A stretch of DNA of 64,000 nucleotides from Azolla caroliniana (taxonomy: Eukaryota > Plantae > Polypodiophyta). The notes under the pieces are model-generated. The model was not told where the DNA came from and made no database searches. It saw only the letters and a list, made by a program, of their open reading frames with translations. The stretch is taken from assembly GCA_043228905.1 (NCBI GenBank), contig JBHGNT010000018.1:16120001-16184000 (forward strand), given 5' to 3'. The translations under genes and the position numbers were made by a program. Of this stretch, positions 1-64,000 are shown in pieces (position 1 is the stretch's first letter; each line of letters begins with the position of its first letter).

Positions 1-2
1 AA

Positions 3-170
3 CGAAGGTATCACTGGATCCAGGAAAGAGTAGATGACCAGGAGTTCGCACTGACGAAGATCCACACGGCCGAGAACGGGTCAGATATGCTGACCAAAGT
101 GCAGACACCCGACAAGCTGGACGCATGCCGGAAGAGGATCGGACTGGTAAGACACCCCATGCCGGAGTGA
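3..170 (+). CDS. pol: CopA: C-terminal end of Ty1/copia RNase H (partial, continues left of window)
   Basis: Frame from 3 reads RRYHWIQERVDDQEFALTKIHTAENGSDMLTK...RHPMPE*, matching the RNase H end of CopG. Followed by PPT GAAGGGGGAG. Confidence 0.9.
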   Translation, partial: RRYHWIQERVDDQEFALTKIHTAENGSDMLTKVQTPDKLDACRKRIGLVRHPMPE

Positions 171-180
171 AGGGGGAGTT

Positions 181-839
181 TGTTGGGAGATAGGTCCCTC
201 CGGATGGGAAGGGAGAAGAACAATGCCTATGAACAAACTGTATGAGGTGAACCCGGCTACGGAGAGCCGGATGATGCAGACCCGGTGAAGACCGGATGAG
301 GAGTACCCGGCTACGGAGGGCCAGATGATGCAGAACCGGTATGAACCGGATGAGGAGTACCCGGCTACGGAGAACCGGATGAAGAGACATATTCGTAAAT
401 ATGTTTTCTGATAGTCTATCGAGGCTATATTTGTAAATAGCCGAAAAGTCATATTATTATAAATATGACTTAGGGCAAACTAGTAAAAGAAGGTTGTTGT
501 CATTTTCTTGTTGGTGCAAGAAGAAGAGAGAGTACGTAACGTTGTACAGAGAGAGAGAGAGAAAGAGGTCGTTGCCTCTGTTGTAACCGCCGTTTGTGGC
601 GAAGATCGTGAGTCCGAGGTCGTTGCCTCCATGAACTCACTGTTTTGTACATTCTTACATAGTGACAGTTTGCAGCCTGTGGGCTACCGTGATTTTTCCC
701 CTAGTTTGGGGTTTTCCACGTAAACCTCATGTGTATCTTCCTCTTCTTTGTGTCGTGTTCTATTTCCCGTTTTTCTATGTATCATTCTAAGCTCGGTTGT
801 GGCCGAGCGTTGTGGATAAGGAACGACCAGTTCCCGACA
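181..839 (+). mobile_element. CopA 3' LTR (Tnt1/Tork-like copia), inserted in CopB gag
   Basis: TGTTGGGA...TCCCGACA terminal inverted repeat directly after the PPT. Contains CCGGATGA/CCCGGCTACGGAG repeats (250-380) and a TATA near 457. Similar to the CopG and CopH LTRs. Confidence 0.88.
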
Positions 840-3097
840 CTGGCAAGGGCAAGACCGAAGGCACCAGAGTGATGCCGACAACAATTCCAGACCCTTCGGA
901 AACAGGGGGAGTCGAGGCGACTAGAATCGGCAAGGGAAATCCGTCGCGGAATGCTAGTATTGTGGAAAAAAAGGCCATAGGGAGAGCGAGTGCTGGAAAA
1001 AGCGCGCCGATTCGGAGAGAACCGGGCTGGATCAGGTTTCGGACAGACCGATAAGGGTAATCAGCAACGATTGCACTACGCCGAAGGATCCAGAGAAGGG
1101 TCAGCCTTCGTGACAAGACACGAAGCGAACTCGATGAAGAAGTTCACCCCGAAATCGGACGAGGTGTGGTATGTTGACTCTGGCGCGTCAAACCACATGA
1201 CGTGCCACAAGGAGTGGTTCTCATACCTTGAGAAACCGACCCAACTGGGAGTAGTCGCAACCAGAGACGACACTCCACATCCGATTGTGAATGTTGGTGA
1301 AGTTCCCCTGAGCCATGTCGGGCAGAAAGGGAAACTCATGAACGTTTTACACGTCCCGACAATCACAGAGAACCTGGTGTCGGTCGGGCAGATCGTTGAC
1401 TAGGGGACGCAGGTTCAGTTTACGCATCTCGGGTGCTTCATCGAGGAAGAAGGCCGAGTTATTGCGCAAGGGCGCAGAGGCGGGAGGATGTTTATCCTCG
1501 ACTCTAGCAACGGTGGCACTGCAATGCTCGCGAAAGGACAAAAAGTCGAGTCGGATATCGACTTATGGCACAAGCGGATAGGCCACGTTAACTATCAACG
1601 ACTTCAGGACCTGCAATCGAAACAGGTGGTGTTCGGATTGCCCAAATTTAGTGGCCGGAAGGCACAAATTTGTGAAGCCTGCCAGCTAGGGAAGCAACAC
1701 AGACTTCCCTTCCCTAACGAGCGTAACCGGAGCCGGAACAAGCTTGACTTGATACATTCCGATGTATGGGGGCCGACACAGAATGTTAGTCTTGCGGGAG
1801 TCGATATTTTGTCTCTTTGATCGATGACTATACGCGGCACATGTGGATCTACCTCATTGAGAAGAAGAGTGAAGTCTTCGATTGTTTCTGCAACCTCAAA
1901 GGGTTCGTGGAAATAGAAACAGGAAGGAAGATCAAGTGAATGCGGTCGGATGGCGGAAAAGAGTATTTTTCCGGTTAGTTCAACGAGTATCTGCAACAGA
2001 TGGGAATTTGGCGTGAATTCAGTTGTAGATACACGCCGGAGCAAAACGGCGTGGCCGAGAGGAGGAATTGGTCAATTGTAGAAGCAACATGCAATGCTGG
2101 AGGAAAAGAGCTTGCCCAAGTTCTATTGGGCCGAGGCAATACGAACCGTGGTTTACATCCAAAATCGGATCGGAGAAAAAGTGTCGGCGTATGAGCTGTA
2201 CTTCGGAAGGAAGCTGAATTTGCGACACTTGAGAGTTTTTGGTAGCATTGCATATGTGCATGTGCCGAAGGAAAAACGGAGGAAGTTGGACGCAAAAACC
2301 AAGAAGTGTATCTTGGTCGGCTACTCGGACGAGCAGAAGGGTTATAAGTGTTATAACCCTCGCACCAAACAAGCGCGTGTCCATGTCTTGGTACTTGCCT
2401 CCGACTCCGGACCTCACCTCCAATCTGAGTTCTGACGATGAGGTCAGCAAGGCCGAGATGCCTCCGGATGAGCCTGAAATCGGGACCCACGAAGAGAGTC
2501 CGATTTCATTTTGATTAAGCAGACCGGATGGACAACTGAGTCGGTTCGACCAGTCCGATGAAGAGCCGGCGAGTAGTGGAGACTCGGCCGTGCATTCCCC
2601 GCGCAGGAAGCCGAGGAGAAGGCTTACACGCAAGGAGAAAGGGAAGAAGAAGGTGTCGAATTACGGCACGGATAGGAAAGAGTCGGATCTATGCGAGTCC
2701 GACTCTGAGGGAAGTGATGACGGGCCTTCGAGAGCGAAGTCCGCATCGGCTAAGGAAGCCTCAACATCGGCTAATGACTAATTACGCCGATCTACCCGCC
2801 AGAAGAACCCTGTTGTGCGGTTCGGTTATAATGAGTACATGGCGCACCATTACGTGTACATGACGCGAGTGGCGGAAGTGCGTGAGCCGGAGAGCTACGT
2901 AGAAGCGGCGAAAGACGCGAACTGGCGTGCCGCAATGGAGGAAGAGATGCGCGCGTTGGAAGAAAATGAAACCTGGGACCTGGTTAATGCTCCAAAAGGT
3001 GTGAAGCCGATCGGATGCAGGTGGGTGTACAAGGTCAAGTACAACACCGATGGCTCGGTCAACTGATATAAGGCCCGGTTAGTAGCGAAGGTTACGC
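840..3097 (+). pseudogene. pol: CopB copia gag-pol, 5' part (zinc knuckle, protease, integrase, start of RT)
   Basis: WYVDSGASNHMT protease, LWHKRIGH/CEAC and HSDVWGP integrase, WVYKVK RT start. Several stops and frameshifts. Close relative of CopC. Confidence 0.92.
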
Positions 3098-3900
3098 TGT
3101 CGTAGTGTAGGTTGCACACTATGTGGAAATTATATTTTTGTCCCTCCGGATAAAGAATGGAGTGCTCGGTGAGAACCGGAAGAAAACGGCATACCAGCAA
3201 GGAGGAAAACGGCATACCGGCAAGGAAGAAAACGGCATACCGGCAAGGAAGAGCCGGATAAAGAGACATAAATGTAAAAGGAAAGGAAATACTCACTACT
3301 GCGCAGGGCGTGATTCAAACTCTGCACCTCCACGTTGACAAACCCCAACCTTACCATTACATTAACTTATCTTAAGTGTTTTAAATATAGATTTAATACG
3401 TATAAGACCTTTATTATGCATACCTTTATTAAAAGGTAAATCGTGTATTTTTTTAATATATGAAAAAGAAAAACACGAGACACTAAAAATAACTCATGCA
3501 CATCTAGCGTGCATGAGCCCTATACTTAGGAAATAAAAAAGCATCACATGCACATTTAGTGGACATGCACATTTTGTAAAAAAAAAGCATGAAGCCATGC
3601 TTAGCTCTTCCTCCCTTATATAAGGAGGAGAGAAATATGTAAAGGGTTGTTGATTATTTGGATTAAGTATTAATCAATACAAAAATTATTCGTGGGATTC
3701 ACGATTTATACATCTACTTCTCTCTTAACACCCTAAGTACCAATTAATATAGTATACTCGTGTGATTCACGAGTTTCTTATCTTTCTCTTTGCTATTTAC
3801 TCATAATTAATCTCTATCTCACGAACTTCTTTCTCCTAGTCCAAGACCTCTGTGGTTCCCACCCGACTCACGCAACGATCCGGAGCCGAAAGGCACGACA
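3098..3900 (+). repeat. G1 5' LTR
   Basis: TGTCG...CGACA. Three copies of a 23-bp repeat GGAAGAAAACGGCATACCGGCAA (about 3178-3250). TATATAA near 3617. Confidence 0.97.
3301..3368 (-). promoter_or_regulatory. tRNA-like Pol III A/B-box module in G1 LTR (second copy about 9482-9549)
   Basis: Minus strand reads TAATGTAATGGTAAG...TGGAGGTGCAGAGTTTGAATCACG. The other LTR has GTTCAAATC, implying an ancestral B box GTTCGAATC. Confidence 0.6.
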
Positions 3901-3904
3901 CAGT

Positions 3905-3922
3905 TGGTGAACCCGACGTGAA
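3905..3922 (+). promoter_or_regulatory. G1 primer-binding site, tRNA-Trp
   Basis: TGGTGAACCCGACGTGAA is complementary to the plant tRNA-Trp 3' end (TTCACGTCGGGTTCACCA, as I recall it). Confidence 0.88.
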
Positions 3923-3938
3923 CACGGGTGGCAAGGAG

Positions 3939-5978
3939 ATGGAGGCTCAACAAGCTAACAATATGATGGCGATGTTCGAACGGATGCTTCAAGAACAACG
4001 CACGATGTCGGAGATTTCGGCATCAGTAGAGCGGCTCGTGCAACGCAACGGGCAATTTAATGGTAAGGATGTGTCGCGATATTTGCAGGACTACAAGGCG
4101 GAGATGCTCCGGTGCCGGGCTTCGGAAGGACTGCAAGTGACATCCTTTAACCGGGTGGCGACCGACGGGCTTCAAGGGAGTATCCACGGGTTGCAACAAC
4201 AAAATCCGACGTGGGAAGCATTCGAAGAGGCGTTAAAGACCACGTTTGCCATCGAGGACTCCTCCAAGGCAACGCGGAGGGGATTCGAGGATTGGGTGGA
4301 AACGTCAGGTAAGGGGCTGAAGGTCCTCGAAGTGTTTTCGACATTCGAAAGTCGGTTCGGGAGGTTGTCCGCGAGAGATCAAACTATTCTTGCACCGGAC
4401 AAAGTCATCATGTTTTTGCGAGCTGTGGACGTCCGGGACCGGAAAGATCTCGGAGTGCTTCTTGAGGACACGACCACCGAAAGCGGCCTCACCGAAACAT
4501 GGGAAAGCGTGCGGGATATCGTCGCGCGGTACACGAAGAGGGGGCAATGGCTTGCCAACGAAGAAAAGAGGGTTTCGGAACCGATTCCGAAACCGAGAAC
4601 GGGACTGGAAGACCATCAACCGAGGGCTCGGGAGATTACGGCCGAGAAGGGAGTCGACGCGTCTACGGTGGAGCAGCTGCTGAAGGAGATGGAGAATCTA
4701 AAGATCGCGATGGTGAAGAAGTCGGATGACCGCCCCACAAGCTCCAAATATACGGATCGACGGTGCATATGGTGCGATAGCGCCGAACACGATCGGAGGG
4801 ATTGCGACGACCATAAGGAGGCGCTACGACGGGATCTCATCTACTACGAGGGAAACCGGATTCATTCGATGGACTCTCGGAAGCCACTCCGACCGAACTT
4901 CCGGAAAGGCGGCATGAAGAAGGTGCTCGAGGAGGAGTTAGCGGCAAGAAGCAACTATGCGACAACCGCGAGAATATGTGTCGGGGAGTCATCGGGAGCG
5001 AAGGCATCTTTCTGGCCGGAGGTGCTAGGAAACACCGAGAAAACCGACTCCAACGATATCCGAAACACCGCGGAAGGCGTCCGGGAAGCTACGGGATGGG
5101 AGTGCCCTGTCGACAAGAATAGCATATACGCTCTGTGTCAATTACATGAGGTGTATGTGGACGAGAAACGACGGCGCACGGAGGATGCGGCCGGACCATC
5201 GAAGATACCGGAAAGCTGGAACTCCGGAGGTAAGGGAAAAGAAAAGGCGACTCCGGCATTCAAGCTCGCCTCGGACATAGAACAACAAACCGACTTGAAA
5301 AGAGTGTTCGAGGAAAGAATCTTGGATAGCCGGGTAGATTTTTCGCTGCGGGAACTACTCGGAATAGCGAAGAAGGAGTTTCACGATCTTCTCGTGGATC
5401 TCGTGAAAAGGAAGAGACAAAGTACGGAGGAAAATGCTCCAAGGGTGAATGCAAATACCGTTTCAATGAACGACACCGAAGTGGAAGGCGAAATTCCGAA
5501 CTCCCACTATACAAGGCCACACTGGGCACGTGCGACTACGGAGACTCCGGTCCGAATCGGCAACATCAAAGAACCCGTGCTAGCATTGATTGATCACGGA
5601 TCGGAGATCAACTTGATGTCCAAGGAGTTCTACCGAAAGGGGAAGTGGCCTATAAACACCAACCATGGATGGAAGATTCGGGCAGCCACGAAAACGACAG
5701 AAGACCTATTTGCGGCTTGTCCGGATGTGACGGTAAAGATCGGGGATGTCGAAATTGACCAAAATTTCTTTGTGCAGGATGAGGTTTCACATTCTATCAT
5801 CCTCGGCCAACCCTTTATCACGGCTTCACGGATGGAGACGAAGGTGCTCGATAGTGGTGCGGCTTTTGCGCGAATTCGGAGCCAAAACGGAGGGAAATCC
5901 GTCCAATTCCTAACGGTGCCGGCAAATCACGAAAGGAACAAGAGGGAACTCTTGTCCCAAGTGAGAATGGATTTTTAA
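3939..5978 (+). CDS. gag: G1 ORF1: Gag plus aspartic protease
   Basis: Open 679-codon frame with CIWCDSAEHDRRDC zinc knuckle and LIDHGSEINLM protease. Homologous to G6 ORF1. Confidence 0.92.
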   Translation: MEAQQANNMMAMFERMLQEQRTMSEISASVERLVQRNGQFNGKDVSRYLQDYKAEMLRCRASEGLQVTSFNRVATDGLQGSIHGLQQQNPTWEAFEEALKTTFAIEDSSKATRRGFEDWVETSGKGLKVLEVFSTFESRFGRLSARDQTILAPDKVIMFLRAVDVRDRKDLGVLLEDTTTESGLTETWESVRDIVARYTKRGQWLANEEKRVSEPIPKPRTGLEDHQPRAREITAEKGVDASTVEQLLKEMENLKIAMVKKSDDRPTSSKYTDRRCIWCDSAEHDRRDCDDHKEALRRDLIYYEGNRIHSMDSRKPLRPNFRKGGMKKVLEEELAARSNYATTARICVGESSGAKASFWPEVLGNTEKTDSNDIRNTAEGVREATGWECPVDKNSIYALCQLHEVYVDEKRRRTEDAAGPSKIPESWNSGGKGKEKATPAFKLASDIEQQTDLKRVFEERILDSRVDFSLRELLGIAKKEFHDLLVDLVKRKRQSTEENAPRVNANTVSMNDTEVEGEIPNSHYTRPHWARATTETPVRIGNIKEPVLALIDHGSEINLMSKEFYRKGKWPINTNHGWKIRAATKTTEDLFAACPDVTVKIGDVEIDQNFFVQDEVSHSIILGQPFITASRMETKVLDSGAAFARIRSQNGGKSVQFLTVPANHERNKRELLSQVRMDF

Positions 5979-8900
5979 AGCGGACTGTTGCGGAGTGGGG
6001 AAGTGATAGTCCGAGAAGCCCTGATACCCCACACAGGAAGAAAACTCTCGGAGCAAAACAAGTACGAATCGGCCCGGATGGGGCATCTACGTACACGGCC
6101 GTAACCGGAGGAATGAAGAAACAATACCGACAAGTGGAGGATAAGTTACGGTCGGCATCAATAATAAAAGAAGACGAAGAAATCGTGGGAGTGATCGAGG
6201 AGGTGTTCTATGGGAATACACTACAACGGCTTGAAGAGCTTGCGGAAGATAAAAGCCAAGGGAACCGGGTAGTCCCGGTGGAATCGGTCGAGATGTACGA
6301 GATCGTTGCGAAAATGGGGCCGGATGCGCTCCGCAAAGAAGAAGCAATGGTAAGTACGAAATACAAGACCGTGGAGAAGAAGGTGAAACCGGCCGCGGGA
6401 CCACTACCCGCCGATAGCGAACAAAAGAAGAAAGAAGTCTCGGGAGATCCGACACTTCGGAAGTCCGTGGATATCGGACATGCCTTCACAGATGAGACCC
6501 GGAAGAAACTTCGGATCGGTGGAGGTGGGTTCCTCTTACAAGAAGAAGAAAAACGGTTTCGAGAGATGTTGGAGCAACATGGCAAAGCATTCGCGTTCAC
6601 ATCGAGGGAGATCGGATGCATTGATCCAAAGATAGTGGAGCCGATGGTGATTTTCACGATTGATCATGTACCGTGGAACCTGAAGCCGATTCCGGTGCCA
6701 CGGGCGCATATTCCGAAAGGCATCGACTTGCTCAAGGAGAAGGTGGCGATGGGGATTCTAGAGCCATCAAGTGCTCCGTACTCAAATCGATGGTTTACGG
6801 TTCCGAAGAAGAATGGGTCACTCCGATTCATCCAAGACTTGCAACCGGTGAACAAGGTCACGATCCGGAACTCGGGAGTCGGTCCGATAGTGGACGAATT
6901 CGCGGAAGCTTTTGCCGGACGTGCGATATACTCCATCGGGGATCTATACTCGGGGTATGACCAATTCCAACTAGCCGTGGAGAGCCGAGACATCACTACC
7001 ATGCGGACACCGATAGGACTAGTTCGAATGTGCACACTACCACAAGGAGCGACAAACTCGGTTGCACATATGTTGAACGCGATGAACAAGGTGCTTCGAG
7101 ATTGCATCCCGGAGATAACGATGCCGTTTCTAGATGACATTCCGATGAAAGGATGCGCGGTGGAAGAAAAAGATGAGACTATGGATGATCGGGGATGCCG
7201 AAAGTTCGTGGTCGACCATATTCATGATTGCGAGAAAGTGTTGCGAAAGCTAGAAGATGTGCACCTAACACTTTCCGGGGAGAAATCGGCATTCGGGCAA
7301 GAAGAAATATTGGTGGTCGGACATCTATGTGGACCCTACGGCCGAAGACCGGTATCGGGTGGGTCATCAATCAAGCCGACTCGGATGGTTCACGGTATCC
7401 GATCCGATTTGGAGCAAAGGTCCTCAACGAAAGGCAACGCGGATATGCACAAGTCAAAAGAGAATTGTGGGGAGTCGTGTCGGCGATAAAATCGGATCGG
7501 GATTATTTGATCGGAGCTGAAGTGGTGATCGAGACGGATTGTCTTCCGATACTCGGGATGATGCGGTGTTGTACGATACCGGATGTGGCTATGCTAAGGT
7601 GGATTGCATATGTCAAGTCACTTAATCCGGAGGTTCGACACATCTCGGGGAAGGACAACGCGGTAGCGGACATGTTATCGAGGGCGCGGTTTGAAGACGA
7701 CATAACCGAATCAGATAATGAAGAAGTTTCCGAAGACTACTTCACGTCAGAACACATATGCCGAGTGAACGTGATCCGAGAATTCCGGGAAGAAGAATAC
7801 GAGGGGGAAACCTTGATGATCGGGAAGATGCTACAAGAGGTCGAGGATTCAACCAATGATAAAGAAAGGAGAGCCGAGATCCGAAGGAAGAAGAGGCAAG
7901 TCCAAAAGTTCTTCTTGGAAAACGGTTTAATATGGAGGACGCCGAAAAGACCGGATGGGATACCACTTCGAGTAGTCGGGACGAAAGAGCAACGAAACCG
8001 GATAATATCCGAGTTCCACGAATCCGATTGGGCTGGACATCGAGGAACATGGGCAACTTTTGTGAAAATCAAGCAAAGATATTGGTGGAAGAACATGTAT
8101 AAAGATGTCGCGGAGTTCACAGAAAGCTGCGAGAAATGTCAAGTCTACTCCGGGGTCTGACACCGAGATGAGCTGCATCCGACATTCTCACCGACAATCA
8201 ACTTCAAGTGGATGGTCGACATTGTAGCTATGCCGACCGGGATTGGACAAAAGAAATACTTGGTGTTAGCTCGAGAAGATCTCACAAACCAAGTTGAAGG
8301 TCGAGCGCTTCGGAGGAAAACGTGTGCCGCGGTGTGCCAATTTCTTTTGGAAGAAGTGTTTTGTAGGTACGGCTGCGTAGGACAAGTGATTGCGGACCGG
8401 GGAGAACTCGACTCAGACAAAGCTAGGGGATTCTTCGCCAAACATGGAGTTCGGTTAACGTTGACAACGGCCTACAATCCGGAGGCCAACGGGAAGATCG
8501 AACGAGGACATAGTCCGATCGTGAAAGCACTTGCGAAGGCATGCGACGGAAGGGTGAAGGATTGGCCACAAATGCTTCCGTATGCACTATGGGCGGATCG
8601 GACGACGCATAGCTCCGTGACCGGTTACATGCCGGCAGAACTCATGACCGGACAAGCACCGGTAATGCCAACGGAAACCGCAATCGCGACATGGACAATA
8701 CTACCGTGGAAGGAAGAGATGAGCCGGGAAGAACTACTAGCGGTCCGGATACGACAACTGGAGGGAAGACCGAAAGATGTAGCGGAAGCGTCACGCCGAC
8801 AACAAGAAGCACGGTTCCGGAACAAAAGCCGGTTCGACACAAAGCACCGACTACGACCGAGGAGGATTGAAGAAGGAGATTGGGTGATCGTCTATGATAG

Positions 8901-9291
8901 TAGCTTGGACCATCAACATACAACGATGCGGAAATTCGCGAAAAGGTGGTTCGGGCCGTACGAGGTTCGGAAGGTCTTCGACAACGGGACGTACCGACTG
9001 TCCGAGTTTGATGGAACAAAACTACGAGTACCTATAGCCGGGAAGCGGGTGAAGATTTTCAAGAAGCGGACCGACGACAAACCTTATGTGATCCAAGTCG
9101 AGGCCGACAACGAGGAGCAATCGGACGAAGACCACAATGATGCGGGAAGCGAAGAAAGTGGATTGCAACTCATAGTTGACATAAGGGGAGAATCGGAGGA
9201 AGCTTCGGATGAAGACGGATACGAAGAATCAAGAACTTCGGCACATACCGGAGGATGTGCGGGTTTGGAGGGGGCGAGTGTCGTAGTGTAG
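5975..9291 (+). pseudogene. pol: G1 pol (RT-RNase H-integrase), in the -1 frame relative to ORF1
   Basis: LPQGATNS and FLDD RT motifs, integrase HHCC and core, GPY/F. About 97 codons deleted near 7350 with a frameshift. Premature TGA at 8158-8160. Confidence 0.92.
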
Positions 9292-10081
9292 GTTGCACAC
9301 TATGTGGAAATTATATTTTTGTCCCTCCGGATAAAGAATGGAGTGCTCGGTGAGAACCGGAAGAAAACGGCATACCGGCAAGGAGGAAAACGACATACCG
9401 GCAAGGAAGAAAACGGCATACCGGCAAGGAAGAGCCGGATAAAGAGACATAAATGTAAAAGGAAAGGAAATACTCACTATTGCGCAGGGCGTGATTTGAA
9501 CTCTGCACCTCCACGTTGACAAACCCCAACCTTACCATTACATTAACTTATCTTAAGTGTTTTAAATATAGATTTAATACGTATAAGACCTTTATTATGC
9601 ATACCTTTATTAAAAGGTAAATCGTGTATTTTTTTAATATATGAAAAAGAAAAACACGAGACACTAAAAATAACTCATGCACATCTAGCGTGCATGAGCC
9701 CTATACTTAGGAAATAAAAAAGCATCACATGCACATTTAGTGGACATGCACATTTTGTAAAAAAAAAGCATGAAGCCATGCTTAGCTCTTCCTCCCTTAT
9801 ATAAGGAGGAGAGAAATATGTAAAGGGTTGTTGATTATTTGGATTAAGTATTAATCAATACAAAAATTATTCGTGGGATTCACGATTTATACATCTACTT
9901 CTCTCTTAACACCCTAAGTACCAATTAATATAGTATACTCGTGTGATTCACGAGTTTCTTATCTTTCTCTTTGCTATTTACTCATAATTAATCTCTATCT
10001 CACGAACTTCTTTCTCCTAGTCCAAGACCTCTGTGGTTCCCACCCGACTCACGCAACGATCCGGAGCCGAAAGGCACGACA
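9279..10081 (+). repeat. G1 3' LTR
   Basis: Direct repeat of 3098-3900, preceded by PPT GGAGGGGGCGAG. Confidence 0.97.
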
Positions 10082-10085
10082 ACGC

Positions 10086-10622
10086 GCAGAAACACGACAT
10101 TCACTACGATGAGACGTTTGCGCCGGTTGCAAAGATGACGACCGTCTGTGTTTTGCTCGCGGTCGTTGCGGCAAAAGGGTGGCACTTACATCAGATGGAT
10201 GTAAAGAATGCATTCCTCCAAGGTGAGCTTGAGGAACAGGTGTACATAGTACAACCCCCCAGATTTCACTCCGGACTGAACACCTTGGCGGTGTGCCGAT
10301 TGAAGAAGTCCCTTTATGGACTAATGCAAGCCCCGTGTGCTTGGAACGCGAAGATCACACAACAACTGTTTCGGATGGGCTTTGCGACGTCGAAATCAGA
10401 CTCTTCACTGTTCATCCGGAAAGGTCGACTCGGGCCGGTTAGTATTCTACTTTATGTTGATGACTTGGTCATCACCGGCGCCGACCTAAGTGAAATCAAC
10501 TGCGTGAAGCTCTAGCTTGCGACATCATTCAACATGAAGGATTTGGGGGCTCTTCATTACTTCCTTGGGATCAAAGTGATCTGCACCCTTGAAGGCATAC
10601 TGATCAGCCAACGACATTACGT
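10086..10622 (+). pseudogene. pol: CopB RT continuation
   Basis: Resumes GYA|QKH..YDETFAPVAKM, QMDVKNAFL, LYVDD. Cut by E2 at QRHYV. Confidence 0.92.
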
Positions 10623-10684
10623 TGTCGCGTTGTTACGCGCGTGCACGTAAAAGGGGGCGGGACCACGGGGGTCTTGGACCGAGG

Positions 10685-10688
<4 letters not shown>

Positions 10689-10727
<39 letters not shown>
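10689..10727. repeat. (GA)n microsatellite inside E2 LTR
   Basis: About 19 GA units. Confidence 0.95.
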
Positions 10728-10729
<2 letters not shown>

Positions 10730-13700
10730 CACAGACACACAGAAGCGAGAAGGAGAGATATAGAACGGAACACTTGATTACAATAACAAGAGATTACAAA
10801 CTCCGACATGGGGTCCTACTCACGCACACCGACGATAGCCACACGACTCGAAGAAACAAAAGGGGAAAAAGGGGAGAGAGAGACTCTGCCGGAAGCACAC
10901 GGGCTATCCACGAAGCAGAGGCAGCGAACTCCCGACACCTGCAGAGAACGACGATCGGAGGAGAGAGAACTCGGCACACCGTTTTGCAGCAGCCCTTCGT
11001 CCTCGCCAACGCCCGATATCTTCTCTCCCCTCTCTCTTTTCCTTAAATAGTTCCCATCCCTAGGCAAATCGCCTTATTCCCTGTCCCTTCTAACAGAGAT
11101 ACGCACAATCCCCTAATAAATGTGTACTACTTAGTATTTACATCAGCTGATCCATTTATGAATCATGTACAAAAATCAAAATATCAAAATATCAATTCAC
11201 GCGTTCATCCATGTAAGAGCCGGTTCATGCGCCCTTTTCTCCAATTCTGCCTATGGCCGGTTTTCTTCACGACATCCACCCCCACCAAACCGCGCATCCA
11301 CTGACATGCGCTAGAGATGGGGAGTTACCAAAGAAAACCGGCTTCACTTGTCGCTCTCCGATTCTCTGTCGGGCCCGAACTGATCGTCGTTGTCGCTCCC
11401 GCTCGCAGGCTCCGGCTCGTCTTCGAACCGCTTCTTGAACGCTTTGATCCACTTCCCAGCCATTGACACCGTTAACCGTGTCCCGTAGAGTTCCGCGAGG
11501 TGGTACGTGCCGTTGTCTTTCGCGCTCGTCACCGTGTAGGGCCTGAACCACCTCCTGGCAAACTTTCGCACCGCCTTGTGCTGATTGTCGAGGCTGCTGT
11601 CGTATACCAAGAGCCAGTCGCCTTCCTCGATCTTCTTTGGTCGCAACCGGTGCGTCCGGTTGAACCGAGTCTTGCTCCGCTCCCTTGTCGCTCGCAACTT
11701 TTCCTTCACCCGTTTCACGTCCTCTGGCCTTCGCTCGAGTTGCCGAATCGGCGCCGCCAGCAACTCCTCCCGGCTCATCTCGTCCTTCCAACCTACCACT
11801 GCTCATGAAGAAACCGTTCGTTCCACCGGCATGATCGACTTCTATTTGTACATCAGCTTTGCCAGCATAAACCATGTCACTGAACTGTGCGTAGTTCAGT
11901 TCGTCCATAGTGCGTAATGAAGGAGCCGCGGCCAATTCCCGACCTGCCCTCCGCATGCACGCACCAACGCCTTTACGATCGGCCCGTGCCCACGTTCTAC
12001 CTTTCCGTTCGCCTCCGGATTGTATGCCGTAGTGAAGGAGAGTTTGACGCCTAGCCGGTCGAACAACTCCTCAGCTTCCCGCGCATCCAGCTCTCCCCGG
12101 TTCGCCACGATTTTCCCGACGCACCGGTACCGACACACTACCTCTTCGATCAGGAACCGGCATACCGCCGCAGTTGTCTTGTTCTGCAGTGCACGACCTT
12201 CCACCTGGTTCGTTGAGTCTTCCCGTGCAAGGACCAGGTATCGCATTTGTCCTACTCCCATTGGCATCGTCACCAAGTCCACCATCCACTTGAAATGGAC
12301 TGTAGGCGGGTAGGTCGGGTGTAGCTCGTCCCGGTGTTAGATTATGGAGGGCATCTGGCAGCTTTCGCAAGTCGTTACGAACCAATGCACATCTTGGTAC
12401 AACCCCGGCCACCAGTACTTCTCCTTCAGCTTCTCGAACATGGCCCACGTTCCGCGGTGCCCGACCCAGGGATTCTCGTGAAATGCCGCCAGTAGTTCCT
12501 CCTGTTCTCCTTTCTTTGTCACTACTCGGAGCGGGATGCCGTTTCTCTTCTTTGGGTGCCTCCATATGCACTTGTCCCACAGGAAGAATCGGTACGCCTT
12601 CTTCCGTACCCGGCTTGCCTCTTCTCTTGTCCATGCTGCGTCCAGCGTCATCGTCCGTAGGAACCTCCCGATTTGGAGCCACTCCCCGTCGTACCTGCTT
12701 TTGTCAAATTCGTTAAGCGTCGGAGTGTCCCTTTCCCTTGTCACTACGTTAGCCGACCCGAAGAAGTCCTCGCCGACTTCTTCGTCATCCGAAACCATGC
12801 CGTCTTCGTCGTTGAACCTTGCTCTCGAAAGCATGTCGGCCATGGCGTTATCCTTTCCGGAGATGTGTCGTATCTCCGGGTTCAGGGACTTAATGTACGC
12901 TATCCACCGGAGCATTGCTAGGTCCGGCGTCACGCATCCGGAAACCATCCTGAGTATCGGCAGGCAGTCCGTCTCGATGATCCCCTTCGTCCCGATCAGA
13001 TAGTCCTTGTCGGCCTTGACTGCCAAAACGATACCCCAAAGCTCGCGCTTAACTTGGGCGTATCCTCGTTGCCGTTCGCTCAATACCTTCGTCCCGAACC
13101 GGATCGGGAACCGTATGCCGTCCTTGTCCTCCTGACTGATTACCCACCTGATCCCGGTCGGGCTCGTGTCCACCGTCACGCAAATGGGGACATCCTTGCC
13201 GTAAACCGCTTTTCGGAGAGCCGGTGCTACCGTAAGCGCCTCCTTTAGTCTCCGTACCGACTCTGTGTGCTCCGTCCTCCACTCAAAGCTACGTCCCCTT
13301 TTCAATAGTATGTAGAGGGGTTCCACGACATGTGCGTAGTGCGGGATCCAGATGTGGTAGAACGCTGTCGTGAAGATTTCCGGCTATAGTGTGAAACCGG
13401 GGTGGAATGGGCAAATCGGTGGAGTGCAACATGTGCACGTGTATACTAGGAAATGGTGTGTAGAAAGAAGAGGGGAATTTTATCCCACATTGTAAGGTCC
13501 CCCCTTCCTTGGGCTATAAAAGGAAGGGCGGGGTCACTTATGAGCGGTTGCCTATTTTGAGGGAGAGAGGCATACCACTTAGGTCGAGGGTTTCCTATTC
13601 GGTTTTAGGGTTTCGGTTAGGGTTTTCTTCTTGAGTTTTCTTTTAGGGTTTTCTTATAGTCGTTTGGTGTGGCCATGGCGGCCACCATTGTTGTAATCAT

Positions 13701-13935
13701 TCGCTTGTTTTTAATATAGCTTGTTGTGGATCTTGATTCCATCTATTTTGGTCTACGCTTATGTCCTACTCTTCATCTTCTCATCCAGTGTTAAGCTTCC
13801 ATTTCTCATATCTTATTCTTCTCCTCTACTCCCTAGTCCAAGACCCCCGTGGTCCCGCCCCTTCTACACGCACGTGCGTAACAACGCGACATATTTGGTG
13901 AACCCGACGTGAAGAGGCGGCAAGGGAGGACGGAG

Positions 13936-16022
13936 ATGGAAGAAGACTTCGACTTCGAGGAGATGATGGCAAAGATCGTAATGGATGCGCGAAGGAAAAA
14001 GGCGAGGCGAGATGCGGCTCAACAAGCCGTCGAGAGGGTGGTCTATCGAGTCGACCGATTCAACGGGGACGATGTCCCGAGGTTCTTGGAATCGTACGAT
14101 GCCAAGATGACGGAGTGGGGCGTGGATGAAGCGATGTGGCTAGAGTATTTTCGTCGAGTGGCGGCCGTATCGATGCATAAAGAGGTCAAGGAGCTTCAAG
14201 AAGCTCACGAGTCGTGGGAGTCCTTCAAGGAGCTTTAATGGAGGCATACGAATACGCGAAACCAAAGTGGGTATGCCGGCAATATGATGGGGAGCGGTCG
14301 GCAACGACTTGGCCCGCGAGGGACGGAAAAGAGAGGGTGGTGGGCGGCTACACACCACCGCCGGAAAAGAGCTTGATGCGCGATCAACCGGAGGAGTACG
14401 ACTTCGAGGTGTTGGTATGGGAGGCGTGCGAGAGCGTGAAGGTAAAGTTCGAAGCCGAGGAAGGGCTTATTATGGAGTTGGGCCCAAGCGGATCGAAGGA
14501 TGCCGAGGAAGAAGCCTCCCTACGCGTGGAGGACGGGGCCTATGCTGAGGCCGAAAGAGCGTGCGACGGCGACATGGGAGAAGGTGCTGAGCAAGCGACC
14601 CTCTTGTCTTGTGGTGAAGGGATGACCATGGAGGCCGGTAACTACGGATTCGGGACATGGCGGCCCAAAACATCGAGTGAGGAGGAGACAAGCGGCGGTG
14701 CCACGACCTTACACACACCGGTCCTAGAGACTCCGGCATCCGGCCCGAGAGCCGGTGTGGGACCTAGAGTGACGGATGGTGGCGGCGGCAAAGCGGGCAA
14801 CCGAGACGACGACATGGAAGAGACGGTGGCAAGCGTAATTGAGGCTCGTGCAATTGGAGGCGGGGTAGCAGTGGATAACGACATCTGGATGGAGGCGGCT
14901 ACGGACACAACGAGCGGCGGTGTCGGGTCCTTACCCACACCGGTCCTAGAGGCTCCGGCGGCCAGCCCGAGTGCCGCCATGAGACCTAGAGCGACGGGCG
15001 GTGGCGGCAGCAAGGCGGGCAACCACGACGGCGAGAACAACGAGGAAGAGGTGGTGGCAAGCGTAAACGGAGATGGGGTAGCCACGGACGACGATGACCG
15101 AATGGAGGTGGCTACGAACGAAACGAGTGGCGGTGCCAGGTCCTTACCCACACCAGTCCTAGAGGCACCGACGGTCGGCCTGAGTGCCAACGTGAGACCT
15201 AGAGCGACAAGTGGTGGCGGCGACAAGGAGGGCAACCAAGACAACGGAAAGGAAAGCAAGGAAGAAGGGGCCGCAAGCATAATCGAGGCTTGCGGAATCG
15301 GAGATGGGGGAGCCGCGGACAACGACATCCGGACGGAGGCGGCTACAGCAACGACGAGCGGAGGTGCCGGGACCTTACTCACACCAGCCCTAGAGGCTCT
15401 GGCGGTCGGCCTGAGAGCCCATGTGAGACCTAGAGCGACGGGCGGTGGCGGCGGCAAAGCGGACAATCGAAACAACGACGAGGAAGGTCATAGCGGACGG
15501 AGGAGAGACCCCTCGACACCGAAACCAGAGACTACGGCGGTTGTGCTCGAATGCCAACATAAGACCGGAGAGAAGGATGGTGGCCATGAGGAGGCATGGC
15601 CGGGAGCGGACACGTGCGAAGATGAGGATGTGAGGCCCAGAACGGGCATATACAAGAGGACCGACGGAGAGGTCGGGAGCGGCAAGGAGGAGAGAGTCGG
15701 AAACCGACCCGACCGGAAGATGAACCGGTCGATAATCCGACATGACCGGAAGACGAGGCGGAAGAAGATTGGAGTGGGGTCTGGTCAACCGGGCCCGAAC
15801 CGAAGAGATGGCGGCAGTTGCGGATCAACAGAAGACGAAAGAGACGGCGGGTGGTGGCGAGGACTCGGAGACCGGAACGGACGAGGCTACCGGAACGGGT
15901 ACCCGGTGCGTGAAGACGGTCGAGCACGGCCCAGATGGCGAGCCGGAGTCGGAAGGGGCTACAACAACAAAGGACGAAGAGACCGACGCGAAGGTTGGGA
16001 CTACGGCGGGAGAAGCGTGTAA
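13936..16022 (+). pseudogene. E3 Gag N-terminal domain joined by a 1-nt frameshift near 14232 to a repeat-rich acidic ORF
   Basis: AVERVV...FNGDDVPRFLESY...W aligns with the G1 and G6 Gag N-termini. Continues as ALMEAYEY in ORF 14214-16022, which has four LPTPVLEAP repeats. Confidence 0.7.
14685..15480 (+). repeat. E3 tandem repeat array 1 (4 units; periods 222, 213, 231 bp)
   Basis: Anchor CCTAGAG at 14723, 14945, 15158 and 15389. Confidence 0.92.
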
Positions 16023-16099
16023 CACGAAGCATGCATTACGACGTAGAACGGAGCGTGCACGACGGCCGGCGAAGGGCCAAGAAGCAAGGATGCACCTGG

Positions 16100-17365
16100 A
16101 AGAGCGGCAACGAGTGACCGGCAACGGTGGACCAGTCGAGCCTTTGAGAGGCAAGCACGCGGCAAGAGACGGAGTGGTGAGTTGCCGGGATCGGCGGATG
16201 AACGACAAGGGCGGAGGATGATGCGTGGAGAGCAAAGAACTACGCGCCAGGGAGAGAAAAAGCGGCGTCCCGGAGGACGTGCGGGGCCAAGCGGGCCAAG
16301 AGGATGCGAGTCGGGATGAAGCGGTAACGAGGGCCGTGAAGAACCCCGATATGAAGGTCGAGATGACGATACGCTCTACTACAAGAGAGCACGGAGAGCA
16401 AGGGAGAATCGAGGTGCGCGTAATGGGGTCACCTAAGGACCAAAGAATGAGCGTGCATTCGGAGGAGCCGCAACGAGTGACCGCCGATGACGGTCGGAGG
16501 AAGCCTTCGAGAGGCAAGCGTGGGACAACAGACGGTGCGACGAGACGCCAAGATTGACGGAACAAGACGGGCGGGATTGGCATGAACGAAGGGGATGCGC
16601 GGAGAACAACGGGGTACACACCGGGAAGAGAAAGCGCGGCGGCTTCCCGGAGGGCATACAAGGCCAAGCGGGCCAAGAGTGCGCAAGTCGAGGCGAGGCG
16701 GTAACGAGAGCCTTGAGGGACACCGACACGGAGGTCGGGATGACGGTACGCTCTACGACGAGAGAGCACGACGGGCAAAGGAGAGGGAAGGAACGCGGAA
16801 TGGGGTCGCCTAAGGGCCAAAGAATGAGCGCATATTCGGGGTACAACATCGGCGCACGAGAAGAGCCTATGGAAGGCAAGCGCGGAGCAGGAAGAGTCGA
16901 CACGCTGAGGTGTTCGGCATGCGGAGACGATAAAACCAAAGGAGGAACATACGCGGCACGAAAGGGGCGGAATCCGGAGTGCGATCAGAGAGTTCGGGAG
17001 CGCACCCAGAGGACATATGAGCCTTTGCAAGGAATGCACGCGGCGAGAGACGGAGCGGTGAGGTGCCAGTATCGACGGATGATCTGCAAACATGGAAGGC
17101 TATGTCTTGAGAACCGGAGGAGGTGCGTGGAGAGCAACGGGCTACGCGCCGGGAAGAGGAAGCGCGGCGTCCGGGAAGGCATGCAAGGCCAAGCGGGCCA
17201 AGAGGATGACAGTTGGGATGAAGTGGTGACGGGAGTCGTGAAGGACATTGACATGGTGGTCGGGATGACAGTACACTCTACGGCGAGAGGGCTCGACGAG
17301 CGAGGGAGAAGCAAGGAGCGTGTAACGGGGTCACGTAAGGACCAAAGCACGAGCGCGCATTGGAT
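16100..17365 (+). repeat. E3 repeat array 2 (3 units; periods 377 and 525 bp)
   Basis: Anchor GGCCAAGCGGGCCAAGA at 16285, 16662 and 17187. Peptide unit GQAGQE...MTVRSTTRE...GSPKDQ. Confidence 0.88.
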
Positions 17366-20300
17366 GGACGACAACGACGCACAGAAAGTGCATACCGAAG
17401 CCGAGCGCAGAACGAAGGGAGTCAGTACGAGGTGTTCGGGGCAAGGAGAAGGTCGAGCCGGAGGTGGAACACACGTGATACGCGAGGAGCGGCACTCGGC
17501 GAGCAATCGAAGTAATCGGGGGTCTAACCGGAGGACATGCGTGGTGAGCGAAGGAAGGGAGACCAGATCGGCAACGGTGTTCGGGATGGCCGGTCGAAGA
17601 AGAAGGTGTGTGCACCGGACATGGTGGATCGGATGGAGCCGGCGGGTCGGGGCCGGTAAGGAGCCGGCAAGGGACCGGCAAGACGGTTGGGTGCCGGTAA
17701 GGCGAAAGACCCGGTTGATCACCGTCGCCGAAATCTTTCACCCTTTTCCTTTCTTGGCACATACCGGTGGATCTGCGGTTTGGTGGGGGTGGATGTCGTG
17801 AAGATTTCCGGCTATAGTGTGAAACCGGGGTGGAATGGGCAAATTGGTGGAGTGCAACATGTGCACGTGTATACTAGGAAATGGTGTGTAGAAAGAAAAG
17901 GGGAATTTTATCCCACATTGTAAGGTCCCCCCTTCCTTGGGCTATAAAAGGAAGGGGGGGGTCACTTATGAGCGGTTGCCTATTTTGAGGGAGAGAGGCA
18001 TACCACCTAGGTCGAGGGTTTCCTATTCGGATTTAGGGTTTCAGTTAGGGTTTTCTTCTTGAGTTTTCTTTTAGGGTTTTCTTATAGTCGTTTGGTGTGG
18101 CCATGGCGGCCACCATTGTTGTAATCATTCCCTTGTTTTTAATATAACTTGTTGTGGATCTTGCTTCCATCTATTTTGGTCTATGCTTATGTGCTACTCT
18201 TTATCTTCTCATCCGGTGTTAAGCTTCCATTTCTCATATCTTATTCTTCTCCTCTACTCCCTAGTCCAAGACCCCTGTGGTCCTGCCCCTTCTACACACA
18301 CGCGCGTAACAACGCGACAACGCGCATGCACCCAAGAATCCGCGGACCTCCGTAACTGACCCGCAATCGTTCCTCATCGCGGAGATGGCCTCTACCTTTG
18401 CCGGAGTGGTTTCCTACCGTAAGGCCCGCACAGGTGTCCGACCACCAGGATCTCCGACTGCCTGAACGCTGATTTTTCTCTAGAGAAGGTGAGTCGTGCT
18501 TTTTCGAGCCTCTGTAGCACCTTCTCGCAGTCGTTGATGTGGTTCACGATGAACCTCCGGCATCCGTCTATCCCGACAGTCTCGTCCGCATCTTCCACCG
18601 GACACCCCTTTATCGGGATGTCGTCCAAAAATGGCATGGTGATATCCGGGATGCAGTCCCTTAGCACCTTGTTCATTGCATTCACCATATGCGCCACCGA
18701 ATTTGTCCCTCCTTGTTGTAGGGTACACATTCGTACCAAGCCGAGAGGAGTTCGCATCGTCGTGATATCCCTGCTCTCCACGGCTAGCTGGAACTGGTTG
18801 TACCCCGAGTATAAGTCACCGACCGAATAGATCGATCTTCCAGCGAAGGCCTCCGCGAACTCGTCTATGGTCGGTCCGATTCCTGCATTACGGATGGTCA
18901 CCCTATTGACCGGTTGCAGGTCCTGAATGAAGCGTAGCGTGCCATTCTTCTTTGGCACCGTAAACCACCGATTCGAATATGGGGCACTGGACGGTTCGAG
19001 GATGCCCATCTCCACCTTCTGCTTCAGAAGCTCCATCAACTTCGGGATGTGAGCTCTCGGCACCGGAATCGGTTTGAGATTCAATGGTACATGCGGTACC
19101 GTGAAGATCACCATCGGTTAGACAATCGTCGGGTCCACACACCCGATCTCCTCCGGCAAGAACACGAAGGCTTTCCCATGCCTTCCGAGCATTCTCCGAA
19201 ACTTGTCCTCCTCCGCCGGCAGTAGGAAGCCACCCCCACCGACCTTGAGCTCCTGTAGCGTTATTGTAAAAAGTAGCGTGCGGAAGCAAGTATGAAGACC
19301 GAACAGAAGGAAGAAGACTCAGGTTTAATGGAGAGCTTGAGCTTACGCAATGTACGCGGGAGAGACAGAGAGGGTGAGAGAGAGAGAAGACACAAACTAT
19401 ATTCAACAACAAAAACTCGCAATCTCTATTCACCACACTCTATACATATGTGTGTTCAATGAACACTTTTATACAAGTCCTAGAAGGACTGATAGTACTT
19501 CAATGCTCATTAAGAGCTCCTACACTAACTCCCAAATATATTCCTCACGGAATATCTTCCCTAACGGCCTCCCGGTTTACTCATTCGGCCTAACCGATCG
19601 GTCCCAACCGATCCGCTCCTCGGCTTCTTCAGCCGATCCGGCCGATGTTGAGCTTGTCTCTCAACACTCCCCCTCAAGCTCAACTTGAGGCTCTTCGGGA
19701 TCTTCGGGCTCACAGCTCCGGTTCCTCCTAGCTTCACGCCTCGCTCGCGCTCCTCGACCTGTTCAACTCCGCGCGCTTCGACCCTTCCGGTCGGCTTGTC
19801 TGCTCATGTGGCCCTTATCAGCTCTTCTGCTATTGCGGTGTTGATGCTTCTTCTGCTGCCTTTTCTTCCGCTCTGGCCTCAGTTGATTCAGCGTATTTGA
19901 ATCAAACATCGGAACCGACTCGGCTACCTCCGATCGGTTTTCACTCTCGTCCGAGTTGGCTGTCTCCAACTCGTCTTCGGTCTTCTCGCCCTCGATGGCG
20001 TCATCTTCCCCATGCGTGGTTGGTTTCGGCTCTCTCCTTCAGTTGCTCCCCTTCTGTCTGCTTCTGGACTTTTCCACGGGTCTGCCCTCGACTTCTTCAG
20101 CCGATCCGAAGTCGAACTCGACAACCGACTCGGTGTCGCGGTCTCTGCTCCTTTCCTGTTGCCTTGCTTGGTCGTTCGGGACTGTTCTCCCCCTCAAGTT
20201 TGGCATGTCGAGGTGACGCAATCCGAGCGCACCGGAGAAATGCCGCAACTTGTCTAGACCAAGAGGCTTAGTGAAGATGTCGGCAGTCTGCCGATCCGTC

Positions 20301-20581
20301 GGCACGTACTGAAGTTCGACTTCACCAGAAAGGACACACTCACGAACGAAATGGTAGTGCACCTCAATGTGCTTGGTCCGTGCATGGAAAACGGGGTTTT
20401 TCGCGAGCTGGATGCTGCTGAGGTTGTCGCAGTAGATCGTCGTTGGATCTGACACCTCCTCTTGCAGGTCCTTAAGTAGCCGCTTCAACCATATGGCTTC
20501 GCATGTCGCGACAACCGCTCCTCGGTACTCAGCTTCGGTGCTCGATAGTGCAACTGTCGGCTACTTCTTACTGCTCCACGC

Positions 20582-21230
20582 TGTCGAGGTATTCCTCGCG
20601 GATGCGTGGAATGAGGCGGGACCTCGGGGGTCTTGCACCGAAAAGCAAGAGAGAAAGGTGAAGGGGAGGGACCCACTACGTGCGAGCGTAGATTCACAGG
20701 GACACGGCCCTTTGACACAAAGACGCGAGTGGGACACCGACACAGAGAGACACGAATGTATGTATATATATATTAACAAAGACAAACAACAAGAAGCACG
20801 AAGTCGGTTACAACTGAACAGGCCGGCGAACAGATGCGGATGCCTGTTCGTAAACGCACAGAAAGAAAGGAGTAGGTTGGAGGTGCTGCCGGAAGCACCC
20901 GGGCATTCCTCAGAGCAGCGCGAGCCTCCCGAAACCTGCACAGAAAGAAGCTACGGAGTTTTGGAAGAGAGAGAAGCCTTCGGCCGACAACCCGACAACA
21001 CTTCGTCCTCTCTATCGTTGATCCCCCCTTTTCTCCTCCTGTTCTTCGTCCTTTTTATAGGCAAGAAACGAGCCATTTCCCATTAACTTCCTCCCTACCG
21101 AATCTACCTACCTAGGATCTTCTATGTACCTAATTCTCTCTTATGTACAACATAAGGTGTATGTGCATGAAGAGCCGGTTCCTACGCTCCGGTGCACTGA
21201 TTCCGCTTGTGGACGGTTTTCTTCACGACA
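20582..21230 (-). mobile_element. Solo LTR (Trp group) in CopC RNase H
   Basis: TGTCG...CGACA, TSD ACGC at 20578-20581 and 21231-21234. U3 end resembles E2 and G5. Confidence 0.92.
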
Positions 21231-21234
21231 ACGC

Positions 21235-23660
21235 GATCGCGGCACTCCCAAGGGAGAACGCGTATCCGGACGTGGATCGGCGGCGTTGCCAGCCCAATCA
21301 GCATCGATGTAGCCGACTAACTGCGCGGCTGCACCGGTCCGATATAGTAGTCCGCGGTCCTTAGTGCCGTTGACATACCGAAGTATGCATTGCGCACATT
21401 GAAGGTGCTCCTCGGTAGGTCGCGCCATGAACTGACTGATCACTTCGACCGGATAACTAAGGTCGGGTCGGGTGATGGTCAAGTATATGAGGCTTCCGAC
21501 AACTTGTCGGAACCTCGTCGAGTCGCATACCTTTCCCGTATCGGGACGAAGCTTGACGGTTCTGTCCAGAGGAGTCGAGACGGACTTACAGTCGGCCATC
21601 CCGAATTTGAAGAGCATACTCAACACGTAATGACGTTGGCTGATCAATATGCCTTCGGGGGTACGGATCACTTCGATCCCGAGGAAGTAATGAAGGTCCC
21701 CTAGATCCTTCATGGTAAACAATGCCGCAAGCTGGAGCTTTACGCGGTTGATTTCACCTAGGTCGGCGCCGGTGATGACCAAGTCATCAACATATAGTAA
21801 AATACTAACCGGTCCGAGTCGACCTTTCCGAATGAACAGGGAAGAGTCCGATTTTGACGCGACGAAGCCCATCTGACGCAGTTGTTGCGTGATCTTCGCG
21901 TTCCAGGCACGCGGGGCTTGCTTTAGTCCGTAAAGGGACTTCTTCAGTCGGCATACTGCCGAGGAGTTCGTTCCGGAGTGAAATCCGGGGGGTTGTACCA
22001 TGTACACCTGTTCCTCAAGGTCACCTTGCAGGAACGCATTCTTTACATCCATCTGATGTAAGTGCCACCCCTTCACCGCAGCTACTGCGAGCAAAACACG
22101 GATGGTCGTCATTTTTGCGACCGGCGCAAACGTCTCATCGTAGTCGATGCCATGTTTCTGCGCGTAGCCCTTTGCCACTAGCCGAGCCTTGTACCGGTTG
22201 ACCGAGCCATCAGTGTTGTACTTGACCTTGTACACCCACCTACACTCGATCCGCTTCACACCCTTTGGTGCGTCAACCAGGTCCCAGGTCTCGTTCTCCA
22301 CCAACGCGTGCATCTCTTCCTCCATCGCGACACGCCAATTCGCATCTTTAGCTGCTTCTGCGTAGCTCTCCGGCTCACGCACTTCCGCTACAAGGGTCAT
22401 GTACGCATAATGATGTGCCATGTACTCGTTGTATCCGAACCGCAAAACAGGATTCTTCTGGCGGGTAGACCGGCGTAATCTCACATTAGCCGATGTCGAG
22501 GCCTTCTCGGTCGACGCGGTCTTCACCTTTAAAGACCCGTCACCGGTTCCCTCGGAGTCGGACTCGTGTCGGTCTAACTCGTTCCTATCCGTGCCAGAAT
22601 CCGACACCTTCCTTTTCCCTTTCTCTTTGCGCGTAAGCCGTCTCCTCGGCTTCCTGTGCGGGGAATGCACGGCCGAGTCTCCACTACTCGCCGGCTCTTC
22701 ATCGGGCTGGTCGTACCGACTCAGTCGTCCAATCGGTCCACTTAAACGGAGTGAAATCGGACTCTCTTCGCGGGTCTCGATTTCGGGCTCTTTCGGAGGC
22801 ATCTCGGCCTCGCTGACCTCATCGTTAGAACTCGGATTGGAGTTGGGATTCGGAATCAGGGGCAGGTACCAGGACGCGGACTCGTCAAACACAATGTCGC
22901 GGCTGACACGCGCTTGTTTGGTGCGAGGGTTATAGCACTTATAACCCTTCTGCTCTTCCGAGTAACCGACCAAGATGCATTTCTCGGCCTTGGCGTCCAG
23001 CTTCCTCCGTTTCTCCTTCGGTACATGCACATACGCAATGCTACCGAACACCCTCAAGTGTCGCAAGTTCAGCTTCGTTCCGAAATATAGCTCGTGTGCC
23101 GACACTTTGTCTCCGATCCGGTTCTGGATGTATACCGCGGTCCTTACCGCCTCGGCCCAGTAGAACTTGGGCAAGCTCTTCTCCTCCAGCATTGCTCGTG
23201 CCGCTTCCACAACTGACCGATTCTTCCTCTTGGCCACGCCGTTCTGCTCCGGCGTGTATCTACAACTGAATTCGCGCTGAATTCCCATTTTTTGTAGGTA
23301 ACCGTTGAATTGACTAGAAAAATACTCTTTCCCACCATTCGACCACAGGCACTTGATCTTTCGTCCCGTTTCCATTTCCACAAACACTTTGAGGTCCTGG
23401 AAACAGACGAAGACTTCGTTCTTCCTCTCAATGAGGTAGATCCACGTGTGCCGCGTGTGGTCGTCGATGAAGGAGACGAAATATCGGCTCCCGCCAAAAC
23501 TAACGTTTTGTGCCGGCCCCCATACATCGGAGTGTATAAGGTCCAGCTTGTTCCAGCTCCGGTTTCGCTCGTTGGGGAAGGGAAGTCGGTGTTGCTTCCC
23601 GAGATGGAAGGCTTCACAAATTTGTGCCTTTCGGCCACTAAATTTGGGCAATCCGAACAC
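21235..23660 (-). pseudogene. pol: CopC integrase-RT segment
   Basis: HSDVWGP, TPEQNG, QMDVKNAFL and LYVDD in one frame. Flanked by frameshifts. Confidence 0.92.
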
Positions 23661-24660
23661 TACCTATTTTGTTTGCAGATCTTGAAGCCGCTGGTAGTTG
23701 ACGTCGCCTATCCGCTTGTGCCACAAGTCGATGTCCGACTCGGATTTTTGTCCCTTCACGAACATTGTGGGGCCACCGTCAGTGGAGTCGAGGATGAACA
23801 TCCTCCCGTCTTTGCGCCCTTGTGTAATCACACGGCCTTCTTCCTCAATGAAGCACCTGAGGTGTGTAAACCGAACCTCCATCCCTTGGTCGACGATCTG
23901 TCCGACCGAGACCAAGCTCTTCATGATTGTCGGAACGTGCAACACATTCATGAGTTTCCCTTTCTGCCCGACATGGCTAAGGGGAACTTCTCCAACATTC
24001 GCGATCGGATGCGGAGTGTCGTCTCCAGTTGCGACTACTCCAGATTGTATCGGTTTTCAAGGTATGAGAACCACTCCTTATGGCTCGTCATGTGGTTTGA
24101 CACGCTGGAGTCCACGTACCACACCTCGTCTGATCTCGGGGTGGTCCGTTTCATTGAGTTTGCTTTGTGTCTCGTCACGAAGACAGACCCTTCTCCGGCT
24201 CTCCCGAAGTCTTCAACGTAGTGCGATCGCTGCCGATTTCCCTTGTCAGTATGTCCGGAGCCGTTTCCGGAACTGGTTCTCTCCGAATCGGCGCACTTCT
24301 TCCAACACTCACTTTCCCTGTGGCCTTTCTTGCCACAGTACCAGCACTCCGCGATGGCCTTCCCTTGCCGGGTGTCATCGCTTCGACTCCCCCTGTTTCC
24401 GGAGGGTCCGGAGTTGCTGTCTTCCTTGATCTCATCGGCCACCTCCATTGCGCGCCGACTCGCCTCGTCCTCCACTTCCACGGGGCCTATCTCCCTCCGT
24501 GTACAACATTCTGTTGTCGGTGTGCGTGCTTGTGGACGCACCCGCGTGGTTCTCCTCTACCAGGAGCATCGACTGTAAGTCGAAAAAGGACGGCATATTC
24601 TCCCGGGTACACACAGCCGTTCGGAACGCTCCGAACTTCGACGCCAAACCTCCGAGACAG

Positions 24661-27600
24661 AAAAAACTGGATGAATTTCAACGTCATCGGGAAGAGCGAG
24701 ACGAAAGGTTAATGAACCAATGCGTTTGAGGACTTGAAAAGGTCCACAAAACCGTGGGGCTAACTTAGCGCACTTACCCGTAGTCAATGTCTTAGACTTG
24801 TAAGGTACACGTAAAAATACCTTCCGTCCAGGGTTGAATACCTGAGGTTGCCTATTATGATCGGTGTAAAAACGTGCTCTATCTTGAGCTGTTTTTATAT
24901 TATCTCGTGCAATATGCAACATATCTTGCATATCCCAAAGAAAGTTTTGCGTATTTTGCAACTCATCATGATGTATATTAACATCAATCAGGGCTCGTGG
25001 CTGAAAACCATACATCAACATAAAAGGACTATATCTCGTGGACATATGCTTGGAGTTGTTATAAGCAAACTCCAAAATTGGGAGATAAGGTTCCCTTTTT
25101 GTTGGTTTTGCACCAACATATGCTCGAAGCATGTCCTCAATAATTTTATTTACTCGTTCTATCTGTCCATCGGATTGAGGATGATCTGTAGAGCTCATGC
25201 TCAACGTAGTTTCTAACTTCTTAAAGACTTGCGTCTAGAAGTCACTAGTAAACTATGGATCTCGATCACTCACGATATCCATTGGTAATCAATAAAACAA
25301 AATAACTCGTCAACGAATTGGTAAGCCAATTCAGGAGCTATTACCGTGGTTTTAGTAGCAATAAATCTGGCCATTTTAGTTAGTCTATCAACCACAACCC
25401 AGATGACATCATGGTCGTTTTGGGTGCGACGAAGGCTAACAATAAAATCCATGGATATACTTTCCCACTTATTATTGGGAATGTCCAAGGGATGTAAAAG
25501 TCTTGCGGCCTTAAGTCGCTCGGCTTTGTTAACCTGACATTGGTGACATTTAGTAACATAGCTATGTATGTCAGGATGCATCTTAGGCCAATATAATTGA
25601 GTGGAGATGAGAATGAGTGTACGATGTATTCTAGGGTGCCCTCTTGAGGGTGCATCATGGCGTTCAAAAAGAATTCTTTTTTTGACCTCTGGCAAATCTG
25701 GAACACAAACCTTCCCATTACAATAGAGAAAACCGTTAGAAATGTGGAAGTATTCCTTCAAGGATGTGGTGGTGTCTGTCATCGGGATACTTTCCTCGAA
25801 GGTGATCATAAAGATATGATGTTATTTCAATGAGGTTCAACATGTTAACTTCGCGGATGCGACTTAGTGCATCAACGATAGTGTTCATGGAACCTTTACG
25901 ATATCGTATGGAAAAATCAAAGTCCTGGATGAAATAAGTCCACCGTGCCTTACGACCTTTCAGGTCTTGTTGGTCACAAAAATATTTGAAGGACTCGTGG
26001 TCCGTGATTACCACAAAACGGTTTCCATAAAGATAATGGCGCCATGTTTTGAGCGCATGTATAACTGTAATTTCTTTTCTTGAACCGTATACCGACATTG
26101 AGCAAAATCAAGTTCCTTACTCTCGAATGCTATTAGTTTACCATCTTGATATAAGACAACACCTATAGCATAATCGCTTGCATCGGTTTCAACTTCAATG
26201 GTTTTAAAGGATCGAGTAAAAGAAGTGAAGGAGCCTTCCACACCAGGTCTTTGAGTTCCTTAAAGGCGAGGTCTAGTGTAGCATTCCACACAATAGGTTG
26301 TGTAGACTTACGCGATTGACCTTTTAGAAGATCAATAAACAGTGTCGTCAATTGGGAGTAATTACGAAGGGATTTTCGCAAAAACCCGACATGATCGAAC
26401 TTCTCGAATATTCCGAAGAGTGGGCCAAAGTTTGATTTTCTCGATGCGAGAAGGATCAATTTCAACTCCTCGTTAGGTTATGAGATGTCCAAGATAAGGA
26501 ATTGATTTCTTGAAGAACTCGCATTTTGAGATCTTCGCGTAGATTTGCTTGTCACGCAATGTTTGTAAAACAAAGCGGACATGTTTAGCATGTTCTTCTA
26601 ATGTACGACTATAAACTAGAATATCATCCAAGAAAATAACAACAAATTTTCCAAGTTGTTCTCGGAAAATGTCATTCATTTCTTGTTGAAATGTGGCCAA
26701 AGCATTGGTCAAACCAAAAACTCATAATGACCATAGCGCGTACGAAATGTCGTTTTAGGAACATCGTCCTCACTTATACGAATTTGATGGTAGACCGTAC
26801 GGAGATCAAGTTTCGTAAAGTACCGAGCTCCCTGGAGACGGTCAATTAGATCGTCAACCCGGGGCAATGGATATGAATTCTTGATTGTCACTTTATTGAA
26901 GCGTCAATAATTAATACACATACGCCATGTGCCCTCTTTCTTTTTTACCAAGAGAACAGGTGCACCCCATGGTGATTTACTATAACGTATATAACCCATT
27001 CGTAAATAGTCTTTGAGTTTCTTAGATACCTCATCCTCTTCGGATCGACTTAAGCGACAAGGAGGTATACTTATTGGTGCAACTCTAGGTACAATATCTA
27101 TATGATGGTCTATATTACGTTTAGGAGGTAACCCATGTGGTAGTTCACTCGAAAAACCATCAGGAAAATCATTTAAGATTTCATCGAGTTGTTGTTGTTC
27201 AAAATATGATAATTGCGCTGAGACATTATCAATATTGTAAACGTGAATGTCCGGATCAAGTACACAATAAAATAAAGTAGAACAAGACAACTTGGATATT
27301 GATGGAGAGGAAACAATAGAAAGAGATTGTTTTTTAACACATTGAATAAAATGAGTACAATCGTTCAGTACAAAAGTAATTGAATGATGAACCCAATCAA
27401 TAGATAAACCAGGGATAACCCAGTATTACATCAGTGGTACAAAGAGTCATTACATGGAAGTCTACTTCCTCTATATAAGTATCAATAGAAATTCCTAATG
27501 AATGAATCGCCTCGTTGATGTATTGTACTCTTCAATCAACCAAGTGCACCTTATAGGTGTGATCACTTACGATGGGTTGGATTCCCCATATCTGAACCAA

Positions 27601-30600
27601 ACGATCATTCACAAAATTGTGTGAACTTCCTGAATCAAATAAAAATTGTACGGGAGATCCATTGATATACCCGTTTGCACGTAGTAAATCATTGGATCCC
27701 AATACATAGTGAGGGAAAGAACATTGACAATTACTTAAATGATGTTTATATACCTCAAGGACATTAGGAATCTGACCTTTATGGTCTGCAACTTTTGCTT
27801 TGTTGTCGTGCTCTTTCCGTTGGAGCTTTCGACATTGTTCTTTTGTATGAACCTTCTTTTTGCAGAATACGCAAAAAGGATGTTGTCGCTTACAATCACG
27901 ATCCATGAATTCGTTGGGTGTCTTGCGTTTCCCAGCGAATTACGACTACTTAGTCCTGGGTGCTTCGTTGGGTTTATTATGGTCCTTCTTTGAAGTGCGT
28001 TGATAGCGAAGAACTATTTCAACGGCCTCTTCAAAGGATTTTGGATCCTTATCGTGCACTATCCAGTCATAGTCCGAATTGGGGATGCCATTGACAAAAC
28101 AAGTTATCAACCAATTGTCCCCTTCTAGACCCAATTTTTGGATTTGGTTTCTAGCATGGTGGACATAGTCTTCTAGCAAAGAAAATTTCCAACTAGAGAG
28201 GTTCATTAATGCTTGTCCTGCCTCGGTTCAAGATGGAGGTTGTAGAAATTGGCCCTTGAGAACTGTGACAAAATCTGTCCAGGTATCATGCAATTTCCCC
28301 AAAGTTTGGAGCCCACGCCACGAGGCAGCGGCCTTACCCCCTAGTTCTCAGTCGGCATATGCAATCTTCATACTATTTGGCGTGGGATAGAGCTCAAAAT
28401 GAGACTCCCATCAACCCAGCCACGTGCAAATTGCTTCTTCGGTTCTTTCCTTTTTTTCTCCCGTAAATGGCTTTACGACAAATGATGGTTCACCCTAACG
28501 CTCATCGGTCTATTAGTCTCACGTTGTAAACTAATGGCACGTGCCTCAAGAGCACTTTGAGATTGTTGAAGTTTGAACATCTTATGTGTGGTGGAACTAA
28601 GGAAATGTTGTATTTGTAAAAAATATGACTCAATGGACATTGGTCCAGGAGGATTTCCTTGAGTTCCTTCTGCTTGAGCTGATGACATCGGGTCGTTATT
28701 CTCAAAAGAGCTCAATTCGCTAGAGAGTTGGGTGCACCAATCGTCATGCATGACTACCTGACCAGAGAGTTTACTGCACTAAGCCATTGAATGATTATTT
28801 CTGGCAAAGAAATAGGATGAGGTCAGACAAATAGTCATAACATCAAGTGGTGATGTAAACATATCATGGGCCAACATTAATCGATATCATGATCTCACAT
28901 CAATACCCCTCTAGACGTATGAGATGAGGTTCAAGATTAGGTTACTGCGGTAACACAAAGGTGTCTTAAAAACCATGGGGGTGACAAATGAATGTCTTTC
29001 CTTGATCTCTATATCGATTTTTTCATGGCGGTTCCCTGAGGCTCAACCATGTATGTTCGCGTCATGAATAGTTTTTACACGAAAAAAATGTTAACAATAA
29101 ACTATGTTTCTATGCACATGTATGTGGTCTCGGCTCTTTAAGTCCTATTACGACCCCGAAGCACACTTAGACCTAAAGTCTAAACATGTATTATAATCAT
29201 TTGTATCAACAATGTTGTATGGTCTTGGTCATATTTGAACTCGAGACGTCGAGAACAAATGCATTGAAAACTTGAGCTAACCAAATAGGTTGCTCGTGTT
29301 GAATGTTTAACATTTTATGCATATAAGAGATATGTGAGGCATTTGCCCATTGATATATGTTTTTTTAAAAGAAACATATATGTCAAGAGTTCTTATTTCC
29401 CAAGCCCTCTTGTTTACCACAAACTATGTTGGTACATTACCTAACCTCAAGTCTCATAATTACGATGGCATACGCCAAAGTGCAACCTAATGGTCAAGCC
29501 AAATGAGCCCTATTTTCGTAGTAGGCCCACGTGGCCCATCACATGGTTATATCATTACGAAGGCCTTTCGTAAGAATGATCTCATGGTGCATCGTATCCA
29601 TGTAATGAGGGAGGGATGTTGGATATGTGTGTCATAGGAGCGACCTCACATGAAGTGGGTCAAAGCCTACGTTCTCAACATCATTGTGGCTATGAGCATT
29701 TTGTTACGTAATGAAATTGAAGTGACCAACGGTGATGTCAACAAAAAATTTGTTGAAAAAAGGATGGTGACTACACCATTCTCACAAAAATGTGAGGACG
29801 GCCACCGAGATCCTTTCCCCGAATATACACATACGACATAGAAATCACGTAATAACTAATATACACATATATATGATCAAATATGTATACACGTGATCAC
29901 ATATGCATATATTTTAAAAAAAATCGCAATATCAAATAGCCAACAATGATGTAATCGAGATACATAATTGAGGCATTTAGCCTCTACGTACACGAAACAT
30001 CCAAAAATAAGGGTAATCGTAATGCGCAATTGAGGCATTGACCTCTTATGCATACGACACCAAATGCATACCATTTACATTGAAATCGAGGTATTGACCT
30101 CATACGCATACGTAACATATGTATGTGAACGTAATACGCAATTGAGGTATTAACCTCGTACGCATACGACACGAATCACATATCAAATATACACATATGC
30201 AATTGTTTTACACAACCAAGTAACTACCACTACAACATCATTGAATCAATAAAGAAAAAAACATATTGATTGTACATGAATAGATTGGGAGAAGAAAGAA
30301 TAGCAAAAAAAACAAGAAAGAGTTACTGAAGTTCGTTTGTTGATCAATCGCTATCTAGATCAAGGTCGACCGCACGTCAATCGATCACCATCCATCAAGA
30401 AGTCAAAAACCAACAAAAGAAACATTAGAAACAATAGCTCTGATACCAACTGTTAGAGCGATGGTTTAACGAAAGCATATGATAAGGACATAAGATATAA
30501 GAAATAAGAAAGGAGAGAGAGAAAGAAGGGTGTCGATCCACCCAACCACCCCCGAGCGAAGGGATCGAGACAGACTCGAGCCTCGATCGGCGTCCCATAC

Positions 30601-30904
30601 CACCGTCGTGGTGTCGAGTCGTACCTAGTGCTGGCGCAATCGCTACAAGAGTTGACCCACCACAAGAACAGAGTCACAACGTAGTCAACAGATGATCAAA
30701 TGAGGGTAGCTAGGCCTCAGATTTATAGCGAGCCCCCAGGCTCCCAGGCAAGTTCACACTTGGCCTAATGGGTTGTCTCAACCCCGCAGATTAAAAGTAA
30801 TCCTCCCTTCTTTACACTCTCCTTTAACCCTCACACCTATCCACGTGTATAGAATACTATGGTAAATTCTCACCACAGGATATTATATGGCCATGCCCGT
30901 AACA
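24661..30904 (-). mobile_element. G4: degraded chromovirus-type Ty3/gypsy, 3' end deleted
   Basis: 5' LTR 30451-30904, Met PBS TGGTATCAGAGCT at 30436-30448, leader of about 1.7 kb. Gag about 28750-27800, FDSGSSHNF protease, [21 protein letters not shown] RNase H, integrase ending at HPVF. Many stops. Confidence 0.9.
29950..30170. repeat. Degenerate repeats in G4 leader
   Basis: About 4 copies of AATTGAGG(C/T)ATT(G/A)ACCTC. Confidence 0.6.
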
Positions 30905-32350
30905 CCATACATCATTGTGTACTATCTCAAGTGCATACCTGCTTAGATATTTCTCACGTTTAAACAGTAATCTAGAATGTTTACCAAATTGACATGCTTC
31001 ACATAATTGATGGGGATAGCCTCCTTTGAAATTTGGCAATCCATGAACAACATTTCCATATTGCATTTGCTTAAGCTTTTGAACATTTACATGACCTAAC
31101 CATTTATGCCACAAATCCAATTGTGCAATAGATTTATTATCATGACTAACAAACATTACTTGGGAATCATGCATTTTTACCTCCATGGTGAATAATCTAT
31201 CTTGCTTTGTTCCTTTAGCAATAATTTTAAACTGCTTTCTTGGATCTTCTACATAGAATCCTTTTGATGTGAATCGAACTTTATATCCCTTCTCTACTAT
31301 TTTCCCTACATATATCAAATTCTTAGTAATTGTTGGCACATGAAGTACTTCAAACAAACAATTTGTTCCATTAGTTGTTTGAAACCTTACATCACCAATA
31401 TGCTTTATTGAATGTGATGTATCATCACCTATCTGAACATGTCCTGATGTACTTGGCACAAACAAATTACTAAACCAAACTTTATTATATGACATCCGAT
31501 TACTGCATCATTATCAATATACCAATCATTACTATTTGACTTGTCACCTTTAATCATATGATTCATCACAAAAACATTTCCATTCTTATTAGAAGTTGAT
31601 GCAAAATTACTTGATTGTAATTTATTGTTATTTCTATAATAACATTGATGTGCATAATGACCAAATTTTCCACATACATAACAATTATTTTGACTTCTAT
31701 TATTTGACCATCATCCTTGACCTCTACCTCTTTGTTTATCTCTACCTCTTAATTCTCCTCAATGATTTTGATTTTGATTTTGACTTTCATCTCTATCACG
31801 ATGTTGATAGTTATTTATCCTTCCTCTACCTCTTCCTCTTCCTTGTTGTCCTCTTCCAAATCTTCCTCTTCCTCTTGATCTTGCATACAATACTTGCAGT
31901 TGATTGCCCTTGGGATATGAACCTTGTAGGTTCATCTCCTCTGTAATCATTCGTGAAACCAATTGATCAAAATCTGGTAAATTCTCTCTAATATATAGTG
32001 ATGTAGTAAAAGCCTTCCACTTATCATCACCTTTTAAACCATTCAAAGTATATGTAATTAAATCATCATCATCTACCGTTAATCCAATAGATCCTAATGC
32101 ATCCGCCAATTCTTTAACTCGTAGAATATAATCATTTATAGTAATTGAGGGGGATTTCCTCGAATTATTCAACTCACTCTTTAATTGTATTTTTCTAGCC
32201 TTGGTAGAGGAAAAATACAATATCTCTGAAGTATCCCACACTTGTTTTGATGTAGTTAACTCTTGTATATGACCAATCATTGAATTTGATATATGTTGTG
32301 AAAGAAAGAATATACCTCTTTTATCCTTTTCATTCCAATTATTAAATTGC
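30905..32350 (-). pseudogene. CopD: AT-rich copia gag-protease-integrase fragment, host of G4
   Basis: ORF 31759-32280 is gag-like. ORF 30857-31495 has VLHVPTITKNL, LWHKWLGH, CEAC and VHNDVW, cut by the G4 LTR. Confidence 0.88.
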
Positions 32351-32960
32351 CTTAGTAGCTAGAAAAGTAGTAGGCCACTTGTAATTCATAATATATGTTT
32401 AATTAGTGATAAAAACTAAAATATCATGAGACATAAGAAGAAATTTGTGTAATTAGACAAGCATATACATCAAATAGATTATATTAGAAGAGGATTATTG
32501 CTTATACATGAGCATGAATAGCTTAGAGGATTTAAGAGAGAAGAGGATTAACATAAGTTAACTCTAGCTTGTGGAGGGTGCTTCTCTATTTTTAGCACAC
32601 CCTCTTACATCTATGCATTGCCTTTTATAGAGAGGTTGGGTCTTTCTAGTTGCATGTCTAATTTGAGTGGTTCTTCTTTTTCATATATTTTTTACCATTG
32701 CTTTGCTCCTCTTTTTCTTCCTTTATGCAAACTTCTTTGCTCCACCATAGAATTACTCTTTTACTTTTTATCTTGCTCACTACTTTTAGAGTAAATACAT
32801 AGATATATGTCTAATATAAAATCTTTATGACATATTTTAATTATTAATATTACCTATCATATTAGTATATATTAATAATATACTAGGCTACTTATATCCT
32901 AGTTATATATTTATTAAATAAAACTTATATCCTAGTTATAAAAACTCAATATACTAATGA
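32351..32960. other. Unassigned AT-rich segment, possibly an LTR fragment
   Basis: Non-coding, with a reverse TATA (CTTTTATAG) near 32623. No clean termini or TSD. Confidence 0.35.
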
Positions 32961-34350
32961 GCTTGCTTCTTTCAACTCCGATGACATATTGTTATCTCAA
33001 CAACATTATGTGTTGAATATGTTGTACAAGTTCAGCATGACGGATTGTCGACCAGTCTCCACACCCTTGGACTAGAACCTAAAGCTTCGTCCCGACTCTG
33101 GACCAACCTGCGATGAGAAACGGTTCTAAAAAATTGTCAAAAGCCTCATTTATTTGACAATCACCCGACCTGACATAGCATCCGGTCGGAGCGATCAATC
33201 AATTCATGCAGAAGTTGACTATGGAGCACCTTCAGTGCGCGCACCGAATACTGAGGTATGTTAGCAACACTAAGGACCGGGACTGTTATACCGGCGTGGT
33301 ATAACCGAGAAGCTAGTCGGATATACTCATGTCAATTGGGCCGGAGATGCATCAGATTGACAGTCCACTTCAAGATTCATGTTTTCTTTGGGTAGTGCAG
33401 TTGTTGCGTGGAGCAGCAAAACACAACCAACTGTAGCTCTGTCGAGCAATGAGGCTAAATATCGGGGCACTATTGTTGCCACCTGTGAAGCCATTCGGCT
33501 TCCGCGGTTGCTACAAGACCTCCGGATCGAAGTACTGACTTCGATCCCAATCTACCGTGACAACATGAGCAGCATGCAACTAGCCAAAAACCTCGTGTTG
33601 CATGCTCGGACAAAGCACATCAAAGTGCATTATCACTTTGTGCGGGAGAGGGTTCTCTGCGGTGAAGTAGGACTCCGGTATGTCCAAATGGATCGGCAGG
33701 TTGCCGACATCTTCATGAAGGCCCTTGGGACCAACAAGTTGCAGCATTTGTCGGAGATTCTTGGTCTTCAACATTTTGACGTGCCACACTTGAGGGGGAG
33801 AACCGGAACTGATACGGGGAGAACCGGAACGGAAACTGGGAAAACAGGGGGAGACAAGAAGAAAAAGGAAGTTGAGTTGACTAAAGAAGTCGGCACATCC
33901 GATAAATTCGGAACAAGTGGTGACGGCGGCGGAGTCAAGAAGGAGAGAGTCGACCAGAAGAAGAAGGCCAAGACCCGGACATGGTCTAATGTGGTAAAGG
34001 GCCTGAAGACTGATGACAAATTGGAGATATCCAATTCGGACAAGAGTTGGAACGAATCGCATGCACCCGATTCAAAAGAGGTGGTTAATTCAGATGAACC
34101 AGATCAACTCAAGGCCAAACAGACGAGGAGGCAGCGGAAATCCACATCAATACGAAGGGACTGACGAGTCTAAGAACACCGAAGTTGCAACAACGAAGGA
34201 GCTGAGACGAGCCTTCTAAGCAGACAAGCCGACCGAGAAGGTCGAGCAACGCAGAACTAGACGGGTCGAGGAAAGATGAACCGGTGTTGCGAAAATACGA
34301 CGAGGATACGTGAACTTTAGGCAGGACCCCGGGGCCTCCGACCGGAAGAT

Positions 34351-35415
34351 ATCAGATTCGTATGATTATATTAAACAATTAATATAAAATGAGAAAGATT
34401 CACAAATTTCATTAATAAAGGGAAAGAAAAATTAAAATCAATCTCAAGATTGAGATTACAAAAAGTTTAGCTAATGGAGATTACTAGAGTAATAGATAAG
34501 AGGAAATTAAGATATGGATTCTATAGAAAATTAGGGTTCTTGGCTTTGATAAGAGATTATGGTTTTATGAGTTGAATAGCTTCCGTATGGAAAATTTAGG
34601 GTTATGGGTAAGATATGGCTTCCGTAGGGAAAATTAGGGTTTTTTAGTGTTATGGTTTCCGTAGGGAAAATTAGGGTTTTTTAGTGTTATGGTTTCCGTA
34701 GGGAAAATTAGGATTTATGAGAGTTATGGCTTCCCTAAGATAAGGGAGCTGAGAAGGAAAAGAAAATAATGGAGAGAGTGTATCTGTAGGGAAAAAAATG
34801 GAATATATATGGAGTTCTCTGTTGATCATACCCTTCCATGTTTCTTTGCATGTCCACTTTTAGTTGCATAGCTTTTTCTTTAAGTTGAATCTATTTTTAG
34901 TTGCATGGCTTTTCTTTTAGTTGCATGCAACCGTCCACATGACCTTTACTTCAAATTGCTTCACTTCACTTTAATTAGCCACATGATATCATTATCCGTT
35001 CGGTTTGCGTCCAGCCTCATCCGATCGCCGGTTCCGTCCGATCGCCGATTGCCGCCGCCTCACCGGCTCCGCCGTCAATTCCGATTTGCTTACCGGCCAG
35101 TTTCCGGTTTTGCTTACCGACCAGTTTCAGTTTTGCTTATCGGTGGGTTCTAATTTTGCTTACCGGACAGTTTCCGATTTTTGGGAACTTAGCCACCATC
35201 ATCCATCAAGACAAAGTGGCCAAAGTGCTCTTAGCACATATGGAAAGTGAGGGGTCTCAAGGTGCTTATATAGCCAGAGCCTTAAGTTTCCTATCTATGT
35301 GGGATAAATCATAGTTCTATTTTCCCTATCATCTCTAGCATCCATCTTTCTATAACATCCCATTAAGCTAATATAAAGTACTTATTTTATTATTATTACT
35401 TTTTACATAGTGTGA
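34351..35415 (-). mobile_element. Solo-LTR-like insertion in the CopE 3' region
   Basis: Flanked by GAAGAT at 34345-34350 and 35416-35421. Reverse TATA near 35266. Termini are not clean TG..CA. Confidence 0.55.
34510..34735. repeat. 37-bp tandem repeat containing ATTAGGGTTT
   Basis: Unit TTATGGTTTCCGTAGGGAAAATTAGGGTTTTTTAGTG; about 5 copies, some degenerate. Confidence 0.85.
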
Positions 35416-37312
35416 GAAGATTCACACGACACCGGACCGGACGAGGAGCGCGAGCCAGGCGGGAGGACACTAGGAAGAGCCTGAGGAGAGGACCAGCTAC
35501 CGCAGACATTGGCACTGCAATCCGACCTCAACTTGAGCTTGAGGGGGACTGTTGAGCGGACAAGCTCAACTGGATTCGGATTGGCTTGAATAAGCCAGAG
35601 CCGGATCCGTATACAGATCGGAGAATCAGATGGGTATTCGGAACCAAGAGCCAGGTCAAAGAGTCGGATCGGATTGTAACCGGTAGGCCGTTAGGGGCCT
35701 ACGAATCTAGCCTAGTACGTAAGCATATTTTTAGGAGTTAGTGTGAGTCGCTCATATGACCATTGAAGTACATATCAGTACTTCTGTCAATCCGTGTAAG
35801 GACTTGTATAAAAGTGCTCACTGAGCACATTGTATGTACAAAGTGTTATTATTTTGAATTGACTTCACTGTTTTGCTCTCTCTATCTCTCCCGCTCTCTA
35901 TCTATGTGATTCAAGCTTCCATTAAACCTTGTCTCTGTTTTTTGTTGTTATCCGGATAAATCGGTTTGTCAAAGCTTCCATATATTAACTTTGACAAGAA
36001 CTTAGAGAGAAGGTGACTACATAAGCACCTTCTCCTTCTCTTACATGTACCTACCATCATGAAGAATTTGGTCTTAGTCAGCCAAATTGTGGGGCAAGGC
36101 ATGTGAGTCTGCTTTAACCACTCAGAGTGCTTCATTGAGAAAGAGGGTTGACTCATCACTCAAGGACGAAGAGAAGGTGGAATGTTCATTCTCGACTCTC
36201 ACAAGATGAAATCGAAGTCAACACAAACATAGAGTTGTGTCACAAGAGAATTGGCCACATCAATCTCCATACCCTCAAGGCAATGCAATCGATAGGATTC
36301 GTCATCGAGCTCCCGACCTTCAAAGAGAAAGAGATTGAAGATGTATGTGAAGCTTTCCAATTCGGGAAACAACATTGACACCCATTCTGAAAGAACAAAA
36401 CGTGAGCAAAGGCCTCCTAGATGTGATCCGCTCAACCAAGTAGGAACCAACATAGATGGCAACAGTCAAAGGATGTTGATACTATGTCACATTCATACTT
36501 GGATCTATCCGATGCACCACAAGAATGAAGTGTTCACACACTTCCAACCATTGTTGTAAAATACTTAGCATAAAATACGTGTAGAATATGTATTCTATGT
36601 ATTCTACAAGCATTCTAACTTTTTTTTAAATATACTTAGAATACGTATTTTATAGATAAAATACGTTAAATACTTAGAATACGTGTAGAATATTTAGAAT
36701 AGGTTTAGAATACTTAAAATACGTGTAGAACACTTGTAAAATACGTTAAATACTTCTTAAATTTTAAAGTTTTTCTTCTTCAAAAAAAAGAAATGTTTTT
36801 GAAATGATAAATACTTGTTAAATGTGTTGAATACGTAGAATACGTTGTCGTGGAGAAAACCGACCTTAGGCAGAATCAGTGTAAAAGGTGCATAAACCGG
36901 CCCTTACGCGCGCGCACAAGTATTGATCAGTTGTACATAATTAGGAATAGGTCGGCTGATGTAAATATACTAGGTAGTACACATTTATTAGCTAGGAAAT
37001 CGATGAGTAACTCTGTCTGAAGGGACAGAGAATAAGGATGATGTATTCAGGATGTGACAGCCCTCCCCAGTAGCCTATAGAAGAGGGGAGAAGGCTGAAA
37101 CAAGTATCACGTTTTGGCGAGGACGGAGTGTTGTCGGACTGGGGACCGAGCCTTCTCCTCCTCTATTGTTGTTCTTTACAGGTTTCTAGGGCGGTTGCCC
37201 TTGCTTCGAGTAAAGCCCGAGTGCTTCCGGCAGAGGCTCCATTGTATGTGTGCAAGTGTGTGTGTGCGTTGGGTCTATTGTCAGCGTGCCAGTTAGAATC
37301 TCACGGGCGCTG

Positions 37313-40300
37313 TGTTGAACAACAGTGCTCGGCCACAACCGAGGAATAGGATCGATTCACAGAAAACGGGAAATACACGAAATGCACGAAGACAATAGAG
37401 AGAAGAGTACACAGGATGTTTTACGTGGAAAACCCTAAGTGGGAAAAACCACGGGAGTCCTCAAACTCCAACTATCACTATACACAGAGATGTACAATGG
37501 TGATGCTACAGGGCAACAACCTTGAGCTCACTGCCTTCGCCACAGGTGGCGGTATTACACAGAGGCGTCGACCTCTTCCTTCCTCTCCCTCTCGGCTGCT
37601 CTCACTTTTCTCTCTCTCGGCTAAAACATAAAAATGAGCAACAACATCAAACTGTTTGCCCTAAGTCATATTTATACACATATGACTTTCGGGCTATTTA
37701 CAAATATAGCCTCAAGGGCCCTTGGCAAACATATTCACAAATATGTCCCCACATCCGGATCTCTCTCTCCGGGTACATACGTCATCCGGCTCCGTAACCG
37801 GGGTCTTCAGCATCCGGCTCCGTAACCGGGGTCTTCAGCATCCGGCTCCATAACCGGGGTCTTCATCATCCGGATCCGTAGCCGGGTACTCTTCATCCGG
37901 CTTCATGCCGGGTACTCTTCATCACCCGGTTCCGTAACGGCCTCCGGGCTTGCCGTCATTCATCTCCGGACATCCCATCCGGAGGGACCGAAATCCCAAC
38001 AAACTCCCCCTTCACTTCGGCATGGGATGTCTCTCCAACCCGATCCTCTTCCGGCATGCTTCCAGCTTGTCGGGTGTGAGCACCTTGGTCAGCATATCCG
38101 ACCCGTTCTCGTCCGTGTGGATCTTCGTCAGCACGAACTCCTTGTCTTCTATCCTTTCCCGGATCCAGTGGTATCTACGCTGGATGTGTTTCGTCCGGGA
38201 ATGGTAGGCCGCGTTCTTCGCAAGGTGGATGGCACTCTGACTATCGCAGTAGAGTCGGTACTCCTCCTGCCGGATACCGAGCTCTCTAATGAAGTCCTTC
38301 ATCCATATTATTTCCTTGCCGGCTTCAACGGCCGCCATGTACTCCGCCTCCGTGGTTGATAACGCAACCGTCTTCTGCAGCCTCGACTGCCATGAAACAG
38401 CTCCCCCTACATACGTCATCACATACCCTGATGTGGACCGGCTGGTATCTGCGTCAGCCGACATATCCGAATCGGTGAAGCCGTCGAGTTCGGGCTTACC
38501 GGAGCCGAATCGGAGGCACATGTTTGATGTGCCCTTCAGGTATCGGAGTATCCACTTGACCGCGTTCCAATGCTCTTTGCCGGGATTGCTCATGTACCGG
38601 CTCACCACTCCGACTGCATATCCTATGTCCGGTCTCGTACACACCATGGCGTACATCAAGCTCCCGACGGCTGAGGCATACGGCACTTTCATCATATCCT
38701 CCTTTTCAGCCTTTGTCTTGGGACTTTGCTTGTTGGACAGCTTGCAGTTTGCCGGGAGGGTCGATCCGACCGGCCTTGCTTCCGACATGTTGAACCGTTT
38801 AAGCACCTTTGTCACGTACTTCTCCTGTGACAGCCACAACTGCTTCTTGCTCCGGTCCCGGATGATGTGCATCCCTAGTATTTGTCTCGCCGGACCCAAG
38901 TTCTTCATCGAGAAGGTTCGGTGAAGAGCCTTCTTCAGCATCCGTATCTTGACCTGGTCCCGTCCGACGATCAACATGTCGTCCACGTACAGGAGGAGTA
39001 TTAGAAAGTCTCCTCCTTCGAACTTCTTCACAAACACGCAGTGGTCGGACTGCGTTTTGAGGTACCCTTCGTCGGTCATGAAGGAGTCGAACTTCCGGTA
39101 CCATTGCCGGGGAGCCTGCTTCAGTCCGTACAGGCTCTTCTTCAACCGGCATACCAGGTGCTCCTTCCCTTTCTTCTCGAATCCTTCCGGTTGCTGCATG
39201 AAGATCTCTTCTTCGAGGTCACCGTGAAGGAATGCCGTCTTCACGTCCATCTGTTCTACCTCGAGGTCCAGGCTTGCCGCTATGCTCAGCACCGTCCGGA
39301 TGGAGGTCATCTTCACTACCGGGGCAAATATCTCGTCGAAGTCGACGCCCTTCTTCTGCTGAAACCCCTTCACCACGATCCTGGCTTTGTATCTCGGGGG
39401 GTTTCCGGCATCTCCCGGTTTCAGCTTGAACACCCACTTGTTTCGCAGTGCCCGCTTTCCTTTCGGCAACTCCACAAGTTCATATGTGTGGTTCTCATGC
39501 AGGGAATCCATCTCCTCCTGCATGGCACTTAACCACCTGCGGCTATGGGTGTCAAGCTTTGCTTCTTCACCACTGCTTGTGCTCTGGTTCCGGAAATCTC
39601 CGGGGGGCCCTTCTCTCTCTTAGAGGATATCTCCGTTCCGGAGCTTCGGTAACCGGTTCTTCCGGTTCTTCTTCATCCGAATCCATTTCGGGATCGGGGC
39701 CGGTTCCGGTATCATTTTCATCTTCTTCGGCCGGTTCTGTTTCTTCATCGTCTTCGGCCGGATCCTCGAGTGCTAACCGGTCCCTTGCCGGTCGGGACTG
39801 CTCCTCGTAGAGTTGATCCTCACCGGTCGACTTGGAGCTCTTCATCTTCTTCTCCGACTCCCAGTCGGCGAGTGTCTTGTTCTCCATGAAGATGATATCA
39901 CGACTCCGGAATATCTTCTTGTCGACCGGGTCCCATACTCGGTAGCCGAACTCGTCGTCGCCGTAACCGAGGAATATGCATGGCCGGGTCTTTGGATCTA
40001 ACTTTCCTCTCCGGTCCTTTGCCACATGCACATATGCGAGACACCCGAACACCTTCAGATACCGGTAGGATACTTCCCTACCGGTCCACACTCTCTGCGG
40101 TGTGTCTCCGTCCAAAGGTACTGAGGGTGATCTGTTTATCACGTATGTCGCCGTCGACATTGCCTCAGCCCAAAACCCCTTGGGTAATTTCGCATGCGCC
40201 AGCATACTCCGGACCCTCTCCATTATGGTCCGGTTCATCCTCTCGGCCAGCCCGTTCAGTTCCGGCGTCTTCGGCACAGTAAACTCGAGCCGGATTCCCT

Positions 40301-42779
40301 TCGAGCGACAGTACTCCTGGAACTGCCCCCGGTATTCCCCTCCGTTATCCGCTCGTATCGCTTTCAGCTTCTTGCCGGATTCTCTTTCCACTCTCGCGTG
40401 GAGTTCTTTGAAGACGCACAACACTTGGTCCTTTGTCTTCAACGGTGCCGTCCACAGCTTCCGGCTGTGGTCATCAATGAATGTCACGAAGTACTGGGCT
40501 CCGCCATGTGACTTCGTTTCTACTTGACACACGTCAGTGTGCACCAGCTCCAATGGTGCGCTACGTCTCGTCGGTGGCCTTGAGTGGAAGGAGGTCCGGT
40601 TTTGCTTACCGGCCAGGCAGTCGGTGCACTTCTCCAGGTGCACATGCTTCACTGGAATAAGGTTGTCTTCTGCAAGCCTCTTCATCCCCTTCTCACTCAT
40701 GTGGCACAGTCTCTTGTGCCACAGCTCACCGGCAGTGTCGGCTGCCACGTTCAGCTCCTCCGGACATAGCCGGGAATTCATCAGGTACAGAGTGTTGACC
40801 TTCCGGGCCCGAGCCACTATCAGGCTCCCCTTGCTGAACTTCATGACACCGTTCCGGATGCTACCCGTGTAGCCTTCATCATCTAGCCTCCCGGCCGAGA
40901 TCAGGTTCAATCGGACCTCCGGAACGTGTCGCACATCCTTCAGCAGCATCTTGCATCCGGTTGATGTCATCAGCCACACGTCTCCTATGCCGGCAATCCG
41001 GCATGTGCCTTCATTTCCCATCCGGACACAGCCATGCTCACCGGCTGTGTAGGATGAGAAGTATTTCTTCTCCGGGGTTAGGTGGAACGACGCTCCGGAA
41101 TCGACCACCCAGGTCATCTCTTCACCGGCAAGGTTTAGCTCCGTCTCTTCGGTAATGAGCATTATCTCTTCTTCACTTGCCGCGAATGCCGTCGTTCCTC
41201 TCCGGTCCTTCCCTCGCCGATCCGGACCTCTCCGGTCCGTGGCTCCCCGGTATGCACCGTTTCTCTCCGGTGACTTCTTCGAATCGGTGTCGTCGGCTCC
41301 GTTGTCCTTTCGGTAATGCCGACAATTCTTCCGGAAGTGCCCCGGCTTCCCACAGTGGAAGCATGTGGGTCTTCCTCTTGACTGCGACCGGGTCCCCGAC
41401 TTCTCCCGTCTTTGCGGACTCCGGTTCCATTGTCTTCCCCGTTCCGATTCGGTAAGCAGCGCCTTCGAGTCGGAGGCCGGCTCTTTATCTCTCCGACGCG
41501 CTTCTTCATTTAGAATACTTGTCTTTACCGTTTGTAGAGACAAGTTATCTTCGGTGCAGGAGGTGCTGAGAGTCACCACCAAGTTCTCCCAGCTTTCCGG
41601 CAATGTACACATCAGAATGATGGCTTGCATTGCATCCTCCAACGGGAACTTGATCGCCGCAAGCTGGTTCACGAATCCCATGAACGTGCTCACGTGTTCC
41701 ACCATATTCTCGCCGTCCCGGTACTTGAGGTTCACTATCTTCCTCATCAGGGAGGTCCGGTTCAACGCATTCTTCCTCTCGTAGAGGCCCGACAGCTTCT
41801 TCCACATCTCATATGCGTTGGTGTCGTTCGCCACATGTTGCAGAACACTTACATCTACATATTGCCGGATCGTCGCTACGGCTTTCCGGTTCAGGAGCTT
41901 CCACTCCGACTCTATTACCCCCTTGGGTATCTCGGCATTGTCGATCGGTTCGTACAGGTCTCGGACGATGAGGAGGTCTTCCATCTTTATCTTCCAGTCG
42001 GCGTAGTTCTGTGAGTTCAACACCATCATGCCCGGAGGCCCACTACCGCCGCCTTCCATTTTCTGTGTTAACCAGGCTCTGATACCACTTTGTTGAACAA
42101 CAGTGCTCGGCCACAACCGAGGAATAGGATCGATTCACAGAAAACGGGAAATACACGAAATGCACGAAGACAATAGAGAGAAGAGTACACAGGATGTTTT
42201 ACGTGGAAAACCCTAAGTGGGAAAAACCACGGGAGTCCTCAAACTCCAACTATCACTATACACAGAGATGTACAATGGTGATGCTACAGGGCAACAACCT
42301 TGAGCTCACTGCCTTCGCCACAGGTGGCGGTATTACACAGAGGCGTCGACCTCTTCCTTCCTCTCCCTCTCGGCTGCTCTCACTTTTCTCTCTCTCGGCT
42401 AAAACATAAAAATGAGCAACAACATCAAACTGTTTGCCCTAAGTCATATTTATACACATATGACTTTCGGGCTATTTACAAATATAGCCTCAAGGGCCCT
42501 TGGCAAACATATTCACAAATATGTCCCCGCATCCGGATCTCTCTCTCCGGGTACATACGTCATCCGGCTCCGTAACCGGGGTCTTCAGCATCCGGCTCCG
42601 TAACCGGGGTCTTCAGCATCCGGCTCCATAACCGGGGTCTTCATCATCCGGATCCGTAGCCGGGTACTCTTCATCCGGCTTCATGCCGGGTACTCTTCAT
42701 CACCCGGTTCCGTAACGGCCTCCGGGCTTGCCGTCATTCATCTCCGGACATCCCATCCGGAGGGACCGAAATCCCAACA
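37313..42779 (-). mobile_element. CopG: full-length, very recent Tnt1/Tork-like copia
   Basis: 689-bp LTRs at 37313-38001 and 42091-42779 (1 difference seen). TSD CGCTG. Met PBS 42075-42087, PPT 38002-38015. Confidence 0.97.
38012..42059 (-). pseudogene. pol: CopG gag-pol polyprotein with a single frameshift near 39570
   Basis: ORFs 42059-39567 (gag, CFHCGKPGH, DSGASFH, integrase) and 39523-38012 (RT LYVDD, RNase H). Confidence 0.93.
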
Positions 42780-44700
42780 CGCTGTAACCCTTTATAGTTG
42801 GAATTAATTCTCCAGTTCATTGTCTCTCTGTGTTTCTGCATGTTTTCCCCTTTCACTGTCTGGTGGGTGTGCATCTCTATTCATTCTGTACACGCGGTCA
42901 TGATCCATTTGGCTAGTAAGCATTGCTTGCCGGAGGCCGGTGTTCACCAATTCGGCGCTTGTGCTCTCCTCTCTCCTCTTATTTCTTGCACTCCTTGGTC
43001 CAAGGCCTCTGTGGTCCCACCTTAGTTTCATACGCGAGAGCGTAACAACACGACATATTTTTGGTGAACCCGAAGTGAAACAAGGCGGCAGAGAAGTAGA
43101 AGATGAGGGGATTAGAGCTTGGTGAAGCCATGGCGATAGCCGTTGATCGGATAGTAAGTGCTCGTGAGTACTTAGCAAGCCAAAATGAGGATACGCCCAA
43201 GTTAAACACGAACTCTGGGGCATCGTTTCGGCGGTCAAGGCCGACAAAGACTACTTGATCGGGATGGAGGTAATAATCGAGACGGACTGCCTACCAATCC
43301 TCGGTATGGTTTCCGGATGCGCGACGCCGGACCTAGCGATGCTCAGGTGGATCGCGTACATTAAGTCCCTGAATCCGAAGATACGTCACATCTCCAGGAA
43401 GGACAACGCCATGACCGACATGCTTTCAAAAACGCGGTTTGATGACGAAGACGGCATGGTTTCGGAGGACGAAGAAGTCGGCATGGACTTCTTCAAGTCG
43501 GCTTACGTGACAACAAGGGAAGGGAGCACTCCGGCGCTTAATGAGTTTGACTAGGGCGAGTAGGACGGGGAGTGGCTCCGGATTGGCAGGTTCCTAGAAA
43601 CGCTGACGTCGAACGCGGCGTGGACGACAGAAGAGGCTAACCGGATCCGGAAGAAAGCGTACCAGTTCTTCCTATAGGACGGAAGCATATGGAAACACCC
43701 AAAGATGCGAGGTGGCGTCCCACTCCAGGTAGTGGCGAAGAAGGAAGAGCAAGAGGTGTTGCTAACGGTGTATCACGAGAGTCCTTGGGCCGGATATCAT
43801 GGGACGTGGGCCACATTCAAAAAGCTGAAGGAGAAGTATTGGTGGCCGGGATTGTACTGGGACGTTCATCAATTCGTAAGGACTTGCGAGTGTTGCCAGA
43901 TGCACTCCGTGATCCGACATCGAGACGAGCTACACCCGACCTACCCGCCAACTGTCCTTCAAATGGATGGTGGACTTAGTGACGATGCCGATGGGGGTAG
44001 GGCAAATGCGGTACTTGGTGCTAGCGGGAGAGGACTTGACAAATCAAGTGGAGGGTCACGCATTGCCGAACAAGACGACTACAGTCGTGTGCCGATTCCT
44101 AATTGACGAGGTGGTGTGCCCGTACGGGTGGGTGGGGAAGATCGTGGCTGACCGGGGGGAGCTAGATGCACAGGAAGCCGACGAGTTGTTCAATCGGCTA
44201 GGGGTTAAGCTCTCCCTCACTACGACGTACAATCCGGAGGCGAATGGGAAGGTAGAGCGCGGGCACGGGCCGATTGTGAAGGCGTTACTACGGCCATGCG
44301 AAGGGCAAGTCTGGAATTGGCCACGGCTTCTACCTTACACTGTCGTGAAGATCCGTCACTACGCGCGGATCGTGAGGCGGAACCGCCGGGGTTCTGGACC
44401 AGAAGGATTTAGAGTCAATACAAGCTTTGGCGAGAAAGTACTTAAGATAGATTGGGAAAGAGAGAAGATGAGATTACACGATTGATTTGATAATGAATTT
44501 CTTCTTCTTAATTTTCATAAAAAAAACCGTCCTTTTTCTCCTCCCCCTTCCCTCTTTTATAGATGCTCTCATGCATCTGAGGGTACAAGACATGCATTAA
44601 GTATTACATGTGGTGCATGCTAACCATGTCACTCATTTTAGCTCTCATGTATGAGAATTTACATGTAAAAGTACAATGATAGAATTATAATTTCAACTAA

Positions 44701-44770
44701 CTACCATGGCTTAATGGTAAGCCAATTGACTCCTAACTTGGAGGTGCAAGGTTTGAATCCTTACTTGCCC
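44701..44770 (+). promoter_or_regulatory. tRNA-like Pol III A/B-box module in G6 LTR (second copy 51515-51584)
   Basis: A box TGGCTTAATGG with D-stem GCTT/AAGC, loop CTCCTAA, T-arm AAGG-TTTGAAT-CCTT. Confidence 0.68.
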
Positions 44771-45403
44771 TCCTTGTATATGTAAATATGTATATATATT
44801 TATATATTTATTTATGACGCCGGTTCGCCGGATGCCGGTGCCTCCGTCGGTTATCGGTGCTGTCGTCGGTTACCGGTGCCTCGCCGGATGCCGTCGGATC
44901 ACCGTCGCCAGATTGCCGTCGGATCATTGGCTCCATCGTCGGTCCGGTTTTGGTTGGCCAAAACCCTTTACGAGTAGCTAGCCCACCTCCACTCTTAGTT
45001 CAAGTTACCTTGAACTCTCTATGCTCCACACATAGACACAAAGATAATATCTTTTGCTCCACCTTATATATGATGAGAACTGTATTTGTCGTGCCTATGT
45101 GGGATATCTCACAATTTTCTCCTTTCCTTTTACAAACTTTATACCCTCATATCTTGACATTTAGTTGTCCGTTTCTCGTGTAATAAAGTGCATTCGAAAC
45201 CTCCATCATTTTGTACTTAGATATTAAATCTATTTAAAATGTTATCTTCACAATTATTGTACTACGTGATTCATACTCGATTTCGTACGTTTTATAGGAT
45301 TTTCACACTATTGTCGAAAATCTTCACGACATCCACCCCCACCAAACCGCACGTCCTCCGGTACGTGCCAAGAAGAGAAGAAGTGAGATTTCGGCTACGA
45401 TGA

Positions 45404-48400
45404 TCAATTAGATTCCTCCATGTCTTCATTTTCATCCGGCCTATTATGTTCATCGTCGAGGTAATCGAGGTCAGGATCCTTGTCTTGTCTTTTCTTGAAA
45501 AGCTTTACTCTTTTTCCCGCAATGGGTACGACCAACCTTGATCCGTCTAGTTCCGCAAGGTGGTATGTGGCATTATCGTTGGCACTTGTCACCACATACG
45601 GCCCGAACCATCTTCTTGCAAACTTCCTTGTTGTACTATGTTGATTGTCAAGGGTGTTGTCGTAAACCAAAACCCAATCCCCTTCTTCAATCTTCTTGGG
45701 ACGAAGTCGATGCGTGTTGTCGAACCGAACTTTGTTCTTTACTCGGGCTGCCTTCATCATCTTTCGCGCTTTTTCTAAATCTTCAGGTCTTCTTTCAAGT
45801 TGCCTTATCCGCGCCGCTAATAACTCTTCTCGGCTCATCTCGTTCTCCCACAGTATCGCTACCCATGAGGCGATCGTCCTTTCGATGGGCATAATCGGCT
45901 TTTGTCCATACATAAGCTCCGTCGGCATATACCCTGTCACCGAGCTATGTGTCGTTCTATCGGCCCACAAGGCATAGGGTAATAGTCGTGGCCAATTCCC
46001 GACTCGACCGTTGCATGCCCGTACGATGGCTTTAACGATAGGTCCATGCCCTCGCTCAATCTTCCCATTTGCTTCCGGATTGTAGGCAGTCGTGAGGGAG
46101 AGCTTCACGCCTAGTCTTTCAAAGAGCTCTGTCGCTTCGTGCGCGTCCAACTCCCCTCGGTCGGCCACTATCTTCCCTACACATCCATATCGGCAAACAA
46201 CATCTTCAAGTAAAAATTTACAAACGGCTGAAGTCGTCTTATTTGTCAAGGCTCGTCCTTCCACTTGATTTGTCAAGTCTTCCCTTGCGAGCGCTAAGTA
46301 CTTCATTTGTCCCACTCCCATTGGCATCGAGACCAGATCCACCATCCATTTGAAGTGAATGGTGAGTGGGTATGTCGGCTTTAACTCATCACGATGACGT
46401 ATATTTGAATATATTTGGCAAGTTTCACATGTGGACACGAAATGGAGTACATCTTTGTACATGCTTGGCCACTAGTACTTCTCCTTCAATTTTTCGAACG
46501 TCACCCATGTTCCTCTATGACCTGCCCAAGCACTCTCGTGGAATTCGGTCATCAGCGTCTCTTGCTCTTCTTTCTTTACCACCACTTGACGTGGTATTCC
46601 TGTCCTTTTTTTTGGATGTCGCCAAAGGAATCCTCCCTTCAAGAAGTATCGATAAGCTTTCTTTCGGATTCGTAGGGCCTCCTCCTTTGCCAACGAAGCA
46701 TCTGTCGTCAATGTTCTTAGGAATCTACCGATGAGTAACCATTCTCCTTCGTATTCGTTCTCGTTGAAGGTGTGGAGGATTTGCGTGTCCTGGTCTTCCG
46801 CCGACAATCGAGCCATCTTGAAGAAGTCGAGGGCGACATCTTCATCTTCCGAAACCATGTTACTTCCATTTGAAAATCTTGCCCTCGACAGCATGTCAGC
46901 CATGGCGTTCTTCTTCCCTGCGATGTGACGGATTTCTGGGTTTAAAGACTTGATGTAGGCGATCCACCTTAGCATAGCAAGATCTGGGGTCGCACATCCC
47001 GAGACCATTCCGAGAATTGGGAGACAATCTGTCTCTATTATCACTTCTGACCCGATCAGGTAATCTTTGTCCGTCTTCACTGCCGACACAATACCCCAAA
47101 GTTCCCGCTTGACTTGGGCATATCTTTGTTGCCGTTCGCTGAGAACCTTTGCTCCGAACCAGACGGCATATCGCGCATTATCTTCACCTTCTTGATTGAT
47201 GACCCACCCGATTCCGGTTGGGCTCGTATCTACGGTCACGTAAATTGGTTTCCCTTCGGCATAGTCGGCCTTCCTTAGTGCCGGAGCTTCAAGAAGCAGT
47301 TTCTTTAATCTTCGCATCGCCTCTGTGTGCTCGTCTCGCCATTCGAACTTTATTCTTTTCTTTAGTAGTCCATATAACGGTTCGGCGACATGAGCGTAGT
47401 GAGGAATCCATATATGATAAAACGCGCACGCTCCAAGGAACCTTCGAACCTCCGTTTGGTTTTCGCATTCTTCTTTCATGTCTTGGATTGCGTTCACTTT
47501 GGATGGCGAGGGCTTCCGGCCGTATGCTCCACACAAGTGACCTACCACCAAGATCTCCGGTTGCCCGAATGCGGATTTTTCTCCCGAAAATGTCAAATTC
47601 GCATCTTCGAGCCTTTGAAGCACCTTCTCGCAATCTTTCATATGATCCGCAACGAACTTTCTACAACCTTCCTTATCTTTCGATTCATCTTTCTCCTCAT
47701 CCGAACATCCTTTTATCGGAATATCATCCAAGAATGGCATCGTGATGTCCGGAATGCAATCCTTCAAGACTTTATTCATGGCATTCACCATATGAGCCAC
47801 CGAGTTCGTTGCGCCTTGGGGTAAGGTACACATCCGCACATGCCCGATCGGAGTCCTCATGGTTGTAATGTCCCGACTGTCGATCGCCAATTGGAATTGG
47901 TCATATCCGGAGTAGAGATCGCCAATGGAGTAGATGGACCGGCCCGCAAACGCTTCGGCAAATTCGTCCACGCTCGGACCGATTCCGGCATTTCGAATTG
48001 TCACCTTGTTGACGGGTTGAAGATCTTGGATGAATCGCAATGATCCATTCTTCTTCGGCACCGTGAACCACCTATTGGAATAAGGAGCATTCGACGGTTC
48101 TAGAATTCCCATACTCACCTTCTCCTTTAAGAGCTCGATCAGCTTCGGAAGGTGTGCTCTCGGAACCGGTATCGGTTTCAAGTTCCAAGGCACATGAGGC
48201 ACCGTGAAGATCACCATTGGCTCTATAACCTTTGGGTCGGCGCATCCGATTTCTCGTGGGAAGAATGCGAAAGCCTTCCCATGTCTCTCAAGCATATCGC
48301 GAAACATTCGCTCCTCTTCAGGGAGAAGGAAATCCTCCTTTCCAACTCGTAGCTTCCCCTTCGTCTCTTTGGTGAAGTCATGACCTATCTTCTTCGGATC

Positions 48401-48892
48401 TCTTAAGCTTGGATCGTTAGCGACTTCCTTCATCTTTTGCCAGCTATCTTCCGGTAGCGGAACCGCAACTGGCTTGATCTTCTTATCCACCATTTTATAT
48501 TTCGTGTTGATGTCAGCTTCCTTCATCGAGATGCCACGACGGTATTCATCGATGATAGCGTACATGTTGACGGAGTTAACCGAAATCACGCGTTGGTTGT
48601 GAAGATAGCTCAAGTCCACGACGTCCTCGATTTCGCCGATGGTGTCGTTAAATGAGGCTTCTTCCATAATATGAGTCACGAACTCTCCTTCTTCTATTAT
48701 GTTCTCTTCTTTCAGCATCTTCTCGAATTCTTGTATCCGGCGCTTGTGCTTCTTGTCGGGTAGTACTAGTTTACATGCGCCACTAGGTGTGACACATGTT
48801 GCTTCTCCTTGCAATCCACGCATTCTTCTTTCTTGTGGGGTCTTGTGATTGCTCGGACTATTTGTGCCCCATGCTTCAATAGTCCGCTCTAA
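45404..48892 (-). pseudogene. pol: G6 pol (RT-RNase H-integrase) with one in-frame stop
   Basis: ORFs 48823-46472 and 46462-45404 are in the same frame, separated by TAG replacing TGG (KEKY*WP). Confidence 0.93.
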
Positions 48893-51087
48893 AAATCTGA
48901 GGATTCGCCTCCGAGACTATCTCGATTCCTTTCATGATTGGCTCGCACTGTTAGGAATTGGACCGATCTTTGGTTGTCAAGACTCTTTATTCGTGCGAAG
49001 GCTGCTCCATTATCGAACACTTTGGTCTCCATCTGAGATGATGTGATATAAGGTTGCCCTAGGATGACAGGATGCGACGCCGATTCTTGTACGAAGAAGT
49101 GTTGATCCATCTCCACATCCCCGATCGTGACTTTGACATTGGGACAAGCTCCGTACAAGTCCTCCGTAGACTTTGTTGCCGCGCGAATCTTCCATCCGTG
49201 GTTTGTATTGATTGGCCATCTTCCCTTTTTGTAGAAGTCGGTTGACATGAGGTTGATCTCCGAGCCGTGGTCGATCAAGGCTACCACGGTCTCTTTCTTC
49301 TCCCCGATCTTCACCGGCGTCTCCGTTGTCGCTCGTGCCCAATGAGGTCGAGTGTAGTGGTTGTCCACCATATCTTCATCGATTTCGTCTCTTGCCATCG
49401 TTATGGCATTCGTTTTTGCTTTTTGCGGCTTCTCTTCTTCCTCGTCCGATTGTTGTCTCTTTCTCTTTACAAGGTCCACGATCGTGTCATGGAACTCCTT
49501 CTTCGTAATGCCAAGCAATTCCCTCAAGGACAAAGTTACGTGGCTATCAAGAACTCGTTCTTCGAGAATCTTCTTTAGGTCCGTCGTCTGTTCTATGTCC
49601 GACCTTAGCTTATAGGTAGGTATAGTCCTTGTCCTCCGAGCGGGGTCTTCGACACCAACCTTCACAAGCCGCACCGTTTCTTCAACTCGTATGCTCGGCT
49701 CCCCTTTTCGGCTTGATTCTCGTTCCTCCGTTTGTAAAGGTCGACTCGTCTCCGCATCGTCCTTCTTTTTCACGTTCCTTGTTTCATGTATTTTAGATGG
49801 GCCTTGCTCTTCTATTCTCTTTCTCTTTTCTTCGACGAACACCTCGTGGTTGTCGCACATCACCTCTGCGAGTATGGTGTTGTCGTCCACCGAATCCGAC
49901 CACCCGGTTATGCTTTGCACGTTTCGGTCCGCAAGCTCTACCTCGTTCGATGTGACTTTTCCCTTCTTCTCATATTCGAGAACGGAAGTCCAAAACTTTG
50001 CTCCCGCTCTAGCAGCTTCAGTCTTGTCTTTCCCGACTCTTATTCCGGCCGACGCAGCATAGTGCATCGCATCCACATGAGTCGCATCGGCATCCTCCAT
50101 AGATTTCTTCATTCCTCCTCTTCCGAAATTCACCCGTAGGGGTCTTCTAGTCTCGCTTGAGCAGATCATGTTGTCCTCTATGTATACGATATTTTGTCGA
50201 ATCGCCTCTCGAAGGCTCGCACAATCCCTTCTCATGTGGTCCATGCTATCGCACCACACGCATCTAAAGGGTTCTTTTCCTTTAGGGCCCCGATGATTCA
50301 TGTTGGCTAGTGTGACCTTCTCGAACTTCTTCGCTAGCTCTTCAATGATGTCGTCATCAATCTTCTTTTCTTCCACGTTACTTTGTCTCAGCGGCTCAGC
50401 TACTTTCGGCGGTCTTACTTTCTCCGTGGTAGTCGGTCCCGTCAAGTCGGTGTCATCAACCCATTGGCGACGCTTGTCGAGCCTATTGCATGCCCGCTTC
50501 ACCGCGATCCAGTCCACTACGAGCCCATTTGCTTGGGTATCATCTTCGAGAAGAGTCCCCAACTCCCGTCTATCCTTTATGTCCACGGCCTTCAAGAAGT
50601 ACAAAGTCTTGTCCTCTTCAAGCAACACTTGGTCCATATTGGGGAGACGACTAAACATCTGGTCGAATTCGTCGTACACCCTCGAGACGCTCATCTTCTT
50701 ATTCTTCTTCTCTATCCACTTCATCAGGGCATGTCGAGTCATCCTCGTTGAGTCTTCTGTCACGAACTCCGCTAGTATCGTTTTCTCGAACTCGGACCAT
50801 GTTGTCTTTCCTTCTTGAAGCTCGATGACGCGTCTTTGGATGTTGTTGGCGACAACTCTCTTGAAGCTCGCGATTTGACGTGCCTCGGACACGTCCCTTT
50901 GATTCATCTCCCTCTTATATGCATCAAGGAACTTCGTAACGTTCCTTCCATCGAATTGGCCCTCGAGCTCTACGACACGATCGACAGCCTTCTCCACGCT
51001 CGCGTCGTTGTCCCGAGATCTCATCATTTGCTCGACGATTAGCATCATCCTTTCGAGCTCTCCCGCTTGGTTGTTTGAGGACGCCAT
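48889..51087 (-). CDS. gag: G6 ORF1: Gag plus aspartic protease
   Basis: Intact ORF with CVWCDSMDHMRRDC knuckle and LIDHGSEINLM protease. Ends in DF* like G1. Confidence 0.92.
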   Translation of the reverse strand: MASSNNQAGELERMMLIVEQMMRSRDNDASVEKAVDRVVELEGQFDGRNVTKFLDAYKREMNQRDVSEARQIASFKRVVANNIQRRVIELQEGKTTWSEFEKTILAEFVTEDSTRMTRHALMKWIEKKNKKMSVSRVYDEFDQMFSRLPNMDQVLLEEDKTLYFLKAVDIKDRRELGTLLEDDTQANGLVVDWIAVKRACNRLDKRRQWVDDTDLTGPTTTEKVRPPKVAEPLRQSNVEEKKIDDDIIEELAKKFEKVTLANMNHRGPKGKEPFRCVWCDSMDHMRRDCASLREAIRQNIVYIEDNMICSSETRRPLRVNFGRGGMKKSMEDADATHVDAMHYAASAGIRVGKDKTEAARAGAKFWTSVLEYEKKGKVTSNEVELADRNVQSITGWSDSVDDNTILAEVMCDNHEVFVEEKRKRIEEQGPSKIHETRNVKKKDDAETSRPLQTEERESSRKGEPSIRVEETVRLVKVGVEDPARRTRTIPTYKLRSDIEQTTDLKKILEERVLDSHVTLSLRELLGITKKEFHDTIVDLVKRKRQQSDEEEEKPQKAKTNAITMARDEIDEDMVDNHYTRPHWARATTETPVKIGEKKETVVALIDHGSEINLMSTDFYKKGRWPINTNHGWKIRAATKSTEDLYGACPNVKVTIGDVEMDQHFFVQESASHPVILGQPYITSSQMETKVFDNGAAFARIKSLDNQRSVQFLTVRANHERNRDSLGGESSDF

Positions 51088-53632
51088 CTCCAAGTATCAA
51101 TCTCGACTTGATCCTTCCTACCGCCTCTTTCACGTCGGGTTCACCACTTAATTATGTCGTGAAGATCCGTCACTACGCGCGGATCGTGAGGCGGAACCGC
51201 CGGGGTTCTGGACCAGAAGGATTTAGAGTCGATACAAGCTTTGGCGAGAAAGTACTTAAGATAGATTGGGAAAGAGAGAAGATGAGATTACACGATTGAT
51301 TTGATAACGAATTTCTTCTTCTTAATTTTCATAAAAAAAACCGTCCTTTTTCTCCTCCCCCTTCCCTCTTTTATAGATGCTCTCATGCATCTGAGGGTAC
51401 AAGACATGCATTAAGTATTACATGTGGTGCATGCTAACCATGTCACTCATTTTAGCTCTCATGTATGAGAATTTACATGTAAAAGTACAATGATAGAATT
51501 ATAATTTCAACTAACTACCATGGCTTAATGGTAAGCCAATTGACTCCTAACTTGGAGGTGCAAGGTTTGAATCCTTACTTGCCCTCCTTGTATATGTAAA
51601 TATGTATATATATTTATATATTTATTTATGACGCCGGTTCGCCGGATACCGGTGCCGGATGCCGGTCCGGTTTTGGTTGGCCAAACCCCTTTACGAGTAG
51701 CTAGCCCACCTCCACTCTTAGTTCAAGTTACCTTGAACTCTCTATGCTCCACACATAGACACAAAGATAATATCTTTTGCTCCACCTTATATATGATGAG
51801 AACTGTATTTGTCGTGCCTATGTGGGATATCTCACAATTTTCTCCTTTCCTTTTACAAACTTTATACCCTCATATCTTGACATTTAGTTGTCCGTTTCTC
51901 ATGTAATAAAGTGCATTCGAAACCTCCATCATTTTGTACTTAGATATTAAATCTATTTAAAATGTTATCTTCACAATTATTGTACTACGTGATTCATACT
52001 CGATTACGTACGTTTTATAGGATTTTCACACTATTGCCGAAAATCTTCATGACAACGCATTGTGGGCAGACCGAACTACGCATAGTTTGGTAACCGGGTT
52101 CATGCTGGCAAAGCTGGTGTATGGGAAGAAGCCGATCATGCCGATGGAGCGGACGATTTCCTCGTGGGCGGTGATAGATTGGAGAGACGAGATGAGCCAG
52201 GAAGAGTTGTTGGTTGCGCGGATTCGACAGCACGAGCGAAGACCGGAGGACGTGCAGCGGGCGAAGGCGAAGTTGCATGCAGCAAGGACGAAGAACAAGG
52301 GCTGGTTCGACCAAACGCACCGGTTGTGACCAAAGAATATCGAAGAAAGCGACTGAGTGTTGGTGTACGATAGTAGGCTCGACAACCAACACAAGGCGAT
52401 GCGGAAGTTCGCGAGGAGGTGGTTCGGGCCCTACGCCAAAACGAGCACAAACGACAACGGCACTTACCATCTCACAGAGCTCGGCGGGACGCAAATAGCG
52501 GTGCCAGTGGCCAGGAAGAGGATCAAGGCCTTCAAGAAGCGACACGAAGGCGAACCGGACCCGGCAAGTGCAGACCACGACAACGATTGGGCCGGAGCAA
52601 ACAGTGATTTGGAGAGCGAAGGGTGAGCACGGGCCGGTCTTCTCCGGCAAAGGATCTGACTTGGCGCATACCGGTGGATGCGCGGTTTGGTGGGGGTGAA
52701 TGTCCTGGAGAAAACCGGCCTTAGGCGGAATCAGTGTAAAAGGTGCATGAACCGGCCCTTACACGCGCGTACAAGTATTGATTAGTTGTACATAATTAGG
52801 AATAGGTCAGCTGATGTAAATATACTAGGTAGTACACATTTATTAACTAGGAAATCGATGTGTATCTCTGTTCGAAGGGACAACGAATAAGGATGATGTA
52901 TTCAGGATATGACGGCCCTCCCCGACGGCCTATAAAAGAGAGGGGAGAAGGCTGAAACAGGTATCACGTTTTGGCGAGGACGGAGTGTTGTCGGATTGGG
53001 GACCGAGCCTTCTCCTCCTCTATCATTGTTCTTTACAGGTTTCTGGGGCGGTTTCCCTTGCTTCGAGGAAAGCCCGAGTGCTTCCGGCAGAGGCTCCATT
53101 GTATGCGTGCAAGTGTGTGTGTGCGTTGGGTCTATTGTCGGCGTGCCAATTAGAATCTCACGGGCGTTGTAACCCTTTATAGTTGGAATTAATTCTCCAG
53201 TTCATTGTCTCTCTGTGTTTCTGCATGTTTTCCCCTTTCACTGTCTGGTGGGTGTGCATCTCTATTCATTCTGTACACGCGGTCGTGATCCATTTGGCTA
53301 GTAAGCGCTGCTTGCCGGAGGCCAGTGTTCGCCAGTTTGGCGCTTATGCTCTCCTCTCTCCTCTTATTTCTTGCACTCCTCGGTCCAAGGCCTCTATGGT
53401 TCCGCCTTAGTTTCATACGCGAGAGCGTAACAACATGACAACGTCAAAGTTTTAAAAACGGCAGTTCTAAAACGTAGAATACGTGTAGAATACATCAGAG
53501 TATTCTAAAATGTACTCTAAACGTAGAATACGCATTTTTTAACAACTATGCTTCCAACAATTCAAAACCAGAGTCAAAAAGGAAATAGGCCGACATATTC
53601 GATGTCTTCGATCGGACGGAGGTAAAGAATAC

Positions 53633-54347
53633 TGATGAAGAGAGAGACAGAAAAGAGATAGAGAAGAGAAAAGGAAGAAAAAAGAATACTTCAATATACC
53701 ATTAAGAAAAGAATACAATACTCTTATACTCCAAGACTAACAACCCCAAATAGGTATTGCAATATGCTATTACTAAAATAATCTTTCCGCCTTCTTCTAC
53801 TAATCGTCTTCTCACTTATTCTAATCTTCTTCTTCTTCCTCCCTTCTTCTTGTAGATCTTCTATTCCGCCTTCCTTGGTAACTATTCTATTCCCCCCTCG
53901 TCTCCCCAATTGCTAAGAATACCCTCATACTTATAGGTTTTTAGTTTCGTTATTCTTACTTTTTCTTTTCTTTTCTTTTACATATCCTCGAGTTTGTGTG
54001 GTGCGTTTTGCATATCATTATTTCTGGTTTGTCATCCAAATTTGTCATACAAGAAAGCTCTCTTTGTCAGCTTTCTTATGAATTTTCTCTTTTGAAATTT
54101 GGATAAGAGATGAAGAAGTTATGAGCTTTTTTCTCTACCTTGCTTTTTCTGCATAATTTCCTGCGATTTTCTTCTTTTTCTTTTTTTCTGCTTTTCCTAC
54201 TTTTGAAAAACGCCTCTAACTGTATTTCTTTTCAATTTCATTTATCTTTTAACCCTTGGACCTTTCATATTGTGCTTTATTCTTCTATACCTTCGCATCC
54301 AATGTATTTGTCACGGTCTTTTCCTATGAGCAAAAATCGACTTCACA
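53633..54347 (-). mobile_element. Solo LTR of unassigned family
   Basis: TGATGAAG...CTTCACA, 5-bp TSD AATAC at 53628-53632 and 54348-54352. Interrupts the CopF integrase. Confidence 0.85.
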
Positions 54348-54425
54348 AATACTTCTCTAAGGCTTTCATGACATAACTCCGCAAAGAAGGAATTTGACGA
54401 GAATATTTGTGTCGACATACACCGC

Positions 54426-54900
54426 TGTCATGGAAATCCGCATGTACATGTCGGATCAAGCGGGACCAGGGGGTCTAGGACTAGGGAATGGAGGAAGAGA
54501 GGCCACTGGGCTTACAATGGTTATCCGGTCTGGTCATCGAAGGCCGGATACTGAGCGGTCGGGCTCGCAAAACCGAATCCTATCCGGTACTAACGATGGT
54601 CTCCAAAATCTAAGCACACCTGCCCTCAAGAACACGATTCCTTGGTCACCACACACCATATACAAATATTGGCGCAAACACGGGGAGACCGAAAACAATG
54701 GACACATAGAGAGAGAGCGAGAAAGACCGGATACATCAAAACCCAATAATCAATCAAAGCAGAGAAAACAGATATAAGGCCGACCTCAGGCCGGATACAG
54801 AGCTTGGAGCTGTCCGAGCACACACACGCACAGTGATGAGACTCTGGTCGAGAGCACACATGCTTCCTACGCGAGCAGAGGCCTCACCAACACCTCACCG
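54426..54900 (-). mobile_element. Truncated Trp-group LTR
   Basis: Begins TGTCATG and carries the group U5 motif (reverse complement CTAGTCCTAGACCCCCTGGTCCCGC). Flank CCGC. Other end missing. Confidence 0.65.
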
Positions 54901-55474
54901 AATACATAGAGTAGATTACATAAAGTTCTTAACATGACATCAAGAATACATAGAGTAGATTACATAGAGTACATAAAGTTCTTAACCCAATCCACTCTGT
55001 TATTGATTTGTCTCAAAATGTTGAAAATTCAACACTTACAACAAGAATCCATTGAATTGCATCAGGTACTAGATGTATAGAGTATAATCTAATGCAATGC
55101 ATTGTGGTTCTAAGTCATGCTTCTTGTTTGTCTTTGTGTTGTGTCTACAACCACATTTAGGATCCGATGCATTGTATCGGATTTTCAATTGGAAACAATT
55201 TGAAAAAATAAAAAATTCTTGGATTTTAAACTAGAATCCAATGCAACACATTCAATTTTTGTTGAAACTTTTATTTTATTTTTTTTACTTTTTTCATTTT
55301 TACCATAAAAAAATTTTTAAAATGGATTTTCAACTAAAATACGATGCACTACATTGTATTTTAGTCTATAGGGCTAGAATCCAATGCAATGCATTGGATT
55401 AAAGTGGAAAATCCATTTTTCTTTTATTTTTTTCAATGATTATTTTTTTGTTTCAAATGTCCAAGTGTTAAATG
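54901..55474. other. AT-rich segment with a local duplication and palindromic AATCCAATGCA/TGCATTGGATT motifs (DNA-transposon-like remnant)
   Basis: Direct duplication at 54901-54986; repeated ATGCA(A)TGCATT motifs. No clear termini. Confidence 0.4.
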
Positions 55475-58400
55475 TGTTAGGAATCGACCGGCCAAAACCG
55501 GTTTCGCGTTCATATTCGTGTGCAGAAACCAAGAATTAGTACACAGTCAAAGACGTAAAGACAAAGAGACGCCGATATTTTACATGGAAAAACCAAAAAT
55601 GGGAAAAAAACACGGGGGTCCAAAAACTCCGAGAAAACACATCACTATAGTAGAGAGGAAGTACAGATACAGAACTCGGAGGCAACGACCTCGAGTTCTC
55701 CTTCGTTTGACAGTCGGTTACAGAGTTACACTCTCACTCTCTCAATCCTAGTTACAGAGGCAACTACCTCGTTCTAACTTTACAATAATGATCACACACA
55801 TACTAAAGTTTGCCCTAGTTGCTTATATACTAGTACAACTTTCGGACTATTTACAAAGTATAGCCCACATGACTTATTTCGACTATTTACAGATATAGTT
55901 CCTCATCAACTCGGCTCTTCTCTCTTCCCATCCGGAGGGACCTATTTCCCAACAAACTCCCCCTTCACTATGGCATGGGGTACTTCACCAGTCCGACCCT
56001 CTATCGGCACGCGTTCAGTTTTGTAGGAAATAGCGGGGAATATTGCTCGGCCACAACCGAGTCTTGAATCACTTTGATGAGAATCAAACGCAAAAATGGG
56101 AAGTGGGGAGTGAACGCACATACACACATAAACAACGATAGAGAACACACGATGTTAACGTGGAAAACCCTAAATGGGAAAAAACCATGGGAGCCCACAG
56201 ACTCCAAACTATCACTATATGAGAAAGGTACAATCAAAGACTCAGAGGCAATGACCTCGAGCTCTATGTCTTCGCCAACCAGAGGTTACAATAGAAAACT
56301 CGTTCTGTGTGTGTGTGTGTCTCTCTCTCACTCACTGTGTACATACTCTATCAACAACCTTCATCACATAAAGTGATTGCCCTAAGTCATATTTATACTT
56401 ATATGGCTTTAGGGCTATTTACAAATATAGCCTCGATGGGCTCACAATGAAACATATTTATACATATGTTTTTCAATGAAACATATTTACACATATGTTC
56501 TTGGATCCGGTTTGCACTGGATCCATCCGAATTCACTCAATCTGGTTTCCGCGTCTCATCTGGAACCCTTCCGGATCCGATTCCTTCATCCGGCTCGTCC
56601 GATTCTCATCCAGATCCCATCCGGAGGGACTGAATTCCCAACAAACTCCCCCTTCACTCCAGCATGGAATTTCTCGTTAATCTGATCCGTCTTCTGCATG
56701 CGTCCAGCTTGTTGTTTGAAAGCACCTTGGTCATCATATTTGATCTGTTCTCCTTCATGTGGATCTTCGTCAACACGTAGTCTTGATCTTCTACCTTCTC
56801 CTGAAGCCAGTGATATCTCCTCTAGATGTGCTTGGTCCGGGAATGGTAGGCCGCATTCTTCGTAAGTTGGATGACACTTTGACTATCGCAGTAGAGCCCG
56901 AATTCCTCCTGACGGATCCCTAGCTCTCCGATGAAGTCCTTCATCCAGATTATCTCCTTGCTAGCCTCCACAGCTGCCATGTACTCCGCTTCCGTTGTCG
57001 ACAATGCAACAGACTTCTGCAGCCTCAACTACCATGATACAGCTCCCCCTACATAAGCCATGACATATCTGGATGTAGATCGGTTGGTATCCCCATCGGC
57101 CAACATAACCGAATCCGTGAATCCGTCAAGTTGGGGTTTACCGGAGCCGAAACGGAGACACATACTCGAGGTGTCTTTCAAGTACCGGAGTATCCACTTG
57201 ACCGCATTCCAGTGCTCTCTTCCCGGATTGCTCATGAACCGGCTAACTACTCCGTAGCATATGCAGTATCCAGCTGGGTGCACACCATTGCATACATTAG
57301 ACTTCCGACGGCAGAGGCATATGGTATCTTCATCATATCCAACTTCTCTGCCTTTGTCTTCAAGCTCTACTTTCCGGAAAACGTGCAATTTTCCGGAAGT
57401 GATGATCCGACCGGTTTCACCTCCGACATGTTGAACCTTTGAAAGCACCTTTGTCACGTACTTTTCTTGTGACAACCACAACAACTTCTCCTCTCGGTCC
57501 CAGATGATGTGCATCCCTAAAATCTATCTTGCCAGACCCAAGTCTTTCATTAAGAAGATCCAGTTTAGGGCCTTCTTCAGCGTTTGTATCTTGACTTGGT
57601 CTCGTCCGACGATCAACATGTCGTCCACGTACAGGAGCAATATCAGGAAATCTCCTCCGTCAAATTTCTTCACAAAAACACAATGATCGGCTCGCATCTT
57701 GTGGTACCCTTGATCCGTCATGAAGGAGTCGAAATTCCGGTACCATTGCTGGGGGGCTTGCTTCAATCCGTACAAGCTCTTCTTCAGCCGGCACACCAGG
57801 TGCTCCTTCCCTTTCTTCTCAAATCCTTCCTGTTGATGCATGTAGATGTCTTTTTCGAGGTTGCCATGTAGGAATGTCGTCTTGATATCCAGTTGCTCTA
57901 CCTCGAGGTCCATGCTTAATGCTATGCTCAATACCGTCCGGATGGATGTCATCTTTACAACCGGTGCAAAGATCTCACAGAAATCCACACCTTTCTTCTG
58001 TTGGAAACCCTTCACTACGATCCGGGCCTTGTACCTCGGTGGATTTCCGGTGTCTCCTGGTTTCAGCTTGTACACCCACTTATTCCGGAGTGCCCTCTTT
58101 CCTTTCGACAACTTCGTCAATTCATATGTGTGGTACTTGTGCAAGGAATCCATCTCGTCTTGCATGGCACTTAACCACTTGCGGTTGTGGGTGTCTTTCT
58201 TTGCTTCTTTGAAGCTTTCCAGCTCCCCCTCATCGGTCAGCAGCACATGTTCTACATCCGGAAATCTCCGGGGGGCCCTTCTCTCTCTGAGAGGATATCT
58301 TCGACCTTGGTTTTCGGCAACTGGTTCCTCCGTTTGTTCCTCATCCTCATCCAATTCGGGATCTTGTCTAGTTCCGGTGTCTTCTTCTTCTTCTTCTCCG

Positions 58401-60400
58401 GTCGGTTCGGTTTCTTGTTCGAATCCGGCCGGTTCATCGAGTGTCATCAAGTTACCGGCTAACATCCATTTTTCAGTCGGGTAAGTCCTTGTGTCCTCAA
58501 ACTGGTTTTCATTTGATGATCCGAAGTTCATCATCTTCTTCTTCGACTCCCAGTCAGCAATGGTCCTGTCTTCCATGAAGACTATGACTCGACTCCGGAA
58601 CACCTTCTTGTCAACCAGATCCCACACCCGGTAACCGAACTCATCATCGTCGTATCCAAGAAATATGCATGGTTGGGTATTCGGATCCAACTTTTCTCTC
58701 TTGTCCTTTGTGACATGCACATATGCAAGACAACCAAACACCTTCAGATGCGGGTAAGATACATCTTTACCGGTCCATACTTTCTGTGCTGAGTCTCTTT
58801 CCAGGGGTGCTGAGGGTAATTTGTTTATCACATAGGTTGGCGTCATCAGCGCCTCAACCCAAAACTTCTTGGGTAACTTGGCATGTGCTAGCATGCTGCA
58901 AACTCTCTCCATTATGGTCCGGTTCATCCATTCAGTCAACCCGTTCAATTCCAGTATCTTCAGCACAGTAAGTTTGACCCGGATTCCCTTCGATCGGCAG
59001 TACTCCTTGAACTGCCCCCGGTATTCTCCTCCGTTATCTACTCGAACTACCTTCAGCTTCCGGCTGGTTTCTTTTTCCACTCTCACGTGAAGCTCCTTGA
59101 AGACAGACAACACCTGACCCTTTGTCTTCAATGGTGAGACCCATAGCTTCCGACTGTGGTCGTCTATGAACGTCACGAAGTACTGTGATCCCGCATGTGA
59201 CTTCGTGACCACTTGACACACATCGGTATGCACCAGCTCCATTGGTGCATTCCGTCTCATCAGTGGTCTAGACCGGAAGGAGGTTCGGATTTGCTTGCCG
59301 ACCAAGCAATCGGTGCACTTCTCAAGGTGCATGTCTTTCACCTCCGGAATGAGGTTGTCTTCGGCAAGTCTTCTCATCCCCTTCTGGCTCATATGACGCA
59401 ACCTCTTGTGCCATAGCTTACCGGCAGTGTCGGATGCTACGTTCACTTCTTCTCGGCATATCCGGGCATGCATCAGATACAGTGTGTTGATCTTCCGGGC
59501 TCGAGCCACAATCAAGCTTCCTTTGCTGAATTTCATGACTCCGTTCCGGATGCTACCCGTGTAGCCTTCATCATCTAGCCAATCGGTTGATATCTGGTTC
59601 ACCCGAACATCCGGAACGTGTCGAACTTCTTTCAGCAGCAATTTGCATCCGGTTGATGTTGTCAACAACACATCTCCTATGCCGAAAATTCGGCATGTAC
59701 CTTCATTCCCCATCCGGACACAACCGTGATCTCTGGCTATGTAGGATGAGAATCATTTCCGGTCCAGCGTTAGGTGGAACGACGCCCCAGAATCGACAAC
59801 CCATGTTGTCTCCTCGCCGACAAAGTTTAACTCATTCTCCTCGGCAATGAGCATTAGTTCTTCTTCACTTGTCGCGATCGCCGACATTCCTTTCTGATCA
59901 GGACCTCTCTAGTCCGAACTCTTTTTCGGGTCGGTGGTGTCGGCCCCTTTCTCTTTCTAGAAATGTTGACAATTCTTCTGGAAGTGCCCCAGCTTCCCAC
60001 AGTAAAAGCAAGTGGGCCTTCCCCTAGACTTCGACCTCGTCCCCGATTTGTCCCAGTTTGGGGACTCCGATACCAGCCTCTTCCCTGGTTATGGTCATCT
60101 TCCGTGACCAAGGCCTTCAGATTGGTTCCGGACTCCCGGTCCTTCCAAAGAGCTTCTTCATCTAATAAGCTTGACTTTACCCTCGCTAGGGACAACTACT
60201 TTCCTTCCGGCCCGGCATTGCCCAAAGTGACAACTAGCGTCTCCCAACTATCTGGGAGGGAGCCCAAGAGGAGCAATGCAAGTACCTCGTCGGCTAGAGG
60301 TACTTCAAGCAAAGTTGTTTGGTTTATGAGCCCCTAAAATGCGTTCATGTGCTCCGCCATGCTGGATCCGTCCTGATACTGGAGCCTCACTAGCGTCCGG

Positions 60401-61902
60401 TGTCGTGATCTTTTCGACACATAGTGTGAAACCACCCTCAAAAGAGAATAAAATAGTGGTCCAAATAAACTAATTTTCTCAAGTCAACTATAGTAATAAA
60501 TGAAAGGATAAAAAGTTAGAAGAGGTTTTCGAAAGTAGACAAAAATAGAGAAAAAGATGGGAAAAGAAAAGTTAGTCGTGGTTATGAGCAGCAAGGTCGA
60601 GTAAAAAGCTCATAATTTCCTTGTCAAATGTCCAACTTAGAAAAGAAAAGATGCATAAGAAAGCTAACCTAAAGAGCTTTCCAGAATATCTTGCATGTAA
60701 AATTTGAGGCTAGAAAACAGAAATAGTGAGGAAAAGATGAGTCGACTCATATAGACAAACTTTTTTTAGGGGAAACAGGCAAGCAATCCTAAACCTATAA
60801 ATAAGAGCCTATTCTAGTGAAGAAGGGGGGGAGGGAGAAGGAACACGGAAGCTCTACTAAATTGGAAAGCGGAAGAAGAAGGATCAACAACATCGAGAGG
60901 CATCATCAACAAAGAAACTCCTTCTATACTCCACTCTCTTCTTTCCTCCACCTCTCTTCCCCCATTCCTTTATACACAATCCTTCATATTCGCATCCAAC
61001 CCATTGTAAAATGATTCTTATATTATAAAAGAATCTATTATATTGATATAAACAAATGTTTTCTTTCATCTACTTGTCTTATGTGTAAATCTTGATTGTG
61101 CTTGTTTGTTATCGTCATTTGTGCTTATTTTTTTGTGTGTCTTGTGACAAGGGAGCGTTTCAGGCTTGCCCATGCACCTCTCCTTTCACAAAGGCATTCA
61201 AACTTACGTGTCTTGCGTGTTAATGTAAATCTTGCTTGTGTGTTCGTGCGGCTTGTGGCAAGGGAGCATTCGGGCTTGCCCATGCACCTCTCCTTTCACA
61301 AAGGCATTCGAAATTGTGTCTCCCATGTGTAAACCTTGCTTGTGTGTTCGTGCGACTTGTGGCAAGGGAGCGTTCGGGCTTGCCCGTGCACCTCTCTTTT
61401 CACAAAGGCATTCAAAACTCTATCTCTCGTGTGTGTAACTAAGGCTTTTCCTTGTGTGTTTGCATGTCTTGTAACAAGGGAGCATTTAGGCTTGCCCATG
61501 CACCTCTCTTTTCACAAAGGCATTCGAAACTCTATCTCTCATGTGTGTAAGTAAGCCTTTTCCTTGTGTGTTCGCGTGTCTTGTAACAAGGGAGCGTTCG
61601 GGCTTGCCCATGCACCTCTCTTTTCACAAAGGCATTCCAAACTCTGTCTCTCATGTGTGTAAGTAAGCATTTTCCTTGTGTGTCCGTGTGTAAGCCTTCC
61701 TCACGTGCATTCGTTCACCTTGTGACTAGGGGTTGATTCGGGCTTGCCCATGCACCGCTCCTTTTCACAAACACATTTGAATACTCGTGCCTTGTTTGTG
61801 TAAGCCTTCCTTGTGTTGTGTATGTGAGCCCTATTTCCTTCCTGTCCATAACCTCGGCGGTTCCACCTCACGATCCGCACATAGTGACGGATTTTCACGA
61901 CA
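60401..61902 (+). mobile_element. 1.5-kb solo LTR (Trp group) in CopH gag
   Basis: TGTCGTGA...TCACGACA, with both ends similar to the G6 LTR. Flanks CCGG and CTAG. TATA near 60796. Confidence 0.88.
61125..61800 (+). repeat. About 110-bp tandem repeat, 6 copies, in the solo LTR
   Basis: Anchor AAGGGAGC at 61149, 61260, 61364, 61476 and 61588, plus a degenerate copy near 61727. Confidence 0.92.
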
Positions 61903-63433
61903 CTAGAATACCGAAACCCGATTCACGGCGCTTTTACTCTCCAGCATGGTGCCGATTTTCTCCCAAAGCACATGAGCTTTACTTTCTTCATTGAAGTTGT
62001 TGTACATGCTCATGTCGATGAAGCACTGGATGTACGCCGTTGTCTTCATGTGCATTAGCTCCCATATTGCGGCATCAATCTTATCCGGTTTCTTGTCCCC
62101 GAACTGTACCAGCAGCTAGAGATCTTTTACCACGAGCATGTCCCTCATCTTTGGCTTCCACACTGGGTAGTTGGAGCCGTTGAGCTTGAACATGCTTCCG
62201 AATGACCATTCCCTTGTAAGCTCTGATACTAGCTTGTAGGAAATAGCGCGGAATATTGCTCGGCCACAACTGAGTCTTGAATCACTTCGATGAGAATCAA
62301 ATGCAAAAATGGGAAGTGGGGAGTGAAGGCATCTACACACAAACAACGGTAGAGAACACAGGATGTTAATGTGAAAACCCCTAAATGGGAAAAACCACGG
62401 GAGCCTACAAACTCCAAACTATCACTATATGAGAAAGGTACAAGCAGAGACTCGGAGGCAACGACCTCGAGCTTTATGTCTTCGCGGACCGGCGGTTACA
62501 ACAGAAAACTCGTTGTGTGTGTGTGTGTGTGTGTGCACGTCTCTCTCTCTCTCTCTCTCTCACTCACTGTGTACACACTCTATCAACAACCCTCATCACA
62601 TAAAGTGATTGCCCTAAGTCATCTTTATACTTATATGACTTTAGGCCTATTTACAAATATAGCCTCGATGGGCTCACAATGAAACATATTTACACATATG
62701 TTCTTCGATCTGGTTTGCACCGGATCCATTCGGATTCACTCAATCTGGTTTCCAGGTCTCATCCATAACCCTTCCGGATCCGGTTCCTTCATCCAACTTG
62801 TCCGCTCCGGCTCGTCCAAATCCCATCCAGAGGCACCGAATTCCCAACAAGTTTTTTGGCTGACAACACCTTCATCCGCATGTCCGATCCATTCTCAGTC
62901 GTGTGAAACTTCATCAGAGCAAACTCCTTTTCTTCTACTCACTCTTGGAGCCAATGATATCTTCTCTGGATGTGTTTGGTCCTCGAATGGTAGGTGGCAT
63001 TTTTCGCAAGGTGGATGGCACTCTGGTTATCGCAATGGAGTTGGAATTCCTCCTGGCGAATTCCCAGCTCACCGATAAACTCCTTCATCCATATGATTTC
63101 CTTGCCGGCTTCCGATGTGGCCATATATTTGGCTTTCGTGGTCGACAGCGCCACGGCCTTCTACAGCCTCGATTGCCACGAAACGACTCCCCCCTGCATA
63201 AGTCACTATGTACTCGGACGTGGATTGGCTAGTATCCACATCAGCCAACATGTCCGGGTCAGTATAACCTTCCAGTGTGGGGTTACCCGAACTGAAACGA
63301 AGACACACGTTCAAGGTGCCTTTTAGGTACCAAAGTAGCCACTTCACGGCAGCCCAAAGCTCTCTTCCGGGGTTGCTCATATATCGGTTAACCACGTCGA
63401 TTGCGTATCCTATGTCTGGCCTAGTACATACAG

Positions 63434-64000
63434 TGAAATTATTTCTAGAATTCAAGTTATTCGACACTAGAAGCATATAAGGTATTCACATCCGGAGGTC
63501 AAGAACACGAACCAAGGTCTTGAGGATAAGTCAAACTAAAAGCAAAATACATGGAGAAAAGTAAAAAAAGAAAAAAGCGGGCCACCAAAACAAAGTCTGA
63601 AACTAACGCTTATAACTCTTTCGTTTGGAATCCAAATATAATGTGCAAATATGGGTTAGAAAGCTTGTGAAGTCAGCTATATGTAGCTTTTTAAATCACT
63701 AAATGTGGAGCTTGCATGAGGGAGATATGATTATTAGAAGATCGTTGTGTCATAGCTAAGAATAGGAGATGGAAAAGCTCTAAAATAAGTGTGGAAAAGA
63801 AAGCAAGGGAAACTTATCTAGTAGAGGAGAACTTCATATAAAGCAAGAAGAGTAAGGTGGTGGAAAGGGGGGTCTCTTTCTTGTGGTGATTTCTTTCCAA
63901 TTCATGTAGTGTTGTTAGAGTTCTTATCGATAGATATTTGTAGTTGTATCTTCTTTCTTCCTTCCTTCTATCATGATCATTCATGATCAAAAGATCTTTG
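63434..64000 (+). mobile_element. LTR-like insertion truncated by the window end
   Basis: Abruptly interrupts the CopI RT. Has an ATAACT...GAAAGCT module and a TATA near 63835. Confidence 0.5.

What the first reader, a model, noticed from the sequence alone, without database searches (positions are those of the whole stretch)
3094..61906. Trp-primed gypsy group appears to integrate only at CpG-centred 4-bp targets
Seen: the target sites are ACGC (G1), ACGT (E2, one flank), ACGC (E3), ACGC (solo 20582), ACGT (G5), ACAC/ACGC (G6), CCGC (54426, one flank) and CCGG/CTAG (solo 60401). All eight have a central CG in at least one copy and six fit palindromic RCGY. The mismatched copies differ only by CpG-type transitions. 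G5 hit an ACGT inside a very AT-rich MITE. The 5-bp TSDs of other elements here (CGCTG, AGTTT, AATAC) share no such pattern. Even at a generous CpG frequency of 0.1 per position, 8 of 8 has probability about 1e-8. Inference: the integrase selects CpG, possibly methylated, which could steer these elements into silenced TE nests; I recognised no chromodomain in their integrases.
Basis: partly seen in the sequence, partly recalled or inferred. Interest (0 to 1): 0.78.

Follow-up and report, generated by a model that had tools for sequence, protein, structure and literature searches.

The report
Phygy-type retrotransposons inserting at CG sites
These jumping genes really do sit on four-base target sites centred on CG, likely because their integrase picks that pair, but this habit is already published for the moss Phygy lineage to which they probably belong, and a role for DNA methylation remains untested.

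Summary
All eight boundaries and target letters are as stated, and empty-site paralogues confirm 4-bp duplications. Both mismatched pairs trace back to CG targets (ACGC, CCGG). It replicates outside the window. Of 15 independent flanks in metagenome contigs, 12 are NCGN against a 3.6% background, and 3 are one CpG transition away. The majority flank in four sequencing runs ends ACGT.

It is not new. Neumann et al. 2019 (PMC6317226) list moss Phygy elements as 4-bp TSD 100% NCGN, tRNA-Trp primer 81%, no extra domain. These elements match on TSD, primer (tRNA identity recalled), no chromodomain and no extra RNase H. Their named relatives are in liverworts and ferns. No Phygy reference sequence was available, so membership by tree is untested.

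RCGY is too narrow (7 of 15); VCGB fits better. The likely mechanism is a 4-bp-stagger integrase that bends the target at a central pyrimidine-purine step and reads CG. Methylation sensing and steering into silenced nests are unsupported. This scan earlier noted NCGN targets in a fungal-type genome (e1-10582392).

The parts
3098..10081 (+). G1: full-length non-chromovirus Ty3/gypsy element (6,984 bp); LTRs 3098-3900 and 9279-10081; PBS at 3905; gag-pro (DUF4100) 3840-5978; pol in broken frames 5855-9291; inserted in a copia element
   Evidence: LTRs differ at 5 of 803 sites
3094..3097 (+). G1 left TSD ACGC (right copy 10082-10085 ACGC)
   Evidence: empty-site paralogue
10623..19261 (-). E2: 5'-truncated element; 3' LTR 10623-11274; RT-RH-INT remains, split by E3; single flank 10619-10622 ACGT
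13366..18319 (+). E3: non-autonomous element (PBS 13896, short gag start, low-complexity interior); LTRs 13366-13891 and 17794-18319; TSD ACGC at 13362-13365 and 18320-18323; inserted in E2 pol
   Evidence: LTRs differ at 17 of 526 sites
20582..21230 (-). Solo LTR; TSD ACGC at 20578-20581 and 21231-21234; inserted in a copia element
36846..53440 (+). G5: internally deleted element (PBS 43062, then RH-INT only); 5' LTR split by a copia (37313-42779, TSD CGCTG); 3' LTR 52701-53440; TSD ACGT at 36842-36845 and 53441-53444; in an AT-rich repeat
   Evidence: LTRs about 6% diverged (46 of 738)
44341..52054 (-). G6: full-length element (7,714 bp) nested in G5; 5' LTR 51155-52054, 3' LTR 44341-45331; PBS 51133-51146; gag-pro (DUF4100) 48889-51096; pol 45404-48916 with one in-frame stop; TSD ACAC 44337-44340 / ACGC 52055-52058
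   Evidence: LTRs differ at 8 of 900 sites
45404..46471 (-). G6 integrase (end of zinc finger, DDE core D45-D104-E139, SH3-like C-terminal domain with GPY motif, acidic tail; no chromodomain)
54426..54930 (-). 3' end fragment of an LTR of the same group (upper coordinate approximate); single flank 54422-54425 CCGC
   Evidence: the same LTR end occurs in L002, flanked by ACGT
60401..61902 (+). Solo LTR with ends related to G6's and an internal ~110-bp tandem array; TSD CCGG 60397-60400 / CTAG 61903-61906; inserted in a copia gag

Best explanation
[quoted passage not shown] Shown: the 4-bp duplications, the CG centre, its replication in other DNA, the shared primer site, the absence of a chromodomain and of an extra RNase H, and kinship with liverwort and fern elements. 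Inferred from foamy-virus integrase: a 4-bp cut stagger needs a sharp bend that favours a pyrimidine-purine step. Inferred: narrowing from any such step to CG comes from lineage-specific contacts. Candidates are the conserved Glu107, at the position of PFV Ala188, and the conserved QH..RK loop of the SH3-like domain. The mismatched copies are later deamination of methylated C. Methylation is probably not needed for target choice.
For: Window boundaries and empty sites. Outside the window, 12 of 15 flanks are NCGN and 3 of 15 are one transition away. Loose-end majority ACGT from 95, 110, 88 and 47 contigs in 4 of 4 runs. Two further insertion joints in run X1, at GCGT and ACGT. CG is only 14-36% of local YR steps, so general YR flexibility cannot explain the result. 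Published Phygy profile: 186 elements, 4 bp 100% (NCGN), tRNA-Trp 81%, no extra domain. Best solved relatives are PFV and Ty3 integrases, by sequence and by fold. PFV consensus VYRB with a central unstacked YR step (PMC4422553 passages). No T at the first TSD position in 28 flank copies and one A at the last, which matches VCGB. Glu107 is E in 41 and D in 3 of 44 rows; Q277 is conserved in 42 of 43 and K283 in 41 of 42.
Against: No P. patens Phygy sequence could be obtained (the REXdb files were too large to read), so lineage membership rests on structural features. G1 (6,984 bp) is shorter than the published Phygy range (7,656-9,968). TatI also has 4-bp TSDs and a Trp primer; it is excluded only by the missing extra RNase H. 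The integrase model is mediocre (mean pLDDT 70, pTM 0.50) and has no DNA. The PFV sequence alignment covers only residues 1-195, so the C-terminal loop candidate is inference. Loose-end lines are majority letters mixed with PBS-linked contigs (agreement 0.37-0.39) and give no fraction. One small row (X6, 8 contigs) ends ACGA, and one (X18, 3 contigs) ends ACC before a C.
Confidence: 0.85

Rival explanations
1. The integrase prefers methylated CG, directly or through easier bending of 5mCpG, and so steers these chromodomain-less elements into silenced TE nests.
For: Six of the eight window targets lie in recognisable LTR elements and one in an AT-rich repeat. 8 of 13 metagenome 5' flanks are TE-derived. 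TSD CGs have decayed in 2 of 6 two-flank window pairs and possibly in 3 of 15 outside flanks, so these sites were methylated at some time. Phygy nests into Tcn1 in P. patens (PMC6911290 passage) and is enriched at centromeres in a liverwort (PMC12885004 passage).
Against: The window is a TE nest, so nesting is expected. Decay shows methylation after insertion, not before. 5 of 13 flanks have no TE match. No methyl-binding domain was found. Ginger1 (CCGG/CCGT) and ZAM (CGCGCg, bound in vitro) show CG-centred targeting by related integrases with no methylation invoked. No methylome was available.
Confidence: 0.12
2. The integrase only wants a flexible pyrimidine-purine centre (TA, CA, TG, CG), and the CG excess comes from small numbers in a CG-rich region.
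For: This is the general rule for 4-bp integrases. Three single flanks have TG or CA centres. The window is not CpG-depleted (observed/expected 1.02).
Against: CG is a minority of local YR steps (14-36%). No TA centre occurs among 23 sites, although TA outnumbers CG 44 to 11 around G5. The published Phygy set is given as NCGN.
Confidence: 0.03
3. The elements are not Phygy but a separate lineage, for example fungal-related, that shares or evolved the same NCGN preference.
For: The G6 gag resembles DUF4100 clusters whose commonest phylum is Basidiomycota (ranks 2-3). An earlier, unchecked note reports NCGN 4-bp targets in a fungal-type genome. No direct Phygy comparison was possible.
Against: TSD, primer and domain content coincide with Phygy. 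The top Atlas cluster is Streptophyta. RT relatives at 54-74% are from Riccia and Adiantum. That DUF4100 was defined from Physcomitrella is recalled, not checked.
Confidence: 0.1

Closest known systems
Ty3/gypsy non-chromovirus Phygy lineage (Neumann et al. 2019, PMC6317226; passages and Additional file 5 read)
   Same: 4-bp TSD with NCGN motif; tRNA-Trp primer; no chromodomain, extra RNase H or extra ORF; coding region fills the interior.
   Different: G1 is shorter than the published range. The data here suggest the tighter VCGB, with ACGT commonest. Non-autonomous derivatives (E3, G5) keep the preference.
OTA/Tat/TatI lineage (same paper)
   Same: 4-bp TSD (4 of 4) and tRNA-Trp primer (75%).
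   Different: TatI carries an additional RNase H (100%); none was found here, and no NCGN preference is listed for TatI.
Ginger1 DNA transposons (Bao et al. 2010, PMC2836005; passages read)
   Same: Gypsy-like integrase with a GPY/F motif; TGT termini; 4-bp TSD centred on CG (CCGG 75%, CCGT/ACGG 24%).
   Different: Cut-and-paste DNA transposons of animals with TIRs; no RT or LTRs; CC preferred at the start of the target.
Drosophila ZAM (Faye et al. 2008, PMC2527525; abstract read)
   Same: Gypsy-type integrase with an intrinsic preference for a CG-containing target (CGCGCg), bound directly in vitro; 4-bp TSD (PMC3276498 table passage).
   Different: Longer motif; insect element; relationship to this lineage not tested.
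Prototype foamy virus integrase (Serrao et al. 2015, PMC4422553; passages read)
   Same: Closest solved structure; 4-bp TSD, central YR step, VYRB consensus.
   Different: A retrovirus; weak preference for any YR step rather than near-absolute CG; Ala where this lineage has Glu.

Membership tests
Phygy | RT/RH/INT fall in the Phygy clade of REXdb (primary criterion) | not testable with these tools
   REXdb fasta and the per-element table were too large to read; no named P. patens hit among the listed rows. The tree only shows G1, E2 and G6 grouped together (support 94/90) among Riccia and Adiantum relatives.
Phygy | Ty3/gypsy domain order GAG-PROT-RT-RH-INT | tested here: met
Phygy | 4-bp TSD | tested here: met
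   6 of 6 two-flank insertions; empty-site alignments for 5 of them
Phygy | NCGN target motif | tested here: met
   8 of 8 in the window; 12 of 15 outside, the other 3 one transition away
Phygy | PBS complementary to tRNA-Trp | tested here: inconclusive
   The same PBS follows all four 5' LTRs. Its match to plant tRNA-Trp is recalled; there is no tRNA gene in the window to check it.
Phygy | No chromodomain, aRH or extra ORF | tested here: met
   Pfam to E<=1 on G1/G6 proteins and three full-length relatives; the integrase ORF runs to the PPT or LTR
Phygy | Length 7.7-10.0 kb (descriptive; the authors call size of little value for classification) | tested here: inconclusive
   G6 7,714 bp is inside the range, G1 6,984 bp is below it
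TatI | Additional (archaeal-type) RNase H domain | tested here: not met
   Only the RT-associated RNase H is detected in G1, G6 and relatives
Chromoviruses (Tcn1, Galadriel and others) | Chromodomain at the integrase C-terminus; Met or self priming | tested here: not met
Ginger1 | DNA transposon with TIRs and no RT | tested here: not met
   LTRs, PBS, PPT and RT are present

The most novel reading that the evidence does not exclude
The Phygy-type integrase is a reader of methylated CG: lacking a chromodomain, it uses 5mCpG at the centre of a VCGB target to land in silenced DNA. The same CG-specific integrase lineage may span non-seed plants and fungi.
Probability: 0.12. Interest if true: 0.75.

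Novelty: new member of a known kind. Interest (0 to 1): 0.17.

Why it matters
As it stands it extends a published but little-followed oddity (Phygy is the one plant LTR lineage that Neumann et al. found to have a TSD motif) to several more families and another host. It also sharpens the motif to VCGB and names candidate residues. A near-absolute dinucleotide preference is unusual for an LTR integrase and makes a clean biochemical system for how a 4-bp intasome reads its target. It would matter much more if methylation proved to be the signal, since that would be a chromodomain-independent route to heterochromatin. Nothing here shows that.

Tried and rejected
A PBS pattern found 0 matches in viral contigs. 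The integrase alignment found no relative in viral contigs. In prokaryotic genome contigs it found 3 loci, two apparently stray eukaryotic pieces and one weak match; only L024 was inspected, and it gave no usable outer flank. Of 23 metagenome loci, I dropped 3 as chance matches without LTR similarity beyond the pattern (L006, L013, L015; flanks CCGA, AACT, CCGA). Six began at a PPT, so they are 3' LTR starts with no host flank there, and L023 duplicates L009. No paralogue in the held data resolved the original letters of ATGG, ATGA or ACAG. No motif beyond the TSD is evident, apart from A at -3 in 16 of 28 non-independent copies. Cluster look-up gave no moss names. The Atlas search with the integrase returned generic gypsy integrase clusters. 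A 5-bp reading of the TSDs was rejected by the empty-site alignments. The literature search for methylated-CpG targeting by a retrotransposon integrase (six terms) returned 0 papers. 'NCGN' with 'retrotransposon' returned 2 papers, one relevant. 'Phygy' returned 18, most seen only as listings. Subscription papers are not covered.
Full report
Setting. The window is a nest of LTR retrotransposons: copia elements, fragments of another gypsy element with an SH3_Tf2-1 domain, and eight insertions of one gypsy group. No whole genome is held. Named relatives of the group's pol and integrase come from Riccia sorocarpa, Riccia fluitans, Adiantum nelumboides and Ceratopteris richardii, and unnamed metagenome proteins reach 93% identity. 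The host is therefore likely a non-seed land plant; I did not identify it.

Observation. I confirmed every boundary and flank: G1 ACGC/ACGC, E2 ACGT (one side), E3 ACGC/ACGC, solo 20582 ACGC/ACGC, G5 ACGT/ACGT, G6 ACAC/ACGC, fragment 54426 CCGC (one side), solo 60401 CCGG/CTAG. All termini begin TGTC, and four carry the same PBS. Empty-site comparison with uninserted paralogues in the window shows that exactly four bases were duplicated for G1, E3, G6 and both solos. For G6 the paralogue reads ACGC, and contigs from three runs join across the empty site onto that copy. For solo 60401, CCGG preserves the host gag frame with the Arg of the paralogue and CTAG makes a stop. Both mismatches are thus later transitions at a CG. 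About half of the differences between paired LTRs also fall at CpG (3 of 5, 8 of 17, 4 of 8, 20 of 46), so such decay is routine here.

More than chance. Local CG frequencies around the eight sites are 0.03-0.10, with a product of 1.3e-10, but that test is post hoc. For an independent test I scanned metagenome contigs with a pattern for the LTR 5' end that contains no flank letters (23 loci). I dropped three chance matches and one duplicate; six matches were 3' LTR starts behind a PPT. The 13 distinct 5' flanks were ACGT x5, ACGG x2, GCGT, CCGT, CCGC, ATGG, ATGA and ACAG, and two 3' flanks were ACGG and ACGT. That is 12 of 15 NCGN at background 0.036 (P 1.7e-15). The other three are each one CpG transition away, though with one flank they cannot be told from true TG/CA targets.

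Read data agree. Laying four runs on the G6 LTR end gave loose ends at the exact boundary from 95, 110, 88 and 47 contigs, with majority letters ending ACGT in 4 of 4 runs. These lines are mixed with PBS-linked contigs and give no fraction, and two small rows deviate. Two joints in run X1 show further insertions at GCGT and ACGT.

The motif. RCGY fits only 7 of the 15 outside flanks. All 22 sites with an intact CG (8 window, 12 metagenome, 2 joints) lack T at the first and A at the last position, that is VCGB. By hand that is about 3e-6 if those positions were uniform, and it is post hoc.

What it is. Neumann et al. 2019 (PMC6317226) write that Phygy elements have an insertion preference for NCGN, the only exception among plant LTR lineages (passage). 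Their Additional file 5 lists Phygy as 186 elements, 4 bp 100% (NCGN), tRNA-Trp 81%, no extra domain, 7.7-10.0 kb. The window's elements match in domain order, TSD length, motif and primer site (its tRNA-Trp identity is recalled), and they lack a chromodomain or additional RNase H. TatI, the only other lineage with 4 bp and Trp, always has the additional RNase H. The per-element table and the REXdb sequences were too large to read, so the defining phylogenetic test is open. My tree only shows G1, E2 and G6 together among liverwort and fern relatives (24 selected homologues plus three window RTs). Jedlicka et al. 2019 (PMC6911290, passages) also report 4-bp TSDs for Phygy and GC-rich centres in pooled 4-bp TSDs.

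How it likely works. The integrase has a DDE core (D45, D104, E139). Its closest solved relatives are foamy-virus and Ty3 integrases, by sequence and by fold (model pLDDT 70). For PFV, a 4-bp stagger requires a severe bend that unstacks a central YR step; the consensus is VYRB, with base contacts from Ala188 and Arg329 (PMC4422553 passages). VCGB is a subset of that consensus. Because CG is only 14-36% of local YR steps and TA never appears, bending alone is not enough, and a direct or indirect readout of CG is inferred. Candidates are Glu107 in DRGE, aligned with PFV Ala188 in DQGA (E or D in 44 of 44 rows), and the conserved QH..RK loop in the SH3-like domain (equivalence to the Arg329 loop is inference). 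Related integrases show that such specificity can be intrinsic: ZAM integrase binds CGCGCg in vitro (abstract) and Ginger1 makes CCGG/CCGT duplications (passages).

Methylation. Nothing here shows that targets were methylated before insertion. Nesting in the window is expected. Outside it, 8 of 13 5' flanks are TE-like and 5 are unassigned, with no background to compare. Reports of Phygy nested in Tcn1 and enriched at liverwort centromeres are compatible with steering but equally with selection. My one search for methyl-CpG targeting by a retrotransposon integrase found no paper, which does not prove absence from print. I keep it as the novel case at 0.12.

Verdict. The feature is real and well replicated, but the phenomenon is published for the lineage to which these elements very probably belong. 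It is a new member of a known kind, interest 0.17. The additions are a tighter motif, another host, and candidate residues. Together with Basidiomycota-dominated DUF4100 gag clusters, it suggests that the lineage may be wider than plants; I did not test that.

Noticed in passing
window 48889-51096 (-) and 3840-5978 (+): The gag-protease carries DUF4100; ESM Atlas neighbours ranked 2-3 are clusters whose commonest phylum is Basidiomycota. With the earlier fungal NCGN note, this hints at a CG-targeting lineage shared by fungi and non-seed plants.
   Followed up: partly
all group LTR ends, e.g. 44341-44360 and 45312-45331: LTR termini are inverted repeats of 5-12 bases starting TGTCG (TGTCGTGAAGAT at both ends of the G6 LTR), so the element ends themselves carry a CG; single ends of G5 and G6 show changes at this CG.
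   Followed up: no
window 13892-17793: E3 is non-autonomous: after the PBS only about 70 residues resemble gag; the rest is purine-skewed tandem repeats (about 220-bp and 380-520-bp units) with long low-complexity open frames and no Pfam match.
   Followed up: partly
window 43062-52700: G5 jumps from its PBS almost directly to RNase H, lacking gag and RT, yet has both LTRs and a perfect ACGT duplication.
   Followed up: partly
window 37313-42779: A very young copia (LTRs differ at 1 of about 690 sites, Met-type PBS at 42077) with long open frames sits inside the G5 5' LTR, with the 5-bp TSD CGCTG.
   Followed up: partly
window 61101-61830: Solo LTR 60401 is enlarged to 1.5 kb by a tandem array of about 110-bp units.
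   Followed up: no
L002:455-813 and window 54350-54498: L002 holds two group LTR ends 284 bases apart; the stretch between them resembles the DNA just left of the 54426 fragment, so the same repeat may have been hit by this group more than once.
   Followed up: no
L024, L025: Close integrase relatives (65% and 56%) lie in contigs filed under a cyanobacterial assembly and a Streptomyces assembly; probably stray eukaryotic DNA.
   Followed up: no

What the first reader, a model, noticed from the sequence alone, without database searches (positions are those of the whole stretch)
13366..18319. Pol-less element encoding a Gag N-terminal domain fused to long repeat arrays
Seen: E3 keeps all cis signals (LTRs, Trp PBS, pre-PPT hairpin, PPT, perfect TSD). 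Its 3.9-kb interior has only about 100 aa of Gag N-terminus, with no zinc knuckle, PR, RT, RH or INT. Four acidic Gly/Ala-rich repeats follow, with periods 222, 213 and 231 bp, all multiples of 3. Three further repeats come next, two carrying NLS-like KRKR. The sense ORF pieces (13936-14238, 14214-16022, 15742-16557, 16554-17801) could join through about three 1-nt shifts and one stop into a frame of about 1290 codons ending in the 3' LTR. Inference: a mobile non-autonomous element that may make a capsid-domain-tagged disordered protein able to co-assemble with, hijack or poison helper particles. Caveat: the strand is T-poor, so stop codons are naturally rare.
Basis: partly seen in the sequence, partly recalled or inferred. 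Interest (0 to 1): 0.72.

Follow-up and report, generated by a model that had tools for sequence, protein, structure and literature searches.

The report
Pol-less retrotransposon with capsid-tagged filler protein
This is a decayed copy of an abundant retrotransposon, likely from a non-seed plant, that has no copying enzymes; its relatives keep one stop-free frame of 600-1,400 codons, made of a whole or half capsid domain plus a freely drifting, predicted-disordered repeat tail, likely because the RNA must be translated end to end to hitch-hike in another element's particles.

Summary
The element is real: 526-bp LTRs (96.8% identical), a 4-bp NCGN target duplication, Trp primer site, covarying pre-PPT hairpin and no Pol. 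These marks fit the Phygy gypsy lineage. Four public runs hold thousands of variant contigs. This copy is broken (three frameshifts, two stops), but both stops are absent from most other copies, and about two are expected from its age. Natural relatives carry one open frame from the primer site to the PPT (1,419, 1,188, 1,116 and 893 aa). The N-terminus folds as an Arc/Ty3 two-lobed capsid. This copy keeps only the N-lobe; sister subfamilies keep both lobes or only the C-lobe, always in frame. The capsid is under purifying selection (dN/dS 0.4-0.5). The repeats drift at dN/dS about 1, yet avoid stops and frame-breaking indels far beyond T-poor nulls. Selection therefore keeps the frame open rather than the tail's sequence. 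Best reading: a TR-GAG-like parasite whose end-to-end translation works in cis, as in mouse IAP 1-delta-1, to dock its RNA onto helper particles. The main rival is escape from nonsense-mediated decay. Expression and binding are untested. New variant of a known kind.

The parts
13362..13365 (.). left target-site duplication, 4 bp (ACGC, NCGN type)
13366..13891 (+). 5' LTR, 526 bp, TG...CA, TATA-like motif at 13515
13896..13913 (+). primer-binding site, shared with the two gag-pol elements of the window; the tRNA-Trp label is recalled, not matched to a tRNA sequence here
13936..14264 (+). start codon, leading helix and capsid N-lobe (Arc/Ty3 fold); frame break near 14226; C-lobe (about 84 codons in relatives) absent after 14264
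14265..14686 (+). post-capsid linker with one predicted helix, weakly homologous to the Gag stretch before the zinc knuckle of autonomous elements
14687..15486 (+). four acidic Gly/Ala/Thr repeats starting 14687, 14909, 15122 and 15353; in frame; dN/dS about 1
15487..16221 (+). spacer with a frame break near 15805 and an in-frame stop at 16219-16221 that most other copies do not share
16222..17368 (+). three mixed-charge repeats (cores 16222-16466, 16599-16843, 17124-17368), KRKR in the second and third; stop at 16555-16557 and frame break near 16585
17369..17801 (+). basic Arg/Trp-rich end with one WxIGW motif (17622); the frame stops 8 bases inside the 3' LTR
17757..17776 (+). 6-bp hairpin before the PPT, covarying among six elements
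17782..17793 (+). polypurine tract
17794..18319 (+). 3' LTR
18320..18323 (.). right target-site duplication (ACGC)

Best explanation
This is a dead copy of a multi-copy, Pol-less LTR retrotransposon, likely of the Phygy gypsy lineage, whose relatives keep one open frame from primer site to PPT; that frame likely acts in cis, with the nascent capsid lobe predicted to dock on a helper element's Gag lattice while the long, predicted-disordered tail would keep the RNA on ribosomes and draw it into the helper particle. Shown: the cis signals are shared with two gag-pol neighbours; relatives have one open frame; the N-terminus has a capsid fold and is under purifying selection; the tail is neutral in sequence but avoids stops and frame-breaking indels; either capsid lobe can be lost in frame; this copy's disablements fit decay after insertion. 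Inferred: that the RNA is translated, that a single lobe binds helper Gag, that the basic Arg/Trp end stands in for the lost zinc knuckle, and that RT and integrase come from Phygy-like gag-pol elements such as those at 3098-10081 and 44341-52054.
For: L001 holds a whole interior with one 1,419-codon frame from just after the primer site to the PPT. Five distinct 1,419-aa variants differ from P0007 at 2-20 residues. Further uninterrupted proteins of 1,188 (2 variants), 1,116, 893, 673/690 and 618 aa (2 variants) have different repeat numbers. Window against L001: capsid N part dN/dS 0.39 (95% CI 0.2-0.7), the other 563 codons 1.11 (0.89-1.44); no stop in the homologous frame apart from one codon pair in the last block, against 29 and 18 stop-bearing pairs in the two other frames. 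Neutral simulations give 9-31 stops on average, and none of 12 x 200 runs was stop-free. Gaps among the repeats are multiples of three in 8 of 9 cases, against 0 of 7 in the LTR (p = 0.0014). The model of P0004 (pLDDT 88.6) has dArc1, Arc, Copia, MOAP1, PEG10, PNMA2 and Ty3 capsid structures in its top 14 rows. The deletions remove one lobe cleanly. In two N-lobe-only pairs the lobe is more conserved than the linker (75% against 50%, p = 0.0006; 71% against 50%, p = 0.005). Precedent: the IAP 1-delta-1 fusion protein acts in cis (PMC6466679, PMC7411935, passages).
Against: No full-length intact protein of the N-lobe-only type was found; P0001, P0002 and P0008 are short. Seven of 8 loci are partial or broken. 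Loss of either lobe is also what a dispensable protein would allow. Two pairs show no extra lobe conservation (P0002-P0008 70% against 67%; C-lobe-only pair 84% against 79%), and the trees do not resolve whether the C-lobe loss happened once, so capsid selection may predate the deletions. The Arg/Trp end shows no purifying signal between the window and L001 (dN/dS 2.7 on 28 codons), and the last codons are read in different frames in different subfamilies. The intact records are metagenome contigs that may be collapsed assemblies of many copies and may come from related samples. The dN/dS pools share L001 and include dead copies.
Confidence: 0.5

Rival explanations
1. The frame is kept open only to protect the RNA. 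A stop after the capsid would leave a 3' UTR of more than 3 kb and trigger nonsense-mediated decay or similar surveillance, so the protein is a by-product and the capsid conservation is left over from a TR-GAG ancestor.
For: Tail dN/dS about 1 with strict stop avoidance; either lobe can be lost; the stop always lies near the PPT but in varying frames; long 3' UTRs trigger NMD in reporter studies, including plants (PMC6173133, passages).
Against: It does not explain why every surviving type keeps at least one complete lobe, nor the short N-lobe branch against the long linker branch of the window's own lineage. [quoted passage not shown]
Confidence: 0.3
2. The family is a semi-autonomous Gag donor in a cooperative complex: full-capsid members build or bulk out particles for Gag-less partners that supply RT and integrase, as proposed for Sabrina/WHAM with Wilma in wheat.
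For: Full two-lobe capsids are kept in several subfamilies with dN/dS 0.45-0.53. The window holds elements with pol parts and no detectable Gag, and the LTR end is 91% identical over 57 nt to that of the host element. Precedent: PMC9744471, passages.
Against: No protease, zinc knuckle or Gag-Pol link. One-lobe versions, including this one, could not close a lattice by themselves (established capsid architecture). A tail of about 900 unstructured residues is hard to pack as the main shell protein.
Confidence: 0.1
3. The protein is a dominant-negative restriction factor like Ty1 p22/p18 that poisons helper particles and is kept for the host's benefit or to suppress competitors.
For: Single-lobe capsid fragments exist in this family; p22 is a truncated Gag inhibitor (PMC4599808, PMC8458377, search listing and start of abstract only); a Ty1 restriction-factor domain is among the fold matches (rank 11).
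Against: The family has spread widely in several runs and depends on the helpers it would poison; individual copies decay like ordinary insertions rather than being kept as a host gene.
Confidence: 0.07
4. The long frame is an artefact of a T-poor, G/A-rich repetitive strand, and the interior is non-coding filler as in a LARD.
For: T is 12.4% of the interior; repeat dN/dS is about 1; Neumann et al. discard extra ORFs in tandem repeats for this reason (PMC6317226, passage).
Against: The same strand has 54 and 36 stops in the other two frames against 2 in the homologous frame; composition-biased neutral evolution still gives 9-20 stops; indels keep phase in the repeats but not in the LTR; one frame is joined to a start codon and a selected capsid in subfamilies about 50-75% identical.
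Confidence: 0.03

Closest known systems
TR-GAG elements (Chaparro et al. 2015, PMC4350172; abstract and parts 2-3 of 5 of the main section read)
   Same: LTRs, primer site, PPT, many copies, one Gag-derived ORF, no PR, RT, RH or INT.
   Different: 4.95 kb against their 4-kb limit; TR-GAG1 has a 433-aa Gag with a zinc finger and no internal duplication, whereas this family lacks the knuckle, may lack one capsid lobe and adds 400-1,200 residues of in-frame repeats.
Phygy non-chromovirus Ty3/gypsy lineage (Neumann et al. 2019, PMC6317226; passages and supplementary file 3 read)
   Same: 4-bp NCGN target duplication and tRNA-Trp primer site; the gag-pol neighbours that share these signals show no chromodomain or archaeal RNase H in Pfam.
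   Different: Phygy is defined on RT/RH/INT trees of autonomous elements of 7.7-10 kb with no extra ORF; this element has no Pol.
Mouse IAP 1-delta-1 (PMC6466679 and PMC7411935, passages; the primary paper was not held)
   Same: Non-autonomous, internally deleted in frame, with one long Gag-fusion ORF that helps retrotransposition in cis while Gag and Pol come in trans.
   Different: A mammalian endogenous retrovirus whose fusion partner is Pol, not neutral repeats; the cis effect is shown there and only inferred here.
RLG_Sabrina_SA / RLG_WHAM semi-autonomous elements of wheat (PMC9744471, passages)
   Same: High-copy gypsy elements without RT or INT that share primer site and LTR termini with an autonomous partner.
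   Different: They keep Gag plus protease, or short unrelated ORFs; no long repeat fusion or lobe deletions in the passages seen.
Ty1 p22/p18 and Arc-type capsid proteins (listing; fold matches)
   Same: Truncated or knuckle-less capsid domains of LTR-retrotransposon origin.
   Different: p22 comes from an internal transcript of an autonomous element and inhibits it; Arc-type genes are domesticated single loci. This family is mobile and multi-copy.

Membership tests
TR-GAG | LTRs, primer-binding site, PPT and target duplication | tested here: met
TR-GAG | at least two copies | tested here: met
   2,550-14,654 contigs laid per run in 4 of 4 runs, with heterogeneous flanks at LTR ends
TR-GAG | Gag capsid similarity without PR, RT, RH or INT | tested here: met
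   homology to neighbouring Gags and capsid fold; Pfam finds no Gag or Pol family in the pieces or relatives
TR-GAG | one ORF | tested here: met
   met in L001 and intact relatives; this copy is broken
TR-GAG | length under 4 kb | tested here: not met
Filed as TR-GAG-like, not as a member
TR-GAG | transcribed | tested here: inconclusive
   no run on record as RNA was available
Phygy | 4-bp NCGN target duplication | tested here: met
   ACGC/ACGC against table row
Phygy | tRNA-Trp primer site | tested here: met
   18-nt site at 13896 shared with gag-pol neighbours; the Trp label is recalled
Phygy | no chromodomain and no archaeal RNase H (separates it from chromoviruses and TatI) | tested here: inconclusive
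   none listed by Pfam for the two gag-pol neighbours; an unlisted family is not excluded
Phygy | RT/RH/INT clade membership against reference sequences | not testable with these tools
   the element has no Pol, and no REXdb sequences were held
IAP 1-delta-1-type cis-acting fusion | translation of the ORF raises the element's own retrotransposition | not testable with these tools
   only indirect support from stop and frameshift avoidance
Ty1 p22-type restriction factor | trans-dominant inhibition of particle assembly | not testable with these tools
   needs experiments

The most novel reading that the evidence does not exclude
A family of LTR parasites that use either half of a retrotransposon capsid as an interchangeable docking tag on a nascent chain: the N-lobe, the C-lobe or both are fused to about 1,000 codons selected only for being translatable, so that the ribosome-tethered RNA is pulled into a helper's particle. 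It would be a natural deletion series showing that one capsid lobe plus continued translation is enough to steal packaging.
Probability: 0.3. Interest if true: 0.75.

Novelty: new variant of a known kind. Interest (0 to 1): 0.52.

Why it matters
How non-autonomous LTR elements get their RNA into helper particles is open for plants; TR-GAG function has not been shown in the papers I read. This family separates two pressures that are usually confounded: protein sequence (constrained only in the capsid part) and being translated (constrained over the whole interior). It also supplies natural N-lobe-only, C-lobe-only and full-capsid versions. That makes cis-packaging against RNA surveillance testable with population data and ribosome profiling. 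Such elements are invisible to Pfam-based TR-GAG searches, so they may be under-annotated in non-seed plant genomes. Four searches of the held library showed no description of this layout in their listings; the library lacks most subscription journals.

Tried and rejected
No whole genome is held for this window, so genomic copies could not be counted or dated. No RNA holder listed; run X14 is only guessed to be RNA and gave 8 low-depth contigs on 15550-16750, which is no evidence either way. A complex prediction of the N-lobe with a neighbour's capsid domain never ran because the queue was full. Pfam found no family for the pieces or for intact relatives, and a profile search of PDB sequences found nothing. 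Foldseek gave no match at E up to 0.001, although the top 6 rows were capsid proteins. Viral contigs held no relative. The pre-PPT and leader regions fold no better than shuffles in this copy (z 0.71 and -0.65); the hairpin rests on covariation in 6 sequences only. No tRNA gene lies in the window. The Arg/Trp tail has no match in the window's autonomous elements. Long hits P0071, P0093, P0099 and P0108 are unrelated repetitive proteins and were dropped. The ESM Atlas gave only generic Gag clusters at 0.90. Earlier-finding look-ups by sequence and by place were empty. The idea of a conserved NLS was rejected. The second gap count dropped nothing: the one 2-nt gap at a unit end is included in 8 of 9.
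Full report
Observation. The element spans 13366-18319. Its LTRs are 526 bp with 17 mismatches (K2P about 0.033). A perfect 4-bp duplication, ACGC, flanks it. It sits in the RT/RNase H junction of a minus-strand gypsy pol. The primer site at 13896 is shared with two gag-pol elements in the window (3098-10081 and 44341-52054), as are the PPT region and a 6-bp hairpin in which 2 of 6 pairs change on both sides across 6 elements. Pfam finds no Pol domain in the 5 sense pieces and no CCHC knuckle is present.

Lineage. In supplementary file 3 of Neumann et al. 2019 (PMC6317226), only Phygy and TatI combine a 4-bp duplication with a tRNA-Trp primer, and only Phygy has the NCGN preference. TatI carries an archaeal RNase H, which Pfam did not list for the neighbours. 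The host is likely a non-seed plant: Phygy was described from a moss and two distant Gag relatives are named in a fern. This is inference; no genome is held.

Copy number. In 4 of 4 runs, 2,550-14,654 contigs at 85-100% identity cover all 30 bins, and LTR ends run into heterogeneous flanks. Depth is not a copy number, but a single-copy origin is excluded.

Intact relatives. Of 8 metagenome loci, L001 holds a whole interior, and it has one frame of 1,419 codons from just after the primer site to the PPT; the other 7 are partial or broken. Protein searches gave 13 hits among 65 candidates, 6 among 7,994, 5 among 130 and 81 representatives. Among them are five 1,419-aa variants, P0028 (1,116 aa), P0120 and P0121 (1,188), P0110 (893), P0003 and P0021 (673, 690) and P0037 and P0114 (618). 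They differ widely in repeat number and stay in frame. Only P0016 has DNA in hand (L001). Several hits end early (P0005, P0006, P0109). These records may be collapsed assemblies and may come from related samples.

This copy is dead. Homology to the relatives changes frame near 14226, 15805 and 16585, and the homologous frame has 2 stops in 1,286 codons against 54 and 36 in the other frames. About 2.1 new stops are expected from the LTR divergence. At both stops most of the depth of other copies differs: 94-99% at 16221 and 88-99% at 16555 in 3 runs. P0001 (89% identical) reads through the first break, and P0111 and P0120 read through the later ones. The breaks are therefore not fixed in the family.

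The N-terminus is a capsid. It aligns with the window's autonomous Gags at 28-32% over 218-240 residues. The AlphaFold2 model of P0004 (pLDDT 88.6) matches dArc1 (Z 10.1, 159 aligned, rmsd 7.5), the Arc N-lobe (Z 9.0, 69 aligned, rmsd 1.8, model 33-107), the MOAP1 C-terminal domain (Z 8.0, 95 aligned, rmsd 2.8, model 114-215), Copia and Ty3 capsids. The Z values are middling for a helical protein, but the top 19 rows are all capsid-type and agree with the sequence evidence. Three architectures exist: both lobes (P0007, P0028, P0037, P0003 and others), N-lobe only (this copy, P0001, P0002, P0008) and C-lobe only (P0109, P0110; also P0120 by inspection). All continue in frame into the linker. 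A model of P0028 shows no secondary structure and pLDDT under 50 from residue 241 to 1,116 (shallow alignment of 20 rows), and 73-80% of the tail residues are disorder-promoting in 5 of 6 types.

Selection. My own Nei-Gojobori-type script gives dN/dS 0.39 (CI 0.2-0.7) for the capsid N part and 1.11 (0.89-1.44) for 563 downstream codons between the window and L001. L001 against all loci gives 0.53 for helix plus N-lobe, 0.45 for the C-lobe and 0.57 for the linker; repeats within this copy give 1.05 and 0.92. These pools are not independent. Capsid dN (0.15) is also below LTR divergence (0.25). Yet the neutral tail stays open: simulations from the L001 frame gave 9-31 stops on average and never zero, even with T-poor mutation bias, and gaps keep phase in 8 of 9 cases in the repeats against 0 of 7 in the LTR. 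KRKR is present in 3 of 6 full-length types; a WxIGW motif near the end is in 6 of 6, but it shows no purifying signal against L001, and the final codons are read in different frames.

Mechanism. Selection on openness without selection on sequence means that the act of translation, or mere continuity between the capsid and the basic end, helps the element spread. I favour a cis effect (0.5): the nascent lobe docks on helper Gag and brings its own RNA along, as the IAP 1-delta-1 fusion does (primary paper not held). Every surviving type keeps at least one whole lobe, and in the window's lineage the lobe changed little while the linker changed much. The rival is escape from nonsense-mediated decay (0.3; searches give mixed support). 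A Gag-donor role (0.1) and a p22-like poison (0.07) fit less well, and a composition artefact (0.03) is rejected. Translation, binding and packaging were not shown.

Comparison and novelty. It works like a TR-GAG and belongs to the broad class of non-autonomous LTR elements, whose boundaries are blurred (PMC13570524 and PMC9784723, passages). It fails the 4-kb limit and lacks the knuckle of TR-GAG1, so I file it as TR-GAG-like. I saw no description of the repeat fusion or the reciprocal lobe losses in the listings; supplements of the TR-GAG papers were not read. Two unchecked earlier notes describe Pol-less elements with odd ORFs in other genomes and are leads only. Verdict: real, new variant of a known kind, interest 0.52.

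Noticed in passing
window 3098-10081 (+) and 44341-52054 (-): Two young gag-pol gypsy elements (LTRs about 99% identical) with the same primer site and 4-bp duplications; candidate helpers.
   Followed up: partly
window 10623-19261 (-): The host element has RT, RNase H and integrase, but no Gag or protease hit upstream in tblastn with the neighbours' proteins; it is either Gag-less or truncated.
   Followed up: partly
window 42780-53440 (+): An element with LTR and primer site followed directly by part of RNase H and integrase, without Gag or RT, split by the 44341-52054 insertion.
   Followed up: partly
window 21141-23663, 37310-42779, 56614-60085: Copia elements; the one at 37310-42779 has LTRs 99.7% identical with a 28-bp tandem array inside them.
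   Followed up: no
window 61137-61691: A 112-bp tandem array of five copies.
   Followed up: no
window 15825-17099 (-): A 424-codon antisense open frame inside the element with no Pfam match; probably a by-product of composition.
   Followed up: partly
L002 725-1364 and L003 1279-2678: Relatives of this family are interrupted by LTR sequences like those of other Phygy-like elements in the window, so nesting among these families recurs.
   Followed up: no
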